Shown here: positions 1 to 39,037 of the stretch, in pieces | How the letters are laid out: each line of letters begins with the position of its first letter | Numbering within the stretch: position 1 is the stretch's first letter | IMG/VR virus record: IMGVR_UViG_2778261428_000004 | Location: 1 to 39,037 of that record | Length of the DNA: 39,037 nt | Reading direction: 5' to 3' (one strand) | Source: a virus | Taxonomy: Duplodnaviria; Heunggongvirae; Uroviricota; Caudoviricetes | Translations under genes and position numbers: made by a program | Notes under the pieces: model-generated | The model's input: the letters and a program-made list of their open reading frames with translations, nothing else | Database searches by the model: none | Told to the model about the DNA's origin: nothing

Positions 1-39
1 AAAGAAAGCCTTTTATCTTCTACTGATTTAACAACAGCT

Positions 40-1059
40 TTGTTGGCGGCTTTTACTAAAATAACGACTGTAGTTAATGAGATTAACCATTTTTGCCCAT
101 TAGATGTGTCAGTTGTTATCCCTGTTCATAATCGTGAAAAACTTATTCTTAAATGCATTAACTCACTTAATAACCAAACAATTAATAAGGATCGCTTTGA
201 GGTTATTTTTGTCGATGATTGTTCAAGTGACAAAAGCATTGCTGCTATAGAATATAATATAGCACCGGATATTAACTACAGAATTATTCGCCGAGAAATT
301 GGTTCAGGTAACGCTTCAACCCCGCGAAATGAGGGGATAAAAGCAGCAAAAGGGCGTTATATTTTCTTCATGGATTCCGATGACTATATTGACGAAACTC
401 TTCTTGAGAGAGGGGTTCATATTGCTGATAAAAATAATAGTGATATTGTTTACTTCAAAATTGCATCAGATGGTAATCGCGAGGTGCCTATCCGTCCATA
501 CAAGGTGAAAATTGTAGATAAGGCAGATATAACCAAGCATCACCTCTTGCGGTCGTTAACTATTTTCAAATTCTTCCGAAGAAATATGCTTAAAGAGCAT
601 AACATTCTCTTCAACCCAGCTATCACCGTAGCTGAAGATAAAATATTTATGGTTCAATCTCTATCTGTAGCAAACAATATATCTATTCTTGCTGACAAAG
701 ATTATTATCATTTAACATTCCATGGTAATGGTCATTTATCAAGGCAAAAATTTCCTCTTGAAGATAGACACTTCATTCTTAACTCGGTTATTAACACGAT
801 TTACTTTTGCGGAAAAACTAACGAAGAAAAGGCCAAGCTTTACAATGCGTGGCTGGTGATATGCCTTGAAATGATGGAAAAGGTATGTGGTAAAGCAGGT
901 GGCAACGAGCAAAAGAAAAGGATGTTCTTTAACATGCTCTCAACCACTTTCAACATCCGCTCAGATTTAGTAAATCAGGATATGATTTATACCCCTCAGC
1001 GTAAGTTCATCAAACCTTTTTTACAAAATAATTATGAAGGTTTTATAGCTGAAATTTAA
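40..1059 (+). CDS. Family 2 glycosyltransferase (GT-A fold); start uncertain (TTG at 40/43 or GTG at 106)
   Basis: N-terminal VSVVIPVHN...FEVIFVDDCSSD and downstream MDSDDY motifs are typical of GT2 enzymes. The gene is markedly AT-rich. Its stop lies 46 bp from the tailspike stop. Confidence 0.7.
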   Translation: MLAAFTKITTVVNEINHFCPLDVSVVIPVHNREKLILKCINSLNNQTINKDRFEVIFVDDCSSDKSIAAIEYNIAPDINYRIIRREIGSGNASTPRNEGIKAAKGRYIFFMDSDDYIDETLLERGVHIADKNNSDIVYFKIASDGNREVPIRPYKVKIVDKADITKHHLLRSLTIFKFFRRNMLKEHNILFNPAITVAEDKIFMVQSLSVANNISILADKDYYHLTFHGNGHLSRQKFPLEDRHFILNSVINTIYFCGKTNEEKAKLYNAWLVICLEMMEKVCGKAGGNEQKKRMFFNMLSTTFNIRSDLVNQDMIYTPQRKFIKPFLQNNYEGFIAEI

Positions 1060-1064
1060 AACAT

Positions 1065-1085
1065 TGCCCAGCATGTAGCTGGGCA
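1065..1085. terminator. Bidirectional stem-loop between converging glycosyltransferase and tailspike genes
   Basis: Perfect 8-bp stem TGCCCAGC / GCTGGGCA with 5-nt loop in the 46-bp gap between two convergent stop codons. Confidence 0.5.
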
Positions 1086-1105
1086 TACATTAAAAGTACC
1101 ACATA

Positions 1106-3751
1106 TCAACCATTTAGTGTTAACTTTAATAATTTTTCCAGATTATTAATCTTTGATGTGATATTGGCAATATCCTGCTCATGGTGATGATATAATGCGC
1201 TCATTGCCAGAAACATTAACTCGTCATAGCGCACTGATAATTTTCTTCCTGATTCCACAATTAACCTTACTTCACCAGTTTCATACTCTTCTTCCTCTGT
1301 GATTTCATCATACTGACCAGACTCTTCATCAATTAAAATTTTTCTGGTCACATTTCTTGTTGCATAGACTTTCTCATACTCATCATCCCACTCTTCATAG
1401 CAAAGAACCCCATAAGAAAATGCATCAAGCCCCTCAGATTCAAAGATGGATTGTATATCTTGCGCAATTACACCGATATGCTCACGCGCTGACAAGCCTT
1501 TTTCTTTTACAGCATCCTTCATTCTGAATTTTTTTATCAGCGGGTAAATAGCCATTCCAACCCGTAGTTCTGCATCAGATAATGAAGCTTCATCCTGCTT
1601 GTAATTTCTGTCGCTGGTTACAATGGGGCTATTATTTATATACAGGTTTCTGACAGTATTCGACTGTGTACCAATATCATAAAGATTTGAACCTGATGGT
1701 CGAAAATGACCTAATTCTGTTAATACCCATCTGTCACGCAAGCCGTCAATCTCTCCCATGGTTCCAAAGTAGAAAGCAACCGGGATATTGTCTCCGGAAG
1801 GATTACCTCTTGTGACGCATTTAATGTGTGCGCATTGCACAGCCTTACTACCTGTATCACCGGCCCATACATGAGTACCCAATACATCCCCTGTCTGCAG
1901 AGCTCCAAAATTATCAGTTGATACAACACCAGAGCGAGACTTATACATTATTGCTCTTGGTCCTTCTGCGGTGTCTGACTGATGCCGGGAAACCCATGAG
2001 TTGCTCATCCCTTCCGTGCCGTTTGAAGCTAACTGCATTCCACCAGTAATTCCGCCATCAAGAAACAATATAGGGTTATCCCGGTTAGTTTGAATACCCT
2101 TTCTTGTTGGCCAAACTGTCCAGTGAAAAGTATCATTGTATTCCCTTACTCCATATTTGAACTCCGGGGAGCCAGAACTATGAAGACCAGTATTACTGGA
2201 TACAGAACGGCTTGCTTTGCTTTGCACTACCGAACCAGACCTGCCTATATCAAACAGATATACATTTTTCCCGTTCTCAGCAACTCCTTTATATGTGCAT
2301 ATTCCCAGCGTTAAAACATACCCACTCTCCGTTCTAATTACTGTTAGGGACTCAGGCTCTTTATAAACAGGAGTTCCTGTACTGTCAGATTTTGCTTCAT
2401 CATCACCAACAGTTGAAATATCTACTCGCTCAATAAACCTGCCTGTTAAGTCAAATACGTAAATATAATTAGTCATGCCAACATACGTATGTGACTCAAG
2501 TATGTAAATGTATGCCCCATCGCAAGCAATTGATTGGGTAAATGCTTCTTGTGATGGTTTTTGATAGCTAAACTCAACTAAATAATCATCACTATAATCA
2601 GTTTTATGAGATCTGTTATTCCACATGCTGACTATGTCGAAAACACGAACCGTGCAGGTAATTCCATCCGATGAAATTTTCTTGGCAAGTAGATAGTTTT
2701 CACAACTTGATACAGTTGGAGTAGAGCTTGCGCTCATTCCATCATAGGGGAACAACTTCCAGGTGATAAAACCTTCAGATACCCCGTTGGTTGTCCCTGT
2801 GTAACTCAATATATTTTCCATCGAAATACATTGATTGGCGGCATCGGTTCCATAAGGCTTCGATGTCCACAGCACGACAGTACCATCAGGATTATGATGC
2901 AATCCAAGCCCCTGATGCCCAAGTTCAGTAGAACGGGTTCTGTCGTATCTTCCTAGTTCACCAGAATTCGTCACGTCAAAGGCATTAATGCAATAACCGT
3001 ATGCTGTGGTAGATGATAAAGTAAAAATCTTGTCGTTAATTTCATCATAACAACACCCCTGAATGACCGCATATAAACCACCCGCACCTTCAGTTCTGCG
3101 CAACGTGTGTCTGGTGTTATATACTTTTGGCATTCCGGAAAATATCAATGGCTCTCTTTTATCTCTTAATTTAAGATCACCAATCGCAATTCGTTTACTG
3201 CCATCACGAATAAAAGAACCATTTATATAGCTATTTTCAATAAAACTTTTAGTAACAAAAAATGCTCTTCCACTTAAATCAATAACCCTATTTTTTATAT
3301 CCATTTCCAACGCGACAAATGCTTCAGTATCATCGCTAATCCCATCCCCCTTAGCTCCAAAATAAAGAGGAGACATATTTAGCATATCATTTGATAATAC
3401 TTTTTGTTTAAACTGATCCGGGTCGTACTTCAACACATTCGGAAAATAAAACTGCTGCGAACCATACGCATCATATACAGCCATAGAATGGCCTTGCACA
3501 GTTACGAATTTGGCAATCTGTCCGTTATATACCGGATACCCGCCAGCGTTAATGATGATTGGCTGTGCAACAGGAACGTGAGAACCGTCTTCATTCTCTA
3601 CATAAACCTGAATCTGGTTTTCAGGATTTACCGGGTCAGTGTCAATTTTTCCGATATAAATTTTGCCATTGGCAACCGCTTTAAAAGAACGCGCCATAGT
3701 GAAGAGTTGCGAAGGCATGCTTACCACAACATTTGCGGTGATATCTGACAT
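1106..3751 (-). CDS. Tailspike: P22-type N-terminal head-binding domain, divergent central receptor-binding/depolymerase-like domain, C-terminal intramolecular chaperone (peptidase S74-like) domain
   Basis: Start taken at internal ATG 3751 ([11 protein letters not shown]...) with GGAG 7 nt upstream. The first ~115 aa closely match P22 gp9 as recalled. The C-terminal ~130 aa resemble the autocleaving chaperone domain of endosialidase/T5 L-shaped fibre proteins. [14 protein letters not shown] is a beta-helix-type motif. Confidence 0.85.
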
Positions 3752-3872
3752 TTCATTGCTCCAGACGAATGATATGATGCAACCATGATGTGATTGCATA
3801 CCGAAATGGTACTATTGAGTATTTATCCAGTAGGTTACGATGCCATTCCACCCAACTGGTGAGGCATCAAGG
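3752..3872. promoter_or_regulatory. Divergent intergenic region between tailspike and mnt starts; candidate Pmnt / remnant Pant-operator region
   Basis: 121-bp gap between divergent start codons. By analogy with P22 immI this would hold the mnt promoter and Mnt operator, but I could not identify the operator with certainty. Confidence 0.3.
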
Positions 3873-4139
3873 ATGTACAGCAAATACGATGAGGCGCAGT
3901 TTCACTTGAGACTTCCGCATGAACTCCACGCGAAAATTAAGCAGCGTGCGAAGATGAATAACAGATCGCTGAACTCAGAGATAATTGCAGCGATTGAAGA
4001 ATCGTTGGCTAAACAAAGCTCTGCATCCGTTTACATTGATGATGCAGAGCGTATGGCAGAACAACAATCTGATATGGTTAAGAAAATGGTATTTGAAACG
4101 CTTAAGACCATGTATAGCAATAATAAAAAGGAAACATAG
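3873..4139 (+). CDS. mnt: Mnt-family ribbon-helix-helix repressor (P22 immI Mnt homolog)
   Basis: Sequence RLPHELHAKIKQRAKMNNRSLNSEII...DDAERMAEQQSDMVKKMVFETLK aligns with P22 Mnt as recalled. Start taken at internal ATG 3873 with AAGG upstream. Confidence 0.8.
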   Translation: MYSKYDEAQFHLRLPHELHAKIKQRAKMNNRSLNSEIIAAIEESLAKQSSASVYIDDAERMAEQQSDMVKKMVFETLKTMYSNNKKET

Positions 4140-4209
4140 AAATCTAGTTTCCGGCTAAAATGGCATTGCCTTCATGCTATCCTGTGAAAAACTAAGGAGA
4201 GTTAACCAT

Positions 4210-4695
4210 ATGAAAAAATCACTGTTAATTATCCCGCTTCTGCTGGTTGGATGCGCAAAAGTAAGTGACTATCAAGCAAGTTGCGAACAACGCTATCCAA
4301 AGCTTAGCGATATGGCTAATTGTCTTGATGCCAGTGTGAAGAACGACTCACGCATGGCATCAGCACCAACACCTAAGCTGTATGTCCTTGCTGCAAAGAT
4401 GCTCGGGCAAGGTGTCGATGAAGGCAAGATAAGTGACGCACAGGCAAGACTTGAGCTTCAGAATCTTTATGTTCAATTACAAAGCCAAGAACAAGCCCAA
4501 CAAATAGCACAAAGCCAAGCATTCCAGCAGGCTTTATTGAATTATCAGGCTGTAAACACAATGCAAGCGATCGAGCAAAAAGCGCGCCAGCCTGTTATAA
4601 CTCAACCTTACCCAACACGCGTTGACACATATACAAACTGCAATTCAGGATTTGGAAACACGGTAACATGCAACAGTAGCAGTAACATCAGATAA
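4210..4695 (+). CDS. Putative lipoprotein of unknown function (signal peptide plus lipobox LVGC), Gln-rich
   Basis: Start at ATG 4210 with AAGGAG 6 nt upstream. MKKSLLIIPLLLVGCAK is a classic SPII signal/lipobox. It occupies the sieA/immI position between gp16 and the tailspike. Confidence 0.65.
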   Translation: MKKSLLIIPLLLVGCAKVSDYQASCEQRYPKLSDMANCLDASVKNDSRMASAPTPKLYVLAAKMLGQGVDEGKISDAQARLELQNLYVQLQSQEQAQQIAQSQAFQQALLNYQAVNTMQAIEQKARQPVITQPYPTRVDTYTNCNSGFGNTVTCNSSSNIR

Positions 4696-4785
4696 CAATC
4701 AGCAAAGGTATCGCCTATGCAGATGGATACGATAAACCTCGCGTTCTACATATTTGGTTTTTGCACGTTCCTGGTGTTTGAAAGG

Positions 4786-6783
4786 CTATTCTGACAATGC
4801 ATCAGACTTAGCCCCCTGCGTCATGGCGTTAATGGCCTTTTGTGCCTGCTGCATGGCTTTCTCGAACGCTGTTGATCCGCGTGGGGTGTTTGCCATTCGG
4901 AGCATTGCATTTCTGAATGGCTCGCTCTCATAGGCGCGAGTAAGAAGTCCGTAGCTTACCGCTGCGCCAGTTGTCGCAGGGTTCATTGCTGTCCCATATC
5001 CGATAATGAACGGGATGGTTTGCTGCCCTGTTGGTGTTGTTACTGCCGCTTTTGCAGCCTGCTGCGTGGATTGCAGGTAGTTTTTCAATCCTTTCAGATA
5101 AGCGGCTTCCTGACCTTTAAATGTGATGCCAGTCTGGTTTTGCAGGATGTTAAGCTGCCGAAGGAACTGGTCAGGGGAACCACCTGATTTCTCCATCGCC
5201 TTTCCAATGATGCCATTGCGCATTTGCGCCCTGCCAACACGACCAACTGAGTTATACAGAGTCTTAATTTCCGATTTGTTCTTGCTGAATAGCATGTTGT
5301 TGACAACTTCCGGCGTCAGGTCGCCTTTCATGAGAACATTCTTCAGCCTGGTATTCTTTAGTTTCGCCGCTTCGTCAGCGTAGACGGCATTGGCCTGCTG
5401 ATATTTACGAAGAGTATCGTTGCCAAGATTCTGACCAATGGCACCATTGATATCGTCGGTCATCGCCTTGTAAACACGTTGAATGGCGGCATCGGAACGG
5501 TTTGGTAACACTGGTCGCTCCCCCTTCACGTCCATTCTGAACTGGCTGCGCAGATCGCTTAATTGCTTCAAATCCAGATTAACCGGACCATCAGGGCCAG
5601 CATTGCGAACAAGCTCATCACGATATGACTGAAGTTTTGAAATTGTCTCGTTATCAGCTACCTTACCAAGCTTCTGCAGATTAGATATTTCTGTATCAAT
5701 CTGCTGAATTGCTCGCGCAGGCTGAATGTTTACTCCAGCCATAGCATTCTGAACCTGCTCCAGTCGATTACCGGCGGCACGACGAATTCCTGATGTTTTC
5801 GCTTTAAGGCTGTCAATAACAACCGCTGGATCATACTCACCGAATTTATCGGCAAATCTCTGCACCAACTGGCTTCTCGCTTCCTGTTGCGTTGCTCTCA
5901 TTCCGCTTGTGCCAGCCAGAGGGATATTTTCTGCTGTAGTCTGCGCCATTTTTCCGACGCGGGAAGTGGGTTGTAACAGGTCTGTGGTGTGCAGAGGAAC
6001 TCCTTCACGCTCTGCAAATCTGATAGCCTGCTGCGCTTCTGGCGCAATAGCACCACGAACGCCACGATAAGCAGCACCTAATCCACGCCCGGCAGCGTTA
6101 ATAGCAGCGCCAGCAAGTACACCAACGCCTAAATCGGTGGCGAGTGCTTCCGCATCATCTTTCGCACTATTTGCAGCAAGTGATCCAACTGCGTTTTCTG
6201 CTAGAAGGCGAGTTGCCCCCTGAGCAATTCGACCAGCAAGTGTTGGTGCCTGTACCGCCGCTCTCTCAACGCCAGCAGGAGTGAGGTAAGGCAATGCTTC
6301 AGCAAATACCTTTCCCTCTGTCGTTTGTGGAGTCAGCGCACCTTGCTGAAGGCCAAAGTCCTGCTCTAATCCCTGCGTTGTTACTCGTGGTGCTGGTTGA
6401 TATGTACCATCGCCAATACCGAGTTTACCGCCAGCCCAAGCCGCCGCGCTTGTTACAGCATCGGCAACTGATGCAGGTATGTTTGCCACGTTCACGCCAG
6501 CCTGCACCATTCCGCGACCAGTCTCTTTTACTGCTTCGCCAAGATCAGACATAAATCCACTTTGCTGTGGTTGTTGCTGTGCTACTGGTTGCTGTGTCTC
6601 CACTGACTGCACAAATGGCAATGGATAGGCAGCATAGAAAGCTTGCTTAGCCTGCTCTGCATTTTCTCCGGCTTGCGGGGCCACGACTTCATTGAAGTAT
6701 TGCTCCTGAGCCTGCGCTTTTTGTTCTGGTGCTAACGCCTGATACTGTGGAGAGGCGATAACATCTTTCCATGCTTTAGCCAT
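4786..6783 (-). CDS. Ejection (internal virion) protein, P22 gp16-like
   Basis: Position last in the 7-20-16 ejection protein series; long Ala/Gly/Gln-rich protein. Assigned by synteny with P22. Confidence 0.7.
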   Translation of the reverse strand: MAKAWKDVIASPQYQALAPEQKAQAQEQYFNEVVAPQAGENAEQAKQAFYAAYPLPFVQSVETQQPVAQQQPQQSGFMSDLGEAVKETGRGMVQAGVNVANIPASVADAVTSAAAWAGGKLGIGDGTYQPAPRVTTQGLEQDFGLQQGALTPQTTEGKVFAEALPYLTPAGVERAAVQAPTLAGRIAQGATRLLAENAVGSLAANSAKDDAEALATDLGVGVLAGAAINAAGRGLGAAYRGVRGAIAPEAQQAIRFAEREGVPLHTTDLLQPTSRVGKMAQTTAENIPLAGTSGMRATQQEARSQLVQRFADKFGEYDPAVVIDSLKAKTSGIRRAAGNRLEQVQNAMAGVNIQPARAIQQIDTEISNLQKLGKVADNETISKLQSYRDELVRNAGPDGPVNLDLKQLSDLRSQFRMDVKGERPVLPNRSDAAIQRVYKAMTDDINGAIGQNLGNDTLRKYQQANAVYADEAAKLKNTRLKNVLMKGDLTPEVVNNMLFSKNKSEIKTLYNSVGRVGRAQMRNGIIGKAMEKSGGSPDQFLRQLNILQNQTGITFKGQEAAYLKGLKNYLQSTQQAAKAAVTTPTGQQTIPFIIGYGTAMNPATTGAAVSYGLLTRAYESEPFRNAMLRMANTPRGSTAFEKAMQQAQKAINAMTQGAKSDALSE

Positions 6784-8180
6784 TAATCACCCCATAGTGA
6801 AGAAAAGTTACTGCTGGCTGCTGGCTGTGATACCTGTGCAGGTTGAGATTGCTGCCGCTGAGATTTACCAACATTAACGTTATATTGTTGGTTGTAATTG
6901 TTGGTGTATTCCTGAATCTCACGAATCGACTGCTGCATAGCCTCCGGGCTTGAATAGTCAACCTGCGGCATCCCCTGAAAATACATCTTCGCTTCTGCAA
7001 CGGTGTTAATACCACTGGCACCCATGTCCCTTGCTGCCGCCACACCCTGATTCTGCATTCTGCCCTGAATACGTTGTGCTGAGTTATATAACTGGCGCTG
7101 CTCTTTTCCCGTTAATCGGCTGCGAACATCAGCACCAATTGCTGGATTACCTGCACCGCCTGTCATTCCTGTCATGAAATCGAGAGCAGAAGCGTCTGCA
7201 TTTGCGATCGCGTCGATATCCTTCTTCATGGCATAGTTTTGTGCTGATGCAGACGATGTTGCCGGCGCAGCGATTGAACTGGCAGGAACGCGAACCATAT
7301 TCCCCTCGTTGTCGATGCCTTCGTAGAACGCATTAGCCCCAGCGCCGTGAAGCTTCCCGCCTACCGTTACAGTTCTGCCATCTGATAACTGAACTGTACG
7401 CTCATCATTCCCAGCAGTTCCTCTTGTTGACGATCGCTGCATTGCCAAATCCTGACCGCGTCGTGCAGTAGAAGCAGATAAATCCTGACCGCGCATCGTG
7501 ATGTTCTGACCACGCGCTGTTAGTGCTTCTCCAGCCTGATTGCTGCGGATTGTCTCTGCCAGTCTGCCTCGGTCAATTTCACGACCAGCCATCTTGTCCT
7601 GAACAGCAAACGCCTTTTCTGGCCCAAGTGCACCGAGAGACATAGTAGTCAGCATGTGTGATAGCTGCTCTGGATTCTGGATACCTGTCTGAATCATCCA
7701 GTCAGCATTCGCCCCCACGCGATTTAACCTGTCCTTGTTGTCAGTAATGAATTTACTGTAGGCTTCCGGTCCCTGAGAAAGAGCGACGTTAGCCCTCATG
7801 GCTAAATCGCCCATATCGTTGCGTTGCTGCTCATTAAGACCGGAAAACGCCTGTTGTGCCTGCGCAACAAACGCTGGATTTTCCTGGGCAAACTTAAATA
7901 GTCCCGATGGATCACCAGAAGCCCATGCATCAGCGTGAACCTTATTGAACGCACTAATAGCTTTCTGTTGCTGTTCCTGATTGTAAATATCAGCAACTCC
8001 AGCCAGACCACGTAACGCGGTCAGACCAACGTTATTTGCACCTGAGCGAGCCAGTTCATTGTTTTCGCGGATCAGACCAAGCGTTGCGTTAATGTCGCTT
8101 GCCTTTGGCGCATTCTCATTTTGCGTACCGATGCCAGCCAGAAAACCACCAGAATTAATACCCTGTTGCCACGTAGCCAT
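6783..8180 (-). CDS. Ejection protein, P22 gp20-like
   Basis: 465 aa against 471 aa for P22 gp20; synteny between gp7 and gp16. Confidence 0.7.
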
Positions 8181-8189
8181 GATTACCCC

Positions 8190-8885
8190 TTAAAACAACG
8201 AGCCAAGCAGACCAAGACCGCCACCAACAGCGGCACCAATACCAGTACCAATACCAGGAACAATGCTGCCAAGTTGTGCTCCAGCAATTGCTCCAGAGGC
8301 AGCCCCGCCTATTGCAGATTGAAGGCCGGAAGGTCTATTAGCGTTTGCCGCCGCCAGTGCCGCGCTTTGCTGTGAAATCTGGCTCATGTTGTTGGCATAT
8401 GTTTGCCCGGCGTTTGCCTGTCCCTGAAGAGCGCCAAGACCAATATTTGCCAGATTCTGGTAGTTGTTCATTTGTCCAGATAGCCATTGCTGGCCAAGAG
8501 TTGGTGCGATTGTTGCTAACTGATTACTGGTTGCGGTGGAACCTAATCCACCTGTTGCTTCCGCTGCCGCCAGACTCTGATAGCGCGCCTGACCAGCAAG
8601 GTCTTTGTACTGCTGAGAGTTGTAATACTGGTTAAGCGCCTGACCTTGCCCCTCCAGAGACGATAAGTTCTCGAGGCTGCCGACATACTTCTCAGCCAGA
8701 GGAGTAAACGGTTTCAGGTTGTTCATGATGGTGTTGAACTGCTGATTTTGCAGGTCTGCGGCATACTTCTGAGCTTCTGCTGCATACTTTGCGCTTTTAT
8801 CAGAGCTGCCACCTTTCCCGCCTTTTTCAGGGCAATAAGGTTCCTCGCCGCGCAGTTTTCTGCCCAGCTTAAATGCATATAACAT
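8190..8885 (-). CDS. Ejection protein, P22 gp7-like
   Basis: 231 aa; N-terminus MLYAFKLGRKLRGEEP and Gly/Ala-rich C-terminus as in P22 gp7 as recalled; synteny. Confidence 0.75.
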   Translation of the reverse strand: MLYAFKLGRKLRGEEPYCPEKGGKGGSSDKSAKYAAEAQKYAADLQNQQFNTIMNNLKPFTPLAEKYVGSLENLSSLEGQGQALNQYYNSQQYKDLAGQARYQSLAAAEATGGLGSTATSNQLATIAPTLGQQWLSGQMNNYQNLANIGLGALQGQANAGQTYANNMSQISQQSAALAAANANRPSGLQSAIGGAASGAIAGAQLGSIVPGIGTGIGAAVGGGLGLLGSLF

Positions 8886-8887
8886 GG

Positions 8888-9343
8888 CTATCTCCCGTGA
8901 TTCAGGAAGTCGATTAGTTCTTCGCGTGTGGCGCTGTAAAACGTCACGTCATCCACGCCTTTGAAGTATTTCTTGATGGTTCCTACTCGCTTAAGGCCAA
9001 TCATTGCGCAGTACATCTGACCGTGGCGGAATTTGCGCGCAGCGAACGATGTGACGCACTGAACGGTGGTGTTAGTCAGAATGTATCGCCAGAACGCCAG
9101 CCCGATTTCCTTGCTGAATCCACGAACCTCTGGCAGGTACATGGCGTGGCAATCAAAGGTCAAAGGCTGAATCTCCTGATAGTAAACAATGCCGCCGAAC
9201 TGCCCGTGCACGTTCACCTCAAAGTAACGGCATTCAGGCTTGTAGTCGTATCCATCACCGTTGTTGCTCCCGGCAATAATGTCAGGGTGATTTCCGACAG
9301 CTTCGATCAGGTCGATGTTTCGCGTTGGTTTGAATGTAATCAT
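8888..9343 (-). CDS. Virion assembly protein, P22 gp14-like (by synteny)
   Basis: Located between tail needle gp26 and gp7 exactly as P22 gene 14; the sequence was not independently recognised. Confidence 0.55.
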   Translation of the reverse strand: MITFKPTRNIDLIEAVGNHPDIIAGSNNGDGYDYKPECRYFEVNVHGQFGGIVYYQEIQPLTFDCHAMYLPEVRGFSKEIGLAFWRYILTNTTVQCVTSFAARKFRHGQMYCAMIGLKRVGTIKKYFKGVDDVTFYSATREELIDFLNHGR

Positions 9344-10044
9344 CAGTCAATCAGCCCATGTAATCTAAGTGCCGTTTCAAGCGCCAGAATACGCTGCCGC
9401 GCCTGCTGCAAACCTGTAGCGAGAGCCGCGACTTCGGATTGTGTGTACGTAGTGCCGACCGTGTATGACTGGTTAGCGTTGAATGAGCCAAGAAGTGGCG
9501 TACCTGTGGCTGCAGTCCATCCGGTATTTCTTGCTCCAACAACCTGAATTCCATCAACTGAATATGATGTTTTTACATCCAGCGGTGATGCAAGAGACTG
9601 CGATTCGGTTACGGTTTTCGATACGTAATCACTCTTAATGTCAGATACATCGCTTTCTACGCCATCCAGTCTTTGGTCAACAGTGACCAGATGCCCCTGA
9701 ATATCGATAACCTCATCCAGCAAGTAATCAACATCGCTACGCAGTACGACTATCTTCCCTTCGGCAGTTGTTAACCTGACCTCAAGGAGATTTATCGCTT
9801 TTGTGTTTGCGGTGATTCTTGCATCGTGGTCAGCCAGTTCGACGTCCTGTTCATCGTTTTTTACCTGGGCATCGTAAGCGCCCTGACCAGCCTGATTTGC
9901 CTTCCCGGCAATTGCGCCGACATCAGCCCCCTGATTAATGACATACAGCAGGTAAGACTGGCTGAAGATATTGCGTGGAAGGATTGATGTATCGAGCCGC
10001 GTCGCCTGAACAATAACCGGTGTGTTGAGATTCGAATCAGCCAT
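9343..10044 (-). CDS. Tail needle protein, P22 gp26-like
   Basis: Start at internal ATG 10044 ([18 protein letters not shown]...), overlapping the gp10 stop. Strong match to P22 gp26 including C-terminal ...[12 protein letters not shown]. Confidence 0.85.
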
Positions 10045-11462
10045 TACTCGATCCTTATCTGGCAGCCAGACAGAGTGACAGGTGACTTCGTGATAACGCG
10101 CAATTTGAAGCCGACATTTTTCCTGATGCGCCCGACTCGCTTCCACAAAACACGCTTGTCGTAAACGAACGGTTCATTCTGCTCAATCATCTGCTCACGC
10201 CCGTAATTGATGCCGTCAGTGGTTGCAGAGAGGAACAGGCGGTCGGCGTACTGAGCTACGCCAGTTGAAGATTCAACCTCAAAGTCGAAAACTCTGGCGT
10301 TATCCGCTTTGAACAACGGAGTAAACAGCAGGTGTTCCTGTTGCTTGTCGTACTGGCTGCTGATGTCGAATTGCAATTTCCCGGTCACGGACTCCAGCTT
10401 ATCGCCGCACGTTATCTGATTGCCTTCGTAAATGAAGTCGATAGCGCGGTACACATCGTCATACAAGCCTGTTTTCAGCACACACCATTGCGGACCATTG
10501 GCGCTTGAAGATGCGTCGTAAACAAGAACATGGCGCGGCAGGTGAATAATCAGCAACTCATGAGCATCAAACCGCAACGATTCCATCACGCCATCAGCCA
10601 GTTCATCAGCCGTGTAGGAGCGTAGTATTTTCTCAATGCTCGCGCTGGCGATTGGTGATACCTGACCGGAGCCGATGATGTATACAGACGGCGCACCTGT
10701 TGCCGGATTGCTGATGAACGCATACGAATCAGCAAACGGCGTTTTGCAGTAAGTTCCGGCAATACCTTTCTGCACCATCAGCGATGGCTGTGCGACATAC
10801 AAAGCGGCACCAATGGTGGTTGCACCAGTCAGGGAGAAATATTCAATCGTCGATGAACCAAAGCAGACGATGAAGTCTCGCCATGTTCCGATGCCGAGGA
10901 TACCGTCCGGCTGCGATTCTGCGCGATATTGTGCGCTGTAACGGTCAGGATGCGATTCGTCTTCAAGGTCAGTGATAAACCATGAATCAGAGCCGTCTTT
11001 TGACCACGCATAACGCCCACGTAAGCGCGTAATGTCACGAACAGAACCTAACTCATACTGAGTGAATCCGCTGTCTGTAGGCCAGTTTGAGACGGTTTTA
11101 ACCGTGCCATCATAGCGATACTCAACCAGTTGACCATTAACGCCTACAGCCTGAGATGTTCGACCATGCGCCATTGATACGCGACCACTTCCGGCAACAT
11201 CACCGACTTCACTTTCTCCTTTGTACAGCTTGCCGCCACACACGCGATAAACAACATTCTGCGCCATGTTGTACTCGACGCCTCGCGATACTCCGTTCAC
11301 ATCAGAACGTTTGGCAATGCCCGGGAATGAGCGAAGATATCCGCTGCTGTTCAGGATTTCTTTGGGTGTAGCCAGCATATTCACTGGCAGATAGTCGATA
11401 TAGTCGGCATTTCGGAAGTCTTTGCCGACACCTTTCATGAGCGGAAGTTGCTGAATCGGCAT
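10044..11462 (-). CDS. Tail hub / tail accessory protein, P22 gp10-like
   Basis: 472 aa, the same length as P22 gp10; synteny between gp4 and gp26. Confidence 0.8.
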
Positions 11463-11939
11463 TATTCGCTCCCGTTATCGCAAGGTTCCTTTCGGTGGAA
11501 GTAATTCCAACCGTTCCACTTCGCCAACTGGTTACCGCTACCAACAGGCATACGGTTTGGATAACCGGACTTACATTTAGCGGCTTTTGCTCTGTCCATT
11601 GCAGACAGTTTGACGAGTCGCTCTTTCCCGTATCTGGCAGTGGTTATAAGTTTTGCTGACGCTTCCAGCGCATAATCCGGAGCAATGCGGCAGGCAAGGT
11701 TGAAAATGACGGCATTGATAGCGTTATTTGATAAACCGTGCTCATCTCCCGGATCTGGAGCGACATCTGCATCAGCGAAAATGTAGCCAACGTTGATACC
11801 TGGTGACACATCACCGCCAAGCCATTCAGCCATCATCATTTCAAGGTCGTTGACGCCGTCTTCCATAGACTGCGGTTCGACATCGGTTAACGTGGCATTT
11901 GATGCCACACCGAGCTTACGTAATGCCGCAAGAACTAAA

Positions 11940-11962
<23 letters not shown>
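11462..11962 (-). CDS. Head completion / tail adaptor protein, P22 gp4-like
   Basis: From ATG 11962 ([33 protein letters not shown]...) it matches P22 gp4 as recalled. The upstream QSQSQS extension of the ORF is not taken as coding for this gene. Confidence 0.8.
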
Positions 11963-12194
<232 letters not shown>

Positions 12195-12205
12195 GCTTGT
12201 CTCCA

Positions 12206-12230
12206 TATAAAAAAGGGAGCCGAAGCTCCC
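12206..12230 (-). terminator. Rho-independent terminator immediately downstream of coat gene
   Basis: Minus strand GGGAGC-TTCG-GCTCCC followed by TTTTTTAT, 9 nt after the coat stop codon. Confidence 0.6.
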
Positions 12231-12238
12231 TCTGGTTA

Positions 12239-13534
12239 TCACGCAGTCTGGTTAGGCAGACCAACACCAATTGCCTCTGGTCGTACAGCACATGCTGAAT
12301 ACCACACAGCAATACGGCACTTACCAGACAGAGTGTTGATATCACCCTGCGTTGCGAAGATGCCGTTAACACCAATGCCTGGAATGCTGAAGGAAGACGT
12401 TTTCATACCAGCAAACAGTTCATGGGTTACCGGGATCGGCTGAGACAGAAGGCGGATTGAGTCATCAGCCCAGAACACGTTAGCGGTGGTTGTTGCCACG
12501 TTCAGAACGTTTACCGGAGTGGTATCAGCAAGAGAGGTGTTTACGTTAGCGTAAGCCTTCTCTTCTTTTGTCAGTGACGCGTCATCCAGTGCAATCGGTT
12601 TCGGCGTGATTTCGATGTGAGTACCATCGATCACACGGGTGATTGAGAAAGTCGCATCATCAGTCAGCACATTCTTCGCCATCTGAGACAGGAATTTCAC
12701 ACCAGTGAAGCTGATTTTGTCGCCGCGCTTAAATCCGGTGGTGGAGGATACGGTCACCGTTGCAACACGGTTGTCGACGTTCTCTTTGTTACCATCGGTA
12801 TCAAGGGTGTATGCCTGCGGCTTAAACTTCTGCGCACCAGAAACAGTTACACCAGTAGCGGTTGACTTGGTAACAGCCGGAAGTTTCGGTGAGCGAAGAA
12901 TTTCATCAAAGCCAGCAATCTGACGCTGAATGGTACCGTTGCGATACGCTTCTTCAGGAACGCGCCCGAAGATGTCACCATCTACCAGGTTGCGGCCTGC
13001 TTTGCGGTAATCGTCAGGGTTCAGGAAGTAACTGATGCCCATATCGCGGTTGAGTTCGCGGGAGAACATCAGGCGCTCTGCATCAGACACAAAATCCCAG
13101 CCAGACAGGCCAGTAGATGGACCAATTGCGCGGGTATCGTGAACAACAAGCGAGCCCATTTCAGTTGCCTGTTTGGCAATCGCTGACTCAATGTTATTCG
13201 CCAGTTTTTTGGCGGATGCCTGGATGCGGCGACGGTAAGAACGCTCATCACGCAGGTCATCTGCACGAAGCTCGAAGAAATCGTTATCCGGATCGCCCAT
13301 GTTGCACTTCACGGAGAGTTCCAGAATCCCGGTTGCGTTGCCAGTTAAATCCCAGCCAGTCTGGGTTGGCGCTTCCTGCTCAACAGGCATCCACACGGTG
13401 TTGCTTGAACGCTGCATGGATTCTGCCGGAGGGGTGTATTTTGTCACTTTGGACGCCATTGGCGTCAGGTTCTGGACGGTTTCGATGATTTCATCCAGAG
13501 CATACGTGACCAGTTGACCTTCATTTAATGCCAT
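12239..13534 (-). CDS. Major capsid (coat) protein, P22 gp5-like
   Basis: 431 aa against 430 aa for P22 gp5; position after scaffold; abuts the scaffold gene stop. Confidence 0.85.
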
Positions 13535-14445
13535 TATCGAATTCCTTTATTCAGTTGCGCCTTGAGCTTGCGGTACGTCTCTACATCCCCTTTGTTTGCT
13601 GCCGCTTCCATCTGCTTTTCAATCGCAGAGATATTTGCAGCAACAGCGTGGCCCTGAATAGGTTCATCAGGTAACGGGGCTTCTGAAACAGGCTTAGCTC
13701 GAGGCTTGAGAGTTAAACGTTCTGACAGTCGAGTGAGTTCAATCAGCGCGGATTGCCCGTCCATCGCCAGCAACTGGCGTGTTTTCTCAGGATTAGCACC
13801 AAGGTGATACATGAGAGCAGCGGATTTCTCCGGGAAGAGACGCATGATATCGGCACCGACTGCTGGCGGCACCAGTTGCATGAATGCATCCTCTTTCTCC
13901 TGATAGTCAGGGATGTTGAGCTTTTCCGCTGCGTCGTAGTGCTTACGGGCTGCCTCGACGTATTGCGCTGATTGCTGGGTGAACTCCTGAGTTTTGCGAC
14001 CCTGCTCGGCGACAGCCTGGCTTCGTGCGTCCATAGCCTTGATCTGCCATTCACTGTTTGCCTGCTGGAAGGCAGCCAGTGCGCGGCTCTGGTCATAGTC
14101 GTACTTAGCCAGTGCGTCTTCGGAAAGATAATCGTTAGGGTCTGGTTGTTTTGGTAACTCAGGGTTCACCCGCAGGTGCTCCGGCAACTCTCCCCGCTTA
14201 ACCGCTTCCATCTGTTGCTCAAGCTCACGCTGGCGTTTGCGTTCGATGCGGCGACGGGCAAATTCAGCATTAGTTGCCGGGTCTTGTTTTGGTTTCTCAT
14301 CGTCTTTCAGGACAATCTCGAAGCCTTCTTCCTGACCTGCGTTGTCGTTGGCATTATCGACAACTAAGCCATCAGCAGATGCCGCTGCATGATTGCCGGG
14401 CAGGGTTAATTCTTCAGAAGCCTGAATGTCGGTGGTTTGGTCCAT
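13534..14445 (-). CDS. Scaffolding protein, P22 gp8-like
   Basis: 303 aa, the length of P22 gp8; highly charged helical composition; synteny portal-scaffold-coat. Confidence 0.85.
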
Positions 14446-14458
14446 GATTAACTCTCTC

Positions 14459-16624
14459 TTATTGAGGTGTCTCGGCTACTCCGCCGGAGGGGATTTGAAC
14501 TTGACGCATAAGATTCGCGAAATCCATGCGTTGTGAATGAGTCTGGTCTGCATCTTTAAGAAGCAGCTCAGCGTTAGCACGAGCATCTTTGCTGCGCTGT
14601 TGCTGGAATTGACCTACGAGCTTGAGGTACTCACGCAGTTCTGCCTGCTTGTCGAGGTCCATATTGTTGAAGATTTCTGCAATCTTCGCGGCGTTGAGTT
14701 GGTTTTGGGCTTCAACCTTGGCGGCTTCAACCTGAATCTGCGCCTGTTGGTTCTCTGCCTTGAGCAATTCAGCCTGACCTTGCAGAAGGATACCCTGAGC
14801 CTGAATTTGCTCTGCTGATGGCTGCTGCGGCTGTTGTTGTGCCTGCTGCACCATCTCCATCTCTTCAGGTGTTTCTGGTTTCTTCAGCCCCATCATCACC
14901 AGTTGCTTGTTCGCGTACTCTCGCATCATCTCGACGCCTTTACCGTCAAGCAACGTGAAGTATTGCAGCATCAGCATCTGGAACTCTGGAGTACCTTGCG
15001 GAACCTTGGTTAGCAACTCCTGAATCTCTGCGCGATTCTGTTCCTTCATGCTCTGGAAGGATGGCCCAACGTCTGTATAGCACTCATAGCGACCGCGAAT
15101 GTCGTTGAGTGTGACCACATTGCCGGACTGGTAATCGACAACTTGCGCGTAGAGTTGAACGTCTTTCTCGCTACCATCTTCAAGTGTCAGCGTTACATGG
15201 CGAGGAACGTCATAAATATCGTTGACCATTGAGGCATAAATCTCGCCATCACGTCGCATTGCGGTAGCCAGGTTATCCTGAAACACGTATGTCTCAAGGT
15301 CTGCCCGCATGTTCAGTTGATTGACGGTATCGAAAGCGACCTGAGAGTTTGCCGCCTGCGCATCCACGCCAAGACTAGCCACCTCTTTCACTGCGTTGGT
15401 GGCAGCCTCAAGCATGTAAGCGTTGGCTTGCGGCACTTCAGGGTTTTCCATGTAGGAGATTGGACCAATCGGCAGGTCGTTACCGTTTTCATCGGTCCTG
15501 TTCTGCAGATAGTACGGATAGTCATCATTTCCACCGTACATGTATTCGTAGCCTTCGATTTGCTCAGGGAAGAAGGTCGGTTTCTTCTTCGGTGAACGAG
15601 CAACAATATCGGCGTTGAACGACATGATCATGTTACGAAGGCGTTGACCGTCTTTCGTCAGCCTTACCACTCCCTCGTAGCACTCCTTGTCACCAGCAAA
15701 TGACCATTCTCCATACACTGGAACGATTGGGATATGCTCTCCGGCTATCTTCTCGCGATCTTTCAGTATCTGCGTGCAGGTGATGATCGACTTATACACA
15801 CGCCGACGCTTCACCTTGCGCTCTGCTACCTTAATGAATCCACGATTAGCCAGGTCGTCGATAACGTCTTTAATATCCTGCTGGTAATAGCTGACCGGCT
15901 CACCTGTCAGCGGGTCGCGGTAGATGAAGACTTTCTCCTTCTTCTCTTCTACCTCGTAATACTCGGCGACGTAGACGACATCATTCGATACCCACGGAAA
16001 CAGCCATGTGTCGTTCGGATTCTGGAAAGATGGCAGGGTGTCAGGATCAATACCGTAATCCTCTGCGAACTCTTTCCAGCCATTGCGTGACAAAGCGTTA
16101 ATCACCGTGCAGTGCTTAGCGTCGCTCTTATCCATCTGCTTGCTGTTGGCGTCCCATATGACGTGTGAGCAGGCTTCATGGATTGGAAGGCGTCGGATTA
16201 CCTGATTGTTGCTTGTTGGGTCGTTGTCTTCGTACTGCGTGACCAGACGCCATGCACCAACGCCGGACTCTATCTGCTCACGAACGCCAACGTTAACAGC
16301 AATCTTTGCCGTGTTATGGCGCATATCAGTACGATACATCCCCATCAACACATCGGCAGCATCAGGATTAGCGCCGTCTTTTGGTCTGAAGAGAACGTCG
16401 ATAGGGTTACGGCGCATCTCTGCGACCAGTTTCCTGACCACCGGGCGAACAACATCGAATTGTCCGCGATATTGCAGGGTCGTGTAGTTTGATAGCCAGT
16501 CATCCCATTGCGACACTCGGCTAAAATACAGGTCATTTGTCGCCTCGGTTCTGGCTTCATCGCTCGCCATCCAGTCTGCGTCAAACTTACACAGAATGGA
16601 ATTGAGTCTGTTTTCGTCGGCCAT
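14459..16624 (-). CDS. Portal protein, P22 gp1-like
   Basis: 721 aa; directly downstream of the large terminase; Gln-rich C-terminal barrel-like tail as in P22 portal. Confidence 0.85.
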
Positions 16625-18124
16625 TTAAGTTCTCCGTGCGATGGGCCTGATTGGGGCTGGTATCTTTTTCTCTTTTGGTTTTTTGATGTCGCGCATCATT
16701 TTTGCGAAGCGGCGCATCATGTATGCATAGCGAACGGCGGATAGCACGTCGTCGTTAAGCTTGACGATTTTCCCGTTTTCATCACGGTGATAGAGGCGGA
16801 ACTCCTCAAAGAATGGCTCACAGGTGTTGAATACTTTGAAGCGACCATCGAGCATCATGTCGCGCAATTCAGTGATGCCAGGCTCCACAGCATTACCGCC
16901 ATCAGGCCATGTCGCATGCTCCTGCAACATCATAAAACCAGCATCTGCATACTGCCCTTTGAGCTGCTCACCGCCGCCCTTCTCGTGCTGGTTTCCGTCA
17001 TGAGGCCATGCGGTTGGCACTTTATGCGCCCATGATTTAACAGCTCCCCATGCCTGAACGGCTGTTTTTTCTTTCGCCTTCCACACGCGTGAAACGTAGA
17101 TTGTGTCTGCGTCCTTATCCCACCAAAGCTGAACCTGCGCCTGCGGGTGATCCCATCCAAAATCCATCCCGCCAATTACGTAGAAGTGATCAGGACACTC
17201 GAACGGCTGACACTTAATCGTCTCTTCCGGTATCTGGAAGATTCGACCACTACCCATCGTAGGAATACCGCGAGCACGCGCCTCTCTCTCATGCTCAGGA
17301 TAGGATGCGATGATTTGCTCTTTCTGCTCGTCGGTGTAGTGCTCAGCGTCATAGATGGTCATGTTGACCACTTTCTGCGACTTGCTGGGATTCTTCAGGA
17401 ACTTGGTAACAACGTCAGACATCCCCATCAGCGGGGTAAACGTCAGAATTGAGAATTGCCCGTATTTGTTGGTACGGGTAAGACCTTCGCCATAAATGCT
17501 GTATGGTGGCTCTTCGTCAAACCACACGCCGTGGATTGTGTCACCCTGCCAGCGAGCGCGGCCTTGCGAGTATGGCTTGAAGTAGCAGATTGAAATGCCA
17601 TCTTCAACGCCATCAGCCGTGTGATGCTTAACCAGAAGATGATCAACAAGGTTCGGAAAGAAAGGAGACTTCTTCCAGCTAATGATGTCTTCTTTCGGTA
17701 TGGAACCGTAGCCAGGCTCATCATTCTCTTCGATACGACCGCACAGGATGCGTTGAGTCGTTTTGGTTACAGTCTCGTTTGTCTCGCCACCAATCCAAAA
17801 GACAACAGGCTCATAGAAACGCTTACCTTTCCACTCACCGCCATATTTACCATCAGCAGGATAGCCTTTTGTGCCCGGATAACGCCCTGTAAGGTGAAAC
17901 GCGACTTCAGCAGCACCAGTAAATGACTTACCAAGCTGGTTACCAGCCATAAAACATCGCTCTGGATAGTCATGTCCGGCGTCGATGAACTCACGCTGTT
18001 TGCTGTATGGCGTAAATTCATATAGCAGGTGTGTGTTCCGGTAGTTCTCTTCTTCTTCGAGTAGTTCGAGCAATTCTATTTGCTCTTCGTCGCTCAGGTT
18101 ATCAAGAATCGCGTCCAGTTCCAC
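16625..18124 (-). CDS. Terminase large subunit, P22 gp2-like
   Basis: 499 aa; N-terminus [30 protein letters not shown] as in P22 gp2 as recalled. Confidence 0.9.
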
Positions 18125-18590
18125 GGTTGAATAGCTCCTTGATACGAGAGCGCCGCTTATCGCGATCTCCCTTATCAGGTGTCACGTCTTCAACTTGCGA
18201 CTGCTCTTTGAGGCCCAAATCACGGGCGATTATGTTAGCGTTGAGAAGGTCAGCGGCTGCGCCAGAGAATTTCTGGTCGTAGATGACCTGCTCTGCTCGC
18301 GTAACGACTTCAGATAAATCTTCTCGCAGGCGATATGTGCGCCATGTTTCAAGCGTCACATCAATGAACAGAGTGAGGCCGGTAATAGTCATCGCTCGCA
18401 TCTTGGCGATAGGCTCTTGTATCACTTCACCCTGATACGAGAATGCCTTCATCTCCCATAGCGGGTTAGCTTCCACCCACTCGAAGTATTCACAACAAGC
18501 AGCCCACAGCTCCTCAGGCGATTCGAATTTAGGATTTCGCCCATGACTACTGCGGGCCTCCCAAAATCGGTTGCCCTTTGGTGCTGCCAT
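18102..18590 (-). CDS. Terminase small subunit, P22 gp3-like
   Basis: 162 aa; [29 protein letters not shown]... matches P22 gp3 as recalled; overlaps the terL start by 23 nt. Confidence 0.9.
18296..18323 (-). other. P22-type pac site inside small terminase gene
   Basis: Minus strand reads GAAGATTTATCTGAAGTCGTTACGCGAG, matching the P22 pac consensus as I recall it. Confidence 0.55.
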
Positions 18591-18669
18591 ATTGATTATT
18601 TCCCTTCTGCTTGCTTATCCCATTCATCGCGGAATTTGGATGGGTTGTCGAAACCTTGAGTTGCCATGT

Positions 18670-18912
18670 TTATGCTCCTGTAGTGAACAGGTCTAACGCT
18701 TCCTTCGATTTACGCACCGCTTCGATAGTGCGGGTCGTGATATCTGAATTAGCGCCGCCTGACTGGAAGTGAATTTTGAATAGCTCAAGCTTCAGTTCGT
18801 CAGTGCCGATGAATTGAAATGCTTCTTCTGCGGCTGCGTTCTGGTTCATGACCAGCTTGTAAATCTCTAACTGGAATTTCTGTTCTTCAGTCATGGGAAT
18901 AATCTCTGCCAT
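18670..18912 (-). CDS. Hypothetical protein, 80 aa (P22 orf80-like by position)
   Basis: 80-aa ORF immediately upstream of terS; a gene of the same size occupies this position in P22 as recalled. Confidence 0.5.
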   Translation of the reverse strand: MAEIIPMTEEQKFQLEIYKLVMNQNAAAEEAFQFIGTDELKLELFKIHFQSGGANSDITTRTIEAVRKSKEALDLFTTGA

Positions 18913-19016
18913 TGTTGGCTCCGTTTATCCGTTAAAAGGGATATCAGTTAAGTTATCCCGTGTAGGGTATAAGCCATTATCAAAGCCACTCTGTAGGGAA
19001 TGGCTTTTGTGATGGC

Positions 19017-19041
19017 AATAAAAAAGGCCGCCTGAGCGACC
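19017..19041 (-). terminator. Rho-independent terminator downstream of DUF551 gene
   Basis: Minus strand GGTCGC-TCAG-GCGGCC (one G-U pair) followed by TTTTTTATT. Confidence 0.5.
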
Positions 19042-19059
19042 TTTCATTTTTCATCCGTT

Positions 19060-19275
19060 TTAATTATCTGGGTAATTAAGCGGCATCCAGTGTGTAACCT
19101 TGCTTGCTCCTGAATCGATGAATGCCTTGGTTCTCTGCCAGTAAGAGCCCATACATGATAGTTTGAACACGTCACCAGTATCAGTAAGAGCTATAACCTC
19201 TTTAGACCACATCCCTTCTTTGCTTTCTGGTAGCCGGTGTTCAACATTGATCCATTGGTTTCCGTTATCATCCAT
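19060..19275 (-). CDS. DUF551 domain protein
   Basis: WINVEHRLPE...THWMPLNYP pattern resembles the C-terminal domain of the 257-aa protein at 36360-37133. ATG at 19275; a GTG lies one codon upstream. Confidence 0.55.
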   Translation of the reverse strand: MDDNGNQWINVEHRLPESKEGMWSKEVIALTDTGDVFKLSCMGSYWQRTKAFIDSGASKVTHWMPLNYPDN

Positions 19276-19714
19276 CACAACCTCGTCTAGTTGTTCGCCA
19301 TAGATTCAGTGGCAGGCGGTGACGATTCCGCTTTTCGGGAGCTACCCTAGCCACTGCTTTATTCTATCCGATGTCTTTCCATCAGTCCGCCACCACAAAG
19401 AATCTTTTTTGCCATAAGGCAGGAGGTTCATCTTTCAGTGGCTGCCAGTGTTATTTCCCCACTTTCTGGCTTGGGTTGTTTCGCTGTACTGCCGTAACTG
19501 GTTACCCAGAATAAATTTTGGTTTCATTATCAAGCCCATCCGTAGATAGGCTTTGTAATGAACTGGCTCTTATCTCAACGCAGCCCATTACTGCGCGCCT
19601 GATGCTCAACTTCAAGCATCAGCAATGAGATGTTTAATCTGGATTCACTCCAGAAGTGATCACCACCCTGTCTACAGAGCCAGATGTGAAGGATGATGAG
19701 TAAAATTATCGCTA

Positions 19715-20173
19715 TCATCGAAGGCATTGCGTCCTGATGTATTCCTGCAGGTAGTTAACCTGCGCGGTTATCTTGTCTATTCCACTTCGGAGACGGTAAT
19801 AATTGAGTTCAGCATCTGCTGTAAGTCCTGGGCTTTCTCCATCGCCCATGCTGCTGGCTCCGGTCGTTGACTTTGCACAGGTGGCGGCGACTTGCAGGCG
19901 CTTACGCCCAGCAGAAACATCAGCACGGAGACTTTCGATAGTCGCGTTAGCATCAGCAAGCTCCTTTGTGTATCTGGCGTCGAGTTCTGCTACATCACGT
20001 TGACGCTTCTGCATGTCAGCGATGGTGGCGTTCGCCTTCTCCAGTTCACTGGCCTTGTTATCGCGCTGCTCTTTGTAGGCGATTGCGTTATCACGGTAAT
20101 GATTAACCGCCCATGACAGACAGACGATGATGCAGATAACCAGAGCAGAGATAATCGCGGTTACTCTACTCAT
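19715..20173 (-). CDS. Rz: i-spanin (Rz-like)
   Basis: N-terminus [31 protein letters not shown] is lambda Rz-like; the C-terminal half diverges. Confidence 0.85.
19777..19959 (-). CDS. Rz1: o-spanin (Rz1-like lipoprotein) embedded in Rz in +1 frame
   Basis: 60 aa, lipobox LGVSAC, Pro-rich; nested within Rz as in lambda. Confidence 0.75.
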
Positions 20174-20646
20174 ACTTCAATCTCTCTGACCGTTCCGCCT
20201 GCTTCTTTGAATTTTGCAATCAGGCTATCAGCCTTATGCTCAAACTGACCATAACCAGCACCCGGCAGTGAAGCCCAGATATTGCTGCAACGGTCGATTG
20301 CCTGACGGATATCACCGCGATCAATCATCGGCAAAGCGCCACGCTCTTTAATCTGTTGCAGTGCCACAGCGTCCTGGCTTTTCGGAGAGAAGTCTTTCAG
20401 GCCAAGCTGCTTACGATAGGCATCCCACCAACGGGAAAGAAGCTGATAGCGCCCGGCTGCTGTTGATTTGAGTTTTGGGTTTAGCGTGACAAGTTTGCGA
20501 GGGTGATCTGAGTAATCAGTGAATAGCTCTCCTCCTACAATGACGTCATAACCATGATTTCTGGTTTTCTGACGTCCGTTATCAGTTCCCTCTGACCACG
20601 CCAGCATATCGAGGAACGCCTTACGTTGATTATTGATTTCCACCAT
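20170..20646 (-). CDS. R: Endolysin, lambda R-type lytic transglycosylase
   Basis: 158 aa, near-identical to lambda R as recalled ([39 protein letters not shown]...). Confidence 0.95.
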
Positions 20647-20953
20647 CTTCTACTCCGGCTTTTTTAGCAGCGAAGCGTTTGATAAGCGAACCAATCGAGT
20701 CAGTACCGATGTAGCCGATAAACACGCTCGTTATATAAGCGAGATTGCTACTTAGTCCGGCGAAGTCGAGAAGGTCACGAATGAACCAGGCGATAATGGC
20801 GCACATCGTTGCGTCGATTACTGTTTTTGTAAACGCACCGCCATTATATCTGCCGCGAAGGTACGCCATTGCAAACGCAAGGATTGCCCCGATGCCTTGT
20901 TCCTTTGCCGCGAGAATGGCGGCTAACAGGTCATGTTTTTCTGGCATCTTCAT
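20630..20953 (-). CDS. S: Holin/antiholin, lambda S-type (S107/S105 dual start)
   Basis: [39 protein letters not shown]... is near-identical to lambda S as recalled. Confidence 0.95.
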
Positions 20954-21246
20954 GTCTTACCCCCAATAAGGGGATTTGCTCTATTTAATTAGGAATAAGG
21001 TCGATTACTGATAGAACAAATCCAGGCTACTGTGTTTAGTAATCAGATTTGTTCGTGACCGATATGCACGGGCAAAACGGCAGGAGGTTGTTAGCGCAGC
21101 CTCTTGCCACCCGCTTTCACGAAGCCAGCCATTGCGCTGGTTTTCTTTTATGCAAAGCACACCGCACCGTAGCCACAGCGGATAAGGTGATTATTTTTGT
21201 CTGTCTGGTATTTGGTTTGATGTGCTTTCAGAAAGGTCGTGATTAA

Positions 21247-21280
21247 AACGCAAAAAGCCCCGAGCTATTAACTCAGGGCT
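21247..21280 (-). terminator. tR'-like terminator downstream of late promoter
   Basis: Minus strand GCCCTGAG-loop-CTCGGGGC (one G-U pair) followed by TTTTTGCGTTTT, about 40 nt downstream of the -10. Confidence 0.55.
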
Positions 21281-21315
21281 TTATTTAACGAGTGCATTTA
21301 TCCATCGTTGGGTCA

Positions 21316-21344
21316 AATTTACCCAACTTTATTCAAAAAGTCAA
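21316..21344 (-). promoter_or_regulatory. Late promoter pR' (-35 TTGACT, 17-bp spacer, -10 TAAATT)
   Basis: Minus strand TTGACTTTTTGAATAAAGTTGGGTAAATTTGAC closely resembles lambda pR' as recalled; immediately downstream of Q. Confidence 0.65.
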
Positions 21345-21386
21345 TATCATGCCGTAAAGATGTTGCCATCCGTGGCAATCATGCCG

Positions 21387-22010
21387 CTAACGTGTGACCG
21401 CATTCAAAATATTGTCTGCGATTGACTCTTCCTTGTGGCATTGCACCACCAGAGCGTCATACAGCGGCTTAACAGTGCGTGACCAGGTGGGTTGAGTAAG
21501 GTTTGGGATTAGCATCGTTACAGCGCGATATGCGGCGCTTGCTGGCATCCTGGAATAGCCGACGCCTTTGCATCTTCCGCACTCTTTCTCAACAACTCTC
21601 CCCCACTGCTCTGTTTTTGCTATATCAACCGCACGGCCTGTACCGTGGCAATCTCTGCATCTTGCGCCCGGCGTCGCGGCACTACGGCAATAATCCGCAT
21701 AAGCGAATGTTGCGAGCACTTGCAGCACCTTTGCCTTAGTATTTCCTTCGAGCTTTGCCACACCACGGTATTTCCCCGATACCTTGTGAGCAAATTGCAT
21801 CAGATAGTTGATAGCCTTTTGTTTGTCGTTCTGGCTGAGTTCGTGCTTACCGCAGAATGCAGCCATTCCGAATCCGGCTTGTGATTGCGCCATCCCCATA
21901 GCAGCCATCACATCAGTACCGGAAAGAGAGTCAGAAGCCGTAGCCCGTGGTGAGTCGCTCATCATCGGGCTTTTTGGCGAATGAAATTTAGCTACGCTTT
22001 CGAGTCTCAT
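21387..22010 (-). CDS. Q: Late gene antiterminator Q (lambda Q-like)
   Basis: 207 aa; MRLESVAKFHSPKSPMMSDSPRATASDSLSGTDVMAAMGMAQSQAGFGMAAF... matches lambda Q as recalled. Confidence 0.95.
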   Translation of the reverse strand: MRLESVAKFHSPKSPMMSDSPRATASDSLSGTDVMAAMGMAQSQAGFGMAAFCGKHELSQNDKQKAINYLMQFAHKVSGKYRGVAKLEGNTKAKVLQVLATFAYADYCRSAATPGARCRDCHGTGRAVDIAKTEQWGRVVEKECGRCKGVGYSRMPASAAYRAVTMLIPNLTQPTWSRTVKPLYDALVVQCHKEESIADNILNAVTR

Positions 22011-22195
22011 GGCCTTCCCCTTTTGCCCTGTTTGACCATCAGGACGCCGTTAACTATTATGTGACGCTCACCTTTGCTGTCTCGGTTGTACTTGAGCACT
22101 GTTCCTCTTGCGCAGGAAAGCATCCTCGCCACTTCGGTCTGATTGCCTCGTGTCTGGATAAGAAGCTCTGGTATCGTTTGAATTGTGGCTTTCAT
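22007..22195 (-). CDS. ninH: NinH-like protein
   Basis: TIPELLIQTRGNQTEVARMLSCARGTVLKY resembles lambda NinH; position immediately upstream of Q. Confidence 0.7.
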   Translation of the reverse strand: MKATIQTIPELLIQTRGNQTEVARMLSCARGTVLKYNRDSKGERHIIVNGVLMVKQGKRGRP

Positions 22196-22554
22196 ACGTT
22201 CTCCAGTTCGGTGATTTTTATTCCAAGCCGTCCGCCTGGTACTTTCACACCACGAATTACGCGAATGTCATCGAATTGCTCGTCGTCTTCCGCAAATCCG
22301 GCGTGGATAAGGGAGTCGAGTAAACCTTTCAGGATGTTGTCGAGGTCGCGGCGGCGGGAGTCTGGAACGTCTGCGATGACTTTGATACGGAGTCGTGATT
22401 TGGTGAAAATATCTAACTTGAGTTGGCGGATGATTTGCTGAACGTCTTTTCGGTATTTCTGGCCTTTATCGCTGATGTAGTATTGACTTCCCCGTCTTCG
22501 CCAGTAGGTATTCACCGACGGCGGGTATGGAAGCACAAACTGATATTCGTTCAT
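22192..22554 (-). CDS. rusA: Holliday junction resolvase RusA-like
   Basis: 120 aa; LPYPPSVNTYWRRRG and DVPDSRRRDLDNILKGLLDSL match RusA motifs. Confidence 0.85.
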   Translation of the reverse strand: MNEYQFVLPYPPSVNTYWRRRGSQYYISDKGQKYRKDVQQIIRQLKLDIFTKSRLRIKVIADVPDSRRRDLDNILKGLLDSLIHAGFAEDDEQFDDIRVIRGVKVPGGRLGIKITELENV

Positions 22555-22841
22555 GACTTAATCTTCCCCTCCTTCAGCAGTATCGCCTGCGTCCTGATCA
22601 CGCCTTCGAGGTGGTAAAGTCTGGCGTCTTTGTTGTCGAGGTTATGGGTGCGTCGGTCGATCTCCGCGTGGCAGTCACTACAAGCCCATGCGCCGATCAG
22701 GTCGTCAGGCTTCATTCCCGTTCCGCAAATTCCAGCCATCCGGTAATGTGCCAGAACTGTAGTTTCAGGGTTGCCATTGCATACGCCGTAAATACGTACC
22801 TGGCATTCTCTGCCGCGCGCTTCTTTGCGTAGGTTAGCCAT
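22551..22841 (-). CDS. DUF1364 family protein (YbcO-like, Cys-rich putative nuclease)
   Basis: 96 aa with CxxxxxxC...CSDCH pattern; nin-region position upstream of rusA as in DLP12-type prophages. Confidence 0.55.
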   Translation of the reverse strand: MANLRKEARGRECQVRIYGVCNGNPETTVLAHYRMAGICGTGMKPDDLIGAWACSDCHAEIDRRTHNLDNKDARLYHLEGVIRTQAILLKEGKIKS

Positions 22842-23563
22842 TAAGCAGCCTCCCCTGTTACTTTCAGCATTCCGTTATCGAGCAGCTTTCTGGTCAGCCA
22901 CTGTTGACCACGCCCGGTGATTTTTGTGGTGAACGATATCTGTATTCCGTGATTTGTGTTGACCGCTGTTTCTTTCACTGTGAAATAGCCGCGATCCATA
23001 TATTCCTGCATTGGCACATTTCGCCGGGAACCTGAAGCAATAAGGATTTTGTGATCGCGCATCCACGCAAACAGTTTGTTTGGACCAATACCGACAACCT
23101 TTGCAAAGTTTCCAATCAAAATTCCGCTGGCCTCGCCAACGCGATCGGCAAACTCAACTTTAGGTGCGGCAATTGCGAGCTGGTTTTCCAGTTGCATTTT
23201 CTGCTCAGCAAGGTCAGCAGCAAGGCGCAACGCTTCTGGTAGCGTTTTTGGGATATTAACCGCAGCTTCTTCAAGCTCTCGCCAACGGTCAACAAGACGA
23301 GCGGTGAATTCCGGCGACAACTGGGCAACGACAATAATGCTGTCGCGCTTACCTTGTTCGCCTTCGAAGACGTAAGCCTCGACACTACGGCGCAGTCCTA
23401 AGTTATTGATTTTTTCGAAAACCTGCAATGCAGGAAGTTGAATAACTCCAGATTTAGCCAGGCGCTCTATTGATATTTTTACGTTATCTGGACGACTTCC
23501 CACCAACTCAGCGATTTCAATGCTTGTCATTTTGATGGCATTGCCATTTATTAACTCATTCAT
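22841..23563 (-). CDS. Rha-family regulatory protein with C-terminal KilA-C / antirepressor (Ant-like) domain
   Basis: N-terminal NGNAIKMTSIEIAELVGSRPDNV (Rha-type) and a C-terminal region resembling AntA/KilAC domains; domain assignment is from memory. Confidence 0.6.
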   Translation of the reverse strand: MNELINGNAIKMTSIEIAELVGSRPDNVKISIERLAKSGVIQLPALQVFEKINNLGLRRSVEAYVFEGEQGKRDSIIVVAQLSPEFTARLVDRWRELEEAAVNIPKTLPEALRLAADLAEQKMQLENQLAIAAPKVEFADRVGEASGILIGNFAKVVGIGPNKLFAWMRDHKILIASGSRRNVPMQEYMDRGYFTVKETAVNTNHGIQISFTTKITGRGQQWLTRKLLDNGMLKVTGEAA

Positions 23564-23726
23564 CGTCTTCTTCCTCGTACATTGAGCTATTCGGATCGCT
23601 CATCAGTTCTGCGCAGCAGTGCTCACACACATGAACTTCCAGCACATGCAGCTTCTGACCGCAGTTAGCGCACGTTAAAGCCCGCTCGACGCTTTCTTGT
23701 TCGTAACTTCGATTTGGGTCAATCAC
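23556..23726 (-). CDS. ninF: NinF-like zinc-ribbon protein
   Basis: Not in the ORF track (56 aa). GTG start with GAGGA upstream; [39 protein letters not shown] matches lambda NinF as recalled. Confidence 0.75.
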
Positions 23727-23905
23727 CTTGTTTTCCTCGCACGTTCTCTAAGCCACCGGATATCCCACAGGTGAGCCGTGTAGTTGAAGGTTTTTACGTC
23801 AGATTCTTTTGGGATTGGCTTGCGTTTATTTCTGGAGCGCTTCGTTGGAAGGTATTTGCAGTTTTCGCAGATGATGTCGGTGATACTTCGTCGCTGTCGT
23901 CTCAT
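23723..23905 (-). CDS. ninE: NinE-like protein
   Basis: From internal ATG 23905: [52 protein letters not shown] matches lambda NinE as recalled. Confidence 0.8.
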
Positions 23906-24429
23906 GCCGCCATCCTGACGCCCTGCCCGATCGCCATCAATGCCGCTTTTGATACGGTAGTAAACATCCGTCGAGGACTGATGAACGGTCGCCAAATCAG
24001 CAGCATGGAGCCTTTGCTGTTTCCCTTCTTCTCCAGCCCTGTCGATGGTTCGATAAAATTAATCCGTCCATCAGTGATAATGCGAACTTCGTCGACACTC
24101 TCCAGAGCCTTGCTGAACCATCCGACTGACATATCCTCTGGCACAAGCATAACTACCGTCTGTCGCTGTTGTATGCACTGCTCAGCGGCTTTTTCCACCC
24201 ACGGCCTGATATTGCTGTACGGTGGGTTATTCCAGATTGCACCGTGGCTTACCCACTCAGAATTTAGCGCGTCGTCGGCCTCAGTTAGCCAGTGAGCGCA
24301 CAGAGCATTTTTGTCGCTCGCTGCCGAATCCAGCCAGAATCCAAACTCAATATCCAGTGCATCAAAAAGCCAAAGCGGCGTTTGCCAGCAGTCCTTATCG
24401 TGTGCTGGCGTATTTGATTTGATAGTCAT
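23902..24429 (-). CDS. Phage DNA N6-adenine methyltransferase (Dam-like orphan MTase)
   Basis: NPPYS catalytic motif and [13 protein letters not shown]; start taken at internal ATG 24429, overlapping the ninB stop. Confidence 0.75.
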
Positions 24430-24866
24430 GCAGCCCGATCTCCCCATCTTGCTTTCCACTCCAGAGCCAGTCGCGCTTCGTCTGACCACTTAACGCCACG
24501 CTCTGTACCGAATGCCTGTATAAGCTCTAGTAGCTCCGCAAATTCGCTTACACGCATCCTGCTGGTTGACTGGCCTATTACCACAAAGCCATTCCCGGCA
24601 AGGTTAGGAACAACGTCCTGCTGCTTTAATGCTGCGGTAAACACACACTTCCAGCTTTCTGCATCCAGCCAGCGACCATGCCATTCAACCTGACGAGAGA
24701 CGTCACCTAAGCAGGCCCATAGCTTCCTGTTTTGGTCTAAGCTGCGGTTGCGTTCCTGAATGGTTACTACGATTGGTTTGGTTGGGTCTGGAAGGATTTG
24801 CTGTACTGCGTGAATAGCGTTTTGCTGATGTGCTGGAGATCGAATTTCAAAGGTTAGCTTTTTCAT
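24426..24866 (-). CDS. ninB: Recombination protein NinB
   Basis: From ATG 24866 (GGGAGAGGG upstream): MKKLTFEIRSPAHQQNAIHAVQQILPDPTKPIVVTIQERNRSLDQNRKLWACLGDVS is essentially lambda NinB as recalled. Confidence 0.9.
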   Translation of the reverse strand: MKKLTFEIRSPAHQQNAIHAVQQILPDPTKPIVVTIQERNRSLDQNRKLWACLGDVSRQVEWHGRWLDAESWKCVFTAALKQQDVVPNLAGNGFVVIGQSTSRMRVSEFAELLELIQAFGTERGVKWSDEARLALEWKARWGDRAA

Positions 24867-24877
24867 GACTTCCCTCT

Positions 24878-24914
24878 CCCCCAAATAAAAAGGCCTGCGA
24901 TTACCAGCAGGCCT
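24878..24914 (-). terminator. Rho-independent terminator between replication and nin genes (tR2-like)
   Basis: Minus strand AGGCCTGC-loop-GCAGGCCT followed by TTTTATTTGGGGG. Confidence 0.6.
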
Positions 24915-24943
24915 GTTATTAGCTCAGTGATGTAGATGGTCAT

Positions 24944-26824
24944 TTAATACTCCGTCACGTTTTCCTGTCGCCACGCCTCGTCATATTCCGATTTCGGCAT
25001 ATTGGCGATGTAGCTATATGGCGATCCTGATTCAAGTTGCAGGAACTGGTGCGATTGCTCGTCAAGGAACAACGGGACACCACCCTCCCAACCTTCGCCG
25101 TTACGTTGTTTTTCAAGCATCAAAACAGATGCCGGAGATGCCAGTAGCTGTTCGTCCTTCTCTGACATCTTTTCACCACTCTGAACTCTCTGTAACGCTC
25201 TCTCGCGAGCCTTGTTACGCCAGATGATGAAAAGGTTGTCTGTCAGGTCTGTTATCGCTCCAGAGCCTTTTACGTCCATTTTCCCGGTTGGTTTTTCTTC
25301 GCTGTCTCCTTTTCGCGAGTGAGTAACGAGAATGACGTGGGAGTTTGTTTTGTTTTTGAAGTCGCAAATCGAGTCAACAAACGCCTTCTGCCCGTTATAG
25401 TCATCGTCGCCTATGCCACATTTCATCAGGCTGTCGATGATGAATAACTGGATACCGTATCGGCGGCGAGCGTAGTCGAATATTTCGATCAGCCTGTCGG
25501 CTTTCGCCGTTCCGGTCAGGCCAAACACCCAAAGTCTTTCGTCATAAAATTTAAATGCAGAGTCAATTTCCAGCACTGGCGGCATCTTGCAGCACGTTGC
25601 CTGACGGGTAAGTCGCTTAAGGAGAATGCCTGGCTTCAGCTCAAGTGACGCGATGCACGTCTTCACACCCTGACGCATTGCCTCAAGTGCCATATGCCCG
25701 ACAACCTCCGTTTTTCCGTGACCGTTCACACCATTGACCAGCGTCAACTCTGCCTCACGGAACTGGAATTTATCTGCCAGAGATTCCCACGGTGGATTAA
25801 ACAGATACTGCTGCTTGCCGTAGAAAGCGTTGATAGTGTCCTGGTAAAACTCTCGCGCACTGTAGAGTTCTTCAGGATCGAAGTAGGATGCCGTGCCGAT
25901 GTACTGCCAGATTTCATCCTCGGTAACACCGTTCATCAGGCATTCGTTGATGTCTTTGTACGGCAGAGTAACAAGACGGCAACGATGTTCACCGAGTCGG
26001 CTTGCGATTTCCCTTGCGGCTTCACGACCAACATCATCAACGTCCATCGAGATGAATATCTCCTCAAACCTGTCGAGGTTGTGATACTCAAACTCAATCC
26101 ACTGTTGCTTAGCACCTTTCCCGCCACCAAACGGCACGGATAACGCCGAGATGCCGTATTGCGCATAGCTCATACAATCAATTTCGCCTTCGCAAAGCAC
26201 AACCGCCCTCACGCCAGCGTCCAGAGCCTGCCATCCGAACAGACAAGGTTCGCAATCACCTTCTGCCATAATGACTTTCTTCCCGTCCGGGCGCTCAGTG
26301 CTGATTCGCTTGACCTGCAACAACTCACCATCGCGTTTGTACGGAAGCACCAGAGCATCCAGTTCTTGTTCTCCATTCCACACCTTGCCGCTGACAACCT
26401 CGTAGCGCTTTACGACTTCTGGCGATATGCCACGCGATTGCAGGTACTCAAGATGGGATTCTGTTCTGGTAACGTAGCGGGCGATTTTCTTGCGATCAGG
26501 TCTGGAGAATTTCTTCTCACGTTTGGCATCGAAATGGTGATCGTCATCCTTGATACCGAGAAATGCTTTCGCTTCCTGCATAGCCTGATGCAGGTTAATT
26601 CCTCGACATGCCATCCACAAATCAAGCATGTCACCGCCGTCTCCCTCAGCGAAATCAGCCCATTTTTTCTTGCCGCTAAGGTTGACCTTAAGGCTGTTTC
26701 CCTTGTCACCGTTGACGTTACCGGCAACCCACTCATGCCCCTCTTTCTTGCCGTTCGGCAACAGGTGCGGAGCCACCCTGTCAACCTGCGCCCAAAGCAG
26801 GTCGCTAAGTTCACTTGGCGTCAT
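24944..26824 (-). CDS. Bifunctional primase-helicase (Toprim primase domain fused to DnaB/RecA-like helicase domain)
   Basis: Toprim-like VVLCEGEIDCMS; Walker A GVNGHGKT; Walker B-like LFIIDSL; 626 aa. Confidence 0.75.
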   Translation of the reverse strand: MTPSELSDLLWAQVDRVAPHLLPNGKKEGHEWVAGNVNGDKGNSLKVNLSGKKKWADFAEGDGGDMLDLWMACRGINLHQAMQEAKAFLGIKDDDHHFDAKREKKFSRPDRKKIARYVTRTESHLEYLQSRGISPEVVKRYEVVSGKVWNGEQELDALVLPYKRDGELLQVKRISTERPDGKKVIMAEGDCEPCLFGWQALDAGVRAVVLCEGEIDCMSYAQYGISALSVPFGGGKGAKQQWIEFEYHNLDRFEEIFISMDVDDVGREAAREIASRLGEHRCRLVTLPYKDINECLMNGVTEDEIWQYIGTASYFDPEELYSAREFYQDTINAFYGKQQYLFNPPWESLADKFQFREAELTLVNGVNGHGKTEVVGHMALEAMRQGVKTCIASLELKPGILLKRLTRQATCCKMPPVLEIDSAFKFYDERLWVFGLTGTAKADRLIEIFDYARRRYGIQLFIIDSLMKCGIGDDDYNGQKAFVDSICDFKNKTNSHVILVTHSRKGDSEEKPTGKMDVKGSGAITDLTDNLFIIWRNKARERALQRVQSGEKMSEKDEQLLASPASVLMLEKQRNGEGWEGGVPLFLDEQSHQFLQLESGSPYSYIANMPKSEYDEAWRQENVTEY

Positions 26825-26931
26825 GATTCCCTCAGATTGAGATTTTTAAACCAGAAATCGACAAACGAAATACTTAACCAGCCGTGGTTATAACCAGCGA
26901 CCAGTAGCGATTTGATTTTTGATTTCATGGT

Positions 26932-27792
26932 TCACCTGTCGAAAAACACGTAGCCAGTTTTCGATACGGTGATTGCGGATGATGGTTTAGATTGTGGTTG
27001 AATGGTTTCTGGCTTTTCGTCGTTCCAGCGCTGACCGTTCAGGTAGCTCGATGGTAACAACCTGTCGAATCCGAACTGCTTACCATTCCTGCATGCGATG
27101 TCTTCTGCCAGCATCGTGGCAAACTCGCTTGCCGTACCCTTGGTAGTTTTACGCCATTCCCTGAACTGTGTTCTGAATGCCGTAGCTGCGTTTTTCTTCC
27201 CGGCTTTCCGCATGCCTGCACACCAGAATATTTCCTCGAATGCCTTGTCGGTTTCTTCGTGACGGTCAGGTGATTTTTCACACTCCGTCCGAACACTTTC
27301 GGACATAGTGTTTTTATTATTTCTTTTTTCTTTTGTAATAGTTTCTTTTGTGTGTCCCTGTTTTGGTGACAGCGCTGTCACCGTTTTGGTGACACTTTTT
27401 GTCACCAATGCAGTGACATTATCACCAGAGTAGTGACACCCTTCGATTTTCCATTCTTCGATGTTCTTGTTAGGCCCGATTTGCTGGCCTTCGCGAAGGA
27501 TAACCTTCATCGCGATAAGCTCATTCTTGGCCTTGTTTACCTTCTGTCTTGGCAGCCTGGTAATTTGAGCTAACTGACTATCAGAGATGCGATCCATCTT
27601 TTTACCGTAGCCGTATGTTTTACGGCATATGGCGTGGGCAACCTTGCTCTGATTTTTCGTTAAATCTGCGCCGATAAGCTCTTCATACAGGGCATTTGCA
27701 AGACGGGTATAACCATCTTCAACTTCTGCCACACGACGCTCCACAGGCCGTTGTGAAGGCCTTAAATGTGTTACGGTTGCAAGATTACTCAT
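26932..27792 (-). CDS. Replication initiator, lambda O-like (N-terminal origin-binding domain family)
   Basis: Position after cII/orf48; internal iterons and AT-rich tract in the linker-coding region, as in lambda O/ori. No close sequence recall for the C-terminal domain. Confidence 0.65.
27305..27440. other. Candidate origin of replication: about 7 GGTGACA/TGTCACC iterons at roughly 11-12 bp spacing, followed in gene orientation by an AT-rich tract
   Basis: Seen directly: TTTTGGTGACAGCGCTGTCACCGTTTTGGTGACACTTTTTGTCACCAATGCAGTGACATTATCACCAGAGTAGTGACAC, then the AT-rich 27305-27355. Lies inside the O-like gene. Confidence 0.6.
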
Positions 27793-27931
27793 GACCTTTC
27801 TCCTTCTGCATCAGCTTCACTTTTTCCAACTCAGCCCGGAATCGACCAGGCTGCTTGAAGCTGGACAGGAAGCGATCACGTAGTATGTGTTTGTGAATTT
27901 TGTCCTGGTAAGAACTGAGTTGTTTTGTCAT
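27785..27931 (-). CDS. Small hypothetical protein (48 aa) between cII and O-like genes
   Basis: ATG 27931 with AGGAG upstream; stop overlaps the O-like start. P22 has a 48-codon ORF at this position as recalled. Confidence 0.45.
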
Positions 27932-27965
27932 AATTACTCCTGTGGATTGATCCAGTCTTTCTACA

Positions 27966-28244
27966 TCAGGCCTCGAAGAATTCGCCGTTCTTCGGGGCTT
28001 TTTCTTTTGTCAGCATTCTGGCTACTTTCTTAGCCAGTTCCGCCAACTCCTCGTCTTCAACACCCCATTCAAGAACAGCCAGAAGCATTCCCATTTTTGG
28101 GATGAAGCTGTCTTTCCATCGTGAAATTTGCGATTCATTAATCCCTAACGCGTCGGCCACCTTTCGCTGACCACGTACAGCAATTCGATTCAGGATGTTG
28201 CTTGTAATTGCATTCGCTTTCTTGCGAGTACTTGTAAGTTGCAT
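27966..28244 (-). CDS. cII: Transcriptional activator cII-like
   Basis: [29 protein letters not shown] matches the lambda CII core as recalled. Confidence 0.85.
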
Positions 28245-28261
28245 ATGTAAGTATTTCCTTA

Positions 28262-28295
28262 ACTAATAAGAAGTTATGCGCATCAACTTATGCGC
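28262..28295 (-). terminator. Possible tR1-like hairpin between nutR and cII
   Basis: Inverted repeat GCGCAT-N6-ATGCGC followed on the minus strand by a T-rich stretch; weak. Confidence 0.3.
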
Positions 28296-28302
28296 GTTGT
28301 AT

Positions 28303-28346
28303 TCCCGCATTTCGGCGGGAATGAGGACCATGACTGTTAAAGAGCG
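28303..28346 (-). promoter_or_regulatory. nutR (boxA GCTCTTTAACA plus boxB hairpin)
   Basis: Minus strand CGCTCTTTAACA ... TCCCGCCGAAATGCGGGAA; the same boxB is present upstream of N. Confidence 0.65.
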
Positions 28347-28352
28347 GTGTTA

Positions 28353-28553
28353 CTATTTGTTTTTCTTGTTGCTTGGGAAAGGACGAACTTCCTCTCCAAT
28401 CACACTGCCATCAGGCTTTACCGTAACCATAATGTTACGGCCTGCCAGAATGGCCTTGCTGATAGCGCACTGGATTACACCAAAGTCACTGGCTGCTTTA
28501 GCCTGTCCATGGATTTTGGCGTAATCGGCAAGTGTCATTCGAATCATATGCAC
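28353..28553 (-). CDS. cro: Cro repressor
   Basis: 66 aa; ...[20 protein letters not shown]...[15 protein letters not shown] parallels lambda Cro. Confidence 0.9.
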
Positions 28554-28653
28554 TCTCCGTTATTAACCATGAACAAAGAATACTACAGGTATTCAAAGCA
28601 ATCAATACTCAGGGTATTTTTAGTTTAAGTACCTTAGCTATTAGAATTAAGCT
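28554..28653. promoter_or_regulatory. Right operator/promoter region OR with pR (minus strand) and pRM (plus strand)
   Basis: Two palindromic operators, GAATACTACAGGTATTC (28578-28594) and AATACTCAGGGTATT (28604-28619). pR is -35 TTGATT / -10 TATTCT on the minus strand, with SD GGAGAG before cro. Confidence 0.6.
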
Positions 28654-29370
28654 ATGGAAAATAAAAAATCACTGACGACAGAACAGCTGGAAGACGCTAA
28701 GCGGCTTAAGGCTTTGTATGAGTCAAAAAAGAAAGAATTGGGAATAACCCAATACTCAATCGCTGATGAACTGGGTATCACCCAAGGAGCGGTAGGGCAT
28801 TATCTTAATGGCAGAAATGCGCTAAACGTTGAGGTTGCATCTGGTTTTGCACGATTGTTGCAAGTCTCAATTGCTGATTTTAGCCAGTCAATTGCTGCCA
28901 AGGTTGCAGAACAGGCAGAAAGCCTTAAGAGCGATGCCAACGTAAGGTATGCAGGGGAATACAGAGCAGGAAAGAGGTATCCGGTGTTAAGCAGTATCCA
29001 GGCTGGCTCGTGGTGTGAAGCATGCGAACCATACACCATTAAAGACATAGATGTTTGGCTTGAGTCTGACGCGCATATTCAAGGTAATGCGTTCTGGCTT
29101 AAAGTGGAAGGTGATTCAATGACGGCACCGGTTGGGTTAAGCATTCCAGAGGGAACATTCGTTCTTTTCGATACCGGAAGGGAGGCGATCAACGGCAGCT
29201 TGGTCATAGCAAAACTTTCTGACTCTAACGAAGCAACATTCAAGAAGCTGATAATCGACGGCGGAAATAAATACCTCAAGGGACTTAATCCTGCATGGCC
29301 TCTCGTGCCAATCAATGGAAACTGCAAGATTATAGGCGTTGCAATTGAGACAAAACTCAGACTGGTTTGA
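28654..29370 (+). CDS. cI: CI prophage repressor (HTH N-terminal domain, S24 LexA-like autocleavage C-terminal domain)
   Basis: N-terminus parallels lambda CI (LTTEQLEDAKRLKALYESKKKELGITQ). C-terminal domain carries AG cleavage-site context and FWLKVEGDSMTAP...FKKL. Divergent from cro. Confidence 0.9.
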   Translation: MENKKSLTTEQLEDAKRLKALYESKKKELGITQYSIADELGITQGAVGHYLNGRNALNVEVASGFARLLQVSIADFSQSIAAKVAEQAESLKSDANVRYAGEYRAGKRYPVLSSIQAGSWCEACEPYTIKDIDVWLESDAHIQGNAFWLKVEGDSMTAPVGLSIPEGTFVLFDTGREAINGSLVIAKLSDSNEATFKKLIIDGGNKYLKGLNPAWPLVPINGNCKIIGVAIETKLRLV

Positions 29371-29388
29371 TCACGCAAGGGGGCGCTT

Positions 29389-29757
29389 ATGGTTGGAACC
29401 GCTATAGCAAGCTTTTTTGGGATGTTGGCAATCTCGACAATTTACGGCTTAGCGCATGCTTTTATTGCGAAATCTCTATCAGAAAAAATAAGCCAGGCTT
29501 GGGCGCATAGATCAGCTCGTTTCATGATTCTGGTGATCATAGCAATACAAGGGATATCTGCATTTATCCTCTATGGATCAAGCTTATACCTATTGTATCA
29601 AGGCGCGACATTTACGCCTTACACCAGTGATTACGGAACTCTATACGATGGTAGTGAAGACATCACTGTGGCTTGGATCGTCTTTGGTTTATCTATGGCC
29701 GTGTCTGTTGTAGCAGACATCATTAAGGTAATTCTCGTCTTAACCTTCGCTGACTAA
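29389..29757 (+). CDS. Small integral membrane protein (about 3 TM helices) co-oriented with and 18 bp downstream of cI
   Basis: AAGGGGG SD before ATG 29389; three hydrophobic segments. Occupies the lambda rexA/rexB position between cI and OL/pL; no sequence recognised. Confidence 0.6.
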   Translation: MVGTAIASFFGMLAISTIYGLAHAFIAKSLSEKISQAWAHRSARFMILVIIAIQGISAFILYGSSLYLLYQGATFTPYTSDYGTLYDGSEDITVAWIVFGLSMAVSVVADIIKVILVLTFAD

Positions 29758-29886
29758 CCTATAATCCCGGCAGCAATAGCTATCGGGATCCACTTCACAT
29801 ATCCCGCATAAAAAGCACTGAACAAGCAGACACCGAAAAAATAAATATCCTTTGTATTCATTTGCTTATCATTATTTCATCAAAAA

Positions 29887-29935
29887 TAAATACCTTGGGT
29901 ATTTACACAATAAAATACCTACAGTATTCTTTAGC
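29887..29935 (+). promoter_or_regulatory. Left operator/promoter region OL/pL
   Basis: Operators AAATACCTTGGGTATTT and AATACCTACAGTATTC share half-sites with OR; -35 TTTACA and -10 TATTCT are embedded. Confidence 0.6.
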
Positions 29936-29976
29936 CATCAGCAGGACGCTGGAAGCCAAACGGAACAGATTGGCAG

Positions 29977-30017
29977 GCTCTTTAACATTGATGGGATTGT
30001 CCCGCCGAAATGCGGGA
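29977..30017 (+). promoter_or_regulatory. nutL (boxA GCTCTTTAACA plus boxB hairpin CCCGC-CGAAAT-GCGGG)
   Basis: Same boxA/boxB sequences as nutR, about 110 nt upstream of N. Confidence 0.65.
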
Positions 30018-30124
30018 ACCAAAGAGTAGTTGGCTTTGGGGTGACGTGAAGTGCAGCTGCACGACGGCAACCGGAAGATAAGCACCCGGCGCGTCACCGC
30101 CAAAGTCAATCATCGGAGGTCAAC

Positions 30125-30430
30125 ATGACAGTAGTCATTACATATCTGGCTGACGATAACGCCAGAAATCGCCGCAGAGCACGCAGACAGGCTCAACGTG
30201 AACAGGCAATGCAAGAACAGCGACTGGCGCGAAAGATTGCGCTAAAGCTCTCTGGTTGCGTCAGAGCAGACAAAGCAGCATCACTCGGAAGCCTTCGCTG
30301 CAAGAAGGCAGAAGAAGTCGAGCGTAAACAGAACCGTATTTACTACCGCAAGCCACGCAGTGAAATGGGTGTTACTTGTGTTGGTCGCCAGAAAATGAAA
30401 TTAGGCAGCAAACCACTGTATGAGGGGTGA
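30125..30430 (+). CDS. N: Antitermination protein N-like (arginine-rich motif)
   Basis: N-terminal ARM DDNARNRRRARRQAQREQ; position between pL/nutL and the early-left genes. Confidence 0.8.
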   Translation: MTVVITYLADDNARNRRRARRQAQREQAMQEQRLARKIALKLSGCVRADKAASLGSLRCKKAEEVERKQNRIYYRKPRSEMGVTCVGRQKMKLGSKPLYEG

Positions 30431-30433
30431 TCT

Positions 30434-30685
30434 ATGGAATTTCATGAAAGTGCGATTTATGATTTCCGCGCTAACGCAAATTCAGTAAAACCACAGCCAA
30501 TTGCAGTTCTTTTTAAAACAATGGGAGCGTGGGCTGTTTTATGCTTCGCCGCTGATGACACTGACGCAAGAATGGCAATAGGCCAAGAGATGGAGATGGA
30601 CCCGACAAACGATGAATTCATAATTTATGGCGCTCCATCTAATTACTTACTTGATACCTGCAACATTTACAACAAGGCTGCCTGA
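30434..30685 (+). CDS. Hypothetical early-left protein (83 aa)
   Basis: ATG with GAGGGG SD; directly follows N. Confidence 0.5.
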   Translation: MEFHESAIYDFRANANSVKPQPIAVLFKTMGAWAVLCFAADDTDARMAIGQEMEMDPTNDEFIIYGAPSNYLLDTCNIYNKAA

Positions 30686-30724
30686 TGGTGGCCTTTATTT
30701 TTGGCACTAACAACAGAGGCTAAC

Positions 30725-31021
30725 ATGGAATTTAAAGGTACTGAAGGTAAGTGGGAAATAATGATGGATGGCGATGAGATTAAAATCATCCAGGCAGACT
30801 CACTTGAAAATGGCGCAGGCTGGCGTTCGTATATTGCAATCTGTGAGGAAGTTCAATGTATTGAAGATGCCAATCTAATAGCGGCAGCACCTGAACTTCT
30901 CGAAGCACTTCAGTTATTACTTAAGCAATCCAAAAATAGAACAACGACAACATATCCAGAATGGTATGGAGCTGTTAATAAAGGTCTTGCAGCAATCAGA
31001 AAAGCTCTTGGGGATAAGTAA
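30725..31021 (+). CDS. Hypothetical early-left protein (98 aa from ATG 30725)
   Basis: AGAGG SD before ATG 30725; stop overlaps the next start (TAATG). Confidence 0.5.
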   Translation: MEFKGTEGKWEIMMDGDEIKIIQADSLENGAGWRSYIAICEEVQCIEDANLIAAAPELLEALQLLLKQSKNRTTTTYPEWYGAVNKGLAAIRKALGDK

Positions 31022-31209
31022 TGAAAGTAAAAATAACTGCTTCTAATACCAGTTTTGTTAGTGTTGGTGATATTACAGAAGTAATAACAAACCATGATGG
31101 AACCAAAGTTATGTGGTCTGATTTTTGTAAAAGATATGAGCGAGTTAGTTGGTGTAAACTCGTATGGGGAGTCGAATACGAAGAATTACCTGAAATGCAT
31201 GACGAATAA
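31021..31209 (+). CDS. Hypothetical early-left protein (62 aa)
   Basis: Translationally coupled to the upstream gene. Confidence 0.45.
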   Translation: MKVKITASNTSFVSVGDITEVITNHDGTKVMWSDFCKRYERVSWCKLVWGVEYEELPEMHDE

Positions 31210-31214
31210 GCACT

Positions 31215-31242
31215 GTGTATTCATTCCAACGAGTGAATACAC
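31215..31242 (+). repeat. 12-bp-stem inverted repeat (GTGTATTCATTC / GAGTGAATACAC)
   Basis: Seen directly, immediately after the 62-aa ORF stop; no T-tract follows. Confidence 0.5.
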
Positions 31243-31304
31243 GGAGCAATGTCGCTCGTAACTAAACAGGAGCCGACTTGTTCTGATTATTGGAAATCTT
31301 CTTT

Positions 31305-31330
31305 GCCCTCCAGTGTGAGGGCGATTTTTT
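31305..31330 (+). terminator. Rho-independent terminator within early-left operon (tL-like)
   Basis: GCCCTC-CAGTGT-GAGGGC followed by GATTTTTTAT. Confidence 0.6.
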
Positions 31331-31350
31331 ATCTATGAGGATATGAATAG

Positions 31351-31719
31351 ATGTCAAACATCAAAAAATACATCATTGATTACGACTGGAAAGCGTCAAT
31401 AGAAATTGAAATCGACCATGACGTAATGACAGAGGAAAAACTTCACCAGATTAATAATTTCTGGTCAGACTCTGAATACCGACTCAATAAACACGGCGCT
31501 GTATTAAATGCTGTATTAATCATGCTGGCGCAACATGCTCTGCTTATAGCAATTTCGAAAGACTTAAATGCATATGGTGTTGTTTGTGAGTTCGACTGGG
31601 ATGATGGAAATGGTCAGGAAGGATGGCCTCCAATGGATGGTAGTGAAGGAATAAGAATTACCGATATCGATACATCAGGAATATTTGATTCAGATGATAT
31701 GACTATCAAAGCCGCCTGA
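31351..31719 (+). CDS. Hypothetical strongly acidic protein (122 aa)
   Basis: GAGGA SD; many Asp/Glu, especially in the C-terminal third (DWDDGNGQEGWPPMDGSEG...DSDDMT). Confidence 0.55.
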   Translation: MSNIKKYIIDYDWKASIEIEIDHDVMTEEKLHQINNFWSDSEYRLNKHGAVLNAVLIMLAQHALLIAISKDLNAYGVVCEFDWDDGNGQEGWPPMDGSEGIRITDIDTSGIFDSDDMTIKAA

Positions 31720-31794
31720 GCGCGGCTTTACCGCATACCAATAATGCTTCACGAGAGGCATTTTCGTTATGCAATCAAATATAAGGAGTTACCC

Positions 31795-31929
31795 ATGATG
31801 CACTTTCAGCTCGCGGGTAGCGGCGTCATGTCCGCTTTCTACCCGCACGAATCTGAATTATCACGCCGAGTTAAACAATTAATCAGAGCAGCAAAGAAAC
31901 AACTGGAGGCGTTATGCGCAATGAAATAG
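31795..31929 (+). CDS. cIII: CIII-like protein (putative FtsH inhibitor)
   Basis: From ATG 31795 (AAGGAG SD): MMHFQLAGSG...ESELSRRVKQLIRAAKKQ resembles the conserved amphipathic core of lambda/P22 CIII. Confidence 0.5.
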   Translation: MMHFQLAGSGVMSAFYPHESELSRRVKQLIRAAKKQLEALCAMK

Positions 31930-32066
31930 CCATTAATCACCAGATGCTTCGTGCTGCACAGAACAAAGCAGTAATAGCCAGATTTATTGGTGATTCCAAA
32001 ATGTGGCTTGAAGCAAATAAAGCGATGAAATCAGCTATCAACCTTCCGTGGTATCGCAGGAAATGA
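31914..32066 (+). CDS. kil: Kil-like protein (putative host division inhibitor)
   Basis: 50-aa ORF not in the track; contains FIGDSKMW, reminiscent of lambda Kil as recalled; position right after cIII. Confidence 0.4.
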   Translation: MRNEIAINHQMLRAAQNKAVIARFIGDSKMWLEANKAMKSAINLPWYRRK

Positions 32067-32233
32067 GTTTTACAGATAACTGGTCAGACGAAGGATTCAT
32101 TCGTCAGATGAAAGAATTAATCGGTAACGAAGGAGATATTCATGTCACTTGCAACCACAGTGAAGGAGAGCAAGTTACAGAGGCGCATGTACACGCAGCA
32201 GGCGTTAATGTATCGCCAAAAGGGAGATCGTGA
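32063..32233 (+). CDS. Hypothetical protein (56 aa from ATG 32063)
   Basis: Start overlaps the upstream stop (ATGA). Confidence 0.4.
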   Translation: MSFTDNWSDEGFIRQMKELIGNEGDIHVTCNHSEGEQVTEAHVHAAGVNVSPKGRS

Positions 32234-32320
32234 AGGTGTTCGCGTCTTTTTAAATGCGGCAAAGACCGAAGTATTAAATCAGCGTTATTTCCTTGGTCCA
32301 TGTCCATTCTGAGGTGAATT

Positions 32321-33028
32321 ATGGATTTGAATAAATTCGATGAGCCATTCAGCCCTGAAGATATTGAATGGCGAATACAGCAAAGTGGTAAAACACGCGA
32401 TGGCAAAGTGTGGGCTATGGTGCTGGCTTATGTCACGAACAGGGCAATCATGAAACGCCTGGACGATGTTTGTGGCAAAGCAGGATGGCGTAATGAATAC
32501 CGCGATATTCCCAACAACGGCGGCGTTGAATGCGGCATATCAATAAAGATTGATTCCGAATGGGTAACCAAATGGGATGCTGCTGAAAACACGCAGGTAG
32601 AAGCCGTCAAAGGTGGTCGTTCCGGTGCAATGAAGCGTGCTGCCGTTCAGTGGGGAATCGGTCGGTATCTGTATAACCTTGAGGAAGGTTTCGCACAAAC
32701 ATCTCTCGATAAAAAGCAGGGATGGCACAGGGCAAAACTGAAAGATGGGACAGGATTTTACTGGCTCCCTCCATCGCTGCCGGGATGGGCAATACCAGCA
32801 TCAGATAACAAACCATCACCAGAAAATACCAACCAGAAATCTCCATCGGTTGACTGCGAACAAATCCTGAAAGACTTCAGCGATTATGCGTCAACAGAAA
32901 CTGACAAGAAAAAACTCATCGAGCGTTATCAGCATGACTGGCAATTAATGGCTGGCAATGAGGATGCGCAGGCTAAATGCGTTCAGGTAATGAACATCAG
33001 AGTTAACGAACTAAAACAGGCGGCATAA
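32321..33028 (+). CDS. Rad52/Sak-family single-strand annealing protein
   Basis: KRAAVQWGIGRYLY motif characteristic of the Rad52/Sak family; GAGGTG SD. Confidence 0.7.
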   Translation: MDLNKFDEPFSPEDIEWRIQQSGKTRDGKVWAMVLAYVTNRAIMKRLDDVCGKAGWRNEYRDIPNNGGVECGISIKIDSEWVTKWDAAENTQVEAVKGGRSGAMKRAAVQWGIGRYLYNLEEGFAQTSLDKKQGWHRAKLKDGTGFYWLPPSLPGWAIPASDNKPSPENTNQKSPSVDCEQILKDFSDYASTETDKKKLIERYQHDWQLMAGNEDAQAKCVQVMNIRVNELKQAA

Positions 33029-33544
33029 ATGGCAAGCAGAGGCGTAAATAAGGTGATCATTATTGGTCGCCTTGGGCATGATCCAGAAATCAGATATTCA
33101 CCATCAGGAACGGCATTTGCAAACCTTACAGTTGCTACGTCAGAACAATGGCGTGATAAGCAAACTGGAGAGCAAAAGGAGCAGACGGAGTGGCACCGTG
33201 TGGTAATGAGCGGGAAACTGGCAGAAATTGCCAGCGAATATCTGCGAAAAGGCTCTGAGGTTTATCTTGAAGGCAAATTGCGGACAAGAAAATGGCAGGA
33301 TCAAAGCGGACAGGATCGGTTCACTACCGAAGTCATAGTGGGCGTTGGTGGAACCATGCAAATGCTTGGTGGCAAGCAAGGAGGCAATGAACAGTCTTCA
33401 CCTCAGCGAAATGACGGTCAGCAACAAAGACAACAACATCAGCAGCAAGGGAATCACAGCGAACCACCTATGGATTTTGACGACGATATCCCCTTTGCAC
33501 CAGTAACTCTCCCTTTCCCTCGTCACGCTATTCACGCAATTTAA
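33029..33544 (+). CDS. ssb: Single-stranded DNA-binding protein SSB with 15-aa extension beyond the canonical DDDIPF tail
   Basis: [23 protein letters not shown]...TEWHRVV...[12 protein letters not shown] closely parallels E. coli SSB; the ORF continues [15 protein letters not shown]. Confidence 0.9.
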
Positions 33545-33552
33545 GGACTTAC

Positions 33553-34101
33553 ATGAATCACTTGATGGTTGACCTTGAAACAATGGGCAACGGGCCATAC
33601 GCGCCAGTTATTTCTATTGGGGCGGTATTCTTTGACCCGAATACCGGAGAAACAGGAGAAGAGTTCTCGGTAAATATCTCGCTTGAGTCATCAATGCGAT
33701 ATCGAGCGCGTCCTGACGCTTCAACGATTTTATGGTGGATGGAACAGAGTGAAGAAGCCAGAAAATCGCTAACCAGCAACACTCAGGAGCTTTCAACGGC
33801 TCTTTCATGGTTATCTGAATTCATCATAAAGAACGCCAACCACAAACTCGTTCAGGTTTGGGGGAATGGAGCATCATTTGACTGCGTTATTCTCCGCAAC
33901 AGTTATTCGCTGACAGGGCAGCCAGTTCCGTGGCAGTGGTGGAATGACCGCGACGTAAGAACAATCGTCGAACTTGGGAAGATAATAGGATTCGACCCTA
34001 AGCGAGATATGCCATTCAAAGGAATTCGCCACAACGCGCTTGATGATGCCATTCACCAAGCCAAATACGTTTCAGCGATCTGGAAAAAGTTAGCTAAATA
34101 A
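33553..34101 (+). CDS. DEDD-type 3'-5' exonuclease (DnaQ-like fold)
   Basis: MVDLETMG (Exo I motif), later FDCVIL and HNALDDA (Exo III-like) motifs. Confidence 0.65.
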   Translation: MNHLMVDLETMGNGPYAPVISIGAVFFDPNTGETGEEFSVNISLESSMRYRARPDASTILWWMEQSEEARKSLTSNTQELSTALSWLSEFIIKNANHKLVQVWGNGASFDCVILRNSYSLTGQPVPWQWWNDRDVRTIVELGKIIGFDPKRDMPFKGIRHNALDDAIHQAKYVSAIWKKLAK

Positions 34102-34117
34102 TCAACAGGAGAAAACC

Positions 34118-34411
34118 ATGCCAGCGCCTCTGTATGGTGCGGATGACCCGCGCCGCTGTTCCGGCAATTCCGTATCGGAGGTGCTGGATAAATTCAGAAA
34201 AAACTACGACCTGATAATGTCGCTACCGCAGGAAACGAAAGAGGAAAAGGAATTTCGCCATTGTATATGGCTTGCAGAGAAAGAAGAACGCGAGCGAATT
34301 TACCAGACATCAATCCGACCATTCCGCAAAGCCACATATACCCACTTCCCTGAAATTGACCCGCGCCTGCGTAATTACCGCTCACGCTATGGCGCTATCA
34401 GTAATGACTGA
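34118..34411 (+). CDS. Hypothetical protein (97 aa)
   Basis: AGGAG SD before ATG. Confidence 0.5.
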   Translation: MPAPLYGADDPRRCSGNSVSEVLDKFRKNYDLIMSLPQETKEEKEFRHCIWLAEKEERERIYQTSIRPFRKATYTHFPEIDPRLRNYRSRYGAISND

Positions 34412-34421
34412 GGAATTAACA

Positions 34422-34712
34422 ATGAAAACAATGAAGCTAAACATCGACCTCGGCAAATACGTTATTACCGGGACCAAACACGACCTGATTCTTAGCGAAA
34501 GAGGAATTATCAAAGAAGGCGAGAATGCAGGGAAAGAAACACTAAGTCGTATCGGTTATTACAGCAAGTTTGAGCATCTGGTTAAAGAGTTATGCAACCG
34601 TGAAATTCTGTTATCTCAAGCGCGGACGCTACAGGATATTCAGCAGCATATCGAGACTTTAGGTGTGTCACTTAGCATGGCTGTTGACCAGTTCGTGGAG
34701 AGTAAATCATGA
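34422..34712 (+). CDS. Hypothetical protein (96 aa from ATG 34422)
   Basis: GAGG SD; internal start within a longer ORF. Confidence 0.5.
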
Positions 34713-34876
34713 GAGGACTTGCATACAATCCCGGCATTCTTCCGGCAGAAATGATTATTCGCCAACGCGTAAAGCCAATGCCACCGAGAGAGGAATTGCT
34801 TAAGAGAAATTCTTTTCCTTCAGTGAATCAAAACAAATATCTGAATGCGATGTGGCGTAAAGGAGGCAACCAGTGA
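34709..34876 (+). CDS. Hypothetical protein (55 aa)
   Basis: Not in the ORF track; start overlaps the upstream stop and stop overlaps the next start. Confidence 0.35.
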
Positions 34877-35226
34877 GCGAAATTAATTACCAGGCACTGC
34901 GTGAAAAAGCAGAGAAAGCAACGTGTGGTGTGTGGTCGCTCGAATATGGAGAGGGCCGATTTGATGGTGATGATGCACTAATTCATCGCGAGGCTGCTGG
35001 ATATATTCCCATTTGCAGAATTGAAGGAGCGCATCCAGAAAGCGGTTTCGATGAAGATTTCCAAATGGAACAGCAGGCCAATGCTGAATTCATCGCCGCA
35101 GCCAATCCGGCTACTGTGCTGGCACTACTGGATGAAAACGAAAGACTGTGTCGCGAGCTGATAGCTCGTAATGGTGAGATTGAAGGGCTTCGGAAGTGGG
35201 CAGAAGAACGGGAGATGCAACCATGA
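34873..35226 (+). CDS. Ea22/Ead-like protein (short paralog)
   Basis: GTG start with AGGAGG SD; motif [23 protein letters not shown] is shared with the next gene. Confidence 0.55.
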
Positions 35227-36152
35227 TGACTTTTACCAGCGAACAATTAGCTACCTTACGTAAGATAGCGCAACAGGCAACACAGGGCGAATGGCGTGCA
35301 TTCATCTCGCCGGACACTGGTACATATGCGGTGCATACGCCGGGGGATGAACGTTGCGGAGACATTATCAAATGGCCTGGCTTTGACGACCAGAAAAATG
35401 CAGAGAACAACGCAGAATTTATCGCAGCTTTCAACCCTAAATTAGTGCAGACACTGCTGGATGAACGGGAAAGAAACCAGCAATACATCAAATCACGCGA
35501 CCAGGAGAACGAGGATATTGCGCTAACGGTAGGGAAGCTGCGCGTTGAGCTTGAGGAGGTGAGAGCAAAACTCAATGAACAACGCGAGTATTACGAGGGA
35601 GTAATCGCGGATGGAAGTAAGCACATAGCAGAACTGGAAAAACAATGCGCCGAATGGGAGCGAAAAGCATTAAGCAACTTTGAAGAGTGTGCTGCGATGG
35701 CTGAACGTATCGAAGAGATGCAGACAAAATCTGCACCAGATTCGTTTGGCATCATCGGTGAAAATATTCGAACACAGGATAATCGAATAACGTCAGATCC
35801 TATGTTTTGTGTGTATCAAAAGCGCGAAATCGTTGTTGATGCTGATTATGACTATGACCGGATTGTCTGGGTTGATGAAGATGGCAATGAAGCCAATAAA
35901 CTCCAAAGTCGTCGTCTCGAACTACTTCATGAAAACTTTCGGGAGCCACCAGAAAAATGGCGGCGCGTTGCTGTGAAAGATATTGATGAATTCGTTACCT
36001 GCTGTTTCACCGAACAGGGTTGTAAAGACTACCTGGCAGCCAATGGTCACAATCTTCGCTTGCCATTTATATATGTAAAAAGCGGTTTCAGGAACGCTGA
36101 ATATATCGGCATAAGAAACTGGCTTGCTGGTATTCGCATCAAAGGAGACTGA
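35223..36152 (+). CDS. Ea22/Ead-like protein (long paralog)
   Basis: From ATG 35223: NAEFIAAFNPKLVQTLLDERERN repeats the motif of the upstream gene; coiled-coil-rich centre. Confidence 0.55.
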   Translation: MMTFTSEQLATLRKIAQQATQGEWRAFISPDTGTYAVHTPGDERCGDIIKWPGFDDQKNAENNAEFIAAFNPKLVQTLLDERERNQQYIKSRDQENEDIALTVGKLRVELEEVRAKLNEQREYYEGVIADGSKHIAELEKQCAEWERKALSNFEECAAMAERIEEMQTKSAPDSFGIIGENIRTQDNRITSDPMFCVYQKREIVVDADYDYDRIVWVDEDGNEANKLQSRRLELLHENFREPPEKWRRVAVKDIDEFVTCCFTEQGCKDYLAANGHNLRLPFIYVKSGFRNAEYIGIRNWLAGIRIKGD

Positions 36153-36153
36153 T

Positions 36154-36363
36154 ATGGCTATTGCCGCAAGTTACACCATGCATCTCTATTGTGATTGTCG
36201 CCAGTGTACGGAAGGTGTATATCCAGTGCCAGACTTCGGTGAGTATATCGGTACGTCATGGTCTGGTTGTGCAAAAGAGGCCCGTAAAGACGGGTGGCGA
36301 ATAAGCAAAGACAAAACACGTACTTTTGCGCCCGGGCATAAAGTTTTGAGGATTAACACATGA
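36154..36363 (+). CDS. Hypothetical Cys-rich small protein (69 aa)
   Basis: AAAGGAG SD before ATG 36154; CDCRQC...C pattern. Confidence 0.45.
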   Translation: MAIAASYTMHLYCDCRQCTEGVYPVPDFGEYIGTSWSGCAKEARKDGWRISKDKTRTFAPGHKVLRINT

Positions 36364-37133
36364 CCACTATTACCAAAGAACGTATTGAATTGTTCATTAA
36401 AAATCCGCTTGAAAACGGGCTTACTCGTGGCGAACAAATGGAACTGGCACGAATTGCACTGGCATCACTGGAACGCGAACTGATTCGCCACGAGCATGCC
36501 AAATGGTCTGACTCCACATTTGGCTGCGTTGGCCCCATTGGTCCACTGAAACACCTCTCAAAAGAGGCTCTGGAAGCCGCAGCCGAACCAGACGATCTCA
36601 GCGAGTGGGCTGATATGCATTTCCTGTTGTGGGATGCACAGCGCCGTGCTGGCATCAGCGATGCTGAAATTACCGCTGCTATGGAAGATAAATTGAAGAT
36701 CAACATGGAGCGCCAGTGGCCTGAACCAAAAGATGGTGAGCCTCGCTTGCACATTAAAGAACCCGGCAACTCTCCGGTAATTCCGGATGGTTTATCCACG
36801 GTATGCGCTGAGGCTTATCAGGTTGTAGGAGTTATGGCAGATGCGCTTGGTGTATTCGGTGATGCAGCAGTACAGAAAGTTCTGGATAACCTGTCACAGC
36901 AAAAACTTGTTCACAGAGATGTGCTGCCGTTCTCGCTTCCGGTAACTCCGGATGGTTGGATAAGCTGTAGTGATCGAATGCCGAACGACGCGCAGTGGTG
37001 CGTAGTGAACACAGAATACGGGTATTACGTGCAATGCTGGTCTGAAGGTCAAGGGTGGCTTGGTGATGATATCAGCATCCCTAAATGCGATGTAATCAAT
37101 TGGATGCCTCTACCAGAACCGCCGCAGGGGTGA
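36360..37133 (+). CDS. DUF550 (MazG-like NTP pyrophosphohydrolase-like) plus DUF551 two-domain protein
   Basis: The C-terminal WISCSDRMPND...INWMPLPEPP resembles the standalone DUF551 gene at 19060-19275. Confidence 0.55.
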   Translation: MTTITKERIELFIKNPLENGLTRGEQMELARIALASLERELIRHEHAKWSDSTFGCVGPIGPLKHLSKEALEAAAEPDDLSEWADMHFLLWDAQRRAGISDAEITAAMEDKLKINMERQWPEPKDGEPRLHIKEPGNSPVIPDGLSTVCAEAYQVVGVMADALGVFGDAAVQKVLDNLSQQKLVHRDVLPFSLPVTPDGWISCSDRMPNDAQWCVVNTEYGYYVQCWSEGQGWLGDDISIPKCDVINWMPLPEPPQG

Positions 37134-37199
37134 AATGATGCTTGGCCTGAAGTATTTTATGTAATTGGTATTGCTATATTTTTATCTGGGGATAAACGA

Positions 37200-37442
37200 A
37201 TGTTCTCTCTGATTCAACGTGGTCAGATATACACCGATAGCGCTGGCTATCCAGTAAAAATCATTCGTAGTACTGATCACTCAGTATTCTTCAAGAGGAT
37301 GGATGGCTATCCTGGAAGAGTGTGCATCAGAAAATTCAATAATTTATTCGAACACATTGATCACAGAGAATATCACCAGATCCTGGCTGAAACAGAACAG
37401 GAGAACCATCTGAAAAAATTACGTGCTATGCAAAGGAGATAA
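37200..37442 (+). CDS. Hypothetical protein (80 aa)
   Basis: GGGGA SD. Confidence 0.45.
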   Translation: MFSLIQRGQIYTDSAGYPVKIIRSTDHSVFFKRMDGYPGRVCIRKFNNLFEHIDHREYHQILAETEQENHLKKLRAMQRR

Positions 37443-37522
37443 ACCGGTAAAGGTGTTCGCGATAAAGGTGAATATCGGCAATGAATAACAATCCTCGAAC
37501 TCGCGGGGATTTCTTTTATCTG

Positions 37523-37547
37523 AACTCGCTACGGCGAGTTTTGTTTT
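37523..37547 (+). terminator. Rho-independent terminator
   Basis: AACTCGC-TACG-GCGAGTT followed by TTGTTTT. Confidence 0.55.
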
Positions 37548-37560
37548 ATGGAGATGATAA

Positions 37561-37728
37561 ATGCACTTCCGAGTCACAGGTGAATGGAATGGAGAGCCAT
37601 TCGACAGGGTTATCGAAGCAGAGGACATCAACGACTGCTATAACCACTGGATGATATGGGCGCAGATAGCGCATGCAGACGTAACCAATATTCGAATTGA
37701 AGAACTGAAAGAACACCAAGCCGCCTGA
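37561..37728 (+). CDS. Hypothetical protein (55 aa)
   Basis: Not in the ORF track; GGAG SD; lies between two terminator hairpins. Confidence 0.35.
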   Translation: MHFRVTGEWNGEPFDRVIEAEDINDCYNHWMIWAQIAHADVTNIRIEELKEHQAA

Positions 37729-37742
37729 TGGCGGTTTTTTCT
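37719..37742 (+). terminator. Rho-independent terminator upstream of xis
   Basis: AAGCCGCC-TGAT-GGCGGTTTTTTCTT. Confidence 0.6.
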
Positions 37743-37767
37743 TGCGTGTAATTGCGGAGACTTTGCG

Positions 37768-37986
37768 ATGTACTTAACACTTCAGGAGTGGAACGCACGC
37801 CAGCGGCGCCCAAGAAGCCTTGAAACAGTTCGTCGATGGGTACGCGAGTGCAGGATATTCCCTCCTCCGGTTAAGGATGGAAGAGAGTATCTGTTCCACG
37901 AATCAGCGGTAAAGGTTGACTTAAATCGACCAGTAACAGGTAGCCTTTTGAAGAGGATCAGAAATGGGAAGAAGGCGAAGTCATGA
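37768..37986 (+). CDS. xis: Excisionase
   Basis: 72 aa, MYLTLQEWNARQRRPRSLETVRRWVRECRIFPPPVKDGREYLF..., essentially lambda Xis as recalled. Confidence 0.95.
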   Translation: MYLTLQEWNARQRRPRSLETVRRWVRECRIFPPPVKDGREYLFHESAVKVDLNRPVTGSLLKRIRNGKKAKS

Positions 37987-39037
37987 GCGCCGGGATTTAC
38001 CTCCTAACCTTTATATAAGAAACAATGGATATTACTGCTACAGGGACCCAAGGACGGGTAAAGAGTTTGGATTAGGCCGAGACAGGAGGATAGCAATCAC
38101 TGAAGCTATACAGGCCAACATTGAGTTACTCTCAGACAGCGGACGCAAATCACTGATAGACAGAATTAAAGGCGGTGACGCAATCACTCTTCATGTGTGG
38201 CTTGACCGATATGAAAGAATCCTCACCGAAAGGGGGATCAGGCCGAAAACTCTACTCGACTACGCCAGCAAAATCAGGGCAATCCGAAGAAAATTGCCGG
38301 ACAAACCGCTCACTGACATATCAACGAAAGAAGTGGCAGCAATGCTAAACACCTACGTAGCAGAAGGTAAAGCAGCTTCCGCAAAATTAATCAGGTCAAC
38401 CCTTGTTGACGTTTTTCGTGAAGCAATAGCCGAGGGGCATGTGGCAACGAATCCGGTAACAGCAACCCGTACAGCAAAGTCAGAAGTAAGGCGCTCAAGG
38501 CTGACAGCTAATGAGTATGTCGAGATTTACCATGCAGCCGAACCTCTCCCTATCTGGCTAAGGCTGGCGATGGATTTGGCCGTCGTTACAGGGCAGAGAG
38601 TCGGCGATTTGTGCAGAATGAAATGGTCAGACATAAACGACAACCATCTTCACATTGAACAGAGTAAAACAGGGGCTAAACTCGCCATTCCGCTAATGCT
38701 AACGATTGACGCGCTCAATATCTCATTGGCTGATACACTACAGAAATGCAGGGATGCCAGCAGCAGTGAAACTATAATCGCATCAAAGCATCACGATCCG
38801 CTTTCCCCGAAAACAGTATCAAAGTATTTTACAAAGGCGAGAAATGCATCTGGACTCTCATTTGATGGAAACCCGCCAACATTCCATGAACTGCGTAGCC
38901 TGTCAGCGAGGCTATACCGGAACCAGATTGGCGATAAGTTTGCTCAACGTCTTCTCGGGCATAAATCAGATTCAATGGCGGCGCGGTATAGGGACAGCCG
39001 TGGACGGGAATGGGACAAAATTGAAATCGACAAATGA
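37964..39037 (+). CDS. int: Tyrosine integrase, lambda Int-like
   Basis: 357 aa; MGRRRSHERRDLPPNLYIRNNGYYCYRDPRTGKEFGLGRDRRIAITEAIQAN... and C-terminal ...HELRSLSARLY...LLGHKSD...EWDKIEI match lambda Int as recalled; overlaps the xis end. Confidence 0.95.
   Translation: MGRRRSHERRDLPPNLYIRNNGYYCYRDPRTGKEFGLGRDRRIAITEAIQANIELLSDSGRKSLIDRIKGGDAITLHVWLDRYERILTERGIRPKTLLDYASKIRAIRRKLPDKPLTDISTKEVAAMLNTYVAEGKAASAKLIRSTLVDVFREAIAEGHVATNPVTATRTAKSEVRRSRLTANEYVEIYHAAEPLPIWLRLAMDLAVVTGQRVGDLCRMKWSDINDNHLHIEQSKTGAKLAIPLMLTIDALNISLADTLQKCRDASSSETIIASKHHDPLSPKTVSKYFTKARNASGLSFDGNPPTFHELRSLSARLYRNQIGDKFAQRLLGHKSDSMAARYRDSRGREWDKIEIDK

Follow-up and report, generated by a model that had tools for sequence, protein, structure and literature searches.

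The window analysed here, a 39,037-nt stretch of viral DNA, opens inside a GT2 glycosyltransferase gene, of which it holds the 3′ part (1..1059, plus strand; 352 codons and a stop), as recognized from the open frame, a PF00535 match and 99.9%-identical loci elsewhere. Frame 1 has no stop codon from base 1 to base 1056 and ends with TAA at 1057-1059. Because this frame is open from the first base and full-length homologues measure about 430-440 aa, the gene is truncated at its 5′ end by the window edge, and the start at position 40 given in a preliminary description of the locus is an artefact. The TTG codons at 40/43 were rejected as primary start, since no ribosome-binding site is visible there and homologues have about 80 extra N-terminal residues. 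Alignment with full-length homologues and an AlphaFold model of one of them (P0003, 434 aa) assign bases 1..105 to the last strand and linker helix of a small N-terminal alpha/beta domain (about residues 83-117 of P0003), and phmmer, Foldseek and sequence motifs assign 106..1056 to a GT-A catalytic subdomain followed by a helical subdomain of the type found in TarS, TarP and RmlT. The GC content of the gene is 35.0% compared with 47.5% for the window, the second lowest among 380 windows of the same size. It had been described as far more AT-rich than the flanking phage DNA, which holds against the window as a whole but not against the adjacent tailspike gene, itself AT-rich (40.2% GC) and with a GC3 of 0.34 close to the 0.32 of the GT2 gene, so that the AT-rich island consists of both genes together.

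The two genes converge, and exactly 46 bp, as previously noted, separate the GT2 stop from that of the tailspike (1106-1108). A GC-rich hairpin at 1065..1085, located by fold energy and a terminator consensus scan, has an 8-bp stem with 6 G-C pairs and a 5-nt loop (dG -16 kcal/mol, z -3.5 on the plus strand). This stem-loop had been regarded as shared by both genes; it is present, but the consensus scan scored it as terminator-like on the minus strand only, where it is followed by the tail ATGTTTTAAA, and the plus strand has no T tail. A bidirectional terminator was therefore rejected, and to judge from these signals the hairpin is better suited to ending tailspike transcription than GT2 transcription.

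The tailspike gene (1106..3751, minus strand) encodes 881 aa starting with MSDITANV and was identified by a head-binding domain (E 8.9e-67) and a Peptidase_S74 domain (E 7.4e-8). The head-binding domain is of the P22 type (3413..3751, minus strand; PF09008 over residues 17-129), is 83-91% identical to the N-termini of the Sf6, HK620 and Sf101 tailspikes and, on this similarity, is the anchor of the tailspike to a P22-like virion. At the C-terminus lies an intramolecular chaperone domain (1430..1615, minus strand; PF13884 over residues 729-790) with PDB matches to the chaperone domains of endosialidase and of the T5 L-shaped fibre. The AlphaFold model is confident only in the core (pLDDT about 85-93, compared with a mean of 63.8 for the whole protein), which is predicted to form the beta-propeller of a phi11 Gp45-like receptor-binding domain (2213..3070, minus strand). 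The nine best Foldseek matches of this core were the receptor-binding proteins of the S. aureus phages phi11, 80alpha and P68 and the NF5 RBP (E 5e-12 to 2e-9), whereas generic propellers reached only E 5e-7. The Pfam family PF21311 stays below its cut-off in the window tailspike (16.9 bits vs 23.7, E 0.005) and exceeds it in the 78%-identical protein P0127 (32.3 bits).

The assignment of the protein to glycosyltransferase family 2 (GT-A fold, inverting), which the preliminary description had made correctly down to the end of the reading frame at 1059, is supported by a match of residues 37-197 to PF00535 (Glycos_transf_2; 110.7 bits vs a cut-off of 23.3, E 9.3e-32). The metal/nucleotide-sugar motif DSDD (residues 125-128, nt 373-384) is invariant across 35 homologues (alignment A1) and aligns with DSDD of TarS and TarP. 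A catalytic-type Glu-Asp pair is encoded at nt 634-639 within AEDK (residues 211-214), aligned to the corresponding "aed" of TarS and TarP; in the numbering of alignment A1 this pair, E294/D295, is likewise invariant, and it is catalytic in RmlT, TarS and TarP (PMC11697029). With phmmer, the closest relatives of solved structure were TarS (5TZE, E 5e-38) and TarP (6H1J, E 3.3e-32), and the 45 top Foldseek matches of the P0003 model (pLDDT 90.9) all belonged to TarS, TarP or RmlT, over about 325 aligned columns and with TM scores of 0.79-0.85 normalized to the target. In the model the catalytic subdomain is tightly joined to the helical one, as in the solved TarS, TarP and RmlT structures. The C-terminal oligomerization domain is absent, the protein stopping after the helical subdomain, and the extra domain is N-terminal instead. 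No membrane segment was found in the protein (highest Kyte-Doolittle value in a 19-residue window 1.19). Altogether, motifs and predicted fold make a soluble cytoplasmic enzyme of the TarS/TarP/RmlT type the likely identity.

A megablast search of region 1-1105 against 50,697 phage records gave no match, and no NCBIfam model scored above its cut-off, the weak matches below it being exopolysaccharide and teichuronic-acid GT2 enzymes. Among PHROGs, the best match was phrog_22088, of unknown function (E 2.8e-125); families labelled "GtrB-like O-antigen conversion" matched much more weakly (E 8.6e-32). By these comparisons no sequenced reference phage has this GT2 allele, and the family itself figures in PHROGs only as one of "unknown function".

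The part of the gene beyond the window edge can be read in other genomes. Two complete E. coli genomes contain a 99.9%-identical gene that continues upstream, and in these matching genomes the start codon is an ATG some 410 bp before the window edge, preceded by a GAGG ribosome-binding site and followed by 53 leader codons and a (CCAG)n tract that is translated as (SQPA)n. The missing 5′ part would thus comprise the leader, the CCAG repeat and about 21 further codons, all of which lie outside the window; for the source genome, leader and tract were deduced from the 99.9%-identical loci and from contig breaks. At least 24 draft contigs with this gene all start 3-4 nt after the repeat, which implies that short-read assemblies break at the CCAG tract. 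Two genomes, strain C with (CCAG)46 and GMF054 with (CCAG)69, have identical flanks, and in each the leader reading frame ends in a different off-frame. The same allele also occurs with n = 4 and n = 10 in two contigs, one viral and one from a gut metagenome, with the caveat that some counts come from assemblies of unknown accuracy in long repeats and that short counts are possibly collapsed. In our reconstruction the leader of this allele joins the enzyme frame only when n mod 3 = 2, and setting n to 47 or 2 yields a single reading frame of 490 or 430 aa, respectively. All four tracts observed (4, 10, 46 and 69), that is, every repeat-bearing copy of this allele that we saw, are OFF, an outcome with a chance of about 0.2. 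When n mod 3 = 1, the leader ends at a TAA two bases before the GTG annotated as start in RefSeq, an arrangement by which some enzyme could be made in this nominally OFF state. As the primary start this GTG was rejected, because it lacks a visible ribosome-binding site and alleles in the correct frame are continuous with the upstream ATG.

According to alignment and model, the tract falls into a loop between strands 45-53 and 62-68 of the small N-terminal domain, and homologues without a repeat or with one or two units represent the ancestral form of the gene. An exact-pattern scan for the leader-repeat junction in one genome per species gave no match, and in that scan the repeat form was not seen outside E. 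coli. A homologue query combining the leader, the repeat and the beginning of the enzyme was dominated by low-complexity candidates and returned nothing useful. We found no earlier description of a CCAG repeat switch in the literature searched, which consisted mostly of papers outside subscription journals.

A sister allele located in P2-like prophages provided a wider range of tract lengths (n = 5-66). There, the gene is ON exactly if n mod 3 = 0 (15, 21, 45, 60 and 66 units), a rule that was true for 12 of 12 loci read, and the in-frame copies, which make up about one third, encode full-length proteins. The tract varies from 7 to 45 units within the E. coli B lineage alone: E. coli B has 35 repeats and its drug-selected derivatives 34, 34, 35, 35, 35 and 45, the last of them ON, while REL606 has 7, AS19 has 10 and ATCC 11303 has 21 (ON).

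The preliminary description took the GT2 gene for prophage cargo tied to the tailspike rather than for part of a chromosomal polysaccharide cluster, and the upstream DNA supports this view. In strain C the gene is located between intS and the tailspike, beside a tRNA-Arg, and in CUVM3, which has an 89% variant interrupted by IS3, it lies within a contiguous run of phage genes. The 881-aa gene adjoins the GT2 gene in every GT2-bearing contig, and the block 1-3765 is kept at 95-99% identity in three loci (L001, L002 and L003) while the prophage flanks differ. The pairing extends beyond this allele, since a siphovirus-type prophage of Leclercia has a 63%-identical GT2 gene converging on a 70%-identical receptor domain. 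Wherever this receptor domain was found in a temperate phage, a convergent GT2 gene of the family accompanied it (Leclercia W6, a Leclercia MAG and locus L038), whereas the GT2 gene was absent beside it in three of three lytic phages. With the module present on three temperate backbone types across genera (P22-like, P2-like and lambda-like/siphovirus), we consider it likely that the GT2 gene and the convergent tailspike form a mobile AT-rich module consisting of a receptor binder and a receptor modifier.

The possible substrate is suggested by the genomic company of the family and of its hosts. E. coli, Campylobacter coli and metagenomes all provided kps capsule loci in which a homologue has a CDP-ribitol synthase and a TagF-like polymerase as neighbours. 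CDP-ribitol synthase was found in 20 of the 32 complete genomes bearing the cassette and in 176 of 5394 others (3%), corresponding to an odds ratio of 49 (p 8e-22; about p 2e-6 with clones collapsed), an association that could also reflect the host range of the phage rather than the substrate of the enzyme. The remaining 12 genomes, among them GMF054, which carries the allele studied here, are without CDP-ribitol synthase, and in the B lineage and in strain C the gene is broken by IS1. An AF16-type capsule locus containing a GT2 copy was found in two genomes only and so cannot account for the prophage hosts; the capsule-locus copy of AST215 has a premature stop. On the tailspike side, phi11 Gp45 binds ribitol-phosphate teichoic acid decorated with GlcNAc (PMC4901313). 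Taken with the sequence and fold relationships of the enzyme, these data indicate that its target is probably a teichoic-acid-like ribitol-phosphate capsule rather than the O-antigen, the target of the gtrABC-type cargo with which the earlier description compared the gene.

We therefore favour the explanation that the GT2 gene is a phase-variable lysogenic-conversion gene, a prophage cargo paired with the tailspike. In this scheme, slipped-strand mispairing at the CCAG tract would switch the enzyme ON and OFF at high frequency, which would make the locus a mobile contingency locus. When ON, the enzyme would use a nucleotide-sugar donor to glycosylate, in the cytoplasm and ahead of export, the polymer of a ribitol-phosphate group 2 capsule, and the same polymer is probably the ligand of the propeller-type tailspike. 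The modification would then alter phage adsorption and antigenicity in part of the lysogen population, with the receptor being either blocked or created. Resistance of the lysogen to phages of the same type, as proposed in the earlier description, is a possible effect. More tentatively, and with slightly less than even confidence, we propose that several temperate backbones of E. coli share a portable module in which a phi11-Gp45-like propeller is combined with a TarP-like enzyme, gated by a 4-nt repeat, that acts on a ribitol-phosphate capsule.

The strongest competitor keeps the repeat-based phase variation and places the sugar elsewhere: the enzyme would add side branches to O-antigen or LPS core in the cytoplasm, its acceptor being Und-PP-linked repeat units or a ribitol- or glycerol-phosphate O-antigen, and the tailspike would be O-antigen-specific, as in most P22-like phages. 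The cassette genomes without CDP-ribitol synthase fit this reading, as do the head-binding domain, which is common to the O-antigen-specific tailspikes of Sf6, HK620 and P22, and the weak NCBIfam matches. We nevertheless regard it as rather unlikely, as, along the full catalytic and helical region, the solved enzymes nearest to it are the three polyribitol-phosphate glycosyltransferases, family members neighbour CDP-ribitol synthase in capsule loci of the ABC-transporter type in three settings, the cassette hosts are strongly associated with such loci and the tailspike core resembles teichoic-acid binders.

It is less probable still that the gene is a decaying, functionless remnant in which the repeat is a runaway microsatellite without a switching role. 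In favour of this reading, none of the four copies of this allele in which the repeat can be seen is in frame, IS3 interrupts the gene in CUVM3, the capsule-locus copy of AST215 has a premature stop, and the share of about one third in-frame sister copies is what random drift would give. On the other hand, the 352 codons past the repeat contain no stop and are 99.9% identical between strains, the catalytic motifs are invariant, in-frame copies yield full-length proteins, the copies of CUVM3 and CPww7 are three repeats apart and yet both ON, and the gene is retained beside its receptor-binding partner across genera and three backbone types. We give very little credence to a GtrB-like role, in which the sugar would be loaded on bactoprenol phosphate, flipped and joined to O-antigen in the periplasm by host or unseen phage proteins: the gene does occupy the slot used by gtrABC, oac and neuO in P22-like phages and does match the GtrB-like PHROG, but GtrB-type enzymes are membrane-anchored and this protein has no transmembrane segment, gtrA and gtrC are absent both from the window and from the DNA upstream in L001, L002 and L003, phrog_22088 is a far stronger match and the structural neighbours are soluble polymer-modifying enzymes.

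The earlier observation that no flippase or acyltransferase partner is visible thus extends to the upstream DNA of complete genomes, whereas the analogy to gtrABC drawn from it does not hold. The two systems share the slot and the general purpose, a temperate phage altering a surface glycan. However, gtrABC encodes three membrane proteins with periplasmic chemistry, as opposed to a single gene for a predicted soluble, cytoplasmic enzyme here, and the gtr switch is a DNA-methylation mechanism, as opposed to the repeat slippage proposed for this locus. In Salmonella, gtr operons are likewise reported to be of horizontal origin and subject to phase variation (PMC3688519).

Repeat-driven ON/OFF switches are textbook knowledge for Haemophilus, Neisseria and Campylobacter and rare in E. 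coli, for which the standard example is neuO of phage CUS-3, the polysialic acid O-acetyltransferase gene of E. coli K1, known as a "mobile contingency locus" and likewise located in the integrase-tailspike slot. Both genes are cargo of a P22-like prophage, and in both a repeat in the 5′ coding region, translated and tolerated, sets the frame, so that one frame of three gives the full-length protein. The CUS-3 tailspike is an endosialidase directed against a group 2 capsule, and the endosialidase chaperone domain matches the S74 region here. The copy numbers are comparable, 2-93 for neuO (PMC3046976) and 4-69 for the CCAG tract. The two loci differ in that neuO encodes a left-handed-beta-helix acetyltransferase instead of a GT2 glycosyltransferase, its unit has 7 nt instead of 4 and its tract starts two bases past the start codon instead of 53 codons into the gene, within a loop of a folded domain; furthermore, the cassette described here is also found in P2-like and lambda-like prophages, and polysialic acid is not its target. 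LOS glycosyltransferase genes of Haemophilus influenzae and Neisseria have tetranucleotide tracts in their 5′ coding region that shift the frame in the same manner, but those genes are chromosomal and belong to small-genome mucosal pathogens, whereas the gene here is phage-borne in E. coli and its tracts are several-fold longer. For H. influenzae LPS, tetranucleotide repeats are reported to be the main phase-variation device (PMC2651432).

The closest counterparts in sequence and fold are the wall teichoic acid enzymes TarP and TarS of S. aureus and RmlT of Listeria, which share the GT-A and helical subdomains and the DxD and Glu-Asp motifs with the GT2 protein. They are soluble and decorate a polymer in the cytoplasm ahead of export by an ABC transporter, as the GT2 protein would by analogy. 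TarP is also prophage-carried. The identity is only about 25-27%, however, and the protein studied here is without the C-terminal trimerization or Ig-like domain and has at its N-terminus an alpha/beta domain of ~110 aa that the homologues from Campylobacter and Psychrobacter carry at the C-terminus. It belongs to a Gram-negative host and presumably acts on a capsule instead of wall teichoic acid. It also differs from TarP and TarS in its repeat switch; we know of none in tarP or tarS. For the tailspike, the five-bladed propeller platform of phi11 Gp45, 80alpha and P68 matches the modelled core at E 5e-12 to 6e-11 and only 14-16% identity; here, the predicted propeller, a putative receptor binder, has a P22 head-binding domain on its N-terminal side and an S74 chaperone domain on its C-terminal side.

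Phase-variable modification of surface glycans would be of practical as well as biological relevance at this locus. The CCAG repeat breaks short-read assemblies, with the consequence that the gene is annotated as "partial" or split in two, and the tract varies in widely used E. coli B strains, REL606 included. If our reading is true, the locus constitutes a second contingency locus of E. coli, unrelated to neuO and much more mobile, and a tetranucleotide one, for which we found no earlier report in the literature searched; phages would then be spreading glycan switches in enterobacteria. Both module genes have their nearest solved relatives in the teichoic-acid/phage system of S. aureus, of which the module would be a Gram-negative counterpart, suggesting that phages recognize and modify the ribitol-phosphate capsules of E. 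coli in a similar way, with implications for the serotyping of capsules, for vaccine antigens and for choosing therapeutic phages.

The GT2 glycosyltransferase reading frame listed at window positions 40-1059 (+) is real, as indicated by its Glycos_transf_2 match (E 9.3e-32), but the gene does not start at position 40. Frame 1 is free of stops from base 1 to 1056, so the gene is cut by the window; the TTG at position 40 is merely the first start-like codon for an ORF lister and was rejected as a start, the frame being open from base 1. Homologues of 430-440 aa have about 80 N-terminal residues beyond the 352 codons in the window. The stop codons of the GT2 gene (1057-1059) and of the convergent tailspike gene (1106-1108) confirm the 46 bp gap between them, and a stable hairpin is present at 1065-1085 (dG -16 kcal/mol, z -3.5), intrinsic-terminator-like on the tailspike strand only. 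The GT2 gene is AT-rich (35.0% GC against 47.5% for the window, the second lowest among 380 equal-sized windows); however, the adjoining tailspike gene is also low (40.2% GC; GC3 0.34 versus 0.32 for GT2), so the AT-rich island is the pair rather than GT2 alone. That the GT2 gene is prophage cargo truncated by the window is practically certain.

Window positions 1-1105 had no matching record in the phage collection and matched four complete E. coli chromosomes, strain C and GMF054 at 99.9% and CUVM3 and CPww7 at 89% identity. The gene order in strain C is tRNA-Arg, intS, about 0.5 kb of AT-rich DNA, the GT2 gene and the convergent tailspike gene; P22-like genes run unbroken around the GT2 gene in CUVM3, and in GMF054 it is the final prophage gene, followed by host torT. 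Inspection of the sequence left of the gene in the complete genomes revealed no chromosomal polysaccharide cluster to which GT2 might belong, and gtrA, gtrC and an acyltransferase are absent there too, extending the earlier observation that no flippase or acyltransferase partner is visible. The suggested gtrABC-like arrangement does not apply, with an enzyme devoid of a membrane anchor and neither GtrA nor GtrC.

At the opposite end, a lambda-type integrase gene (37964-39037; 357 aa, Arm-DNA-binding domain and Phage_integrase) has its stop codon exactly at the final base, and because of this the window has the look of a predicted prophage with both ends trimmed; no attachment site lies within it. 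Near the integrase, in the early region, an ORF at 36360-37133 (+) carries a dATP/dGTP pyrophosphohydrolase domain (E 1e-41) and DUF551, a nucleotide-pool enzyme of a type seen in phage counter-defence. Beside the tailspike, in an immI-like region, an Arc/Mnt-like repressor gene (3840-4139) is followed by a 173-aa ORF (4174-4695, +) that lacks a Pfam match and has a lipoprotein-type signal (...LLLVGC AK...); it is a possible further cargo or exclusion gene.

The GT2 protein, in which all hydrophobic segments are too short for a membrane span, reached the cut-off of no NCBIfam model and belongs to the uncharacterised PHROGs family phrog_22088 (E 2.8e-125). The best matches in a PDB sequence search were TarS (E 5e-38), TarP (3.3e-32) and RmlT (1.5e-19), and the same three enzymes made up the top 45 matches of a fold search, with about 325 aligned columns and TM scores of 0.79-0.85 normalised to the target. 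A DSDD motif and a Glu-Asp pair align with TarS/TarP and are invariant. This pair is described as crucial for catalysis in TarS, TarP and RmlT, cytoplasmic enzymes whose substrate, polyribitol-phosphate wall teichoic acid, is decorated ahead of its export by an ABC transporter (PMC11697029). Unlike these enzymes, the GT2 family lacks a C-terminal oligomerisation domain and has an alpha/beta domain of about 110 aa, which is N-terminal in the enterobacterial proteins and C-terminal, in permuted order, in two 49%-identical proteins from Campylobacter coli and Psychrobacter (P0024, P0061). A Leclercia MAG prophage encodes a 797-aa version, longer by an N-terminal region of 440 aa (L042 6982-9375). 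Judged by these structural comparisons, GT2 is probably a cytoplasmic polymer-decorating enzyme of the TarS/TarP type.

The missing 5′ part of the gene could be read in strain C and GMF054, where a 53-codon leader, MKTDITAISENIVEFFEKTTLRDHIKKTWLYNENCFVIDFEYKGVKFALDFTA, starts at an ATG served by a GAGG ribosome-binding site and leads into a perfect (CCAG)n tract, with 46 units in strain C and 69 in GMF054. Some 70 nt separate the end of the tract from window base 1. The tract is translated as (SQPA)n, and the leader is in the GT2 frame only at n mod 3 = 2; rebuilt in silico, the gene forms a single ORF of 490 aa with n = 47 and of 430 aa with n = 2. Both strains are out of frame (OFF), in differing off-frames, as are the two other copies of this allele, with n = 4 (an IMG/VR contig) and n = 10 (a human-gut metagenome contig). 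Draft contigs (at least 24) start at TTGTAAGCG, 3-4 nt past the repeat, in nine of nine places shown, so short-read assemblies break at the tract, which probably explains the 'partial' label of the GT2 protein in databases. The homologues P0003 and P0012 are repeat-free and P0011 and P0005 have just one or two units; these show the ancestral state. The insertion point falls in a loop between strands 45-53 and 62-68 of the small N-terminal domain in the AlphaFold model of P0003 (pLDDT 90.9), where a flexible insert would plausibly be tolerated. Three of this allele's four copies have n mod 3 = 1. The leader ORF in that frame ends at a TAA 2 bases before the RefSeq-annotated GTG start (L001 11931-11946 in strain C, outside the window), and termination and re-initiation at this TAA-GTG could give leaky enzyme expression. 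The repeat-free 89% variant of CUVM3 is split by an IS3 after about codon 85 (L002 10365-11868), and in AST215 a premature stop interrupts the leader of a capsule-locus GT2 copy (L005, about 6000-6150); these are two further routes to inactivating the GT2 family. Observed in the identical loci, control of the GT2 frame by a length-variable upstream repeat is quite likely to hold for the source genome as well.

A sister allele (leader 90%, protein 55% identical) is carried by P2-like prophages in 28 complete genomes, with the tail sheath gene on one side and a convergent tail-fibre gene on the other. Twelve such loci, read directly, had identical flanks and n = 7, 7, 10, 15, 20, 21, 34, 35, 35, 45, 60 and 66, the leader being fused to the enzyme in all loci with n mod 3 = 0 and in no others. 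Among strains of the E. coli B lineage, the tract is in frame (ON) in ATCC 11303 (21 units) and B-DolR (45) and OFF in REL606 (7), AS19 (10), parental B (35), B-DidR and B-RalR (34 each), and B-ZidR, B-StaR and B-LamR (35 each), the counts for RalR, StaR and LamR being inferred from match spans. Three of the six laboratory descendants of B thus differ from their parent, as a hypermutable tract predicts, with the counts depending on assembly accuracy in long repeats. Annotations put 8 of 30 prophage copies in frame, near the one-third expected without strong selection. The strain C record (NZ_CP029371.1, 'Escherichia coli strain C') has the leader at two places, the P22-type locus and a second copy, and its CDP-ribitol synthase gene carries the same IS1 insertion as the B lineage; instead of classical strain C, the record may represent a relative from that lineage.

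Window positions 1-3765, comprising GT2 and the tailspike, are 95-99% identical in strain C, GMF054 and CUVM3, and the DNA beyond diverges; the pair very likely forms a two-gene module. The tailspike almost certainly starts at the MSDITANV methionine at 3751 (gene 1106-3751, -), because related contigs call the neighbouring gene as 881 aa, and the head-binding domain starts at residue 17; a mechanical ORF call at the ATG at 3799, which adds 3752-3799, was rejected. The protein combines a P22 head-binding domain, a central region to which no protein of solved structure is related in sequence, and an S74 chaperone domain. In a siphovirus-type prophage of Leclercia sp. W6, an 885-aa protein shares 70% identity with residues 111-888, and a 63%-identical GT2 again converges on it. 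The receptor domain (57-72% identity) also accompanies a convergent family GT2 in a Leclercia MAG prophage and a lambda-like prophage (L038). Three further phages, one SU10-like, one a large myovirus and one T7-like, have the domain and no GT2 at all, a pattern that fits a gene mattering only during lysogeny. In the P2-like cassette, the C-terminal half of the enzyme and the fibre are both different and weakly related, and therefore the enzyme type tracks the receptor-binder type.

Enzyme class, gene neighbourhood, host association and tailspike fold favour an ABC-exported ribitol-phosphate polymer as the acceptor. GT2 family members lie inside kps capsule loci of two E. coli genomes, Campylobacter coli and metagenome contigs, adjoining a bifunctional CDP-ribitol synthase and a TagF-like phosphotransferase. 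The synthase gene is present in 196 of 5426 complete E. coli genomes and in 20 of 32 cassette carriers (odds ratio 49, p 8e-22; about p 2e-6 with obvious clones collapsed). The core of the tailspike model, its confident part, forms a beta-propeller, for which the nine best PDB matches were receptor-binding proteins of the S. aureus phages phi11, 80alpha and P68 and the NF5 RBP (E 5e-12 to 2e-9), with generic propellers from 5e-7; phi11 Gp45 binds GlcNAc-decorated teichoic acid (PMC4901313). The same fold is described by PF21311 ('phage 5-bladed beta-propeller receptor-binding platform'), which is sub-threshold in the window tailspike and above threshold in a 78%-identical homologue. Against the capsule, 12 cassette genomes, GMF054 included, lack CDP-ribitol synthase, the gene is broken by IS1 in the B lineage and strain C, and the host association may be mere phage host range; the main rival reading is an O-antigen or core side-branch enzyme. 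As the supporting lines are indirect and these counter-points stand, we give a ribitol-phosphate capsule as the GT2 acceptor an even chance. A 319-aa PF21311 protein (E 2e-15) is encoded in kps region 2 of E. coli CFSAN061763 (L039 12122-13081), in a ribitol-phosphate capsule locus common to E. coli B and many cassette hosts. In two E. coli kps loci (L005 and L017, 5104-5231), GT2 copies adjoin a fragment annotated 'tail fiber assembly protein', which suggests that GT2 moved from phage to capsule locus, or the reverse.

Among known systems, TarS and TarP, the latter encoded by a prophage-borne gene, are nearest in biochemistry, and neuO of CUS-3 is nearest in function. The neuO product is a capsule modifier carried by a phage, and a translated repeat at the 5′ end of the gene gates it (PMC3046976). 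The literature covered, which leaves out most subscription journals, yielded no description of a CCAG-gated glycosyltransferase of E. coli prophages or E. coli B. The putative modification may, as a tentative reading held at somewhat below even chance, shield the lysogen against the same phage type.

What the first reader, a model, noticed from the sequence alone, without database searches (positions are those of the whole stretch)
1106..3751. Chimeric tailspike: P22 head-binding domain, unrecognised central domain, C-terminal intramolecular chaperone
Residues 1 to about 115 are P22 gp9-like, so the protein docks on a P22-type tail. The following roughly 630 residues are unlike the P22 endorhamnosidase and look like a different beta-rich receptor-binding or depolymerase domain ([11 protein letters not shown] motif near its start). 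The last roughly 130 residues resemble the self-cleaving chaperone domain found in endosialidase-type tailspikes and T5 L-shaped fibre. This domain swap probably sets a host range distinct from P22.
Basis: partly seen in the sequence, partly recalled or inferred. Interest (0 to 1): 0.5.

Follow-up and report, generated by a model that had tools for sequence, protein, structure and literature searches.

The report
P22-type tailspike with five-bladed propeller
This is a modular tail-spike gene of a P22/Sf6-like E. coli prophage: it has the standard P22 docking domain and a self-cleaving folding chaperone, but its host-recognition part is an uncharacterised five-bladed beta-propeller instead of the usual beta-helix enzyme, which makes it an unusual example of a well-known kind of protein.

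Summary
An intact minus-strand ORF (1106..3751, 881 aa) has a full P22 head-binding domain (res 1-113, Pfam E 9e-67). It also has a Peptidase_S74 intramolecular chaperone (Pfam E 7e-8; PDB 6eu4 E 8e-24). Its Ser713/Lys718 align with the catalytic dyad columns of the GA-1, T5 pb1 and endoNF chaperones.

The "unrecognised" centre resolves into three pieces:
- an endosialidase-type N-terminal cap (res ~127-200);
- a five-bladed beta-propeller (res ~201-520);
- a beta-stalk whose tip resembles the T5 L-shaped-fibre tip (res ~601-712).

No characterised tailspike aligns end to end. The same recognition module also sits on T7-like and SU10-like phages. Receptor and catalysis remain unknown: two lysogens carry different O-antigen clusters (O7, O51).

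Verdict: a new member of a known kind (modular tailspike with S74 chaperone; propeller-type receptor domain). Moderate interest.

The parts
1106..3751 (-). Complete tailspike CDS (881 aa plus stop at 1106-1108). Precursor 97.9 kDa.
   Evidence: ORF list; translation and masses. Full-length copies at 97-98% DNA identity are annotated 'phage tailspike protein' in 4 of 5,426 complete E. coli genomes.
3759..3762 (-). Shine-Dalgarno GGAG, 7 nt upstream of ATG 3751. It supports this start over the in-frame ATG at 3799.
   Evidence: Sequence read.
3413..3751 (-). P22-type head-binding (tail-docking) domain, res 1-113.
   Evidence: Pfam PF09008 E 8.7e-67 over the full profile. Sf6 gp14 7sg7 aligns over res 1-120 at E 1.6e-64; P22 gp9 entries at E 1e-44 to 7e-51.
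3374..3412 (-). Very AT-rich linker (18% GC), res 114-126. Junction between the conserved adaptor and the exchangeable receptor module.
   Evidence: Per-domain GC. In alignment A1 the N-termini differ upstream of '[12 protein letters not shown]'.
3152..3373 (-). N-terminal cap of the receptor module (endosialidase 'End_N_terminal'-like; holds [11 protein letters not shown]), res ~127-200.
   Evidence: Pfam PF12218 is weak in the query (E 0.03) but above the cut-off in relatives P0013 and P0017. The A2 profile hits the endoNF N-terminus and Dpo31. Model pLDDT is mostly 83-95, falling to ~70 over the last ~20 residues.
2192..3151 (-). Five-bladed beta-propeller ('platform'-type receptor-binding domain), res ~201-520. 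Conserved inner-strand residues: Q231, D236, H279, Q280, W295, S348, R369, D385, Q406, D411, E465, E467.
1952..2191 (-). Connector / proximal stalk, res ~521-600. Probably folds only in the trimer.
   Evidence: Low monomer confidence, pLDDT ~43-57 for most of it, rising to ~75-80 at its C-terminal end. Inference from trimeric stalks of endoNF and T5 pb1.
1616..1951 (-). Distal beta-stalk / tip, res ~601-712. Related to the last ~100 residues of the mature T5 L-shaped fibre pb1, and to a unit repeated in many long fibre proteins.
   Evidence: A2 profile positions 492-592 match 4uw7/4uw8 residues 193-294, E 1.4e-4. The full-length query matches pb1 over res 613-791. The unit recurs up to 10 times in long proteins. 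pLDDT mostly 84-96, lower (67) at the C-terminal end.
1613..1615 (-). Codon of Ser713, the predicted S74 nucleophile. Predicted autocleavage is between Thr712 and Ser713.
   Evidence: It aligns with the first residue of the released GA-1 chaperone (SDERHK), and with an Ala in the T5 pb1 (4uw8) and endoNF (3gw6) chains. I read those Ala residues as the published Ser-to-Ala mutants (own knowledge).
1598..1600 (-). Codon of Lys718, the predicted general base of the Ser-Lys dyad (i+5).
   Evidence: Lys is aligned in 6eu4, 3gud, 4uw8 and 3gw6. It is invariant in all 9 homologues.
1109..1615 (-). C-terminal intramolecular chaperone domain (Peptidase S74), res 713-881, 19.6 kDa. Predicted to be released after trimer folding.
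   Evidence: Pfam PF13884 33 bits against a cut-off of 22. PDB: 6eu4 E 8e-24, 3gud 1e-14, 4uw8 7e-14, 3gw6 5e-13.
1066..1084 (.). 7-bp GC-rich hairpin (GCCCAGC-ATGTA-GCTGGGC) in the 46-bp gap between the convergent tailspike and glycosyltransferase genes. Likely the tailspike terminator: TTTT follows on the minus strand.
   Evidence: Sequence read. Function inferred.

Best explanation
The gene encodes the tailspike (receptor-binding protein) of a P22/Sf6-like temperate podophage of E. coli. It is built from exchangeable modules.

Docking. Residues 1-113 attach the trimer to the P22-type tail hub.

Receptor module. After an AT-rich junction, the module follows the endosialidase (CUS-3/K1F) plan of cap, beta-propeller, beta-stalk and S74 chaperone. 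The propeller, however, is five-bladed. It is homologous to the 'platform' of the Gram-positive phage receptor-binding proteins phi11 Gp45, 80alpha, P68 and NF5.

Likely sequence of events (inferred from the S74 family):
1. Three chains are zipped together from the C-terminus by the chaperone domains.
2. Ser713, assisted by Lys718, then cuts the chain at T712|S713. This releases a 19.6-kDa chaperone and leaves a 78-kDa mature spike. Its distal tip is the T5-pb1-like stalk.

Receptor contact. The conserved pocket at the centre of each propeller (Q231, H279/Q280, S348, Q406, D411, E465/E467) engages a sugar unit of a surface polysaccharide, either O-antigen or capsule. The stalk possibly adds a second binding site.

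Catalysis. Every characterised P22-type spike I know of is an enzyme (own knowledge), and the nearest non-viral folds are carbohydrate-active five-bladed propellers. I therefore lean (about 55:45) towards the pocket also cleaving or modifying the glycan, so the virion can descend to the outer membrane. Neither catalysis nor the identity of the glycan is shown.
For: Shown by computation:
- Domain matches.
- Ser713/Lys718 fall in the catalytic columns and Lys718 is invariant in 9 homologues.
- The window is collinear with Sf6, Gally and IME10 structural genes at 92-93% identity.
- Deep-alignment AF2 model: mean pLDDT 85, propeller mostly 83-97.
- Sequence-profile homology to the P68, phi11 and 80alpha platforms, E 2e-13 to 1e-9.
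- In those alignments, phi11's proposed GlcNAc-pocket residues Gln165, Thr211 and Gln330 (PMC4901313) fall on or next to Q231, GHQ280G and Q406. The E-x-E motif is shared as well.
- These residues are 82-100% conserved in 104 homologues of 23-45% identity.
- The same module at 64-72% identity sits on a T7-like and on an SU10-like phage contig.

Inferred: the order of folding and cleavage, the role of the pocket, and catalysis.
Against: - The query itself scores below Pfam's cut-off for PF21311 (15.6 against 23.7 bits) and for End_N_terminal (14.5 against 26.3). Membership rests on relatives, profiles and the fold.
- No enzymatic activity has been shown for any phi11-type platform propeller in the papers read.
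- Pocket residues that stay invariant across phages of very different hosts are not what one expects of specificity determinants. They could be purely structural.
- The carrier genomes examined have different O-antigen clusters: O7 in strain C and O51 in GMF054. No receptor can be assigned from this.
- The structure was predicted as a monomer. Trimer geometry and the connector (res ~521-600) are unresolved.
Confidence: 0.75

Rival explanations
1. Non-catalytic adhesin. The propeller and stalk only bind the surface glycan reversibly, as proposed for phi11, P68 and T5 pb1. The phage reaches the membrane without degrading the polysaccharide.
For: - The closest structural and sequence relatives (phi11 Gp45, 80alpha gp61, P68 gp17, NF5 gp18) are described as binding proteins with no demonstrated catalysis.
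- T5 pb1, to which the stalk tip is related, binds polymannose O-antigen without cleaving it (own knowledge of the T5 literature).
- Propeller-type 'depolymerases' predict capsule type poorly, and their 'characteristics in phages remain unclear' (PMC12491483).
Against: - All characterised P22-like tailspikes (P22, Sf6, HK620, CUS-3) are enzymes (own knowledge). A short-tailed virion has to cross the O-antigen layer.
- The pocket holds near-invariant acidic and His residues (D411, E465, E467, H279), as enzyme active sites in five-bladed propellers do.
- The next-best folds are hydrolases and cyclases.
Confidence: 0.35
2. A divergent endosialidase (GH58) like the CUS-3 tailspike, specific for the K1 polysialic-acid capsule.
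For: Same overall plan as CUS-3: P22 head-binding domain, End_N_terminal-like cap, propeller, stalk and S74 chaperone. CUS-3 similarity extends to res 148.
Against: - No hit to the endosialidase propeller or stalk Pfam families in the query.
- No sequence match to endoNF beyond the cap and the chaperone.
Confidence: 0.03
3. A decaying, non-functional prophage gene with no present role.
For: In E. coli strain C the gene sits in a heavily degraded prophage remnant at argW. It is rare: 4 of 5,426 complete genomes.
Against: - The ORF is intact, with a good ribosome-binding site, inside a window collinear with complete P22-like phages.
- Its 90%-identity cluster holds 269 member sequences.
- All catalytic and conserved residues are retained.
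- In CUVM3 and GMF054 it lies beside intact tail/ejection genes of a P22-like prophage.
Confidence: 0.05

Closest known systems
CUS-3 / K1F endosialidase tailspikes (GH58, endoNF structure 3gvj/3gw6)
   Same: Same modular plan. In CUS-3: P22 head-binding adaptor, End_N_terminal-type cap, beta-propeller, trimeric beta-stalk, then a C-terminal S74 chaperone cleaved at a Ser-Lys dyad. Cap and chaperone are detectably homologous.
   Different: The propeller here is five-bladed and of the PF21311/phi11 type. It is not the six-bladed sialidase propeller with an inserted lectin-like barrel. There is no match to the endosialidase propeller or stalk families. Substrate unknown.
Receptor-binding proteins of phi11 (Gp45, 5efv), 80alpha (gp61, 6v8i), P68 (gp17, 6iab), all Staphylococcus phages, and Brochothrix phage NF5 (gp18, 9m7x)
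   Different: Those proteins are stem-platform-tower baseplate or tail-fibre proteins of Gram-positive phages that bind wall teichoic acid. They have no End_N_terminal cap, no T5-like stalk and no S74 chaperone. This one is the spike of a Gram-negative P22-like podophage.
P22 gp9, Sf6 gp14 and HK620 tailspikes
   Same: Head-binding domain (Sf6 gp14 aligns over res 1-120 at E 1.6e-64, 91% identical over res 1-114), gene position after the ejection-protein genes, and presumably the same docking on the tail.
   Different: Their receptor domains are right-handed beta-helix endoglycosidases without an S74 chaperone. No similarity beyond res ~120-150.
T5 L-shaped tail fibre pb1 C-terminus (4uw7/4uw8) and Acinetobacter phage AS12 gp42 (6eu4)
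   Same: The pre-cleavage stalk/tip and the S74 chaperone are homologous: pb1 over res 613-791, 6eu4 over res 684-799.
   Different: pb1 is a long fibre and 6eu4 is, to my knowledge, a beta-helix spike. Neither has a propeller.
Tail spikes of Escherichia phages Pollock, Gally and vB_EcoP-683R2 (uncharacterised)
   Same: Among 50,697 phage records, these are the only ones with tblastn-detectable similarity in the propeller. Pollock: 25.8% identity over 85% of cap+propeller, and 27.7% over res 128-848. Gally and 683R2 also have the P22 head-binding domain.
   Different: Only 26-32% identical in the propeller. Gally has no S74 hit. No specificity or activity was found for any of them in the papers searched.

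Membership tests
P22-type tailspike head-binding domain (Pfam PF09008) | Full-length match to the 113-residue domain at the N-terminus | tested here: met
   E 8.7e-67, profile positions 1-113 of 113. Sf6 gp14 aligns over res 1-120.
P22-type tailspike head-binding domain (Pfam PF09008) | Gene lies in the late region of a P22-like genome, after the ejection-protein genes | tested here: met
   A gp16-like gene lies at 4786-6783. The window is collinear with Sf6, Gally and IME10. Same order in CUVM3 and GMF054.
P22-type tailspike head-binding domain (Pfam PF09008) | Trimer docks on the gp4/gp10 tail hub | not testable with these tools
   Needs virion cryo-EM or binding assays.
Peptidase S74 / C-terminal intramolecular chaperone domain | Sequence match above the curated threshold | tested here: met
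   33 bits against a cut-off of 22. PDB relatives at E 8e-24 to 5e-13.
Peptidase S74 / C-terminal intramolecular chaperone domain | Catalytic Ser and Lys five residues apart at the domain start | tested here: met
   S713-D-R-N-Y-K718. Ser aligns with Ser1 of GA-1 chain 3gud and with an Ala in the 4uw8 and 3gw6 chains, which I read as the S-to-A mutants (own knowledge). Lys is aligned in all.
Peptidase S74 / C-terminal intramolecular chaperone domain | Preceded by a trimeric beta-stalk whose folding it assists | tested here: inconclusive
   The pre-cleavage region is homologous to those of T5 pb1 and 6eu4. Trimeric state was not modelled.
Peptidase S74 / C-terminal intramolecular chaperone domain | Autoproteolytic release after trimerisation | not testable with these tools
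   Needs expression of wild type against S713A/K718A.
Phage five-bladed propeller receptor-binding platform (Pfam PF21311) | Sequence match above the curated threshold | tested here: not met
   The query scores 15.6 bits against a cut-off of 23.7, E 0.012. Relatives do pass: P0002 (80% id) 32.3, P0011 29.2, P0009 25.8 bits; P0028 47.2 bits.
Phage five-bladed propeller receptor-binding platform (Pfam PF21311) | Homology to the founding structures (phi11, P68, 80alpha) | tested here: met
   Family profile A4 against PDB: P68 2.4e-13, phi11 9e-10, 80alpha 1e-9, over the whole propeller.
Phage five-bladed propeller receptor-binding platform (Pfam PF21311) | Five-bladed propeller fold | tested here: met
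Phage five-bladed propeller receptor-binding platform (Pfam PF21311) | Stem-platform-tower architecture of the Gram-positive RBPs | tested here: not met
Endosialidase tailspike (GH58) | Six-bladed sialidase propeller with inserted lectin-like barrel, and the endosialidase stalk domain | tested here: not met
Endosialidase tailspike (GH58) | End_N_terminal cap | tested here: inconclusive
   Query E 0.03, below the cut-off. Relatives P0013 and P0017 are above it. The A2 profile hits the endoNF N-terminus at E 3e-4.
Right-handed beta-helix tailspike depolymerases (P22 gp9, Sf6, HK620 type) | Parallel beta-helix catalytic domain | tested here: not met
   No sequence match after res ~150. The predicted fold is a propeller.
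Five-bladed propeller glycoside hydrolases (GH43/62/32/68/159) | Fold plus the family-specific Asp/Asp/Glu (or Asp/Glu) catalytic residues | tested here: inconclusive

The most novel reading that the evidence does not exclude
The invariant Q/H/D/E-x-E pocket could be a catalytic site of a not-yet-described class of phage glycan-processing enzymes built on a five-bladed propeller. That would make this spike an enzyme of unknown chemistry. It would also imply that the homologous 'platform' domains of phi11/P68-type staphylococcal phages, so far treated as passive teichoic-acid binders, are enzymes too. A related possibility follows from carriers having different O-antigen clusters (O7, O51): the target might be a glycan element shared across serogroups rather than one O-type.
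Probability: 0.15. Interest if true: 0.65.

Novelty: new member of a known kind. Interest (0 to 1): 0.35.

Why it matters
Tailspikes set the host range of P22-like phages. They are used as typing reagents, in engineered pyocins and as depolymerase drugs.

Almost everything known about them comes from beta-helix enzymes and the six-bladed endosialidases. Propeller-type receptor domains make up an estimated 12-18% of predicted phage depolymerases, yet "their characteristics in phages remain unclear" (PMC12491483).

This gene offers a compact, expressible example on the best-understood podophage chassis. It has a clear homology bridge to the staphylococcal phi11/P68 receptor-binding proteins and a defined set of pocket residues to mutate. 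Beyond that it is an ordinary case of module swapping. It does not challenge any current concept.

Tried and rejected
1. Receptor inference from lysogen serotype.
- Strain C carries an O7 cluster; its wzx is 100% identical to that of E. coli B.
- GMF054 carries O51.
- CUVM3 and CPww7 are not among the 28 O51 genomes.
- Whether they are O7 could not be read, because only 60 of 95 O7 hits are listed.
- Their O-locus could not be reached by synteny because of rearrangements.
- Result: no common O-type, so no receptor call.

2. The PHROG label 'tail spike protein with colonic acid degradation activity' (phrog_8280) was rejected as evidence. It is a propagated annotation, and most of the score comes from the head-binding domain.

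3. The first AF2 run with 8 sequences gave an unusable stalk (pLDDT below 50). It was replaced by a 69-sequence run.

4. A word-indexed search with the propeller profile A4 returned only fragments of the query's own cluster. The single-sequence search gave just 11 proteins. The exhaustive HMM search was needed to see the family: 5,301 representatives at E up to 1e-3, although a good part of these match only the stalk repeat unit rather than the propeller.

5. NCBIfam has no model for the spike.

6. Literature searches found no biochemical or structural study of a five-bladed-propeller tailspike from a Gram-negative phage. Nothing was found on the receptor of Gally. No paper searched dealt with the Pollock or 683R2 spikes.

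7. Endosialidase, beta-helix and pseudogene readings were considered and rejected (see rivals).
Full report
**1. What is there**

Window 1106..3799 holds one long minus-strand ORF.
- The start at 3751 (MSDITANVV...) matches P22-type tailspike N-termini. It has GGAG 7 nt upstream.
- The product is 881 aa, 97.9 kDa.
- The window as a whole is a P22/Sf6-like (Lederbergvirus) genome. Positions ~3400-12000 are 92-93% identical to the ejection, needle and head-completion genes of Gally, vB_EcoP-683R2, IME10 and Sf6.
- Full-length copies of the spike (97-98% DNA identity) occur in only 4 of 5,426 complete E. coli genomes, annotated 'phage tailspike protein'. About 1,140 genomes share only the first ~390 nt, the head-binding domain.
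- No record among 50,697 phage genomes covers 80% or more of the protein.

**2. The two ends**

N-terminus. Pfam Head_binding matches res 1-113 over the whole profile (E 8.7e-67). Sf6 gp14 aligns over res 1-120, with 91% identity over res 1-114, and P22 gp9 aligns over res 1-115.

C-terminus. Pfam Peptidase_S74 matches res 713-774 above its cut-off. The last 202 residues hit five solved chaperone-bearing proteins:

| PDB entry | Protein | E-value |
|---|---|---|
| 6eu4 | tail spike protein | 8e-24 |
| 3gud | GA-1 neck appendage | 1e-14 |
| 9vvr | tail spike protein | 3e-14 |
| 4uw8 | T5 pb1 | 7e-14 |
| 3gw6 | endoNF | 5e-13 |

In those alignments 'T-S713-D-R-N-Y-K718' lines up as follows:
- with the first residues of the released GA-1 chaperone (SDERHK);
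- with 'T-A-D-A-R-L-K' of the T5 chain;
- with 'T-A-N-G-E-R-K' of the endoNF chain.

I read the Ala in the T5 and endoNF chains as the published Ser-to-Ala mutants (own knowledge). The Ser-Lys dyad is therefore present. Lys718 is invariant in nine homologues.

The predicted cut at T712|S713 leaves a 78.4-kDa mature spike and a 19.6-kDa (169 aa) chaperone.

**3. The centre**

Homologues.
- A word-indexed search of 5.8 billion proteins found only 11 proteins.
- Their alignment shows that everything from '[12 protein letters not shown]' (res ~127) to the C-terminus is one module, 55-80% identical in the close relatives.
- That module is fused to quite different N-termini: the TSP1/gp66 N-terminal domain, the T7 tail-fibre N-terminus, or none recognisable.
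- An exhaustive HMM search with the central alignment found 5,301 representative proteins at E up to 1e-3, and 81 at E up to 1e-30.
- The hits fall into two sub-modules: profile positions ~5-390, and a unit at ~445-590 that recurs up to ten times in long fibre proteins.
- Pfam on representatives gives End_N_terminal + Phage_RBD_prop (PF21311, five-bladed propeller) + S74 or Peptidase_G2.
- The query itself is below the PF21311 cut-off (15.6 against 23.7 bits). Its 80%-identical relative P0002, and also P0009 and P0011, pass it.

Structure prediction and fold search.
- With 8 sequences the model was mediocre.
- With 69 sequences it reached mean pLDDT 85: propeller mostly 83-97, stalk tip mostly 84-96, and the connector ~43-57.
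- No endosialidase is in the top 60.
- Foldseek gives the same top group: phi11, 80alpha, NF5 and P68, E 7e-14 to 6e-12.

Sequence-level homology.
- A profile of 11 diverse propeller segments hits P68 gp17 (E 2.4e-13), phi11 Gp45 (9e-10) and 80alpha gp61 (1e-9) across the whole domain.
- Flanking pieces: profile positions 9-64 match the endoNF N-terminal cap and Dpo31.
- Positions 492-592 match the last ~100 residues of mature T5 pb1.

**4. The pocket**

Across 104 homologues that are only 23-45% identical to the query, a set of polar residues is 82-100% conserved: Q231, D236, H279, Q280, W295, S348, R369, D385, Q406, D411, E465 and E467.
- By the secondary structure of the model, most of them sit on or just before the innermost strand of successive blades. 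They would therefore line the central cavity. This is inferred, as I had no coordinates.
- In the alignments, phi11/80alpha Met164-Gln165 aligns with the family's Q231. Gly-His209-Gly-Thr211 aligns with G-H279-Q280-G. Met329-Gln330 aligns with Q406. 'QEAEGL' (phi11/80alpha) and 'KEPEGI' (P68) align with 'KE465PE467SL'.
- Koc et al. proposed exactly Gln165, Thr211 and Gln330 as the walls of a GlcNAc-sized cavity in phi11 Gp45. They could not obtain a complex, and they showed no catalysis (PMC4901313).
- The P68 and NF5 papers likewise treat the platform as a binding domain.
- So the pocket is homologous to a proposed sugar site. Whether it is catalytic is open.

**5. How it most likely works**

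Shown: the module composition, the intact dyad, the propeller homology and the mobility of the module.

Inferred from the S74 family (own knowledge of the endoNF, GA-1 and T5 work): the C-terminal domains nucleate trimerisation of the stalk, then cut themselves off. The freed C-terminus forms the distal tip.

Inferred from position and homology: three propellers per spike and six spikes per virion present 18 pockets to a surface polysaccharide.

I lean slightly towards an enzymatic role, for three reasons:
- every characterised P22-type spike I know of is an enzyme (own knowledge);
- the pocket carries near-invariant Asp, Glu and His;
- the nearest non-viral folds are carbohydrate-active.

The non-catalytic adhesin reading keeps about one third of the probability.

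**6. Receptor**

I tried to read the receptor from the lysogens.
- Strain C has an O7 cluster.
- GMF054 has an O51 cluster.
- CUVM3 and CPww7 are not O51.
- With so few genomes, and with one prophage being a remnant, no receptor can be named.

**7. Mobility and origin**

- The receptor module is AT-rich: cap 33% GC, propeller 41%, chaperone 37%, against 50% for the phage backbone. It begins after an 18%-GC linker.
- A 64%-identical copy is the tail fibre of a T7-like 38-kb contig.
- A 72%-identical copy is one of two spikes of a 74-kb SU10-like contig.
- Others lie in Leclercia genomes.
- This is the usual horizontal exchange of receptor domains behind genus-specific adaptors, as described by Pas et al. 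(PMC10408124).

**8. Comparison and novelty**

- The plan is that of the CUS-3/K1F endosialidases, but with a different, five-bladed propeller. It is not a GH58 member.
- Among cultured phages, only the uncharacterised spikes of Pollock, Gally and 683R2 show detectable propeller similarity, at 26-32% identity.
- 'n-bladed propeller' receptor domains are already a recognised, computationally defined class, about 12-18% of predicted depolymerases. Their function is described as unclear (PMC11326577, PMC12491483).
- I found no experimental study of such a spike from a Gram-negative phage.
- I therefore file it as a new member of a known kind. It is real, intact and somewhat unusual, but not conceptually new. 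Interest 0.35.

Noticed in passing
window 40-1059 (+): A family-2 glycosyltransferase gene, cut at its 5' end by the window start, 35% GC (phrog_22088, GtrB-like hits; no specific NCBIfam equivalog). It lies tail-to-tail with the spike and is adjacent to it in all three carrier genomes inspected (strain C, CUVM3, GMF054). This is the position of the P22 O-antigen conversion locus. It is probably a receptor-modifying moron that travels with this spike.
   Followed up: partly
window 3374-3412 (-), res 114-126: A 39-nt stretch of only 18% GC, exactly at the junction between the head-binding domain and the receptor module. It is a likely recombination joint. CUS-3 annotates a 'boundary sequence' at the equivalent place.
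   Followed up: partly
window 4174-4695 (+) and 3840-4139 (+): Two small plus-strand genes lie between the spike and the gp16-like ejection gene. One is an Arc/Mnt-like DNA-binding protein. The other is a putative lipoprotein (MKKSLLIIPLLLVGC lipobox, phrog_6067, function unknown), possibly a superinfection-exclusion moron.
   Followed up: no
P0003 (Leclercia sp. W6 homologue), column of Ser713: The S74 nucleophile column holds Cys (TCSREYK instead of TSDRNYK), with Ser one position later. This is either a Cys nucleophile or a register shift of the cleavage site.
   Followed up: no
L011 6001-8916; L012 6001-8757: The same cap-propeller-stalk-chaperone module (64% and 72% identical) serves as the tail fibre of a T7-like phage contig and as the second of two spikes in a 74-kb SU10-like phage contig.
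   Followed up: yes
window 1616-2191 (-), profile positions 445-590 of A2: The stalk unit recurs up to ten times within single very long (1,200-2,700 aa) proteins in the representative library. It looks like a widespread fibre repeat of which T5 pb1's tip is one copy.
   Followed up: no
L001 (E. coli strain C, NZ_CP029371.1 4296070-4310734): Here the spike, the GT2 gene and intS survive at tRNA-Arg (argW) inside a heavily eroded prophage that retains Arc, Ant and a Rap1a/Tai immunity gene. The strain's O7 wzx is 100% identical to that of E. coli B strains, which lack this spike.
   Followed up: partly
window 1066-1084: A 7-bp GC hairpin sits in the 46-bp gap between the convergent spike and GT2 genes. 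A T-run follows only on the spike's strand.
   Followed up: no

Follow-up and report, generated by a model that had tools for sequence, protein, structure and literature searches.

The window, by which we mean the whole 39,037-nt stretch of DNA analysed here, contains the greater part of a P22-like (Lederbergvirus-type) temperate prophage of natural origin, from a draft enterobacterial genome of E. coli type, a typical lambdoid mosaic of separately circulating modules that includes an integration module of HK022 type. We put the probability of this reading at about 90%. The mosaic is real but ordinary, with cassettes shared across lambda-like phages as in all of its relatives, and it is a textbook case of lambdoid modular evolution in which the combination is new and the phenomenon is not. 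Its only rare part is the glycosyltransferase and tailspike-body cassette at positions 1-3400.

Source and gene content of the window

Positions 1-13751 are 100% identical to the end of the whole-genome shotgun (WGS) contig NLZC01000021.1 (GCA_002512515.1), and positions 8-12039 are exactly reproduced in an independent Logan assembly; this check against an independent copy covers the first 13.7 kb only (12.0 kb for Logan). The full gene order of a P22-like phage is present without redundancy, each essential function occurring in a single copy (Table 1). Neither half of the window is covered to 80% or more by any one phage or complete E. coli genome, and matches to parts of the window occur in 3524 and 4787 of 5426 E. 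coli genomes. Most E. coli genomes contain several lambdoid prophages that have these cassettes in common.

Table 1. Features of the window, with coordinates, strand and basis of assignment.
Feature	Position	Strand	Basis or remark
Family-2 glycosyltransferase, 5′-truncated by the contig end	1-1059	+	Pfam Glycos_transf_2; phrog_22088; weaker GtrB-like match
Tailspike receptor-binding body and C-terminal S74 intramolecular-chaperone domain	1106-3399	-	Pfam Peptidase_S74
Tailspike head-binding (anchor) domain, P22 type	3400-3751	-	Pfam Head_binding; PDB matches Sf6 gp14 and P22 gp9 residues 1-115
Reduced 'ant moron' region (next two rows)	3840-4695	+	
Arc/Mnt-like repressor	3840-4139	+	Pfam Arc and Repressor_Mnt
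orf161	4210-4695	+	phrog_6067, unknown function
gp16, gp20, gp7 (ejection), gp14, tail needle gp26, tail-machine gp10 and gp4, orf84	4786-12194	-	Pfam on source contig
Coat (gp5), scaffold (gp8), portal (gp1), E. coli-branch P22-like	12239-16624	-	Portal: Pfam P22_portal
TerL nuclease-domain half	16625-17235	-	Only 73-77% nt to P22
TerL ATPase domain, TerS, orf80; only long P22-near-identical block	17236-18926	-	94-99% nt to P22
Rz spanin with internal joint	19715-20173	-	Mismatch profile, translations
Rz1 (58 aa, lipobox), embedded in Rz	19777-19953		Wholly in the HK022/P22 block
R endolysin, S holin, late promoter region, Q; pan-lambdoid 'lambda-like' cassette	20170-22020	-	
nin region: ninH, rusA, orf96, roi, ninF, ninE, dam, ninB, linker	22007-24943	-	Pfam RusA, ANT, Dam, NinB
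Toprim-DnaB primase-helicase and O-like initiator, mEp043/ES18 type	24944-27792	-	Pfam Toprim_2/DnaB_C, Phage_rep_O
HK620-type immunity	27966-30430	cII, cro -; cI, hkaS-like gene, N +	Pfam Phage_CII, Cro, HTH_3+Peptidase_S24
ea10 (DUF2528), lambda-like cassette	31210-31771	+	96.8% nt, 97.5% aa to lambda
Rad52-like annealing protein, SSB, Rv2179c-like 3′-5′ exonuclease, Abc2 anti-RecBCD	32321-34411	+	Pfam
DUF2737, two Ead/Ea22-like genes, orf69, EaA-like fusion, DUF4222 (early-left accessory)	34709-37442	+	Pfam
orf55, xis, int codons 1-55 (arm-binding domain), common to lambda and HK022	37485-38129	+	Pfam Arm-DNA-bind_1, int residues 1-68
Int core-binding and catalytic domains, HK022 type	38130-39037	+	

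Similarity to lambda, P22 and other coliphages

The sequence-only reading had described lambda-identical blocks joined to P22-identical blocks. Comparison by BLASTN and TBLASTN with lambda (NC_001416) and P22 (AF217253) bore out the mosaic, but the near-identity had been overstated. Identity of at least 95% extends over 9.4% of the window for lambda (R, S, Q, ninB, ninE/F, ea10, xis and int codons 1-55) and 10.6% for P22 (mainly the TerL ATPase half, TerS and orf80, plus the 3′ part of Rz with Rz1), or 17% for either phage, and the other 83% is below 95% to both. Seven other natural coliphages paint 78% of the window at this threshold, a share that rises to 89% when a prophage remnant of E. 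coli GMF054 is added. Since every lambda-like cassette has a roughly equal or closer counterpart in HK022, HK620, HZ41, IME10, mEp043, mEpX2 or APC_JM3.2, lambda and P22 are not the exchange partners.

At the level of genes (nt and aa identity, respectively), the near-lambda character proposed for S (99%, 99.1%), R (95%, 98.7%), Q (97%, 99.5%), ninB (98%, 98.7%), ninF (96%, 94.5%) and ninE (95%, 90%) was confirmed, and that proposed for int/xis applies to xis (96%, 98.6%) but not to int (72%, 74.9%), which is lambda-like at codons 1-55 only. The proposed near-identity to P22 held for TerS (98%, 99.4%) and the 5′ 60% of TerL but not for the rest of TerL, held loosely for gp10 (85%, 92.6%), and failed for portal, coat, scaffold, gp4 and gp26 (77.7%, 73.1%, 85.2%, 59.2% and 60.3% aa; 62-80% nt). 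The immunity, replication and recombination genes and the tailspike body are, as had been stated, unlike both phages.

The closest known systems are the P22-like E. coli phages HZ41 (OM022251), IME10 (JF974339) and APC_JM3.2 (MG197996) of Lederbergvirus, with 93-100% nt identity across the virion module from portal to gp14. They also share lysis genes, Q and parts of the early region, and match the window base for base over 47-51% of its length, but each has another tailspike body and another integrase (P22/cps-53 type or other), immunity or replication partly differs, and HZ41 and IME10 have a different central patch in TerS, without the P22 pac 22-mer. Salmonella phage P22 has the same gene order and one-to-one virion genes, and is near-identical in TerS, the TerL ATPase half, orf80 and the 22-nt pac-core sequence, with 74% aa identity in the tailspike head-binding domain; however, identical bases amount to only 35%, portal, coat, gp4 and gp26 reach 59-78% aa and gp16 33% aa, and the immI ant/arc, gtrABC and int genes of P22 are absent from the window. 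Lambda has the lambdoid regulatory layout in common with the window, together with S, R, Q, ninB, ninE, ninF, ea10 and xis at 90-99.5% aa, but only 12.5% of bases are identical, its Int (75% aa) is of a different specificity type, and head/tail, Red recombination, immunity and replication genes show no homology except at the N-terminus of O (49% aa). HK620 (AF335538), a P22-like coliphage called a lambdoid mosaic in the literature, matches in immunity (cI, cro, hkaS, operators; 98-100%) and in Roi-rusA-ninH-Q, gp10, gp26 and gp14 (93-99%), whereas its terminase, portal, scaffold and coat are of another type with no nt match, and its tailspike body, integrase, replication genes and Rz C-terminal/Rz1 type (62-74% nt) differ.

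Virion, packaging and lysis genes

Identity to P22 at the aa level is 33% for gp16, 90% for gp20, 92% for gp7, 92% for gp14, 60% for gp26, 93% for gp10 and 59% for gp4, and 73%, 85% and 78% for coat, scaffold and portal. Most genes from gp16 to orf84 are 93-100% identical (nt) to HZ41, IME10, APC_JM3.2 or HK620, the exceptions being gp7 (at best 90%) and gp20 (98-99% over less than half its length), and coat, scaffold and portal are 97-99% identical to the first three. The identity of 93-100% to these three phages places the virion module in the E. coli/Shigella branch of P22-like phages rather than with P22 itself. Upstream, TerL changes from 5-11 mismatches to P22 per 30 nt below position 17220 to none above 17250. 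Since Pfam Terminase_6N covers residues 57-302 and Terminase_6C residues 318-470, this joint, at codon ~291-301, lies in the inter-domain linker. TerS (99.4% aa) and orf80 (98.8% aa) follow, and the P22 pac site is present within TerS as an exact 22-mer at 18302-18323, shared, among the loci compared, by P22 and APC_JM3.2 alone; the 22-mer contains a 12-bp pac core described previously (PMC10996546).

As the sequence-only reading had placed it, a second joint lies inside Rz. The first 31 residues are those of lambda Rz, the switch falls at ~20010-20070 (codon ~35-55), and from ~20009 downward the gene is of HK022/P22 type with a P22/HK022-like C-terminal part. The exact protein occurs in at least 37 blocks of the sequence collection with varied neighbours, including an HK97-like head module. 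The R-S-Q cassette is 95-100% identical (nt) to lambda and equally or more so to HK022, HK620, HZ41, IME10, mEp043, mEpX2 and APC_JM3.2; the lambda orf-64 region is missing from its gap at 21124-21287. Within the nin region, the lambda blocks at 23561-23898 and 24426-24943, the latter including a conserved linker upstream of ninB (24867-24943), end at gene boundaries, and roi, orf96, rusA and ninH are 96-99% identical to HK022, HK620 or HZ41. Early regions of P22-like phages are known to be mosaic, with Q proteins 99% identical to lambda Q (PMC2629481).

Early genes and integration module

The replication module is 96-100% identical to mEp043, with only the primase-helicase and the C-terminal half of O present in APC_JM3.2; the O initiator has an internal joint at ~27316 (codon 159), and the primase-helicase gave no match in lambda or P22 by BLASTN or TBLASTN. 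Immunity is 98-100% identical (nt) to HK620, mEpX2 and HZ41, and cI is only 43% identical (aa) to lambda and 40% to P22. The ea10 cassette is 99-100% identical to mEpX2, and the recombination module 97-99% to mEpX2, HZ41 or IME10, with Abc2 at 94.8% aa to P22. The EaA-like protein, a dATP/dGTP pyrophosphohydrolase-DUF551 fusion, occurs in 360 collection blocks.

Up to position 38129 the integration module has 0-5 mismatches per 30 nt to lambda and HK022 alike. After a 30-nt patch unlike both (38130-38159), int has 7-15 mismatches per 30 nt to lambda but 0-3 to HK022, and over the whole gene it is 96% identical (nt) to HK022 and 72% to lambda. The xis gene is 98% identical (nt) to that of HK022, itself a siphovirus whose head genes are HK97-like. 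The int stop codon closes the window; attL lies outside, and the window contains no att site or host DNA. In relatives with such an int the gene is immediately upstream of torS, and torS follows int in all 8 related loci listed. The HK022 attB lies between torS and torT, where a prophage is present in ~5% of E. coli genomes (PMC6814406). The relatives and the HK022-type Int suggest that this prophage, too, is probably integrated at the torS-torT attachment site.

Origin of the mosaic

One molecule carrying blocks 94-100% identical to lambda (S, R, Q, ninB, xis) and to P22 (TerS, the TerL 5′ half, orf80, the pac site) might suggest a lambda-P22 hybrid of engineered or laboratory origin, such as the lambda immP22 type, as the sequence-only reading had allowed. 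This has next to no probability and is in effect excluded. The sequence comes from a WGS contig, its identity to the laboratory genomes lies at 94-99% and reaches 100% only over ~400 nt of S, a stretch equally identical in IME10, mEp043, APC_JM3.2 and HK620, and 83% of the window falls short of 95% to both phages. Immunity is of HK620 rather than P22 type, and independent natural assemblies, numbering dozens to hundreds, carry the chimeric Rz allele or the eaA-xis-int block. Classical hybrids have a lambda backbone with P22 immunity, an architecture opposite to that of the window, which counts further against a hybrid.

Misjoining of reads from two or more lambdoid prophages through cassettes at least 95% identical (Q-S-R, nin) could in part produce a similar picture, given that the source is a short-read draft contig ending inside the prophage and that E. 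coli genomes mostly contain several cassette-sharing prophages (median 2, up to 14 matching places per genome). A contribution from such an assembly artefact is nevertheless quite unlikely: no essential function is missing from the gene order or duplicated in it, three independent assemblies (L021, L024, L025) show the S-R-Rz-g65-orf80-TerS-TerL-portal junction with matching gene order and product lengths, the block from 35.0 to 39.0 kb is 99.98% identical in locus L016, and the Logan assembly is exact over its 12.0 kb. Slightly less probable still is direct and recent recombination between actual lambda-like and P22-like parents, with the lambda/P22 joints as founding events. The sharp switches for P22 at ~17235 (from 99% to 75%) and for lambda at ~38130 and ~20010 would fit such an origin, but HZ41, IME10 and APC_JM3.2 hold 96-100% identity across the TerL joint, and HK022 holds 92-100% (250-nt bins) across the int joint, the 30-nt patch excepted. 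Since the switches vanish when the right relatives are compared and the exact Rz protein is widespread, the joints are older polymorphisms of the lambdoid pool rather than events specific to this genome.

The natural mosaic comprises an E. coli-branch P22-like virion module, a P22-type packaging-specificity block (TerS, TerL ATPase, pac), pan-lambdoid Q-S-R, a shuffled nin region, mEp043/ES18-type primase-helicase replication, HK620-type immunity, Rad52-SSB-exonuclease recombination, HK022-type xis-int and the rare tailspike-body and glycosyltransferase cassette. Such blocks may have been exchanged between co-resident phages and prophages by homologous or relaxed-homologous recombination seeded in conserved cassettes and short linkers, probably with help from annealing proteins and accessory functions like those encoded here (Rad52-like protein, NinB/Orf, RusA, Abc2), and less often by non-homologous joining; selection would then have retained only joints between genes or protein domains. 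Rad52-like recombinases, orf and rap are known to drive mosaic formation (PMC3945230). The joints can be localised, as the sequence-only reading had held, and the homology breakpoints form 72 clusters. Of these, 57% lie within 30 nt of a gene boundary, compared with 12.6 ± 3.8% of random positions, and the median distance is 21 nt versus 168 nt. Several intragenic joints lie near Pfam domain ends (TerL, Int, O initiator, tailspike) or, in Rz, just upstream of Rz1. Similarity is lost abruptly and totally at 3400 (tailspike), 24943 (ninB/primase) and 22020 (Q/ninH), so that non-homologous joining with selection fits as well as linker-mediated homologous exchange.

The receptor-binding region

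In the reduced 'ant moron' region, orf161 has the position and orientation of P22 sieA, and its product shows no similarity to P22 SieA. The tailspike begins at a true start codon at 3751, and its exact 881-aa product is on record. As predicted, its joint follows the head-binding domain, at ~3400-3411 (codon 114-117), where all phage homology begins and identity to GMF054 changes from 100% to ~90%; conservation of residues 1-115 with unrelated bodies is described for P22-like phages (PMC2629481). As the rare block of the window, the body reaches 95% identity or more in only 4 of 5426 complete E. coli genomes; its best phage match is phage Gally (38% aa), and residues ~680-860 match PDB entries 6eu4, 4uw8 and 3gw6. 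The convergent glycosyltransferase gene is a candidate moron for O-antigen modification; its copy in GMF054 begins 57 nt upstream of the first position of the window.

Genome organization and classification

The window carries what looks like the complete gene set of a temperate phage, laid out over its 39,037 bp in reverse of the conventional map. Gene order is lambdoid (int-xis, early-left recombination, N, cI-cro-cII, O-P, nin, Q, S-R-Rz, virion genes), and the products of eight cassettes are 90-99.5% identical in amino acid sequence to those of lambda. The P22 virion set is complete and in P22 order (TerS/TerL, portal, scaffold, coat, gp4, gp10, gp26, gp14, gp7/gp20/gp16, tailspike), at 33-99% amino acid identity to P22. 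Since these virion genes have one-to-one counterparts in P22 and belong to P22-specific Pfam families (GP3_package, Terminase_6N/6C, P22_portal, Phage-scaffold, P22_CoatProtein, P22_Tail-4, Phage_stabilise, P22_gp7, Inj_translocase and Phage_P22_gp16), the window is, by gene content, a P22-like (Lederbergvirus-type) lambdoid phage.

The ICTV nucleotide-identity criteria are genome-wide (about 70% or more for a genus, 95% or more for a species). The best phages were HZ41, IME10 and APC_JM3.2, with identical bases over 51%, 50% and 47% of the window, figures that are not complete-genome VIRIDIC-type values because the window is short of at least about 1.2 kb of prophage. No phage record covers 80% or more of the window, which therefore does not represent an existing species; it is a new combination of common parts, in keeping with the pervasive lambdoid mosaicism already described. 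A complete, circularly permuted phage genome was considered and rejected: position 1 falls inside the glycosyltransferase gene (GT2), only 1 nt separates the window start from the end of its source contig, and relatives have an att region and a 160-codon gene separating int from GT2.

Features of the window, with coordinates in nt
Feature	Position	Strand	Content
Late genes	tailspike (1106-3751) to Q (21387-22010)	-	gene map
nin, replication and cro/cII genes	after Q	-	gene map
cI, N, early-left genes, xis, int	right part (int 37964-39037)	+	gene map
Lambda-like block, 94-98% nt	19904-21124	-	5′ part of Rz, R, S
Lambda-like block, 94-98% nt	21287-22020	-	late promoter and Q
Lambda-like block, 94-98% nt	23561-23898	-	ninF, ninE
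Lambda-like block, 94-98% nt	24426-24943	-	ninB and upstream linker
Lambda-like block, 94-98% nt	31210-31771	+	ea10
Lambda-like block, 94-98% nt	37485 to ~38129	+	orf55, xis, int codons 1-55
GT2	1-1059	+	family-2 glycosyltransferase, 5′-truncated
Tailspike body	1106-3399	-	
Tailspike-gp16 interval	3840-4695	+	Arc/Mnt-like repressor and 161-codon gene
P22-like block, 94-99% nt	17236-18926		TerL ATPase half, TerS, orf80
TerS	18102-18590		
TerS patch	18280-18479		200 nt over the pac site
pac 22-mer	18302-18323	-	inside TerS
Rz1	19953 to 19777		lipoprotein gene embedded in Rz
dam	23902-24447	-	Dam-type N6-adenine methyltransferase
Rad52-like gene	32321-33028	+	
int patch	38130-38159	+	int codons 56-65

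Similarity to lambda, P22 and other coliphages

The sequence-only reading had described a mosaic of lambda-identical and P22-identical blocks. A mosaic is indeed present, and Q, S, R, NinB, Xis, Ea10, NinF and NinE are close to lambda (99.5, 99.1, 98.7, 98.7, 98.6, 97.5, 94.5 and 90% amino acid identity, respectively), but int, which had been placed among the lambda-identical genes, is not: its product is only 74.9% identical to lambda Int (72% at the nucleotide level), and Rz is 60.5% identical to its lambda homologue. The virion genes, taken as near-identical to P22, agree with that description in TerS (99.4%), in the ATPase half of TerL (92.6% for the whole protein) and, more loosely, in gp10 (92.6%). 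Portal (78%), scaffold (85%), coat (73%), gp4 (59%) and gp26 (60%) fall short of it; gp14, gp7, gp20 and gp16 are 92, 91.5, 90 and 33% identical to P22. Nucleotide identity to P22 reaches 94-99% only in the block from the TerL ATPase half to orf80, in the 3′ two-thirds of Rz with Rz1, and in small patches. Scored over 100-nt windows, identity of 95% or more to lambda is reached by 9.4% of the sequence, to P22 by 10.6%, and to one or the other by 17%; identical bases over the window amount to 12.5% for lambda and 35% for P22.

The window was then painted in 250-nt bins with seven further natural coliphages and one prophage remnant, that of E. coli GMF054. The virion module is 93-100% identical in nucleotide sequence to HZ41, IME10 and APC_JM3.2, the immunity region 98-100% to HK620, mEpX2 and HZ41, the primase-helicase and O module 96-100% to mEp043, and the module of Rad52-like, SSB and exonuclease genes 97-99% to mEpX2, HZ41 and IME10. 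Each lambda-like cassette is about as similar to these coliphages as to lambda, or more so, and S is 99-100% identical in all seven. At 95% identity or better the seven phages together account for 78% of the window, and for 89% when the GMF054 remnant is added. There is no single parent: 80% coverage is not reached in either half by any phage record or complete E. coli genome, yet 3524 and 4787 of the 5426 E. coli genomes share some part of the window. What looks like identity to lambda or P22 usually reflects cassettes that circulate across the whole lambdoid pool. Pervasive mosaicism is described for HK97/HK022, HK620, Sf6, epsilon34 and other P22-like phages in work referenced in PMC2629481.

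Several genes of the window stand apart from the two reference phages. The dam gene separates ninE from ninB and shares ~22 nt with the 3′ end of ninB; it is 97-98% identical to mEp043 and IME10 and has no counterpart in lambda, P22, HK022 or HK620. The last 79 codons of the Rad52-like gene are 66% identical in amino acid sequence to the P22 Erf C-terminus and its N-terminal Rad52 domain has no match to Erf, so that the gene looks, from its sequence, like another domain-level joint; a phage SSB and then an Rv2179c-like 3′-5′ exonuclease follow downstream. Between tailspike and gp16 only the Arc/Mnt-like repressor and the 161-codon gene (phrog_6067, function not annotated) are encoded, with no arc or ant in this interval. 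The 161-codon gene was considered as a SieA homologue and set aside, as similarity to P22 SieA was not detectable and position, orientation and size alone agree (P22 sieA, 164 aa).

Positions of the recombination joints

HSPs at 90% identity or better to nine phages were collected and their ends clustered, giving 72 breakpoints. Of these, 57% are no more than 30 nt away from the start or stop of a gene, compared with 12.6 ± 3.8% of random positions (maximum 25% in 2000 trials), and the median distance to a gene boundary is 21 nt vs 168 nt at random. Several intragenic joints, in TerL, Int, O, Rz and the tailspike, fall near domain boundaries, which makes the window a clean worked example of both tendencies; natural domain swaps of this kind could serve as a guide for chimera design.

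A joint after the tailspike head-binding domain had been proposed and is borne out: similarity to all homologues, the 100%-identical GMF054 copy among them, changes at nt 3400-3411 (codon 114-117), the end of that domain. Conserved residues 1-115 joined to unrelated bodies are the published pattern in P22-like phages (PMC2629481); tailspike receptor-domain swapping is documented, and the tailspike recombination motifs of lytic phages are reported to be absent from Lederbergvirus prophages (PMC10408124). In TerL, mismatches to P22 rise from 0 to 5-11 per 30 nt across 17220-17250 (codon 291-301), between Terminase_6N (57-302) and Terminase_6C (318-470), near the passage from the ATPase to the nuclease domain. 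In Int, the sequence is close to that of both lambda and HK022 as far as codon 55, inside the arm-binding domain (Pfam 1-68), and beyond 38159 lambda diverges while HK022 stays close. The 30-nt patch in between has nine mismatches to lambda and ten to HK022, with flanks that match HK022; it could represent a third allele, or else a small conversion tract in the linker that joins the arm-binding and core-binding domains. The O initiator changes type at codon 159, where the N-terminal, origin-binding domain gives way to the C-terminal half; this half is inherited along with the primase-helicase.

The joint that had been placed inside Rz was likewise recovered. The first 31 residues are those of lambda Rz, a short APC_JM3.2-type patch occupies 20010-20069, and from 20009 downward the gene is of HK022/P22 type. 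As this last stretch holds the whole of Rz1, the interacting Rz C-terminus is passed on jointly with Rz1. The exact chimeric Rz protein was found in at least 37 blocks of the collection, once beside an HK97-like head module. In that instance (GCA_016645805.1, 5326-12459) the identical 152-aa protein is accompanied by a different holin, endolysin and Q type and by an HK97-like terminase/portal/protease/capsid module, indicating that single lysis genes move independently of virion type. Against the right relatives the TerL joint disappears, as does the int joint except for the 30-nt patch. The vanishing of these joints and the wide distribution of the chimeric Rz indicate, at the level of sequence, that the joints are old polymorphisms of the lambdoid gene pool and not the events that made this genome; direct lambda x P22 parentage was rejected on the same grounds.

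Origin of the mosaic

An engineered lambda-P22 hybrid, which had been raised as a possibility, would need ~100% identity to laboratory lambda and P22 on both flanks of the joints and over most of the molecule, and it finds no support: only the 17% share reaches 95% or better, identities to the laboratory genomes are 94-99% (94-98% in the lambda-like blocks), immunity is HK620-type, the source is a WGS contig, and the diagnostic chimeric alleles are widespread in nature. Classical lambda immP22 hybrids have the reverse of the architecture seen here. Cassettes shared among prophages could also have led a draft assembly to join unrelated segments, but such a misjoin is very improbable given that gene order is complete and single-copy and that the lysis-to-portal junction recurs in independent assemblies, with the same order of genes and the same product lengths, as do the left 12 kb and the right 4 kb. 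The source contig, NLZC01000021.1 (88,472 bp) of GCA_002512515.1, ends in a stretch that matches window 1-13751 at 100% identity, and an independent Logan assembly of SRR3657356 contains the same exact 881-aa tailspike.

Two kinds of border are present. In one kind, seen in TerL, Rz, int and, for GMF054, the tailspike anchor, identity falls from ~97% to 65-77%, the pattern that recombination within diverged homologues would leave. At ninB/primase (24943), Q/ninH (22020), ninE/dam (23900) and the tailspike (3400), all similarity is lost abruptly at the gene edge. A 77-nt linker upstream of ninB is kept in phages with four different replication modules, as expected of a recombination anchor. Among the gene products of the window are a Rad52-like annealing protein, an SSB, an exonuclease, Abc2, NinB (lambda Orf) and RusA, and experiments in lambda show that mosaics of this sort arise by relaxed homologous recombination through Rad52-like recombinases, orf and rap (PMC3945230). 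The mosaic may have formed in this way; illegitimate joining followed by selection is equally compatible with the sequence alone.

The left-end glycosyltransferase and tailspike

That GT2 lacks its 5′ end is explained by the contig terminating 1 nt from the first base of the window; its counterpart in E. coli GMF054 begins 57 nt further upstream. GT2 and the tailspike body are inherited together, and of 5426 complete E. coli genomes only 4 carry the block they form (1-3400) at 95% or better: the strains GMF054 and C at 99.6-99.7%, and two pig isolates at 95%. In the first two it is attached to a different allele of the head-binding domain, in GMF054 with ~90% identity from nt 3400. This cassette is the only uncommon element of the window. 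A tentative reading, held at somewhat under even odds, is that it moves as a unit among P22-like prophages and couples an uncharacterised tailspike specificity to a surface-polysaccharide modification that shields the lysogen from the same phage. The cassette may provide a new receptor specificity.

The head-binding domain is clear (Pfam Head_binding, E = 9e-67; PDB matches to Sf6 gp14 and to P22 gp9 residues 1-115), and the body has a best phage relative at 38% amino acid identity. A start at ATG 3799 (897 aa) gave no exact protein match, and the start at 3751 (881 aa) gave one on the source contig. Over its first 415 residues the protein matches phrog_8280, whose annotation is a tailspike that degrades colanic acid, and residues ~680-860 form a C-terminal Peptidase_S74 intramolecular-chaperone region. 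Since endosialidases, the T5 L-shaped fibre and the phi29 appendage have chaperones of this kind, the mature tailspike is probably self-cleaved. The best PHROG match of GT2 is phrog_22088 (E 2.8e-125, function not annotated), with partial and much weaker matches to GtrB-like PHROGs (8.6e-32, 1.4e-10). A gtrABC cassette, that is a gtrA-gtrB-gtrC operon beside attP, was rejected: there is only one GT2 gene, at the tailspike-distal end, the 46 bp from GT2 to the tailspike stop leave no gtrC there, and the upstream neighbour of GT2 in GMF054 is an opposite-strand hypothetical gene and not gtrA.

Packaging site and probable integration site

A 22-mer with the P22 pac core AAGATTTATCTG is present exactly inside TerS and, among the loci compared, is common only to P22 and APC_JM3.2. 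HZ41 and IME10 have 9-19 mismatches per 40 nt in the TerS patch and are otherwise 97-100% identical in the neighbouring genes, so that the patch looks, in alignment, like an exchange of packaging specificity within TerS.

Along its full length (100%), int is 96% identical in nucleotide sequence to HK022 vs 72% to lambda, and its core-binding and catalytic domains are of HK022 type. The window runs from a contig end to the int stop codon, with no att site or host DNA inside. The int-proximal 3.6-4.3 kb are 99.2-99.98% identical to prophages with torS directly after int. The HK022 attB is the torS-torT intergenic region, where ~5% of E. coli genomes carry a prophage, with torCAD regulation rewired (PMC6814406). 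Taken together with the remnant in GMF054, these relationships make torS-torT the likely location of this prophage as well, where it would be expected to alter host torCAD regulation (PMC6814406). The GMF054 remnant itself (18590-30642 of the compared locus) is a decayed relative between torT and torS that keeps GT2, tailspike, the Arc-like repressor, gp16, gp20 and part of gp7; IS911 replaces the rest up to the last 219 nt of int, and those 219 nt are 100% identical to the end of the window.

Follow-up and report, generated by a model that had tools for sequence, protein, structure and literature searches.

The window, by which we mean the whole 39,037-nt stretch of DNA analyzed here, carries, in order, gp20, gp16, two genes on the opposite strand (encoding a lipoprotein and Mnt), and the tailspike gene (Table 1). 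At the homologous site, phage P22 has the order 20, 16, (sieA, orf59a, mnt), arc, ant, 9. Because the gene order of the window mirrors that of P22, the lipoprotein gene is the occupant of the sieA/orf59a slot, in the same orientation, and synteny with P22 thereby bears out an earlier note on this DNA, which had placed the lipoprotein where P22 carries sieA. On one side, the gene 16 homolog, whose product is 33% identical to P22 gp16, is convergent with the lipoprotein gene and bounds the late-operon block upstream of the cassette. On the other side, the tailspike has a P22-type head-binding domain (aa 1-113) and shares 75% identity with P22 gp9 over its first 114 aa, but its receptor domain is a different one, and an S74 chaperone domain lies at its C terminus.

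Table 1. Features at the gene 16/tailspike junction, in window coordinates
Feature	Position	Strand	Basis
Tailspike gene	1106..3751	-	Pfam Head_binding 9e-67, Peptidase_S74 7e-8
Divergent intergenic region, 121 bp	3752..3872	.	Tailspike starts at 3751 (-), mnt at 3873 (+)
Putative Mnt operator, CATACC-GAAAT-GGTACT	3797..3813	.	17-bp palindrome, core TACC-N5-GGTA, position homologous to P22 Omnt
P22 Pmnt homolog (predicted promoter)	3815..3841	+	-35 TTGAGT (3815-3820), 15-nt spacer, -10 TACGAT (3836-3841)
P22 Pant remnant, tailspike-facing	3818..3846	-	ATGGCA-17-AATACT
mnt, ribbon-helix-helix repressor with Mnt C-terminal tetramerization domain	3873..4139	+	Pfam, P22 Mnt alignment
Hairpin GGAAAC...GUUUCC overlapping the mnt stop	4130..4152	+	RNA fold; no U-tract
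Candidate extended -10, TGcTATCCT, upstream of the lipoprotein gene	4175..4183	+	Read from sequence, weak inference
Lipoprotein gene, 161 aa	4210..4695	+	Signal peptide, lipobox LVGC, phrog_6067
Gene 16 homolog (ejection protein)	4786..6783	-	phrog_770 DNA transfer protein 2e-237

The Mnt protein of the window is 88 aa long and shares 47% identity with P22 Mnt. It has an N-terminal Arc-like ribbon-helix-helix DNA-binding domain, as evidenced by a match to Pfam Arc (PF03869, 8.4e-15, residues 7-49), and a C-terminal coiled-coil tetramerization domain that matches Repressor_Mnt above the curated cutoff (PF11423, 4e-12, residues 57-81); the gene had been called a clear mnt homolog, and these matches confirm it. 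The beta-strand motif is QFHLRL in the window protein versus HFNFRM in P22 Mnt. An in-frame ATG at 3840 was rejected as the mnt start because its counterpart in Serratia and Gally is not in frame with mnt. The annotation of Sf101 gives a 97-aa "Mnt," i.e., it uses the upstream in-frame ATG.

No arc or ant follows mnt, just as the earlier note had observed, and neither gene lies elsewhere in the 39,037 nt: a tblastn search with P22 Arc, Ant, SieA, and orf59a over the whole window returned no homolog (best E = 0.09). The sole antirepressor-like gene in the window, at 22841-23563 inside the nin operon, encodes a protein with Rha and ANT/KilAC domains. We considered and rejected it as another target for Mnt, given its translational coupling within that operon and the absence of any Mnt operator copy near it in pattern searches. 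Searching the whole window against Rfam gave an int-alpA match only, and none in the mnt/lipoprotein region.

The orphan state of mnt is common. We surveyed Mnt types in a sample of 225 viral contigs, in which arc/ant were present at 77 of 80 P22-type loci, 0 of 78 QFHLRL-type loci, and 0 of 64 QFNLRL-type loci; two of the three subtypes (142 loci) are thus without arc/ant throughout this sample. The full module (mnt and lipoprotein locus) was found in 106 of 5,426 complete Escherichia coli genomes (~2%), and the chromosome of E. coli B7A carries the same module at 96% identity. Among E. coli-type P22-like prophages, the mnt-only arrangement is in the majority. These counts contradict the implication in the earlier note that the locus is unusual, as does the 2008 description by Villafane, Zayas, Gilcrease, Kropinski, and Casjens of mnt-only "ant morons" in ST64T, ST104, and Para1 (PMC2629481), Fig. 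3 of which draws E. coli B7A.

The mnt and tailspike starts diverge across exactly the 121 nt first reported (3752-3872), and the length of this gap is identical in 65 of the 78 QFHLRL-type viral loci. Alignments revealed that its mnt-proximal half is conserved across genera and that its tailspike-proximal half is variable except for the ribosome-binding site. A comparison of the gap with P22 Omnt, proposed at the outset as a check, uncovered a putative operator: CATACCGAAATGGTACT (3797-3813) aligns with P22 Omnt AGGTCCACCGTGGACCT, is two-fold symmetric over 17 bp, and lies directly upstream of the Pmnt -35, as in P22. The full 17-mer has a single match in the window, even with 3 mismatches allowed; a relaxed 15-mer pattern with 1 mismatch gave an additional match at 12933-12947, which lacks the GGTA arm.

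Comparative evidence supports this putative operator. The arms are conserved and the center varies in Escherichia, Buttiauxella, Serratia, and Salmonella phage VSe13, and across five genera the arms are invariant and the centers variable; the Serratia arm, AGTACC, is perfect, and the left arm of the window, CATACC, departs from it. Moreover, the arms covary across genera with the beta-strand residues of Mnt. The operator is AGGTCCAC-N-GTGGACCT for P22, GACCAC-N-GTGGTC for Gally, and TACC-N5-GGTA for the window type, which delineates at least three natural Mnt classes when motif and half-site are paired: HFNFRM with GGTCCAC, QFNLRL with GACCAC, and QFHLRL with GTACC-N5. This Mnt has lost its P22 target, and a putative operator is still present in the gap.

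By sequence criteria, the orphan mnt is functional, a point on which the earlier note had made its reading depend. The gene has a dN/dS of ~0.10 across 59 unique alleles (0.12 for P22-type mnt, by comparison), its open reading frame is intact in 79 of 79 cases, and the exact protein sequence of the window recurs in at least 1000 contigs. The selection data have already largely refuted the idea that an immI deletion left mnt behind as a functionless, decaying relic, which we consider highly improbable. Such a relic would fit the loss of the known target, ant, the shortening of the Pmnt spacer to 15 nt in the window lineage, and one Citrobacter locus in which mnt is broken and an operator arm has decayed; it does not fit uniformly intact reading frames, selection equal to that on P22-type mnt, or operator arms that are conserved across genera and covary with the recognition residues.

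Downstream of the putative operator, the Pmnt homolog matches the position of the annotated P22 Pmnt, TTGAGA-17-TATCAT. Its TTG and TAnnAT are conserved among relatives in the alignment, and the 17-nt spacer of those relatives has been reduced by a 2-bp deletion in the window lineage. On a crude, home-made position weight matrix (PWM) whose scores are comparative only, Pmnt reaches 6.9 in the window, 7.8 to 10.9 in relatives, and 13.0 in P22. By the same comparative measure, the tailspike-facing remnant of Pant scores 6.2, versus 15.3 for P22 Pant and a median of 5.2 for random 140-nt sequences. Also, orphan loci differ in their Pant hexamers (the -35 is TCGGCA, CAGGCA, or TAAGCA, and the -10 varies), whereas loci with arc/ant keep a perfect TTGACA. 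A consensus promoter scan of the 121-bp gap found nothing convincing. The remnant is probably not a functional promoter. Because no minus-strand terminator-like site was found in a scan between gp16 and the tailspike gene, late-operon readthrough can supply tailspike mRNA.

This evidence makes it unlikely that Mnt controls the tailspike gene by repressing a promoter for it in the gap, whether to keep the gene off in lysogens or to tune its dose. Certain details do favor such control: the putative operator is located where the start site of P22 Pant would be, the remnant is placed so that bound Mnt would block it, and P22 Pant transcripts, together with late-operon readthrough over the ant moron, are thought to affect the tailspike level (PMC2629481). 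Nevertheless, the remnant scores at background and has hexamers that differ from one orphan locus to the next, conservation is poor in the tailspike-proximal half of the gap, and no terminator was found that would block late readthrough. Autoregulation by Mnt is better supported than tailspike control because the Pmnt homolog has been kept and the tailspike-facing promoter has a background score. Of the two non-ant targets that had been suggested for Mnt, itself and the tailspike, the first is thus the better supported, and the second gains little support.

Transcription may continue from mnt into the lipoprotein gene. The hairpin at the mnt stop is a weak terminator at best, so readthrough is possible, and no plus-strand terminator-like site was found in a scan of 3650-4850. 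The candidate extended -10 ahead of the lipoprotein gene was missed by the consensus scan; TGnTATCCT is retained in VSe13 behind another upstream gene.

The second gene has the hallmarks of a lipoprotein, as originally described. Its product begins with MKKSLLIIPLLLVGC, preceded by a ribosome-binding site, AAGGAG, at 4194-4199, and the signal MKK-SLLIIPLL-LVGC comprises a charged n-region, a hydrophobic h-region, and a lipobox with Cys15, a residue conserved at 90% or more across 80 members of the family. The +2 residue is Ala (Val in Morganella and Providencia), and the +2 rule by itself (no Asp at +2) predicts sorting to the outer membrane. The reported Gln richness is likewise apparent, with 15 Gln among the 47 residues from 84 to 130. 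In an AF2 model (pLDDT 87.8), the N-domain is helical and contains the invariant Cys25 and Cys38, residues 76-126 form a Gln-rich helix of 51 residues, and a beta-hairpin at the C terminus holds Cys144 and Cys154; these conserved cysteines would form the disulfides. The gene is under strong purifying selection (dN/dS 0.06), and alignment revealed that C-terminal modules have been swapped among otherwise similar lipoproteins.

Database searches link this protein to no characterized family. PHROGs returned only phrog_6067 (function unknown) and weak matches confined to the signal peptide; Pfam, NCBIfam, PADLOC, and a PDB profile search gave no family match, no sequence similarity to SieA, Cor, or PADLOC models was detected, and no fold similarity to known proteins, including exclusion proteins, was found. 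NCBIfam has a subthreshold GspK match on the Gln-rich helix. The wider family comprises 251 clusters at 50% identity, many of different composition. Single-protein scans of viral contigs for remote members found nothing.

Lipoprotein and mnt are distributed independently. The lipoprotein gene is present at 41 of 78 QFHLRL, 27 of 64 QFNLRL, and 5 of 80 P22-type loci, and mnt is the only cassette gene in ~73 loci. At the gene 16/tailspike site, the lipoprotein occurs in P22-like prophages of at least 10 genera, with or without mnt; prophages of Morganella and Yersinia have it without mnt, and the Serratia copy begins 17 nt downstream of mnt. The window shares the lipoprotein with Gally, VSe13, and 720R6 and mnt with P22.

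What makes an exclusion role for the lipoprotein plausible is its position. A tentative but credible alternative is that it is a host fitness or envelope moron like lambda Bor, acting in serum resistance or envelope stability. Every family member with readable context (remote members sit on ~1-kb contigs) lies in a P22-like prophage at the gene 16/tailspike site, which points to a function linked with this phage type, and swapped C-terminal modules are what one would expect of an arms-race interface. Both observations argue against an envelope moron. However, prophage outer membrane lipoproteins with roles other than exclusion do exist, e.g., Bor (cited in PMC7067206), the family is large and many of its clusters differ in composition, and a decayed prophage remnant in E. 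coli GMF054 has kept the gene.

A bolder version of the exclusion reading, which we regard as speculative and somewhat doubtful, would make the lipoprotein the founder of a widespread family of periplasmic proteins anchored to the outer membrane, used by P22-like prophages for superinfection exclusion. Here, the conduit formed by the ejection proteins (gp7/gp20/gp16), or the point where it enters through the outer membrane, would be intercepted by a 7-nm helix whose disulfide-stapled tip can be swapped, making the lipoprotein a periplasm-side counterpart of the inner-membrane SieA. The orphan Mnt would form a specificity class of its own and would have been kept as a lysogen-specific switch for the locus.

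The transcripts themselves might also matter. RNA from Pmnt and the lipoprotein promoter would be antisense to the gene 16-tailspike late mRNA, and it could confer immunity against closely related superinfecting phages or damp leaky late expression. There is precedent at the same junction: BTP1 STnc6030, an antisense RNA of ~786 nt expressed in lysogens, provides immunity to BTP1 (Owen et al. 2020, PMC7067206). No terminator was found after the lipoprotein gene, so transcription may extend into gp16 at its 3' end. Yet we judge an antisense role distinctly unlikely; its effect would be limited to near-identical phages, and strong purifying selection on both open reading frames implies that protein function is primary.

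Taken together, the locus is probably a common "ant moron" variant of P22-like (Lederbergvirus) prophages in which two independent cassettes, an autoregulating Mnt and a lipoprotein moron, have been inserted into the late operon, antisense to it, at the gene 16/tailspike junction. The first cassette would be an immunity-I remnant reduced to mnt, its own promoter, and a putative operator. In a lysogen, Mnt tetramers would bind at 3797-3813 and mainly control their own promoter, and this control may also reach the downstream gene via readthrough. The former Pant, now facing the tailspike gene, would have decayed, such that the tailspike is made by late-operon readthrough. The second cassette would be a separately mobile lipoprotein moron expressed from the prophage. 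Its product would be anchored in the inner leaflet of the outer membrane, with a helix of ~7 nm and a disulfide-stapled tip projecting into the periplasm. We infer all these functions of the QFHLRL-type Mnt and the lipoprotein from sequence. The 15-nt spacer and the modest PWM score of the predicted Pmnt promoter count against this explanation, as do the imperfect left operator arm and the failure to find any sequence or fold resemblance between the lipoprotein and known exclusion proteins. Also, if Pant is truly dead, selection for a purely self-regulating repressor lacks an obvious reason, especially where mnt is the only cassette gene.

The arrangement itself carries little weight; the prophage locus is hypervariable, and this variant of it has been diagrammed before. 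The three Mnt specificity classes are a ready-made natural data set for the recognition rules of ribbon-helix-helix proteins, and they raise the question of why a repressor survives the loss of its only known target. The lipoprotein family is conserved, strongly selected, confidently modeled, and completely uncharacterized.

Compared with known systems, the window locus is an already described, common variant of the P22-like variable gene cassette. The published mnt-only ant moron pairs mnt with a gene of unknown function and lacks both arc and ant (PMC2629481). It occupies the same site between gene 16 and gene 9 homologs, with its genes antisense to the late operon, and the window fits this description by synteny and by an mnt and a lipoprotein common to its relatives. 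Nothing essential differs, although the Salmonella examples carry another unknown gene; that study leaves the operators and the lipoprotein unanalyzed. P22 immI (mnt, Omnt, Pmnt/Pant, arc, sar, and ant) shares with the window both Mnt domains, the divergent layout, and a 17-bp palindrome. In contrast, the window is without arc, ant, and a recognizable Pant, so it has no arc and ant behind a strong Mnt-repressed promoter, and what lies downstream of its putative operator is the tailspike gene. The recognition residues are Gln/His/Arg in the window Mnt and His6/Asn8/Arg10 in P22, and the operator half-sites differ too.

According to Leavitt et al. 2024 (PMC10883804), P22-like prophages in many Enterobacterales always carry their SieA-like genes in the interval from gene 16 to gene 9. 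P22 SieA has the same genomic slot and orientation as the window lipoprotein, but it is a multipass inner-membrane protein, whereas the lipoprotein is secreted, predicted to reside in the outer membrane, and without sequence similarity to it. Indeed, whereas SieA types A to C are polytopic inner-membrane proteins, the lipoprotein has an N-terminal signal peptide only and a soluble, helical model, and tblastn with P22 SieA gave no match in the window. Cor (phi80/HK022/N15), Llp (T5), and Ltp (TP-J34) are likewise small phage or prophage lipoproteins made independently of structural genes, but they have neither homology nor a fold match to the window lipoprotein. They act on FhuA or the tape measure protein, neither of which is used by P22-like phages. 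STnc6030 is reported to be noncoding, whereas the same strand in the window holds two protein genes under purifying selection. The characterized functions found at the gene 16/tailspike locus, namely, immI, SieA (PMC10883804), and STnc6030 (PMC7067206), are all immunity or exclusion. Because it is confined to this slot, the lipoprotein would be an inexpensive and sensible choice to test in an exclusion screen.

The window represents the genome of a P22-like (Lederbergvirus) phage or prophage. In it, two plus-strand genes, for an Mnt homolog and a lipoprotein, separate gp16 from the tailspike gene. The Mnt homolog carries both Mnt domains and is 47% identical to P22 Mnt, and exactly 121 nt separate the tailspike start (3751) from that of mnt (3873). 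When the whole window was searched by tblastn with P22 Arc, Ant, SieA, and orf59a, no match was found anywhere. The earlier note had reported an Mnt homolog 121 bp from a divergent tailspike start, with arc and ant absent and a lipoprotein in the place of sieA, and this description is confirmed in all particulars.

Features of the window, with coordinates and strand
Feature	Coordinates	Strand	Description
Glycosyltransferase	40-1059	+	family 2
Tailspike	1106-3751	-	Pfam Head_binding + Peptidase_S74
Putative Mnt operator	3797-3813		CATACCGAAATGGTACT
Pmnt homolog	3815-3841		TTGAGT-15-TACGAT; 2-bp deletion, window E. coli lineage
Inverted repeat, mnt leader	3839-3844 and 3863-3868		GATGCC-N18-GGCATC, conserved
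mnt	3873-4139	+	88 aa; Arc-type ribbon-helix-helix domain + Mnt-specific C-terminal domain
Candidate extended -10	4175-4183		TGcTATCCT; common to VSe13
Lipoprotein gene	4210-4695	+	161 aa; start MKKSLLIIPLLLVGC, AAGGAG just 5'
gp16	4786-6783	-	ejection-protein gene
gp20	6783-8180	-	ejection-protein gene
Relaxed operator match	12933-12947		arm-only pattern, 1 mismatch; lacks GGTA arm
int-alpA RNA	19295-19357	-	Rfam match, 46.2 bits (gathering score 35.8)
Rha + ANT/KilAC-domain gene	22841-23563	-	240 aa; within nin operon

The glycosyltransferase gene, its 5' end cut off by the window start (the PGAP homolog is 1116 bp), converges with the tailspike gene, in which the S74 chaperone domain forms the C-terminal end. 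The two genes are found together in E. coli C, CUVM3, and CPww7 (95-99% identity), and the glycosyltransferase probably serves in O-antigen or capsule conversion suited to the specificity of the tailspike. The int-alpA match is flanked by the small-terminase block and the lysis block and is far from the integrase. The nin-operon protein matches phrog_63, "anti-repressor Ant" (7e-97), and Pfam ANT (9e-33), with weak similarity over 37 aa to the P22 Ant C terminus (E = 0.09). Its start codon overlaps the upstream ORF, and no Mnt operator copy was found near the gene.

The arrangement of mnt and lipoprotein genes is already known and common. Villafane et al. (2008) introduced the name "ant moron" for this hypervariable region and drew the E. 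coli B7A prophage in their Figure 3 (PMC2629481); the B7A chromosome carries the window module at 96% identity. Likewise, mnt directly adjoins the tailspike gene in phages Sf101, IME10, Gally, vB_EcoP-720R6, and VSe13. Three Mnt queries were used to sample 225 IMG/VR loci, which were sorted by beta-strand motif. Loci of the P22 type (HFNFRM) have arc as the upstream neighbor of mnt, with arc and ant in 77/80 and the lipoprotein in 5/80. Neither the window type (QFHLRL, 0/78) nor the Gally type (QFNLRL, 0/64) has arc and ant; the upstream neighbor is the tailspike gene in both, across a 121-nt gap in 65 of the window-type loci, and the lipoprotein is present in 41/78 and 27/64, respectively. 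A set of 5,426 complete E. coli genomes includes several hundred with the mnt-tailspike junction and 106 with the whole module from tailspike start through mnt to lipoprotein. The exact Mnt and lipoprotein protein sequences occur on at least 1000 and on 255 contigs, respectively.

Some relatives carry further genes here. An HNH-type homing endonuclease ORF (179 aa; 2330-2869 in relative locus L036) lies in the tailspike-mnt gap, as one also does in E. coli EC1515 and M160133, extending the gap from 121 to about 730 nt. In E. coli GMF054, a decayed prophage at torS/torT (2928196-2938799) has been reduced to its glycosyltransferase, tailspike, mnt, gp16, and gp20 genes, two lipoprotein genes, and part of gp7; IS911 and a piece of an integrase gene come next. 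The survival of this moron-rich end may reflect domestication.

Orphan mnt genes are maintained. All 79 of 79 QFHLRL-type genes are intact ORFs, and their pooled dN/dS (0.10) is treated as equal to that of P22-type mnt (0.12), which still controls ant. Aligning the gap with P22, as the earlier note had proposed, places P22 Omnt (AGGTCCACCGTGGACCT) opposite a candidate operator, the only full 17-mer match in the window. Its arms are kept across relatives while the five central bases differ: AGTACC-ATTAT/ATGTT/ATTTT-GGTACT in Serratia, CGTACC-AAAAT-GGTACT in Buttiauxella, AATACC-TAAAT-GGTACT in Escherichia sp., and CATACC-TAAAT-GGTACG in VSe13. Gally-type Mnt pairs with GACCAC-N-GTGGTC, with all four bases occurring at the center, and P22-type Mnt with GGTCCAC-N-GTGGACC. 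Where P22 Mnt has His6/Asn8/Arg10, the window protein has Gln/His/Arg, and work by Sauer and Susskind reportedly showed that these beta-strand positions read the operator. Because the arms are conserved, the residues covary, and a Citrobacter locus with a disrupted mnt N terminus (L099, 3300-6000) has a right arm decayed to AGTACG, footprint and covariation provide evidence for a functional repressor-operator pair. Further into that Citrobacter locus lie two antirepressor-like genes and 53-aa Arc-like and 119-aa Mnt-like genes, which look like a second, different immI-like module within one ant moron.

What Mnt would control is suggested by the promoters. The gap is conserved from the operator through the mnt start, and its tailspike-proximal half is variable, with many indels, except for the ribosome-binding site. 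All relatives show a homolog (TTGnnn-17-TAnnAT) of P22 Pmnt (TTGAGA-17-TATCAT). On a crude PWM (random 140-nt median, 5.2; 99th percentile, 10.3), P22 Pant and Pmnt score 15.3 and 13.0, and Pmnt homologs of orphan loci score 6.9-10.9. The tailspike-facing Pant homolog of the window (ATGGCA-17-AATACT) scores 6.2, and the same position scores 4.4 in VSe13 and 5.8 in Serratia; the best tailspike-facing matches in Gally, Buttiauxella, and Providencia (5.4-7.6) are at nonhomologous positions. Pant hexamers are not conserved in orphan loci, whereas loci keeping arc/ant have a perfect TTGACA. No minus-strand terminator-like site was found between gp16 and tailspike in the window. The best reading of these sequences is that the tailspike would be expressed by late-operon readthrough, that Pant would have decayed, and that Mnt would govern mainly its own promoter. 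The earlier note's interpretation is partly supported: its suggestion of a target other than ant likely holds for mnt itself, given the retained operator and Pmnt homolog. Control of the tailspike gene, its other suggestion, is improbable, a weaker option than autoregulation. A purely autoregulated repressor offers no obvious selective benefit, above all in the roughly 73 loci where mnt is the sole cassette gene. The leader inverted repeat could form an mRNA hairpin beside the ribosome-binding site or be a second protein site, and an ATGCC..TCCAC element that never varies overlaps both the Pmnt -10/discriminator and the position once held by the Pant -35.

The lipoprotein matches only phrog_6067 ("unknown function") and no family in Pfam, NCBIfam, or PADLOC. 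Its close homologs form 94 clusters, all Enterobacterales and all "hypothetical," and a profile search gave 251 clusters at 50% identity, likewise without a Pfam match. In every case where the surroundings could be read, a P22-like prophage carries the gene between gene 16 and tailspike. The gene is an independent cassette rather than an Mnt partner, because it occurs without mnt in Morganella and Yersinia, starts 17 nt past mnt in Serratia, and is separated from mnt by an extra opposite-strand gene in Gally and VSe13. Gally-type loci encode, on the late-operon strand between these two genes, a second, unrelated lipoprotein (139 aa, lipobox LSGC; 3067-3486 in Gally, 7408-7827 in the GMF054 locus) that PGAP names "peptidase associated/transthyretin-like domain." The hairpin 3' of mnt lacks a U-tract, and expression of the studied lipoprotein by readthrough, from its own promoter, or both is plausible.

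The lipoprotein has a dN/dS of 0.06, and little or no variation is seen at residues such as the lipid Cys15 and the pairs Cys25/Cys38 and Cys144/Cys154. The alanine at +2 predicts that the protein is sorted to the outer membrane. Otherwise alike proteins differ by swapped C-terminal modules, at least two tips (...TNCNSGFGNTVTCNSSSNIR versus ...TTNCTTYGNQTRCQSY) occurring on near-identical N-domains, which suggests recombinational exchange of a specificity element. We tentatively propose that the protein is prophage-expressed, outer-membrane-anchored, and periplasmic and would interfere with an early postadsorption step of P22-like infection. This role was chosen because the characterized functions found at the locus (immI, SieA, and STnc6030) relate without exception to immunity or exclusion and because exclusion factors make up most characterized phage lipoproteins; the main rival, a Bor-like host-fitness role, is only slightly less probable. 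What remains of interest is a natural series of Mnt specificities and a well-modeled but uncharacterized family of lipoproteins linked to a hotspot of immunity functions. There, SieA (PMC10883804) and the BTP1 antisense RNA STnc6030 (PMC7067206) have characterized functions, and, compared with the annotated P22 map, the lipoprotein gene of the window holds the orf59a/sieA slot in the identical orientation.

Follow-up and report, generated by a model that had tools for sequence, protein, structure and literature searches.

The DNA analysed here, a stretch of 39,037 nucleotides in the following called the window, represents a lambdoid phage or prophage of E. coli with a mosaic structure, of whose right-hand 25 kb the closest phage records cover 38-56% and no more. 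Its early operon comprises cI on the plus strand, followed on the minus strand by cro, cII, a DUF2740 open reading frame (ORF), an O-like replication initiator gene, a primase-helicase gene, NinB and Dam, a gene order typical of the lambdoid early-right operon. Within the O-like gene lies a cluster of short repeats, and the features relevant to it are as follows (positions are those of the window):

26932..27792, minus strand: O-like replication initiator gene (286 aa ORF; Phage_rep_O match; PHROG 'replication initiation O-like')
27451..27735, minus strand: predicted winged-helix DNA-binding domain, aa 20-114 (Pfam and AlphaFold2 model), with a predicted recognition helix at aa 82-94
27420..27438, minus strand: iteron 1, sense strand TGTCACTACTCTGGTGATA, aligning with lambda ITN1
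27400..27418, minus strand: iteron 2, sense strand TGTCACTGCATTGGTGACA, aligning with lambda ITN2
27376..27394, minus strand: iteron 3, sense strand TGTCACCAAAACGGTGACA, a match to the family consensus, aligning with lambda ITN3
27353..27371, minus strand: iteron 4, sense strand TGTCACCAAAACAGGGACA, the right half of which runs into the box ACACAAAAGAnACTATTACAAAAGA, aligning with lambda ITN4
27305..27352, minus strand: AT-rich region, the presumed DNA unwinding site (48 bp, 18.8% GC), homologous to the AT-rich regions of lambda and ES18
27280..27311, no strand assigned: inverted repeat to the right of the AT-rich region, with the core GTCCGAA-AGTG-TTCGGAC at 27287-27304
24944..26824, minus strand: primase-helicase (626 aa; ORF, Pfam and PHROG), with a Toprim and a DnaB-like ATPase domain, similar to ES18 gp61 and the presumed partner of the O C-terminal domain

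The neighbourhood of the O-like gene contains two further elements. The DUF2740 ORF (48 aa, 27785-27931, minus strand) overlaps the start of the O gene and resembles orf48 of P22 and HK022. Its family is labelled 'tail protein' in PHROGs, a label repeated in several RefSeq records, which looks like an annotation error, because the ORF is located in the replication operon. On the plus strand, at 27968-28000, a strong terminator-like hairpin with 14 pairs and a T run is located antisense to the 3' end of the cII gene (27966-28244, minus strand). Its position and orientation are those of the lambda oop RNA terminator, and an equivalent feature is annotated in P22. A scan of the window against Rfam yielded the int-alpA sRNA at 19295-19357 (minus strand; 46.2 bits, gathering score 35.8) as the sole match, with none within the origin region.

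The O-like protein belongs to the Phage_rep_O family (PF04492, aa 20-114, E = 1.1e-37 in Pfam), and the repeats occupy gene nucleotides 355-440 (aa 119-147), directly after the DNA-binding domain. The heptamer GGTGACA, or its complement TGTCACC, occurs in exactly four copies at 27365-27406 (ten in the whole 39-kb window, where 3.97 are expected). Further half-sites, i.e. AGTGACA at 27412 and 27432, TATCACC at 27420 and TGTCCCT at 27353, raise the number to eight, in good agreement with an earlier note on this DNA, which had counted about seven copies at roughly one helical turn. The eight TGTCAC/GTGACA half-sites are spread over 27353-27438 and lie 11-12 bp apart, with one gap of 8 bp. Six exact hexamers fall within 90 bp, whereas dinucleotide-preserving shuffling of the window (1000 rounds) never gave more than three. 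The half-sites combine into a 19-bp dyad, TGTCAC-N7-GTGACA, as the repeat unit, of which there are four copies with start-to-start distances of 20, 24 and 23 bp; one base is off-consensus in the right hexamer of iteron 1 and likewise one in that of iteron 4. The consensus of the family is TGTCAC-C-AAAAC-R-GTGACA, with CAAAAC as the usual centre.

The earlier note had also singled out a perfect palindrome, GGTGACAGCGCTGTCACC. A perfect copy of 18 bp is indeed present at 27365-27382; however, it does not represent the repeat unit but the junction of iterons 3 and 4. If the functional unit nevertheless followed the register of the palindrome, O would bind GGTGACA-N4/5-TGTCACC with the half-sites facing the other way, as could be suggested by the perfection of these 18 bp and by a second such pair with a 5-bp gap at 27388-27406. 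In this register, however, the gaps are inconstant (1, 5 and 4 bp in the window; 4, 5, 9 or 10 bp in relatives), while the gap from TGTCAC to GTGACA is 7 bp in 46 of 49 cases in relatives. Moreover, the arrays of relatives start with a TGTCAC half and finish with a GTGACA-like half, and an alignment with the mapped lambda iterons is obtained in the N7 register only. We therefore consider the palindrome register distinctly improbable and take the dyad TGTCAC-N7-GTGACA as the unit.

Outside the O gene, the 39-kb window yielded no further repeat cluster. GGTGACA copies at 26629-26635 and 26704-26710, near the start of the primase-helicase gene, were evaluated as additional O sites and rejected as chance matches, because they correspond to G-D codons of the primase-helicase gene and one of them is also present in ES18, which possesses lambda iterons. 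A dyad-like match at 15386 was likewise discarded as chance, with a mismatch in each half and without neighbours.

The very AT-rich stretch that had been described behind the repeats is found as well. At 27305-27352 the GC content drops to 18.8%, compared to 47.5% for the window, and only 2 of 38,989 48-nt windows show a lower value; on the sense strand 32 of the 48 bases are A. Since the gene is encoded on the minus strand, the stretch follows the iterons in gene direction, while on the plus strand it precedes them. The box ACACAAAAGAnACTATTACAAAAGA, located after iteron 4, is conserved even in lambda, ES18 and P22. The inverted repeat at 27280-27311, which lies partly beyond the interval considered in the earlier note, constitutes a third origin element. 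Its position is the same in every locus whose C-terminal domain is of the ES18 type, and in Providencia-type loci it carries a double compensatory change, from GTCCGAA/TTCGGAC to GAGCGAA/TTCGCTC.

Loci L006, L084, L117 and L136 were used in the comparison of inverted repeats. Different GC-rich palindromes are found at the same place in other classes of C-terminal domain, e.g. CCCCC-TAAA-GGGGG in P22.

In its anatomy, a lambda-type origin is defined by an initiator of the Phage_rep_O family, by four internally dyad-symmetric repeats of about 19 bp, 20-24 bp apart and placed in the initiator gene directly after the DNA-binding domain, and by an AT-rich region that directly follows the iterons and is itself followed by an inverted repeat. 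The window shows each of these elements. As in lambda, the origin is located inside the gene at the junction of two domains, and its four 19-bp dyads, with the same 20/24/23-bp spacing, can be aligned column by column with lambda ITN1-4. The CAAAAC centre is shared with lambda TCCCTCAAAACGAGGGA, the iterons begin at gene nucleotide 355 (349 in lambda), and a homologous AT-rich region (ACACAAAAGAnACTATTACAAAAGA) precedes the inverted repeat. In contrast to lambda, the half-site is TGTCAC instead of TCCCTC, the two N-terminal domains share no more than 53% identity, the C-terminal domains are unrelated, and a primase-helicase takes the place of P. Thus, the locus does not represent a lambda replicon in the strict sense, which combines TCCCTC-N5-GAGGGA iterons with an O C-terminal domain paired with the P loader; here the half-site is TGTCAC and the downstream gene encodes a Toprim/DnaB-like primase-helicase. 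Neither lambda P nor the C-terminal domain of lambda O showed similarity to the module of the window. These comparisons bear out the earlier proposal of an iteron-type origin inside the O-like gene, with the geometry of lambda ori and non-lambda iterons, and we regard it as very probable that 27280-27438 is the phage's lambda-type replication origin, embedded in its own initiator gene.

The two halves of the O gene have different relatives. The segment 27320-27792, i.e. the N-terminal domain, the iterons and the left part of the AT-rich stretch, is 99.6% identical to PhiR12_1 to _5, which beyond this shared part encode a lambda-type C-terminal domain and P. The segment 26932-27365, comprising the AT-rich stretch, the inverted repeat and the C-terminal domain, shows 92-95% DNA identity to ES18 (gp59 O-like, gp61 primase/helicase) and likewise to epsilon34 and g341c. 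With its ES18 counterpart, the primase-helicase shares 94% protein identity, and at the corresponding position of the ES18 GenBank record a rep_origin 'similar to lambda ori' is annotated. Hence, the O gene is a mosaic whose N-terminal half is of the PhiR12 type and whose C-terminal half is of the ES18 type. The crossover falls within about 27320-27365, where the PhiR12 and ES18 matches overlap in the conserved box. Because ACACAAAAGAnACTATTACAAAAGA is conserved across all specificity classes, it is likely to be the joint at which homologous recombination swaps the domains. In keeping with the ES18-type module, the ES18-type C-terminal domain is followed by a primase-helicase of about 626 aa; ES18 differs, however, in having a lambda-type N-terminal domain and lambda-type iterons, neither of which is found in the window.

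According to the earlier note, the distinct specificity of the initiator was coupled to the downstream primase-helicase. This part of the proposal is not supported by the distribution of the modules. Identical iterons occur in the PhiR12 phages together with P, and the TGTCAC module is joined altogether to four partner classes, i.e. the ES18-type C-terminal domain with primase-helicase, the lambda-type C-terminal domain with P, DnaB-like helicases and IstB/DnaC-like ATPases. ES18 shows the reverse pairing, a primase-helicase together with lambda iterons. The type of C-terminal domain, in turn, is linked to the partner: in every intact locus examined the ES18-type domain is accompanied by a primase-helicase, and the lambda-type domain always by P. 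L006, evaluated as an exception to this rule, was rejected, since the locus is decayed: its O gene is truncated and no long ORF follows downstream. As the partner type follows the C-terminal domain, iteron specificity, assigned to the N-terminal domain, and the choice of the partner, assigned to the C-terminal domain, would be uncoupled.

Some phage primase-helicases recognise their own origins. As the partner here is a primase-helicase, the O sites might serve in control (autoregulation or titration), with replication starting at a site recognised by the primase-helicase, as for P4 alpha or N15 RepA. Against this stands the full layout of iterons, AT-rich stretch and inverted repeat, which is homologous to lambda ori. 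Furthermore, the same iteron module is found in phages with P, DnaB-like or DnaC-like partners, which lack a primase-helicase, and the window holds only the one repeat cluster. A mere control function is thus highly improbable.

To evaluate how the iterons vary with the initiator, we carried out an unbiased scan with the O N-terminal domain alone as query and one genome per species, which provided 27 prophage loci across Enterobacterales. All 24 loci with a domain 66-99% identical and with downstream sequence present show TGTCAC-type dyads directly after the domain (at least three dyads in 23 of the 24). In these loci, which were chosen by protein, nearly all TGTCAC-N7-GTGACA dyads of each locus of about 7 kb sit directly after the domain. 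None of 80 lambda-type loci contains TGTCAC-type dyads; their N-terminal domains are 100% identical, so that they are usable as a negative control only. Conversely, when IMG/VR was scanned at the DNA level alone for two units next to each other, 119 loci were obtained; in about 90 of them the array is immediately preceded by the coding sequence of an O N-terminal domain, 46-99% identical to that of the window (mostly 61-99%). With more distant domains the half-site changes and the layout remains: phiEt88 (60% identical domain) has TGTTACC-N5-GGTAACA, P22 (52%) TTTACC-N5-GGTAAA and a prophage of Erwinia dacicola (48%) TTAGCC-N5-GGCTAA. TCCCTC half-sites are found in lambda and ES18, whose domains are about 53-54% identical to that of the window. 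The type of iteron thus follows the clade of the O N-terminal domain, which supports the distinct initiator specificity inferred previously. By this covariation the TGTCAC iterons appear to be one specificity class among several within the O family, matched to its own clade of N-terminal domain.

Conservation at synonymous positions was determined on loci picked by protein, since loci found via the DNA pattern represent a biased sample. For 20 such relatives, the identity with the window at third codon positions amounts to 0.94 in the half-sites, 0.66 in the spacers and 0.47 in the N-terminal domain. The half-sites are translated in different frames, as C-H, G-D, V-T and L-S-P, and the clade-specific residues C119 and H120 are nothing but iteron 1 in translation. 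Thus, the repeat is kept as DNA and not as protein. The iteron region does encode a repetitive V-T-rich stretch, and the repeats might therefore be regarded as a by-product of such a protein linker, functionless as DNA. The same half-site is, however, read in three different frames, and its synonymous positions are 94% conserved compared to 47% in the domain; in addition, the exact array spacing of lambda is kept and the half-site changes along with the DNA-binding domain, which leaves a linker by-product with a very slight probability. Intrinsic termination of antisense transcription, suggested by a terminator scan that lists 27364-27383 and 27376-27394 (plus strand), is of negligible probability, as the hairpins would have short stems of 8 pairs and weak T tails (TTTTGG, CTTTTT), such a pattern arises automatically from dyad iterons with A-tract spacers, and the half-site sequence rather than the pairing is conserved.

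Regarding the protein side of this specificity, the AlphaFold2 model of the N-terminal domain is of only moderate confidence (mean pLDDT 65.8), with values of 85-91 over aa 71-100, and shows the element order of a winged helix (helices 46-59, 71-78 and 82-94; strands 98-101 and 104-107). Foldseek searches with the model of the N-terminal domain gave weak matches to MarR/CRP winged-helix proteins, none of them at E <= 0.001, and a search of the Protein Data Bank returned no solved relative of O. Therefore, the fold assignment follows from the order of the secondary-structure elements. Q83 and V85 are the only positions of the DNA-binding domain which are conserved in the clade yet different in all four other specificity types. 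According to the model both are located at the start of the predicted recognition helix, which makes them candidate specificity residues only.

In analogy to the lambda system, O-like dimers would bind the four iterons via the N-terminal winged-helix domain and form an O-some, in which the DNA would be bent at the A-tract centres. For such binding and for initiator-dependent replication, the covariation of domain and iteron and the selection on synonymous sites provide indirect support. The resulting strain may then open the adjacent 48-bp A-rich stretch. In lambda, P and host DnaB are used from here on; in the present phage the ES18-type O C-terminal domain would most likely bring in the phage's own primase-helicase, as suggested by the co-occurrence of the two. 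The module of N-terminal domain and iterons would be exchanged independently of the module of C-terminal domain and partner, probably by recombination in the conserved box.

Two related readings go beyond this mechanism and are possible, yet rather doubtful. In the first, the ES18-type C-terminal domain would load its own primase-helicase directly on a lambda-type O-some, so that the replicon would fire without host DnaB, DnaC or DnaG. In the second, Q83 and V85 would form a simple, reprogrammable code that determines the half-site, and TGTCAC, TGTTAC, TTTACC, TCCCTC and TTAGCC, set in one fixed geometry, would provide ready-made orthogonal origin-initiator pairs.

The likely division of labour within the initiator is in line with what is known of related phages. 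Hybrids of lambda with phi80 and with 82 reportedly assigned origin recognition to the N-terminus of O and the interaction with P to the C-terminus. A segment of lambda O consisting of its N-terminal 162 aa binds the origin (Wickner and Zahn 1986, as cited in PMC2629481). The specificity of origin binding varies among O-type proteins, each having its iterons in its own gene (PMC8022706), and lambdoid phages accordingly differ in origin specificity (PMC8022706, PMC2629481). The origin in gene 18 of P22 likewise contains iterons of its own specificity within the initiator gene and ends in the conserved A-rich box, but differs in the half-site, TTTACC-N5-GGTAAA, and in the partner, the DnaB-like gp12. 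The origin of phage L also has iterons of its own specificity in the initiator gene, in this case six 11-bp repeats.

Plasmid Rep proteins such as RepE, pi and RepA are, similarly, winged-helix initiators which bind repeated sites beside an AT-rich stretch that is unwound. Plasmid iterons, in contrast, are direct repeats, bound by monomers and located outside the rep gene, and no sequence relationship of the O-like protein to iteron-binding plasmid Rep proteins was detected.

TGTCAC/GTGACA arrays were also observed inside ORFs which do not belong to the Phage_rep_O family (IMG/VR loci L037, L050, L072, L077, L079, L100, L105 and L120). They show a period of about 22 bp and directly follow an N-terminal winged-helix domain (Pfam HTH_36, with weak similarity to DnaD_N/RepL). 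Iterons in the own gene, just after the DNA-binding domain, thus recur in another initiator family.

The exact module of the window is present in GenBank in the isolated, viable phages mEp043, Sf101, SEN22 and vB_EcoP-720R6, whose whole O genes are 98.6-99.2% identical to that of the window with identical iterons. The phages of the PhiR12 series, which share the N-terminal half, are isolates as well. Among 5,426 complete E. coli genomes, 181 contain the module. It is annotated as 'replication protein O' and nothing more; the records of mEp043 and PhiR12_1 carry no origin annotation, and the Sf101 paper does not discuss an origin. A description of TGTCAC iterons was not found in the searchable literature, which mostly does not take in older subscription papers, and searches with the iteron sequence gave only unrelated primer sequences. 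The kind of origin is thus textbook, while TGTCAC is a new, undescribed specificity class of this well-known origin type.

In conclusion, the finding leaves the understanding of lambda-type origins unchanged and adds to their family a well-defined specificity class, TGTCACCAAAACRGTGACA. It provides a clean natural example of two modules, N-terminal domain with iterons and C-terminal domain with helicase partner, which are joined at a conserved box. The class can be used to annotate origins in many prophages, allows predictions on mutual interference in replication, or its absence, among lambdoid phages, and suggests candidate residues for the engineering of orthogonal initiator-origin pairs.

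Follow-up and report, generated by a model that had tools for sequence, protein, structure and literature searches.

The genes rexAB, bstA, stk of 933W and hex of 434 occupy the same slot in their prophages, and are transcribed together with the repressor gene (PMC8585504, PMC7067206, PMC3564112). This co-transcription was detected by RT-PCR for 434 hex (PMC3564112) and by transcriptomics for bstA (PMC7067206, PMC8585504). The characterised occupants of the slot are mostly anti-phage (PMC8585504, PMC3564112), and the logic of a preliminary description of the present locus, that the rex position holds exclusion genes expressed in the lysogen, agrees with the literature (PMC8585504, PMC7067206, PMC3564112). 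The proteins themselves are diverse. RexB is a multi-pass inner-membrane protein, BstA acts intracellularly at phage DNA replication sites (PMC8585504), and Stk is a tyrosine kinase (PMC3564112). For 434 Hex, encoded on the pRM transcript, two effects were reported, exclusion of P22 and a recA-dependent stabilisation of the lysogen (PMC3564112). P22 SieA, which is predicted to be an inner-membrane protein with three TM helices, can block DNA injection by itself (PMC10883804). The slot between cI and N of lambdoid prophages is a proven source of lysogen-protective systems, namely Rex, BstA, Stk and Hex.

We analysed this slot in the window, that is, the whole stretch of 39,037 nucleotides under study, which represents the complete genome of a P22-like temperate phage. 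Over the slot region its nearest relatives are phages HZ41, HF4s and HK620, with 98.6-99% identity. The 122-aa ORF in the slot is hkaS of coliphage HK620 (AF335538, AAK28867), whose product was recorded as 'unknown' in 2001, and the two proteins are 99.2% identical. HkaS also matches phrog_6534 over its full length (E 2.4e-79, residues 1-122 on profile 1-122). The preliminary description had called the ORF unrecognised, which has to be corrected, since it was already known as hkaS of HK620 and as PHROG 6534. A functional study of hkaS, or one of HK620 or mEpX2 dealing with this gene, was not found in the literature. For a specialist of lambdoid phages the gene is no surprise; its ORF family is already known, although uncharacterised, and the hotspot in which it lies is known as well.

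The cI-hkaS locus

The features of the window are listed in Table 1. The gene order in lambda is N-pL/OL-[rex]-cI-OR-cro, and the window has the same order, read on the opposite strand. From this match, the earlier placement of hkaS in the rex slot is correct. The flanking genes and operators confirmed that hkaS is co-oriented with cI and lies ahead of OL/pL, and the earlier description of an ORF 18 bp past the cI stop with a strong Shine-Dalgarno sequence was confirmed as well. The stop codon of cI is TGA at 29368-29370, which leaves a gap of 18 nt to the ATG of hkaS. The Shine-Dalgarno sequence is conserved, and reads AAGGA in divergent lineages, among the eight loci whose junctions were compared. 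hkaS is the sole conserved ORF between cI and OL, and it has the same position, with the same flanking operators, in HK620. The right-hand boundary of the slot is N, the first gene of the pL operon. The cI of the window is 99.6-100% identical to those of HK620, mEpX2 and HZ41, and the closest characterised cI is that of phage 434, with 52% identity. The true start of cro is likely the ATG at 28547, the same as in HK620.

Table 1. Positions of the features discussed in the text (window coordinates)
Feature	Position	Strand	Basis or remark
GtrB-like glycosyltransferase	40-1059	+	
Mnt/Arc-like repressor gene	3840-4139	+	
173-aa ORF (161 aa from internal Met), lipoprotein signal MKKSLLIIPLLLVGC	4174-4695	+	PHROG 6067 (unknown)
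cro	28353..28553	-	Pfam Cro E 3.6e-26; HK620 annotation
OR operators, AATAC-N5-GTATT	28579-28593, 28604-28618, 28628-28642		pattern search; HK620 annotates OR1-3
pR/pRM	between cro and cI, within OR region 28579..28642		HK620 annotation of pR
cI repressor, 238 aa	28654..29370	+	HTH_3 and Peptidase_S24 (Pfam)
hkaS Shine-Dalgarno, AAGGGGG	29377-29383	+	5 nt before ATG
hkaS, 122 codons	29389..29757	+	ORF list; PHROG 6534
TM1, aa 3-27	29395-29469	+	predicted
Basic cytoplasmic loop, aa 28-44	29470-29520	+	predicted
TM2, aa 45-70	29521-29598	+	predicted
Acidic periplasmic loop with beta-hairpin, aa 71-92	29599-29664	+	predicted
TM3, aa 93-120, carries invariant D110/K113	29665-29748	+	predicted
Hydrophobic 35-aa ORF, MNTKDIYFFGVCLFSAFYAGYVKWIPIAIAAGIIG	29754-29861	-	antisense, between hkaS and OL
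Stem-loop 3' of hkaS stop	29764..29789	+	RNA fold -15.3 kcal/mol; no U tract
Operator-like site AATATCCTTTGTATT, candidate third OL site	29844..29858		1 mismatch to AATAC-N5-GTATT
OL2	29889-29903		pattern search; HK620 annotation
pL-like promoter	29902-29930	+	-35 TTTACA at 29902, 17-nt spacer, -10 TATTCT ending 29930
OL1	29914-29928		pattern search; HK620 annotation
N antiterminator	30125..30430	+	PHROG 271, E 4.9e-38
Integrase	37964-39037	+	

By a consensus scan, neither a promoter-like nor a terminator-like site was found in the gap that separates cI from hkaS, and a promoter of its own was not predicted for hkaS. The GC content is 42.3% for hkaS, 45.3% for cI and 47.5% for the window. It is strongly supported by the sequence that hkaS is arranged for translation from the cI message, which would be made from pRM in the lysogen and from pRE at establishment, and we infer that hkaS is co-transcribed with cI and expressed in the lysogen. 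In four lineages, a stable hairpin starts 7-27 nt past the hkaS stop, with z-scores of -1.95 to -3.5, and none of these hairpins has a U tract. In sequence, the L009 hairpin is clearly related to that of the window, and the hairpins of lineages L003 and L007 differ from it. The authors of the HK620 sequence set the immunity terminator after hkaS (AF335538). The cI-hkaS transcript probably ends, or is terminated, at the stem-loop of the window, which would be the equivalent of tIMM.

The candidate third OL site is at a distance of 45 bp from OL2, in a stretch that is kept in divergent lineages. The HK620 record puts OL3 at the equivalent of 29866-29882 and 'tIMM' over 29839-29869, and it may have misplaced both the third OL operator and the terminator. 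Two operator-like sites with 2 mismatches are also present inside hkaS, at 29544-29558 and 29585-29599. Over the whole window, 27 such sites were observed against 15.8 expected; because this excess is driven by the real operators, the two sites inside hkaS are probably due to chance. The antisense ORF of 35 aa between hkaS and OL is intact in HK620, with three amino-acid changes. It was considered as a partner or toxin gene and rejected, because in the Salmonella, Hafnia-type and L007 lineages its reading frame is broken after about 10 codons, and it is therefore probably not a gene.

Distribution, selection and linkage to one type of cI

The gene is present in 16 phage records and in 146 of 5,426 complete E. 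coli genomes (~2.7%), where it is annotated as 'hypothetical' throughout. It has kept this label for 25 years despite its frequency in E. coli and its presence in Stx-converting phages. The exact HkaS sequence occurs on at least 1000 contigs, Salmonella among them, and the relatives, according to their source names, come from Escherichia, Salmonella, Enterobacter and Hafnia and are all called 'hypothetical protein'. The module is carried by P22-like podoviruses (HK620, HZ41 and HF4s), lambda-like siphoviruses (HK630, HK140 and mEpX2) and Stx-type phages (phi296, phi367 and Stx2c phages). The family is very small, and its members are limited to prophages of Enterobacterales. A word-indexed search of 5.8 billion proteins gave 12 clusters, an exhaustive HMMER profile search of 1.84 billion representatives gave two, and no copy was found by scanning one genome per species. 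With only these clusters and representatives, there are no remote relatives that could lend HkaS a function.

The homologues at 83%, 61%, 55% and 52% identity are all exactly 122 residues long, and 43 positions are invariant. The dN/dS values of hkaS were 0.13-0.2. When the window was compared with the 83% lineage, dS was 0.69 for hkaS and 0.73 for cI, and these equal values indicate that the two genes have co-diverged. The dN/dS values in the same comparison were 0.13 for hkaS and 0.03 for cI. With a dN of 0.093 for hkaS versus 0.024 for cI, the HkaS protein evolves about four times faster than the repressor. The gene was intact in 80 of 80 prophage copies from IMG/VR, and the substitutions that distinguish the 24 protein alleles among these loci are conservative; one dimorphism, T93S/V94M, is common. 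By these comparisons, hkaS is under purifying selection, and not under diversifying selection overall.

We also considered that hkaS is a non-functional ORF, arisen by chance or decaying, which is simply carried along with cI. A few database variants with a frameshifted N-terminus (P0006, P0007 and P0009) could be taken in this sense. However, the dN/dS values, the length of 122 aa and the 43 invariant positions held down to 52% identity, the intact state of all 80 IMG/VR copies, the conserved Shine-Dalgarno sequence and a fold predicted at high confidence all argue against it. By these conservation data the idea is effectively refuted, and its remaining probability is negligible. The N-terminus of the three variants derives from an overlapping +1-frame ORF (29367-29510, + strand), which starts at the TTG at 29367 with the sequence MITQGGAYGWNRYSKLF.... 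They are frameshifted or mis-called hkaS alleles and are rare, with 1-2 members each.

In all of the 88 loci checked, which comprise nine from divergent lineages and 79 of the 79 IMG/VR loci with upstream sequence, hkaS is located 17-20 nt after an HK620-type cI. The conserved block is cII-cro-cI-hkaS-OL/pL. The right-hand mosaic junctions are found at 30019-30700 (the nutL-to-N region), 260-940 bp away, and none was found between cI, hkaS and OL. Phages with a cI of only 51-71% identity do not carry hkaS. Among them, the slot is empty in Serratia OS31 and mEp213, holds a 200-aa soluble protein in Erwinia phage 49, and holds Hex in 434 and Huey. These differing contents mean that the slot is variable across cI families, whereas hkaS is fixed within the HK620-type cI family. 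hkaS belongs to the HK620-type immunity module as a genuine accessory gene. Defence morons typically move from one immunity type to another, and what a defence-moron model chiefly fails to predict is the strict and old linkage to a single cI type. This linkage fits a functional coupling to cI at least as well as it fits a defence role.

Predicted architecture of HkaS and comparison with described proteins

The Kyte-Doolittle profile of HkaS has three hydrophobic segments, at about aa 3-27, 45-70 and 93-120. An AF2 model, made from an alignment of seven sequences, had a pLDDT of 92.1 and a pTM of 0.79, with three long helices at H2-29, H41-73 and H89-121. Its cytoplasmic loop contains a further helix, which is short and amphipathic, and its periplasmic loop a small beta-hairpin. 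Basic residues mark the first loop (K28, K33, H40, R41 and R44) and acidic residues the second (D81, D87, E90 and D91). By the positive-inside rule, these charges predict an N-out/C-in topology in the inner membrane. HkaS is thus predicted to be a three-helix inner-membrane protein. The preliminary description had proposed a 3-TM protein and suggested a topology prediction; the former is supported by hydropathy, charge distribution and the AF2 model, and the charge distribution supplied the latter. The protein is best conserved in the cytoplasmic loop (LS-KIsQaW-H-ARF), at the periplasmic end of TM2 (YLLYqgaTF-pY) and at the C-terminus (D110-x-x-K113-x-ILVLTFAD). Conservation is 71% in the cytoplasmic loop versus 52% in the periplasmic loop, whose distal part is the most variable. 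Four polar residues inside the membrane helices, Q54, S106, D110 and K113, are invariant.

The search of Pfam with HkaS gave sub-threshold matches of TM composition alone (Cation_ATPase_C, 17.6 bits against a cutoff of 27.3), PADLOC-DB v2 gave 0 families at E <= 10, and the NCBIfam and PDB sequence searches gave nothing. Fold searches with the model returned generic helical bundles only. The hhalign probability was 0.7% against lambda RexB, 0.3% against P22 SieA (one of the three SieA sequence types), 0.1% against P22 SieB (SieB/Esc) and 0.1% against 434 Hex. Probabilities below 1% indicate that HkaS is not a member of the RexB, SieA, SieB or Hex families. The lack of resemblance to RexB and SieB stated in the preliminary description is therefore borne out, and the profile and structure searches (Pfam, NCBIfam, PADLOC, PDB and fold search) likewise gave no match to a characterised membrane protein. 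Identification of HkaS as a known exclusion or defence protein was rejected, as the PADLOC search and the comparisons with RexB, SieA, SieB and Hex gave no homology.

Compared with lambda rex, hkaS occupies the same slot, past cI and ahead of OL/pL, on the strand of cI. However, lambda rex consists of two genes, while hkaS is a single gene without a RexA-like sensor. RexB is usually credited with four TM segments, and the two membrane proteins differ in size and number of helices, with 122 aa and three predicted TM for HkaS versus 144 aa and four TM for RexB. The hex gene of 434 directly follows a homologous cI, as hkaS does, but the N-terminus of Hex resembles a signal peptide and the protein lacks a TM bundle, whereas three TM helices are predicted for HkaS. 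BstA of BTP1 and Stk of 933W are encoded downstream of the prophage repressor, like HkaS, and are anti-phage proteins expressed in the lysogen from the repressor promoter; unlike the mode considered for HkaS, both are described as acting within the cell (PMC8585504, PMC3564112). The PADLOC search with HkaS gave no match at E <= 10. P22 SieA, a small inner-membrane protein that a prophage expresses and that stands alone, has three predicted TM helices, the number also predicted for HkaS, and would be the best functional analogue for a single-protein mechanism of HkaS. On the other hand, sieA lies in the immI region under its own promoter, while hkaS adjoins cI, and SieA travels with P22-like virion modules, while hkaS accompanies cI in P22-like, lambda-like and Stx-phage backbones alike.

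Two observations on Hex were made in this comparison. The annotated 434 Hex ('repressor protection protein', L012 2409-2813) begins with the signal-peptide-like sequence MIRIAALLSILLTTSANSEC, which is odd for the proposed cytoplasmic block of RecA-stimulated repressor cleavage. A gene of phage Huey with the same size and position as 434 hex (L099 2109-2513) is auto-annotated as PagP-like.

Possible roles of HkaS and a further candidate gene

Since HkaS would be produced throughout lysogeny, its most probable function is to guard the lysogen against superinfecting phages. It is a small membrane protein that stands alone, lacking both a soluble sensor domain and a partner gene, and for this reason exclusion at the inner membrane is the likeliest mode. 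HkaS may thus be a lysogen-protective entry block (superinfection exclusion) at the inner membrane, to which we give a tentative preference at somewhat less than an even chance; we infer this role from position and protein type only. HkaS would interfere with the DNA entry of a superinfecting phage at the inner membrane. P22 SieA, HK97 gp15 and T4 Imm act by such interference, and the mode of HkaS would resemble theirs, and not the sensor-plus-channel abortive system of RexA/RexB. The periplasmic hairpin, which evolves fast, would be turned towards the machinery of the incoming phage, and the cytoplasmic loop, the C-terminal ILVLTFAD and Q54/D110/K113 would mark the contact with a conserved partner of the host or of the phage itself. 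The evolution of the protein about four times faster than cI, and the low conservation of the periplasmic loop, the least conserved part, would suit an entry block. The absence of homology to known exclusion or defence proteins, the generic fold matches, the purifying selection overall and the pairing with one cI type, never separated in 88 loci, would speak against it.

This pairing would also suit a different role, in which HkaS would be a modulator of lysogeny stability or of the switch, specific to HK620-type cI and acting on the fate of cI or CII and not on foreign phages. HkaS would titrate or recruit a membrane protease such as FtsH/HflKC, or alternatively would damp RecA-dependent cleavage, as reported for 434 Hex. 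hkaS occurs only beside HK620-type cI, the dS values of the two genes are equal, and the pair is unseparated although the right-hand mosaic junctions are just 260-940 bp off. Furthermore, phage 434, with the closest characterised cI (52%), has the lysogen-stabilising hex (PMC3564112), and the parts of HkaS that vary least are predicted to be on the cytoplasmic side. However, HkaS is dissimilar to Hex, its 17-residue cytoplasmic loop offers little surface for acting on a DNA-bound repressor, relatives with a 51-71% identical cI do without hkaS, and the 18-nt spacing together with a young and narrow family suffices to explain the tight linkage. We regard a stability role as rather unlikely, while giving it an appreciable probability. 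A wider form of the same idea, which we think has a small chance of being correct, is that HkaS is coupled to its own repressor as a minimal membrane-embedded part of the HK620-type immunity switch, and is no interchangeable defence moron. In one form HkaS would pass the state of the envelope or membrane to the stability of cI or CII; in the other it would double as a sensor-less exclusion device that depends on HK620-type cI. Such coupling would account for a pair that is never separated while all surrounding modules shuffle.

Two other roles do not involve cI. In abortive infection, HkaS would oligomerise as a gated pore and take the role of RexB without RexA; superinfection would open the pore, the membrane potential would collapse, and the cell would die before progeny are made. 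The invariant polar residues embedded in the membrane hint at a pore, but such a pore needs a trigger, which would have to be supplied by short loops of about 17 cytoplasmic and 22 periplasmic residues, as there is neither a sensor domain nor a partner gene. Together with the RexB homology probability of 0.7%, the lack of a PADLOC match and the three helices against four of RexB, this makes an abortive pore improbable. Lysogenic conversion, for which lambda bor/lom is the model, seems to us about equally improbable. HkaS would then benefit the host independently of phages, for example under envelope stress, in tolerance of acid or antimicrobials, or in colonisation. The lysogen would express it, it is widespread in gut Enterobacterales (146 of 5,426 E. 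coli genomes, at least 1000 contigs, and relatives in Enterobacter and Hafnia), and its divergence tracks the host genus. Nevertheless, it has no homology to known fitness factors in Pfam, NCBIfam or PDB sequences, and the known occupants of the slot are mostly anti-phage (PMC8585504, PMC3564112).

If HkaS is protective, as an entry block would be, it would represent a new protein family among the few single-protein membrane factors of exclusion or abortive infection. If it affects induction instead, it would provide a membrane input to the classical genetic switch. The gene is short, would be a single-gene system if active, and resides in model phages growing on laboratory E. coli, and is therefore a sound and cheap experimental candidate.

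The lipoprotein of PHROG 6067 (Table 1) is a second candidate for a lysogen-expressed exclusion gene in the window. Its gene and that of the Mnt/Arc-like repressor oppose the late genes and lie between the tailspike and ejection-protein genes, the site at which P22 keeps sieA/mnt. The lipoprotein showed no similarity to P22 SieA. The GtrB-like glycosyltransferase possibly acts in O-antigen conversion. The location of this gene and the integrase gene at the two ends of the window agrees with an entire genome, of a phage or a prophage, that was opened near att.

Follow-up and report, generated by a model that had tools for sequence, protein, structure and literature searches.

The stretch of phage DNA analysed here, referred to as the window (IMG/VR record IMGVR_UViG_2778261428_000004, positions 1 to 39,037; 39,037 nt in all), carries three small genes, ORF1, ORF2 and ORF3 (Table 1). 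The phage is lambdoid and P22-like, and the genes belong to the hypervariable ral region of its pL (early-left) operon. The upstream anchor of this variable region is the N gene and the downstream anchor is ea10. The gene order is N - ORF1 - ORF2 - ORF3 - ea10 - cIII - kil, that of lambda being N - ral - ea10 - cIII - kil, and erf and ssb are also found downstream of the three genes. An initial annotation had placed three small ORFs (83, 98 and 62 aa) directly 3' of N and at the ral position. Both points hold, as the coordinates and selection (dN/dS) agree with the former, and, in a gene order like that of lambda, ORF1 replaces ral at the same place relative to ORF2 and the hairpin that bounds it.

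Table 1. Coordinates of genes and non-coding elements from N to ea10, in positions of the window
Feature	Position	Strand	Basis or description
N-type antiterminator gene	30125..30430	+	phrog_271, E 4.9e-38; weak Pfam N_peptide match
ORF1	30434..30685	+	83 aa; phrog_2471
Hairpin and T-run (predicted boundary sequence or weak intrinsic terminator)	30674..30705	+	terminator scan; AAGGCTGCCtgatGGTGGCCTT TATTTTT; fold -18.1 kcal/mol
ORF2	30725..31021	+	98 aa from ATG; phrog_1273
ORF3	31021..31209	+	62 aa; phrog_10407 and C-terminal part of phrog_16117
Inverted repeat hairpin	31210..31247	+	arms 31210-31226 / 31231-31247, 17 nt; 12-bp perfect core
PreS/LPR1 Hfq-dependent sRNA gene	31244..31331	+	identity to lambda, primers
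PreS seed	~31279-31296	+	
tL2a terminator	stem 31303-31324; T6/U-run 31325-31330	+	terminator scan
ea10 (DUF2528)	31351..31719	+	Pfam DUF2528, E 4e-46; counterpart of lambda ea10

ORF1-ORF3 are real protein-coding genes. The lengths of their proteins are kept across genera, and dN/dS amounts to ~0.10 for ORF1 (against Citrobacter and Klebsiella homologues) and ~0.23 for ORF3. An alternative upstream TTG exists for ORF2 at 30701, the start given by PGAP being the ATG instead. The three proteins are all acidic (pI 4.2-5.0, with 4.2 for ORF1) and have no predicted transmembrane segment. With a GC content of 42.5% (ORF1), 40.1% (ORF2) and 33.9% (ORF3) against 47.5% for the window, the genes are indeed AT-rich, as had been remarked. 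They had also been described as translationally coupled, and two of the junctions are tight, namely N to ORF1 (TGAtctATG, a 3-nt gap) and ORF2 to ORF3 (a TAATG overlap), but ORF1 and ORF2 are separated by a 39-nt gap that holds a conserved hairpin and T-run. Promoters predicted around ORF1-ORF3 were not commoner than in shuffled sequence, promoter-like sites being in fact scarcer than there.

The proteins had been called unrecognised, which holds only in part: all three belong to PHROG families, albeit of unknown function, ORF2 has kin in a Pfam family, and ORF1 is 99% identical to H0090 of VT2-Sakai. To the same extent, with one residue differing, ORF1 is identical to gp34 of phage mEp234, which is UDP0060. 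A profile search of 1.84 billion representative proteins found no relatives of ORF1 beyond its own enterobacterial family. SprB-repeat and InlB B-repeat proteins were rejected as homologues because their matches consist of one short motif (..PxAVL..VLCF..) summed over many repeats. For ORF2, 179 homologous clusters were found, and the precomputed domain PF27050 (Phage_P22_Y8K6) is present on nearly all full-length homologues among the matches listed, and on every one of the 108 listed at 85-100% query coverage, the homologues that bear it showing 56-98% identity. The protein WP_223040218.1 of E. coli VCSW5, 96% identical to ORF2, is named 'XkdD/Y8K6 family phage-associated protein' by PGAP. 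ORF2 is thus assigned to the PF27050 family through the domain matches of its homologues together with this PGAP name. PF27050 or XkdD/Y8K6, the domain common to the ORF2 homologues, is a family of no known function, and literature searches for PF27050, XkdD, Y8K6 and L0079 returned nothing relevant.

Searches for function were similarly unproductive. Pfam and NCBIfam scans of the three ORFs gave nothing meaningful and no enzymatic domain, the PADLOC defence models gave no match at E<=1, and sequence searches of the PDB with single sequences and profiles gave chance matches only (E>0.1). Neither Ral (PF11058) nor SieB was matched in Pfam at E<=1 by any of the ORFs, and BLASTP of ORF1 against the Ral of CUS-3 produced no alignment at E<=100, so that none of the three proteins resembles Ral or SieB. 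Structure models were of poor to moderate quality (pLDDT 58 and 72), and none of the fold matches reached significance. In the AF2 model of ORF2 (pLDDT 72), a low-confidence N-terminal beta domain precedes a helical hairpin (residues 45-95) that is modelled with confidence and is hypervariable at its tip; Foldseek searches of the PDB and BFVD with this model matched nothing beyond helical hairpins of a generic kind and viral proteins without a name. The HMM and structure-based searches proposed in the initial annotation have revealed neither homology to Ral or SieB nor a match to a defence model or a known fold.

Comparison of loci shows that ORF1, ORF2 and ORF3 are three independent cassettes and not one coupled unit. 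The architectures across loci are combinatorial, the cassettes are bordered by conserved hairpins, and each gene swaps independently of the others, which does away with the coupled three-gene set of the initial annotation. At least 15 different genes, including ral and the orf184 type, occur directly 5' of ORF2. In the ORF1-anchored loci, ORF1 lies 3' of at least six different N types, and in other genera it is found behind N of three Pfam families. The gap between N and ORF1 is 3-8 nt in many phages, across N types, and one 74-aa cassette is occasionally inserted between the two. In VT2-Sakai, the sole gene between N and ea10 is the ORF1 homologue, the interval that is occupied by ral in lambda.

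ORF1 and ral are mutually exclusive alternative cassettes of one slot. In the ORF2-anchored set of 80 loci, 15 carry ORF1 and 17 carry ral; the two genes occur together in none of 95 loci (0/15 ORF2-anchored, 0/80 ORF1-anchored), these loci not being phylogenetically independent. The arrangement in E. coli A39, ral-ORF2-ORF3-DUF2528, places the end of ral at the same distance from ORF2 as the end of ORF1. The likeness between the two genes extends to the slot itself, 3' of N and 5' of the conserved hairpin, to their early pL position and similar size (66 aa for Ral, 83 aa for ORF1), and to their common ending, ...NKAA-stop, which is coded by the 5' arm of the hairpin. On the other hand, their sequences share no similarity, the Cys-rich N-terminal segment of Ral is absent in ORF1, and an anti-restriction phenotype is known for Ral while none has been reported for ORF1. 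Simple allelism at a single recombination slot, and not functional equivalence, could account for the mutual exclusion.

ORF2 anchors the region as its conserved gene and is almost always followed by a coupled small gene, with which it forms a two-gene module that is missing from lambda. The second position of the module, coupled in translation to the stop codon of ORF2 (TAATG), can be filled by at least four different small genes, of which ORF3 is one; the others seen in this slot code for 52-53, 66-70, 41 and 78 aa. One ORF2 allele was seen with all three main partner types, and no co-variation between the variable region of ORF2 and the partner type was detected. Some loci contain ORF3 without ORF2, others ORF2 without a recognised partner. 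In the T4-like phage RB49, the ORF3 domain makes up the C-terminal half of RB49p076, joined to a different N-terminal part. Both the ORF3 domain and the N-terminal domain of ORF2 are further found in virulent phages, T4-like ones and Vequintavirinae, where they lie in hyperplastic regions. The presence of both domains in virulent phages disfavours a lysogeny-specific role.

The cassette borders are marked by two hairpins. The first, whose 5' arm codes the ...KAA-stop at the end of ORF1, is located 5' of ORF2 whatever the preceding cassette and 3' of ral in lambda; in the annotation of phage mEp234 its counterpart is a rho-independent terminator. The second is the 12-bp-stem inverted repeat that had been noticed after the ORFs, now delimited with 17-nt arms around a perfect core. 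It lies directly against the 5' end of PreS, and in the window its sequence is the same as in lambda (100% identity). Across phages the hairpin exists in three versions of unrelated sequence, each of which retains the pairing, with eight pairs changed on both sides. In lambda, the hairpin of the ral slot and the one preceding PreS are 41 nt apart; here, the ORF2-ORF3 module is placed between them.

The element 3' of ORF3 can be identified as the gene of PreS with tL2a, its predicted seed and terminator being intact. Positions 31210-31334 are 100% identical to lambda J02459 33921-34045 (the ral-ea10 intergenic region), and the cloning, probe and seed-deletion primers of a recent study (bioRxiv 10.1101/2024.10.31.621285) match the sequence of the window. 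The PreS segment is strongly structured (z = -5.1); an Rfam scan of 29300-32400, PreS included, gave no family. In lambda, PreS/LPR1 is an Hfq-dependent sRNA of the lytic cycle whose 3' end is tL2a, and it raises the translation of dnaN and represses alaS (bioRxiv 10.1101/2024.10.31.621285). Both phages have the element in the interval from the ral slot to ea10, with the same seed and tL2a; Hfq binding and lytic expression are findings made in lambda. The 'tL-like terminator' of the initial annotation, a stem followed by T6, thus corresponds to tL2a of lambda, with which PreS ends. That this downstream non-coding element is a regulatory RNA had been overlooked.

The region is also an accessory region in the sense of Silas et al., with variable genes between N and ea10/cIII, and it is recognised as one tied to counter-defence (bioRxiv 10.1101/2023.04.06.535777). 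The library of Silas et al. contains ral, orf184, UDP0060, UDP0047, UDP0057 and UDP0149 (bioRxiv 10.1101/2023.04.06.535777), and in our comparison of loci every one of these types maps to this single region, the orf184 and UDP0047 types, UDP0057 and UDP0149 being alternative cassettes of the very slots considered here. Among the library members, UDP0060 is 99% identical to ORF1, UDP0110 is a distant relative of ORF2, and UDP0057 and UDP0149 are alternatives in the ORF3 slot and not ORF3 itself. The screen, in which ECOR strains expressed the library genes, recovered Ral, Ocr and ArdA; none of UDP0060, UDP0110, UDP0057 and UDP0149 was named as conditionally lethal or host-sensitising (bioRxiv 10.1101/2023.04.06.535777). 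The demonstrated phenotype of orf184, which triggers the Abi system gop-beta-cII (bioRxiv 10.1101/2023.04.06.535777), differs in this respect from ORF1 and from the genes of the ORF2 and ORF3 slots, for which none is reported.

The three genes are therefore already-catalogued accessory cassettes of the P22-like lambdoid ral region, and since the hairpin and terminator belong to the known PreS with its tL2a, the finding is mostly ordinary and holds no surprise for a specialist of lambdoid phages. Its value is mainly cartographic, in that the cassette boundaries of the lambdoid ral region become exact: lambda appears as a phage without the ORF2-partner module, the supposed terminator becomes the PreS gene, and a hairpin conserved in structure through its three sequence versions is set at the PreS 5' end.

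As to function, our best reading, which we consider evenly balanced between right and wrong, is that these independent ral-region cassettes encode early, N-dependent host-modulating proteins, probably engaged in counter-defence. Transcription would start from pL only after loss of the repressor, and N would let RNA polymerase pass the hairpin and T-run after ORF1 as well as tL2a, so that, after infection or induction, each protein would be produced within minutes. ORF1, as a small acidic soluble protein, would most likely bind a host factor and neutralise or re-tune it, the target most probably being a component of immunity; ORF2 and ORF3, likewise small acidic early proteins, may act by protein-protein binding. 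Action as binders is suggested only by size, charge and the lack of catalytic motifs, the models being weak and giving no significant fold match. Rather unlikely, in our estimation, is the bolder proposal that ORF1 (VT2-Sakai H0090) is an unrecognised immune-evasion protein with a new fold, substituting for Ral in many lambdoid phages, including Stx2-converting ones; its having been missed in the screen could then be explained by a target system absent from, or masked in, the hosts used. Should ORF1 be host-directed, this would provide the first function for the sole N-ea10 gene in VT2-Sakai-type Stx2-converting phages of E. coli O157:H7, and an alternative to Ral with an unrelated fold.

Equally unlikely is the possibility that ORF1-ORF3 act not on immunity but on phage development or host physiology, for example on N stability, replication or the lysis-lysogeny decision. 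The neighbouring genes have such roles (cIII inhibits FtsH, Kil inhibits FtsZ and PreS activates dnaN), the close position of ORF1 behind diverse N types fits, and the absent defence phenotype in the screen of Silas et al. is compatible with it; however, the extreme variability in presence and free swapping of the genes would be unusual for core regulators, and lambda does without all three. It is distinctly unlikely that ORF1 is a functional analogue of Ral with an unrelated fold, alleviating type I restriction by stimulating modification or blocking the nuclease in ral-less phages, Stx2 phages such as VT2-Sakai among them. Its occupation of the ral slot, the strict exclusion of ral, its solitary position in VT2-Sakai and its early, small and acidic character all speak for such a role. 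The missing sequence similarity speaks against it, as does the fact that UDP0060 was not named as an anti-restriction hit where Ral, Ocr and ArdA scored, and other cassettes of the region (the orf184 type and a protein with two transmembrane segments) are so clearly un-Ral-like that the slot does not dictate function.

SieB-like superinfection exclusion or defence by genes expressed from the prophage is very unlikely. The AT-rich, moron-like composition would suit this explanation, and the terminator-like hairpin between ORF1 and ORF2 would in principle allow ORF2-ORF3 to form a unit of their own, but no PADLOC or SieB Pfam match, no transmembrane segment and no convincing promoter near ORF1-ORF3 was found, the genes are located downstream of pL and N, which are repressed in lysogens, and their domains occur in virulent phages too. 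The SieB of lambda and P22 shares the general pL-operon region with them, but it is a larger membrane protein, and ORF1-ORF3 are acidic and soluble-looking. By position, a 122-aa transmembrane protein adjoining cI (29389-29757) is a better candidate for exclusion. Finally, an obligate two-component system of ORF2 and ORF3 (for instance a toxin-antitoxin pair, or an inhibitor with its chaperone) is highly improbable despite their TAATG overlap and the near-constant presence of a coupled gene 3' of ORF2, given that the same ORF2 allele accepts three unrelated partners, that each gene is found alone in some loci, and that RB49 has the ORF3 domain fused to another N-terminal part.

The three small genes directly downstream of N are present where the initial annotation had placed them (30434-31209), and its observation has turned out to be largely correct. 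They lie on the + strand within the early-left (pL) operon of a P22-like (Lederbergvirus-type) E. coli phage or prophage, the morphogenesis half of which shows 95-96% identity to phages IME10, HZ41 and APC_JM3.2. With GC contents of 42.5% (ORF1), 40.1% (ORF2) and 33.9% (ORF3) against 47.5% in the window, they are indeed AT-rich, and both the inverted repeat and the terminator described after them exist. All three can be regarded as genuine genes, since dN/dS is ~0.10 for ORF1 (synonymous sites being saturated in the comparison with 70-72%-identical Citrobacter and Klebsiella prophage homologues) and 0.23 for ORF3, and ORF2 has 179 homologous protein clusters. The proposed translational coupling of all three holds only in part: ORF2 and ORF3 overlap in TAATG, but ORF1 and ORF2 are 39 nt apart, and this gap contains a hairpin and T-run labelled as a rho-independent terminator by the annotators of phage mEp234. 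The gap between N and ORF1 is 3 nt. The sequences had also been called unplaceable; they do lack an assigned function, but they are already known as accessory genes of unknown function and catalogued as such (ORF2 in Pfam PF27050, ORF1 as H0090 of Stx2 phage VT2-Sakai), and one of them has already been screened.

Genes and RNA elements of the early-left region in the window
Feature	Position	Strand	Assignment or detail
cI-like repressor	28654-29370		ORF list
122-aa protein, looks hydrophobic or membrane	29389-29757	+	phrog_6534, no Pfam family
N	30125-30430	+	phrog_271
ORF1 (83 aa)	30434-30685	+	phrog_2471
Hairpin and T-run between ORF1 and ORF2	30674-30695
Same hairpin, as first -KAA-stop hairpin	30674-30705
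ORF2 (98 aa)	30725-31021	+	phrog_1273
ORF3 (62 aa)	31021-31209	+	phrog_10407
Hairpin before PreS	31210-31247		arms 31210-31226 and 31231-31247, 12-bp perfect core
PreS	~31244-31331		seed ~31279-31296
Terminator tL2a, stem	31303-31324		followed by T6
ea10	31351-31719	+	DUF2528, E 4e-46
Second -KAA-stop hairpin	31703-31730
Terminator-like hairpin at cIII	31743-31762	+	AATGCTTCACGAGAGGCATT + TTCGTT
cIII	31744-31929		Pfam cIII
kil	31914-32066		Pfam Lambda_Kil
Small protein	32048-32233		phrog_2123
erf-type recombinase	32321-33028		inferred from place upstream of ssb
ssb	33029-33544		inferred from sequence

The positional part of the earlier interpretation, which put these genes in the ral/sieB slot, is well supported by a comparison of two sets of 80 IMG/VR loci, one anchored on ORF2 and the other on ORF1, in which ORF1 is an alternative to ral. 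In E. coli A39 the order is ral-ORF2-ORF3-DUF2528, with ral exactly in the place of ORF1; ral occurs in 17 of the 80 ORF2-anchored loci but in none of the 15 that carry ORF1 (Fisher p = 0.03), and in none of the 80 ORF1-anchored loci. Besides ORF1 and ral, the gene directly 5' of ORF2 can be a 107-aa gene of the orf184 type (as named by Silas et al.), a 156-aa or 207-aa gene, a two-TM gene of 140-149 aa, or one of at least 10 further small ORFs, and whichever cassette precedes, the same hairpin and T-run stands ~40 nt before the ORF2 start. Several unrelated genes of pL operons (ORF1, Ral, the orf184 type and Ea10) end in -KAA-stop, and this ending lies in the 5' arm of a hairpin, rich in GC and followed by a T-run, twice in the window and at ~34060-34090 in lambda (J02459); this conserved hairpin looks like a recombination boundary for cassette exchange. 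The partner directly 3' of ORF2 lies within -3 to +6 nt in every case and always ends in CGAATAA; it is of the ORF3 type in 28 loci, a 52-53-aa gene in 33, a 66-70-aa gene in 15, a 41-aa gene in four and a 78-aa gene in one. Architectures are combinatorial. Among 5426 complete E. coli genomes, at least 80% of the three-gene block is found in only 13, some part of it in 2249. Lambda differs from the window in having no ORF2-partner module, which here sits between the ral-slot hairpin and the hairpin preceding PreS. The lambda junction (J02459 33900-34100 against window 30700-31215) reads aacaga/ATAA/acactgcactg and keeps the ribosome-binding-site region of ORF2 and the stop codon of the partner, which would fit a clean deletion of the module or, the other way round, its insertion.

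ORF1 is 99% identical to VT2-Sakai H0090 (82/83 residues), the sole gene between N and ea10 in that phage, and to gp34 of mEp234; it is also found in HK633, JEP4, Gally, APC_JM3.2 and many Stx phages, and in 56 phage records overall. In the ORF1-anchored loci it follows N genes whose specificities fall into at least six types (lambda-, P22-, phi21- and 933W-like, and others), sometimes with one 74-aa cassette in between, and it again follows an N-type gene in Citrobacter, Klebsiella and Enterobacter prophages. One Citrobacter-type prophage (L090, 3299-3595) has ORF1 between two distinct N-like genes, PF25694 N_peptide on its 5' side and PF26859 Phage_N_antitermin on its 3' side. By sequence, ORF1 can be considered a true orphan, because a word-indexed search of 5.8 billion proteins returned 19 clusters, Enterobacteriaceae throughout, and a profile search run exhaustively over 1.84 billion representatives gave nothing beyond its own family except repeat-protein artefacts. 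The latter, SprB-repeat proteins (P0162, P0164, P0165), were rejected as homologues: a short motif match summed over at least 12 repeats gave a spuriously significant whole-sequence E of 1.5e-14 for P0162, which calls for caution in profile searches with orphan families.

ORF2 belongs to the Pfam family 'Phage_P22_Y8K6', named 'XkdD/Y8K6 family phage-associated protein' by PGAP. The family alignment is modular, with an N-terminal EFKGTxGxW beta domain of two types, an invariant EDAxLIAAAPDLLEALQ helix, a hypervariable, indel-rich segment and a conserved AAISKALGEE end; in the AF2 model a helical hairpin is predicted with confidence and carries the hypervariable segment at its tip. The proteins are internally mosaic, the tip being flanked by nearly invariant helices, a pattern that either a diversifying binding surface or intragenic recombination would be expected to produce. 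The N-terminal domain recurs in ~145-kb Vequintavirinae phages such as Klebsiella phage KB57 (L097, 1204-1461). ORF3 has ~21 clusters of close relatives, and its domain, found in phage 9NA as well, is the C-terminal half of the 119-aa RB49p076 of phage RB49 (L096, 1312-1671), encoded where small hypothetical genes cluster beside gene 38 in T4-like Krischvirus phages. Such small domains are therefore common to temperate and virulent phages.

Scans of Pfam, NCBIfam and PADLOC gave no match for any of the three, to Ral, SieB or any other entry; no PDB relatives were found by sequence or profile, and no fold match was significant, the ORF1 model being poor (pLDDT 58). The proteins are small and acidic (pI 4.2, 4.7 and 5.0 for ORF1 to ORF3), without TM segments. 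The most likely reading, to which we give an even chance, is that each is an accessory protein in its own right, made early in an N-dependent way, and that they act by binding host factors, probably in counter-defence; ORF1 would then be the allelic alternative to Ral. A serious if somewhat unlikely rival is that they serve in host physiology or in the development of the phage, as the neighbours cIII, Kil and PreS do. That ORF1 is itself a Ral-like anti-restriction protein is unlikely, and this view is weakened by the accessory-gene screen of Silas et al. (10.1101/2023.04.06.535777), the most pertinent experimental work for these genes. The 200-gene library of that screen lacks ORF3 itself; it includes the two genes that most often replace it (UDP0057 and UDP0149), along with UDP0060, which is one residue (Y9C) apart from ORF1, a distant relative of ORF2 (UDP0110), the TM cassette type (UDP0047), Ral (orf87) and orf184. 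Ocr, Ral, ArdA and orf7, 24, 48, 63, 92, 98, 116, 126, 143, 145, 148 and 184 are named with phenotypes (10.1101/2023.04.06.535777); the five UDP members are not among these named genes, which leaves room for weak effects. Prophage-expressed exclusion fits the data poorly and is improbable. An obligate ORF2-ORF3 pair is a poor fit too, and highly improbable: the same ORF2 allele combines with each of the three main partners, which gives no indication that they co-evolve.

The non-coding element adjoining ORF3 is a published sRNA. Window 31210-31334 matches the region between ral and ea10 in lambda (33921-34045) with 100% identity. A 2024 preprint reports that this lambda region encodes LPR1, renamed PreS, an Hfq-dependent sRNA of ~88 nt that is processed to ~68 nt and expressed in the lytic cycle; terminator tL2a makes up its GC-rich hairpin and poly-U 3' end, and the sRNA activates the translation of dnaN and represses alaS (10.1101/2024.10.31.621285). 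The cloning primer (GAGCAATGTCGCTCGTAACT), the 3' primer, the northern probe and the seed-deletion primers of that preprint all match the window and so define PreS and its seed here. The terminator described earlier as tL-like is therefore, given this identity and these matches, specifically tL2a, and the 12-bp inverted repeat is a hairpin ending exactly at the PreS start. PreS is present in 74 of the 80 ORF1-anchored loci. The preceding hairpin occurs between identical flanks in three unrelated versions, CTGTGTATTCATTC..GAGTGAATACACGG, CCTATAGCAGA..TCTGCTATGTG and TAATGACCA..TGGTCATTG (window, L021, L025, L062, L078, L084). This variation is a new detail; the words 'hairpin', 'stem-loop', 'RNase E' and 'RNase III' do not occur in the preprint text (10.1101/2024.10.31.621285). 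Since all three versions fold, with eight pairs altered on both sides, it suggests selection for structure, e.g., as a processing or stability determinant, as far as three variants can indicate.

The 122-aa protein gene, directly 3' of the cI-like repressor and 5' of pL/N, is in the position of rexAB/sieB-type prophage-expressed exclusion genes and travels with the same cI allele in many loci. A terminator-like hairpin lies just 5' of the annotated cIII start and overlaps it; it may form part of the regulatory structures that the cIII mRNA is known to have in lambda. Where a locus has no ea10, the sequence equivalent to this hairpin directly follows the PreS terminator.
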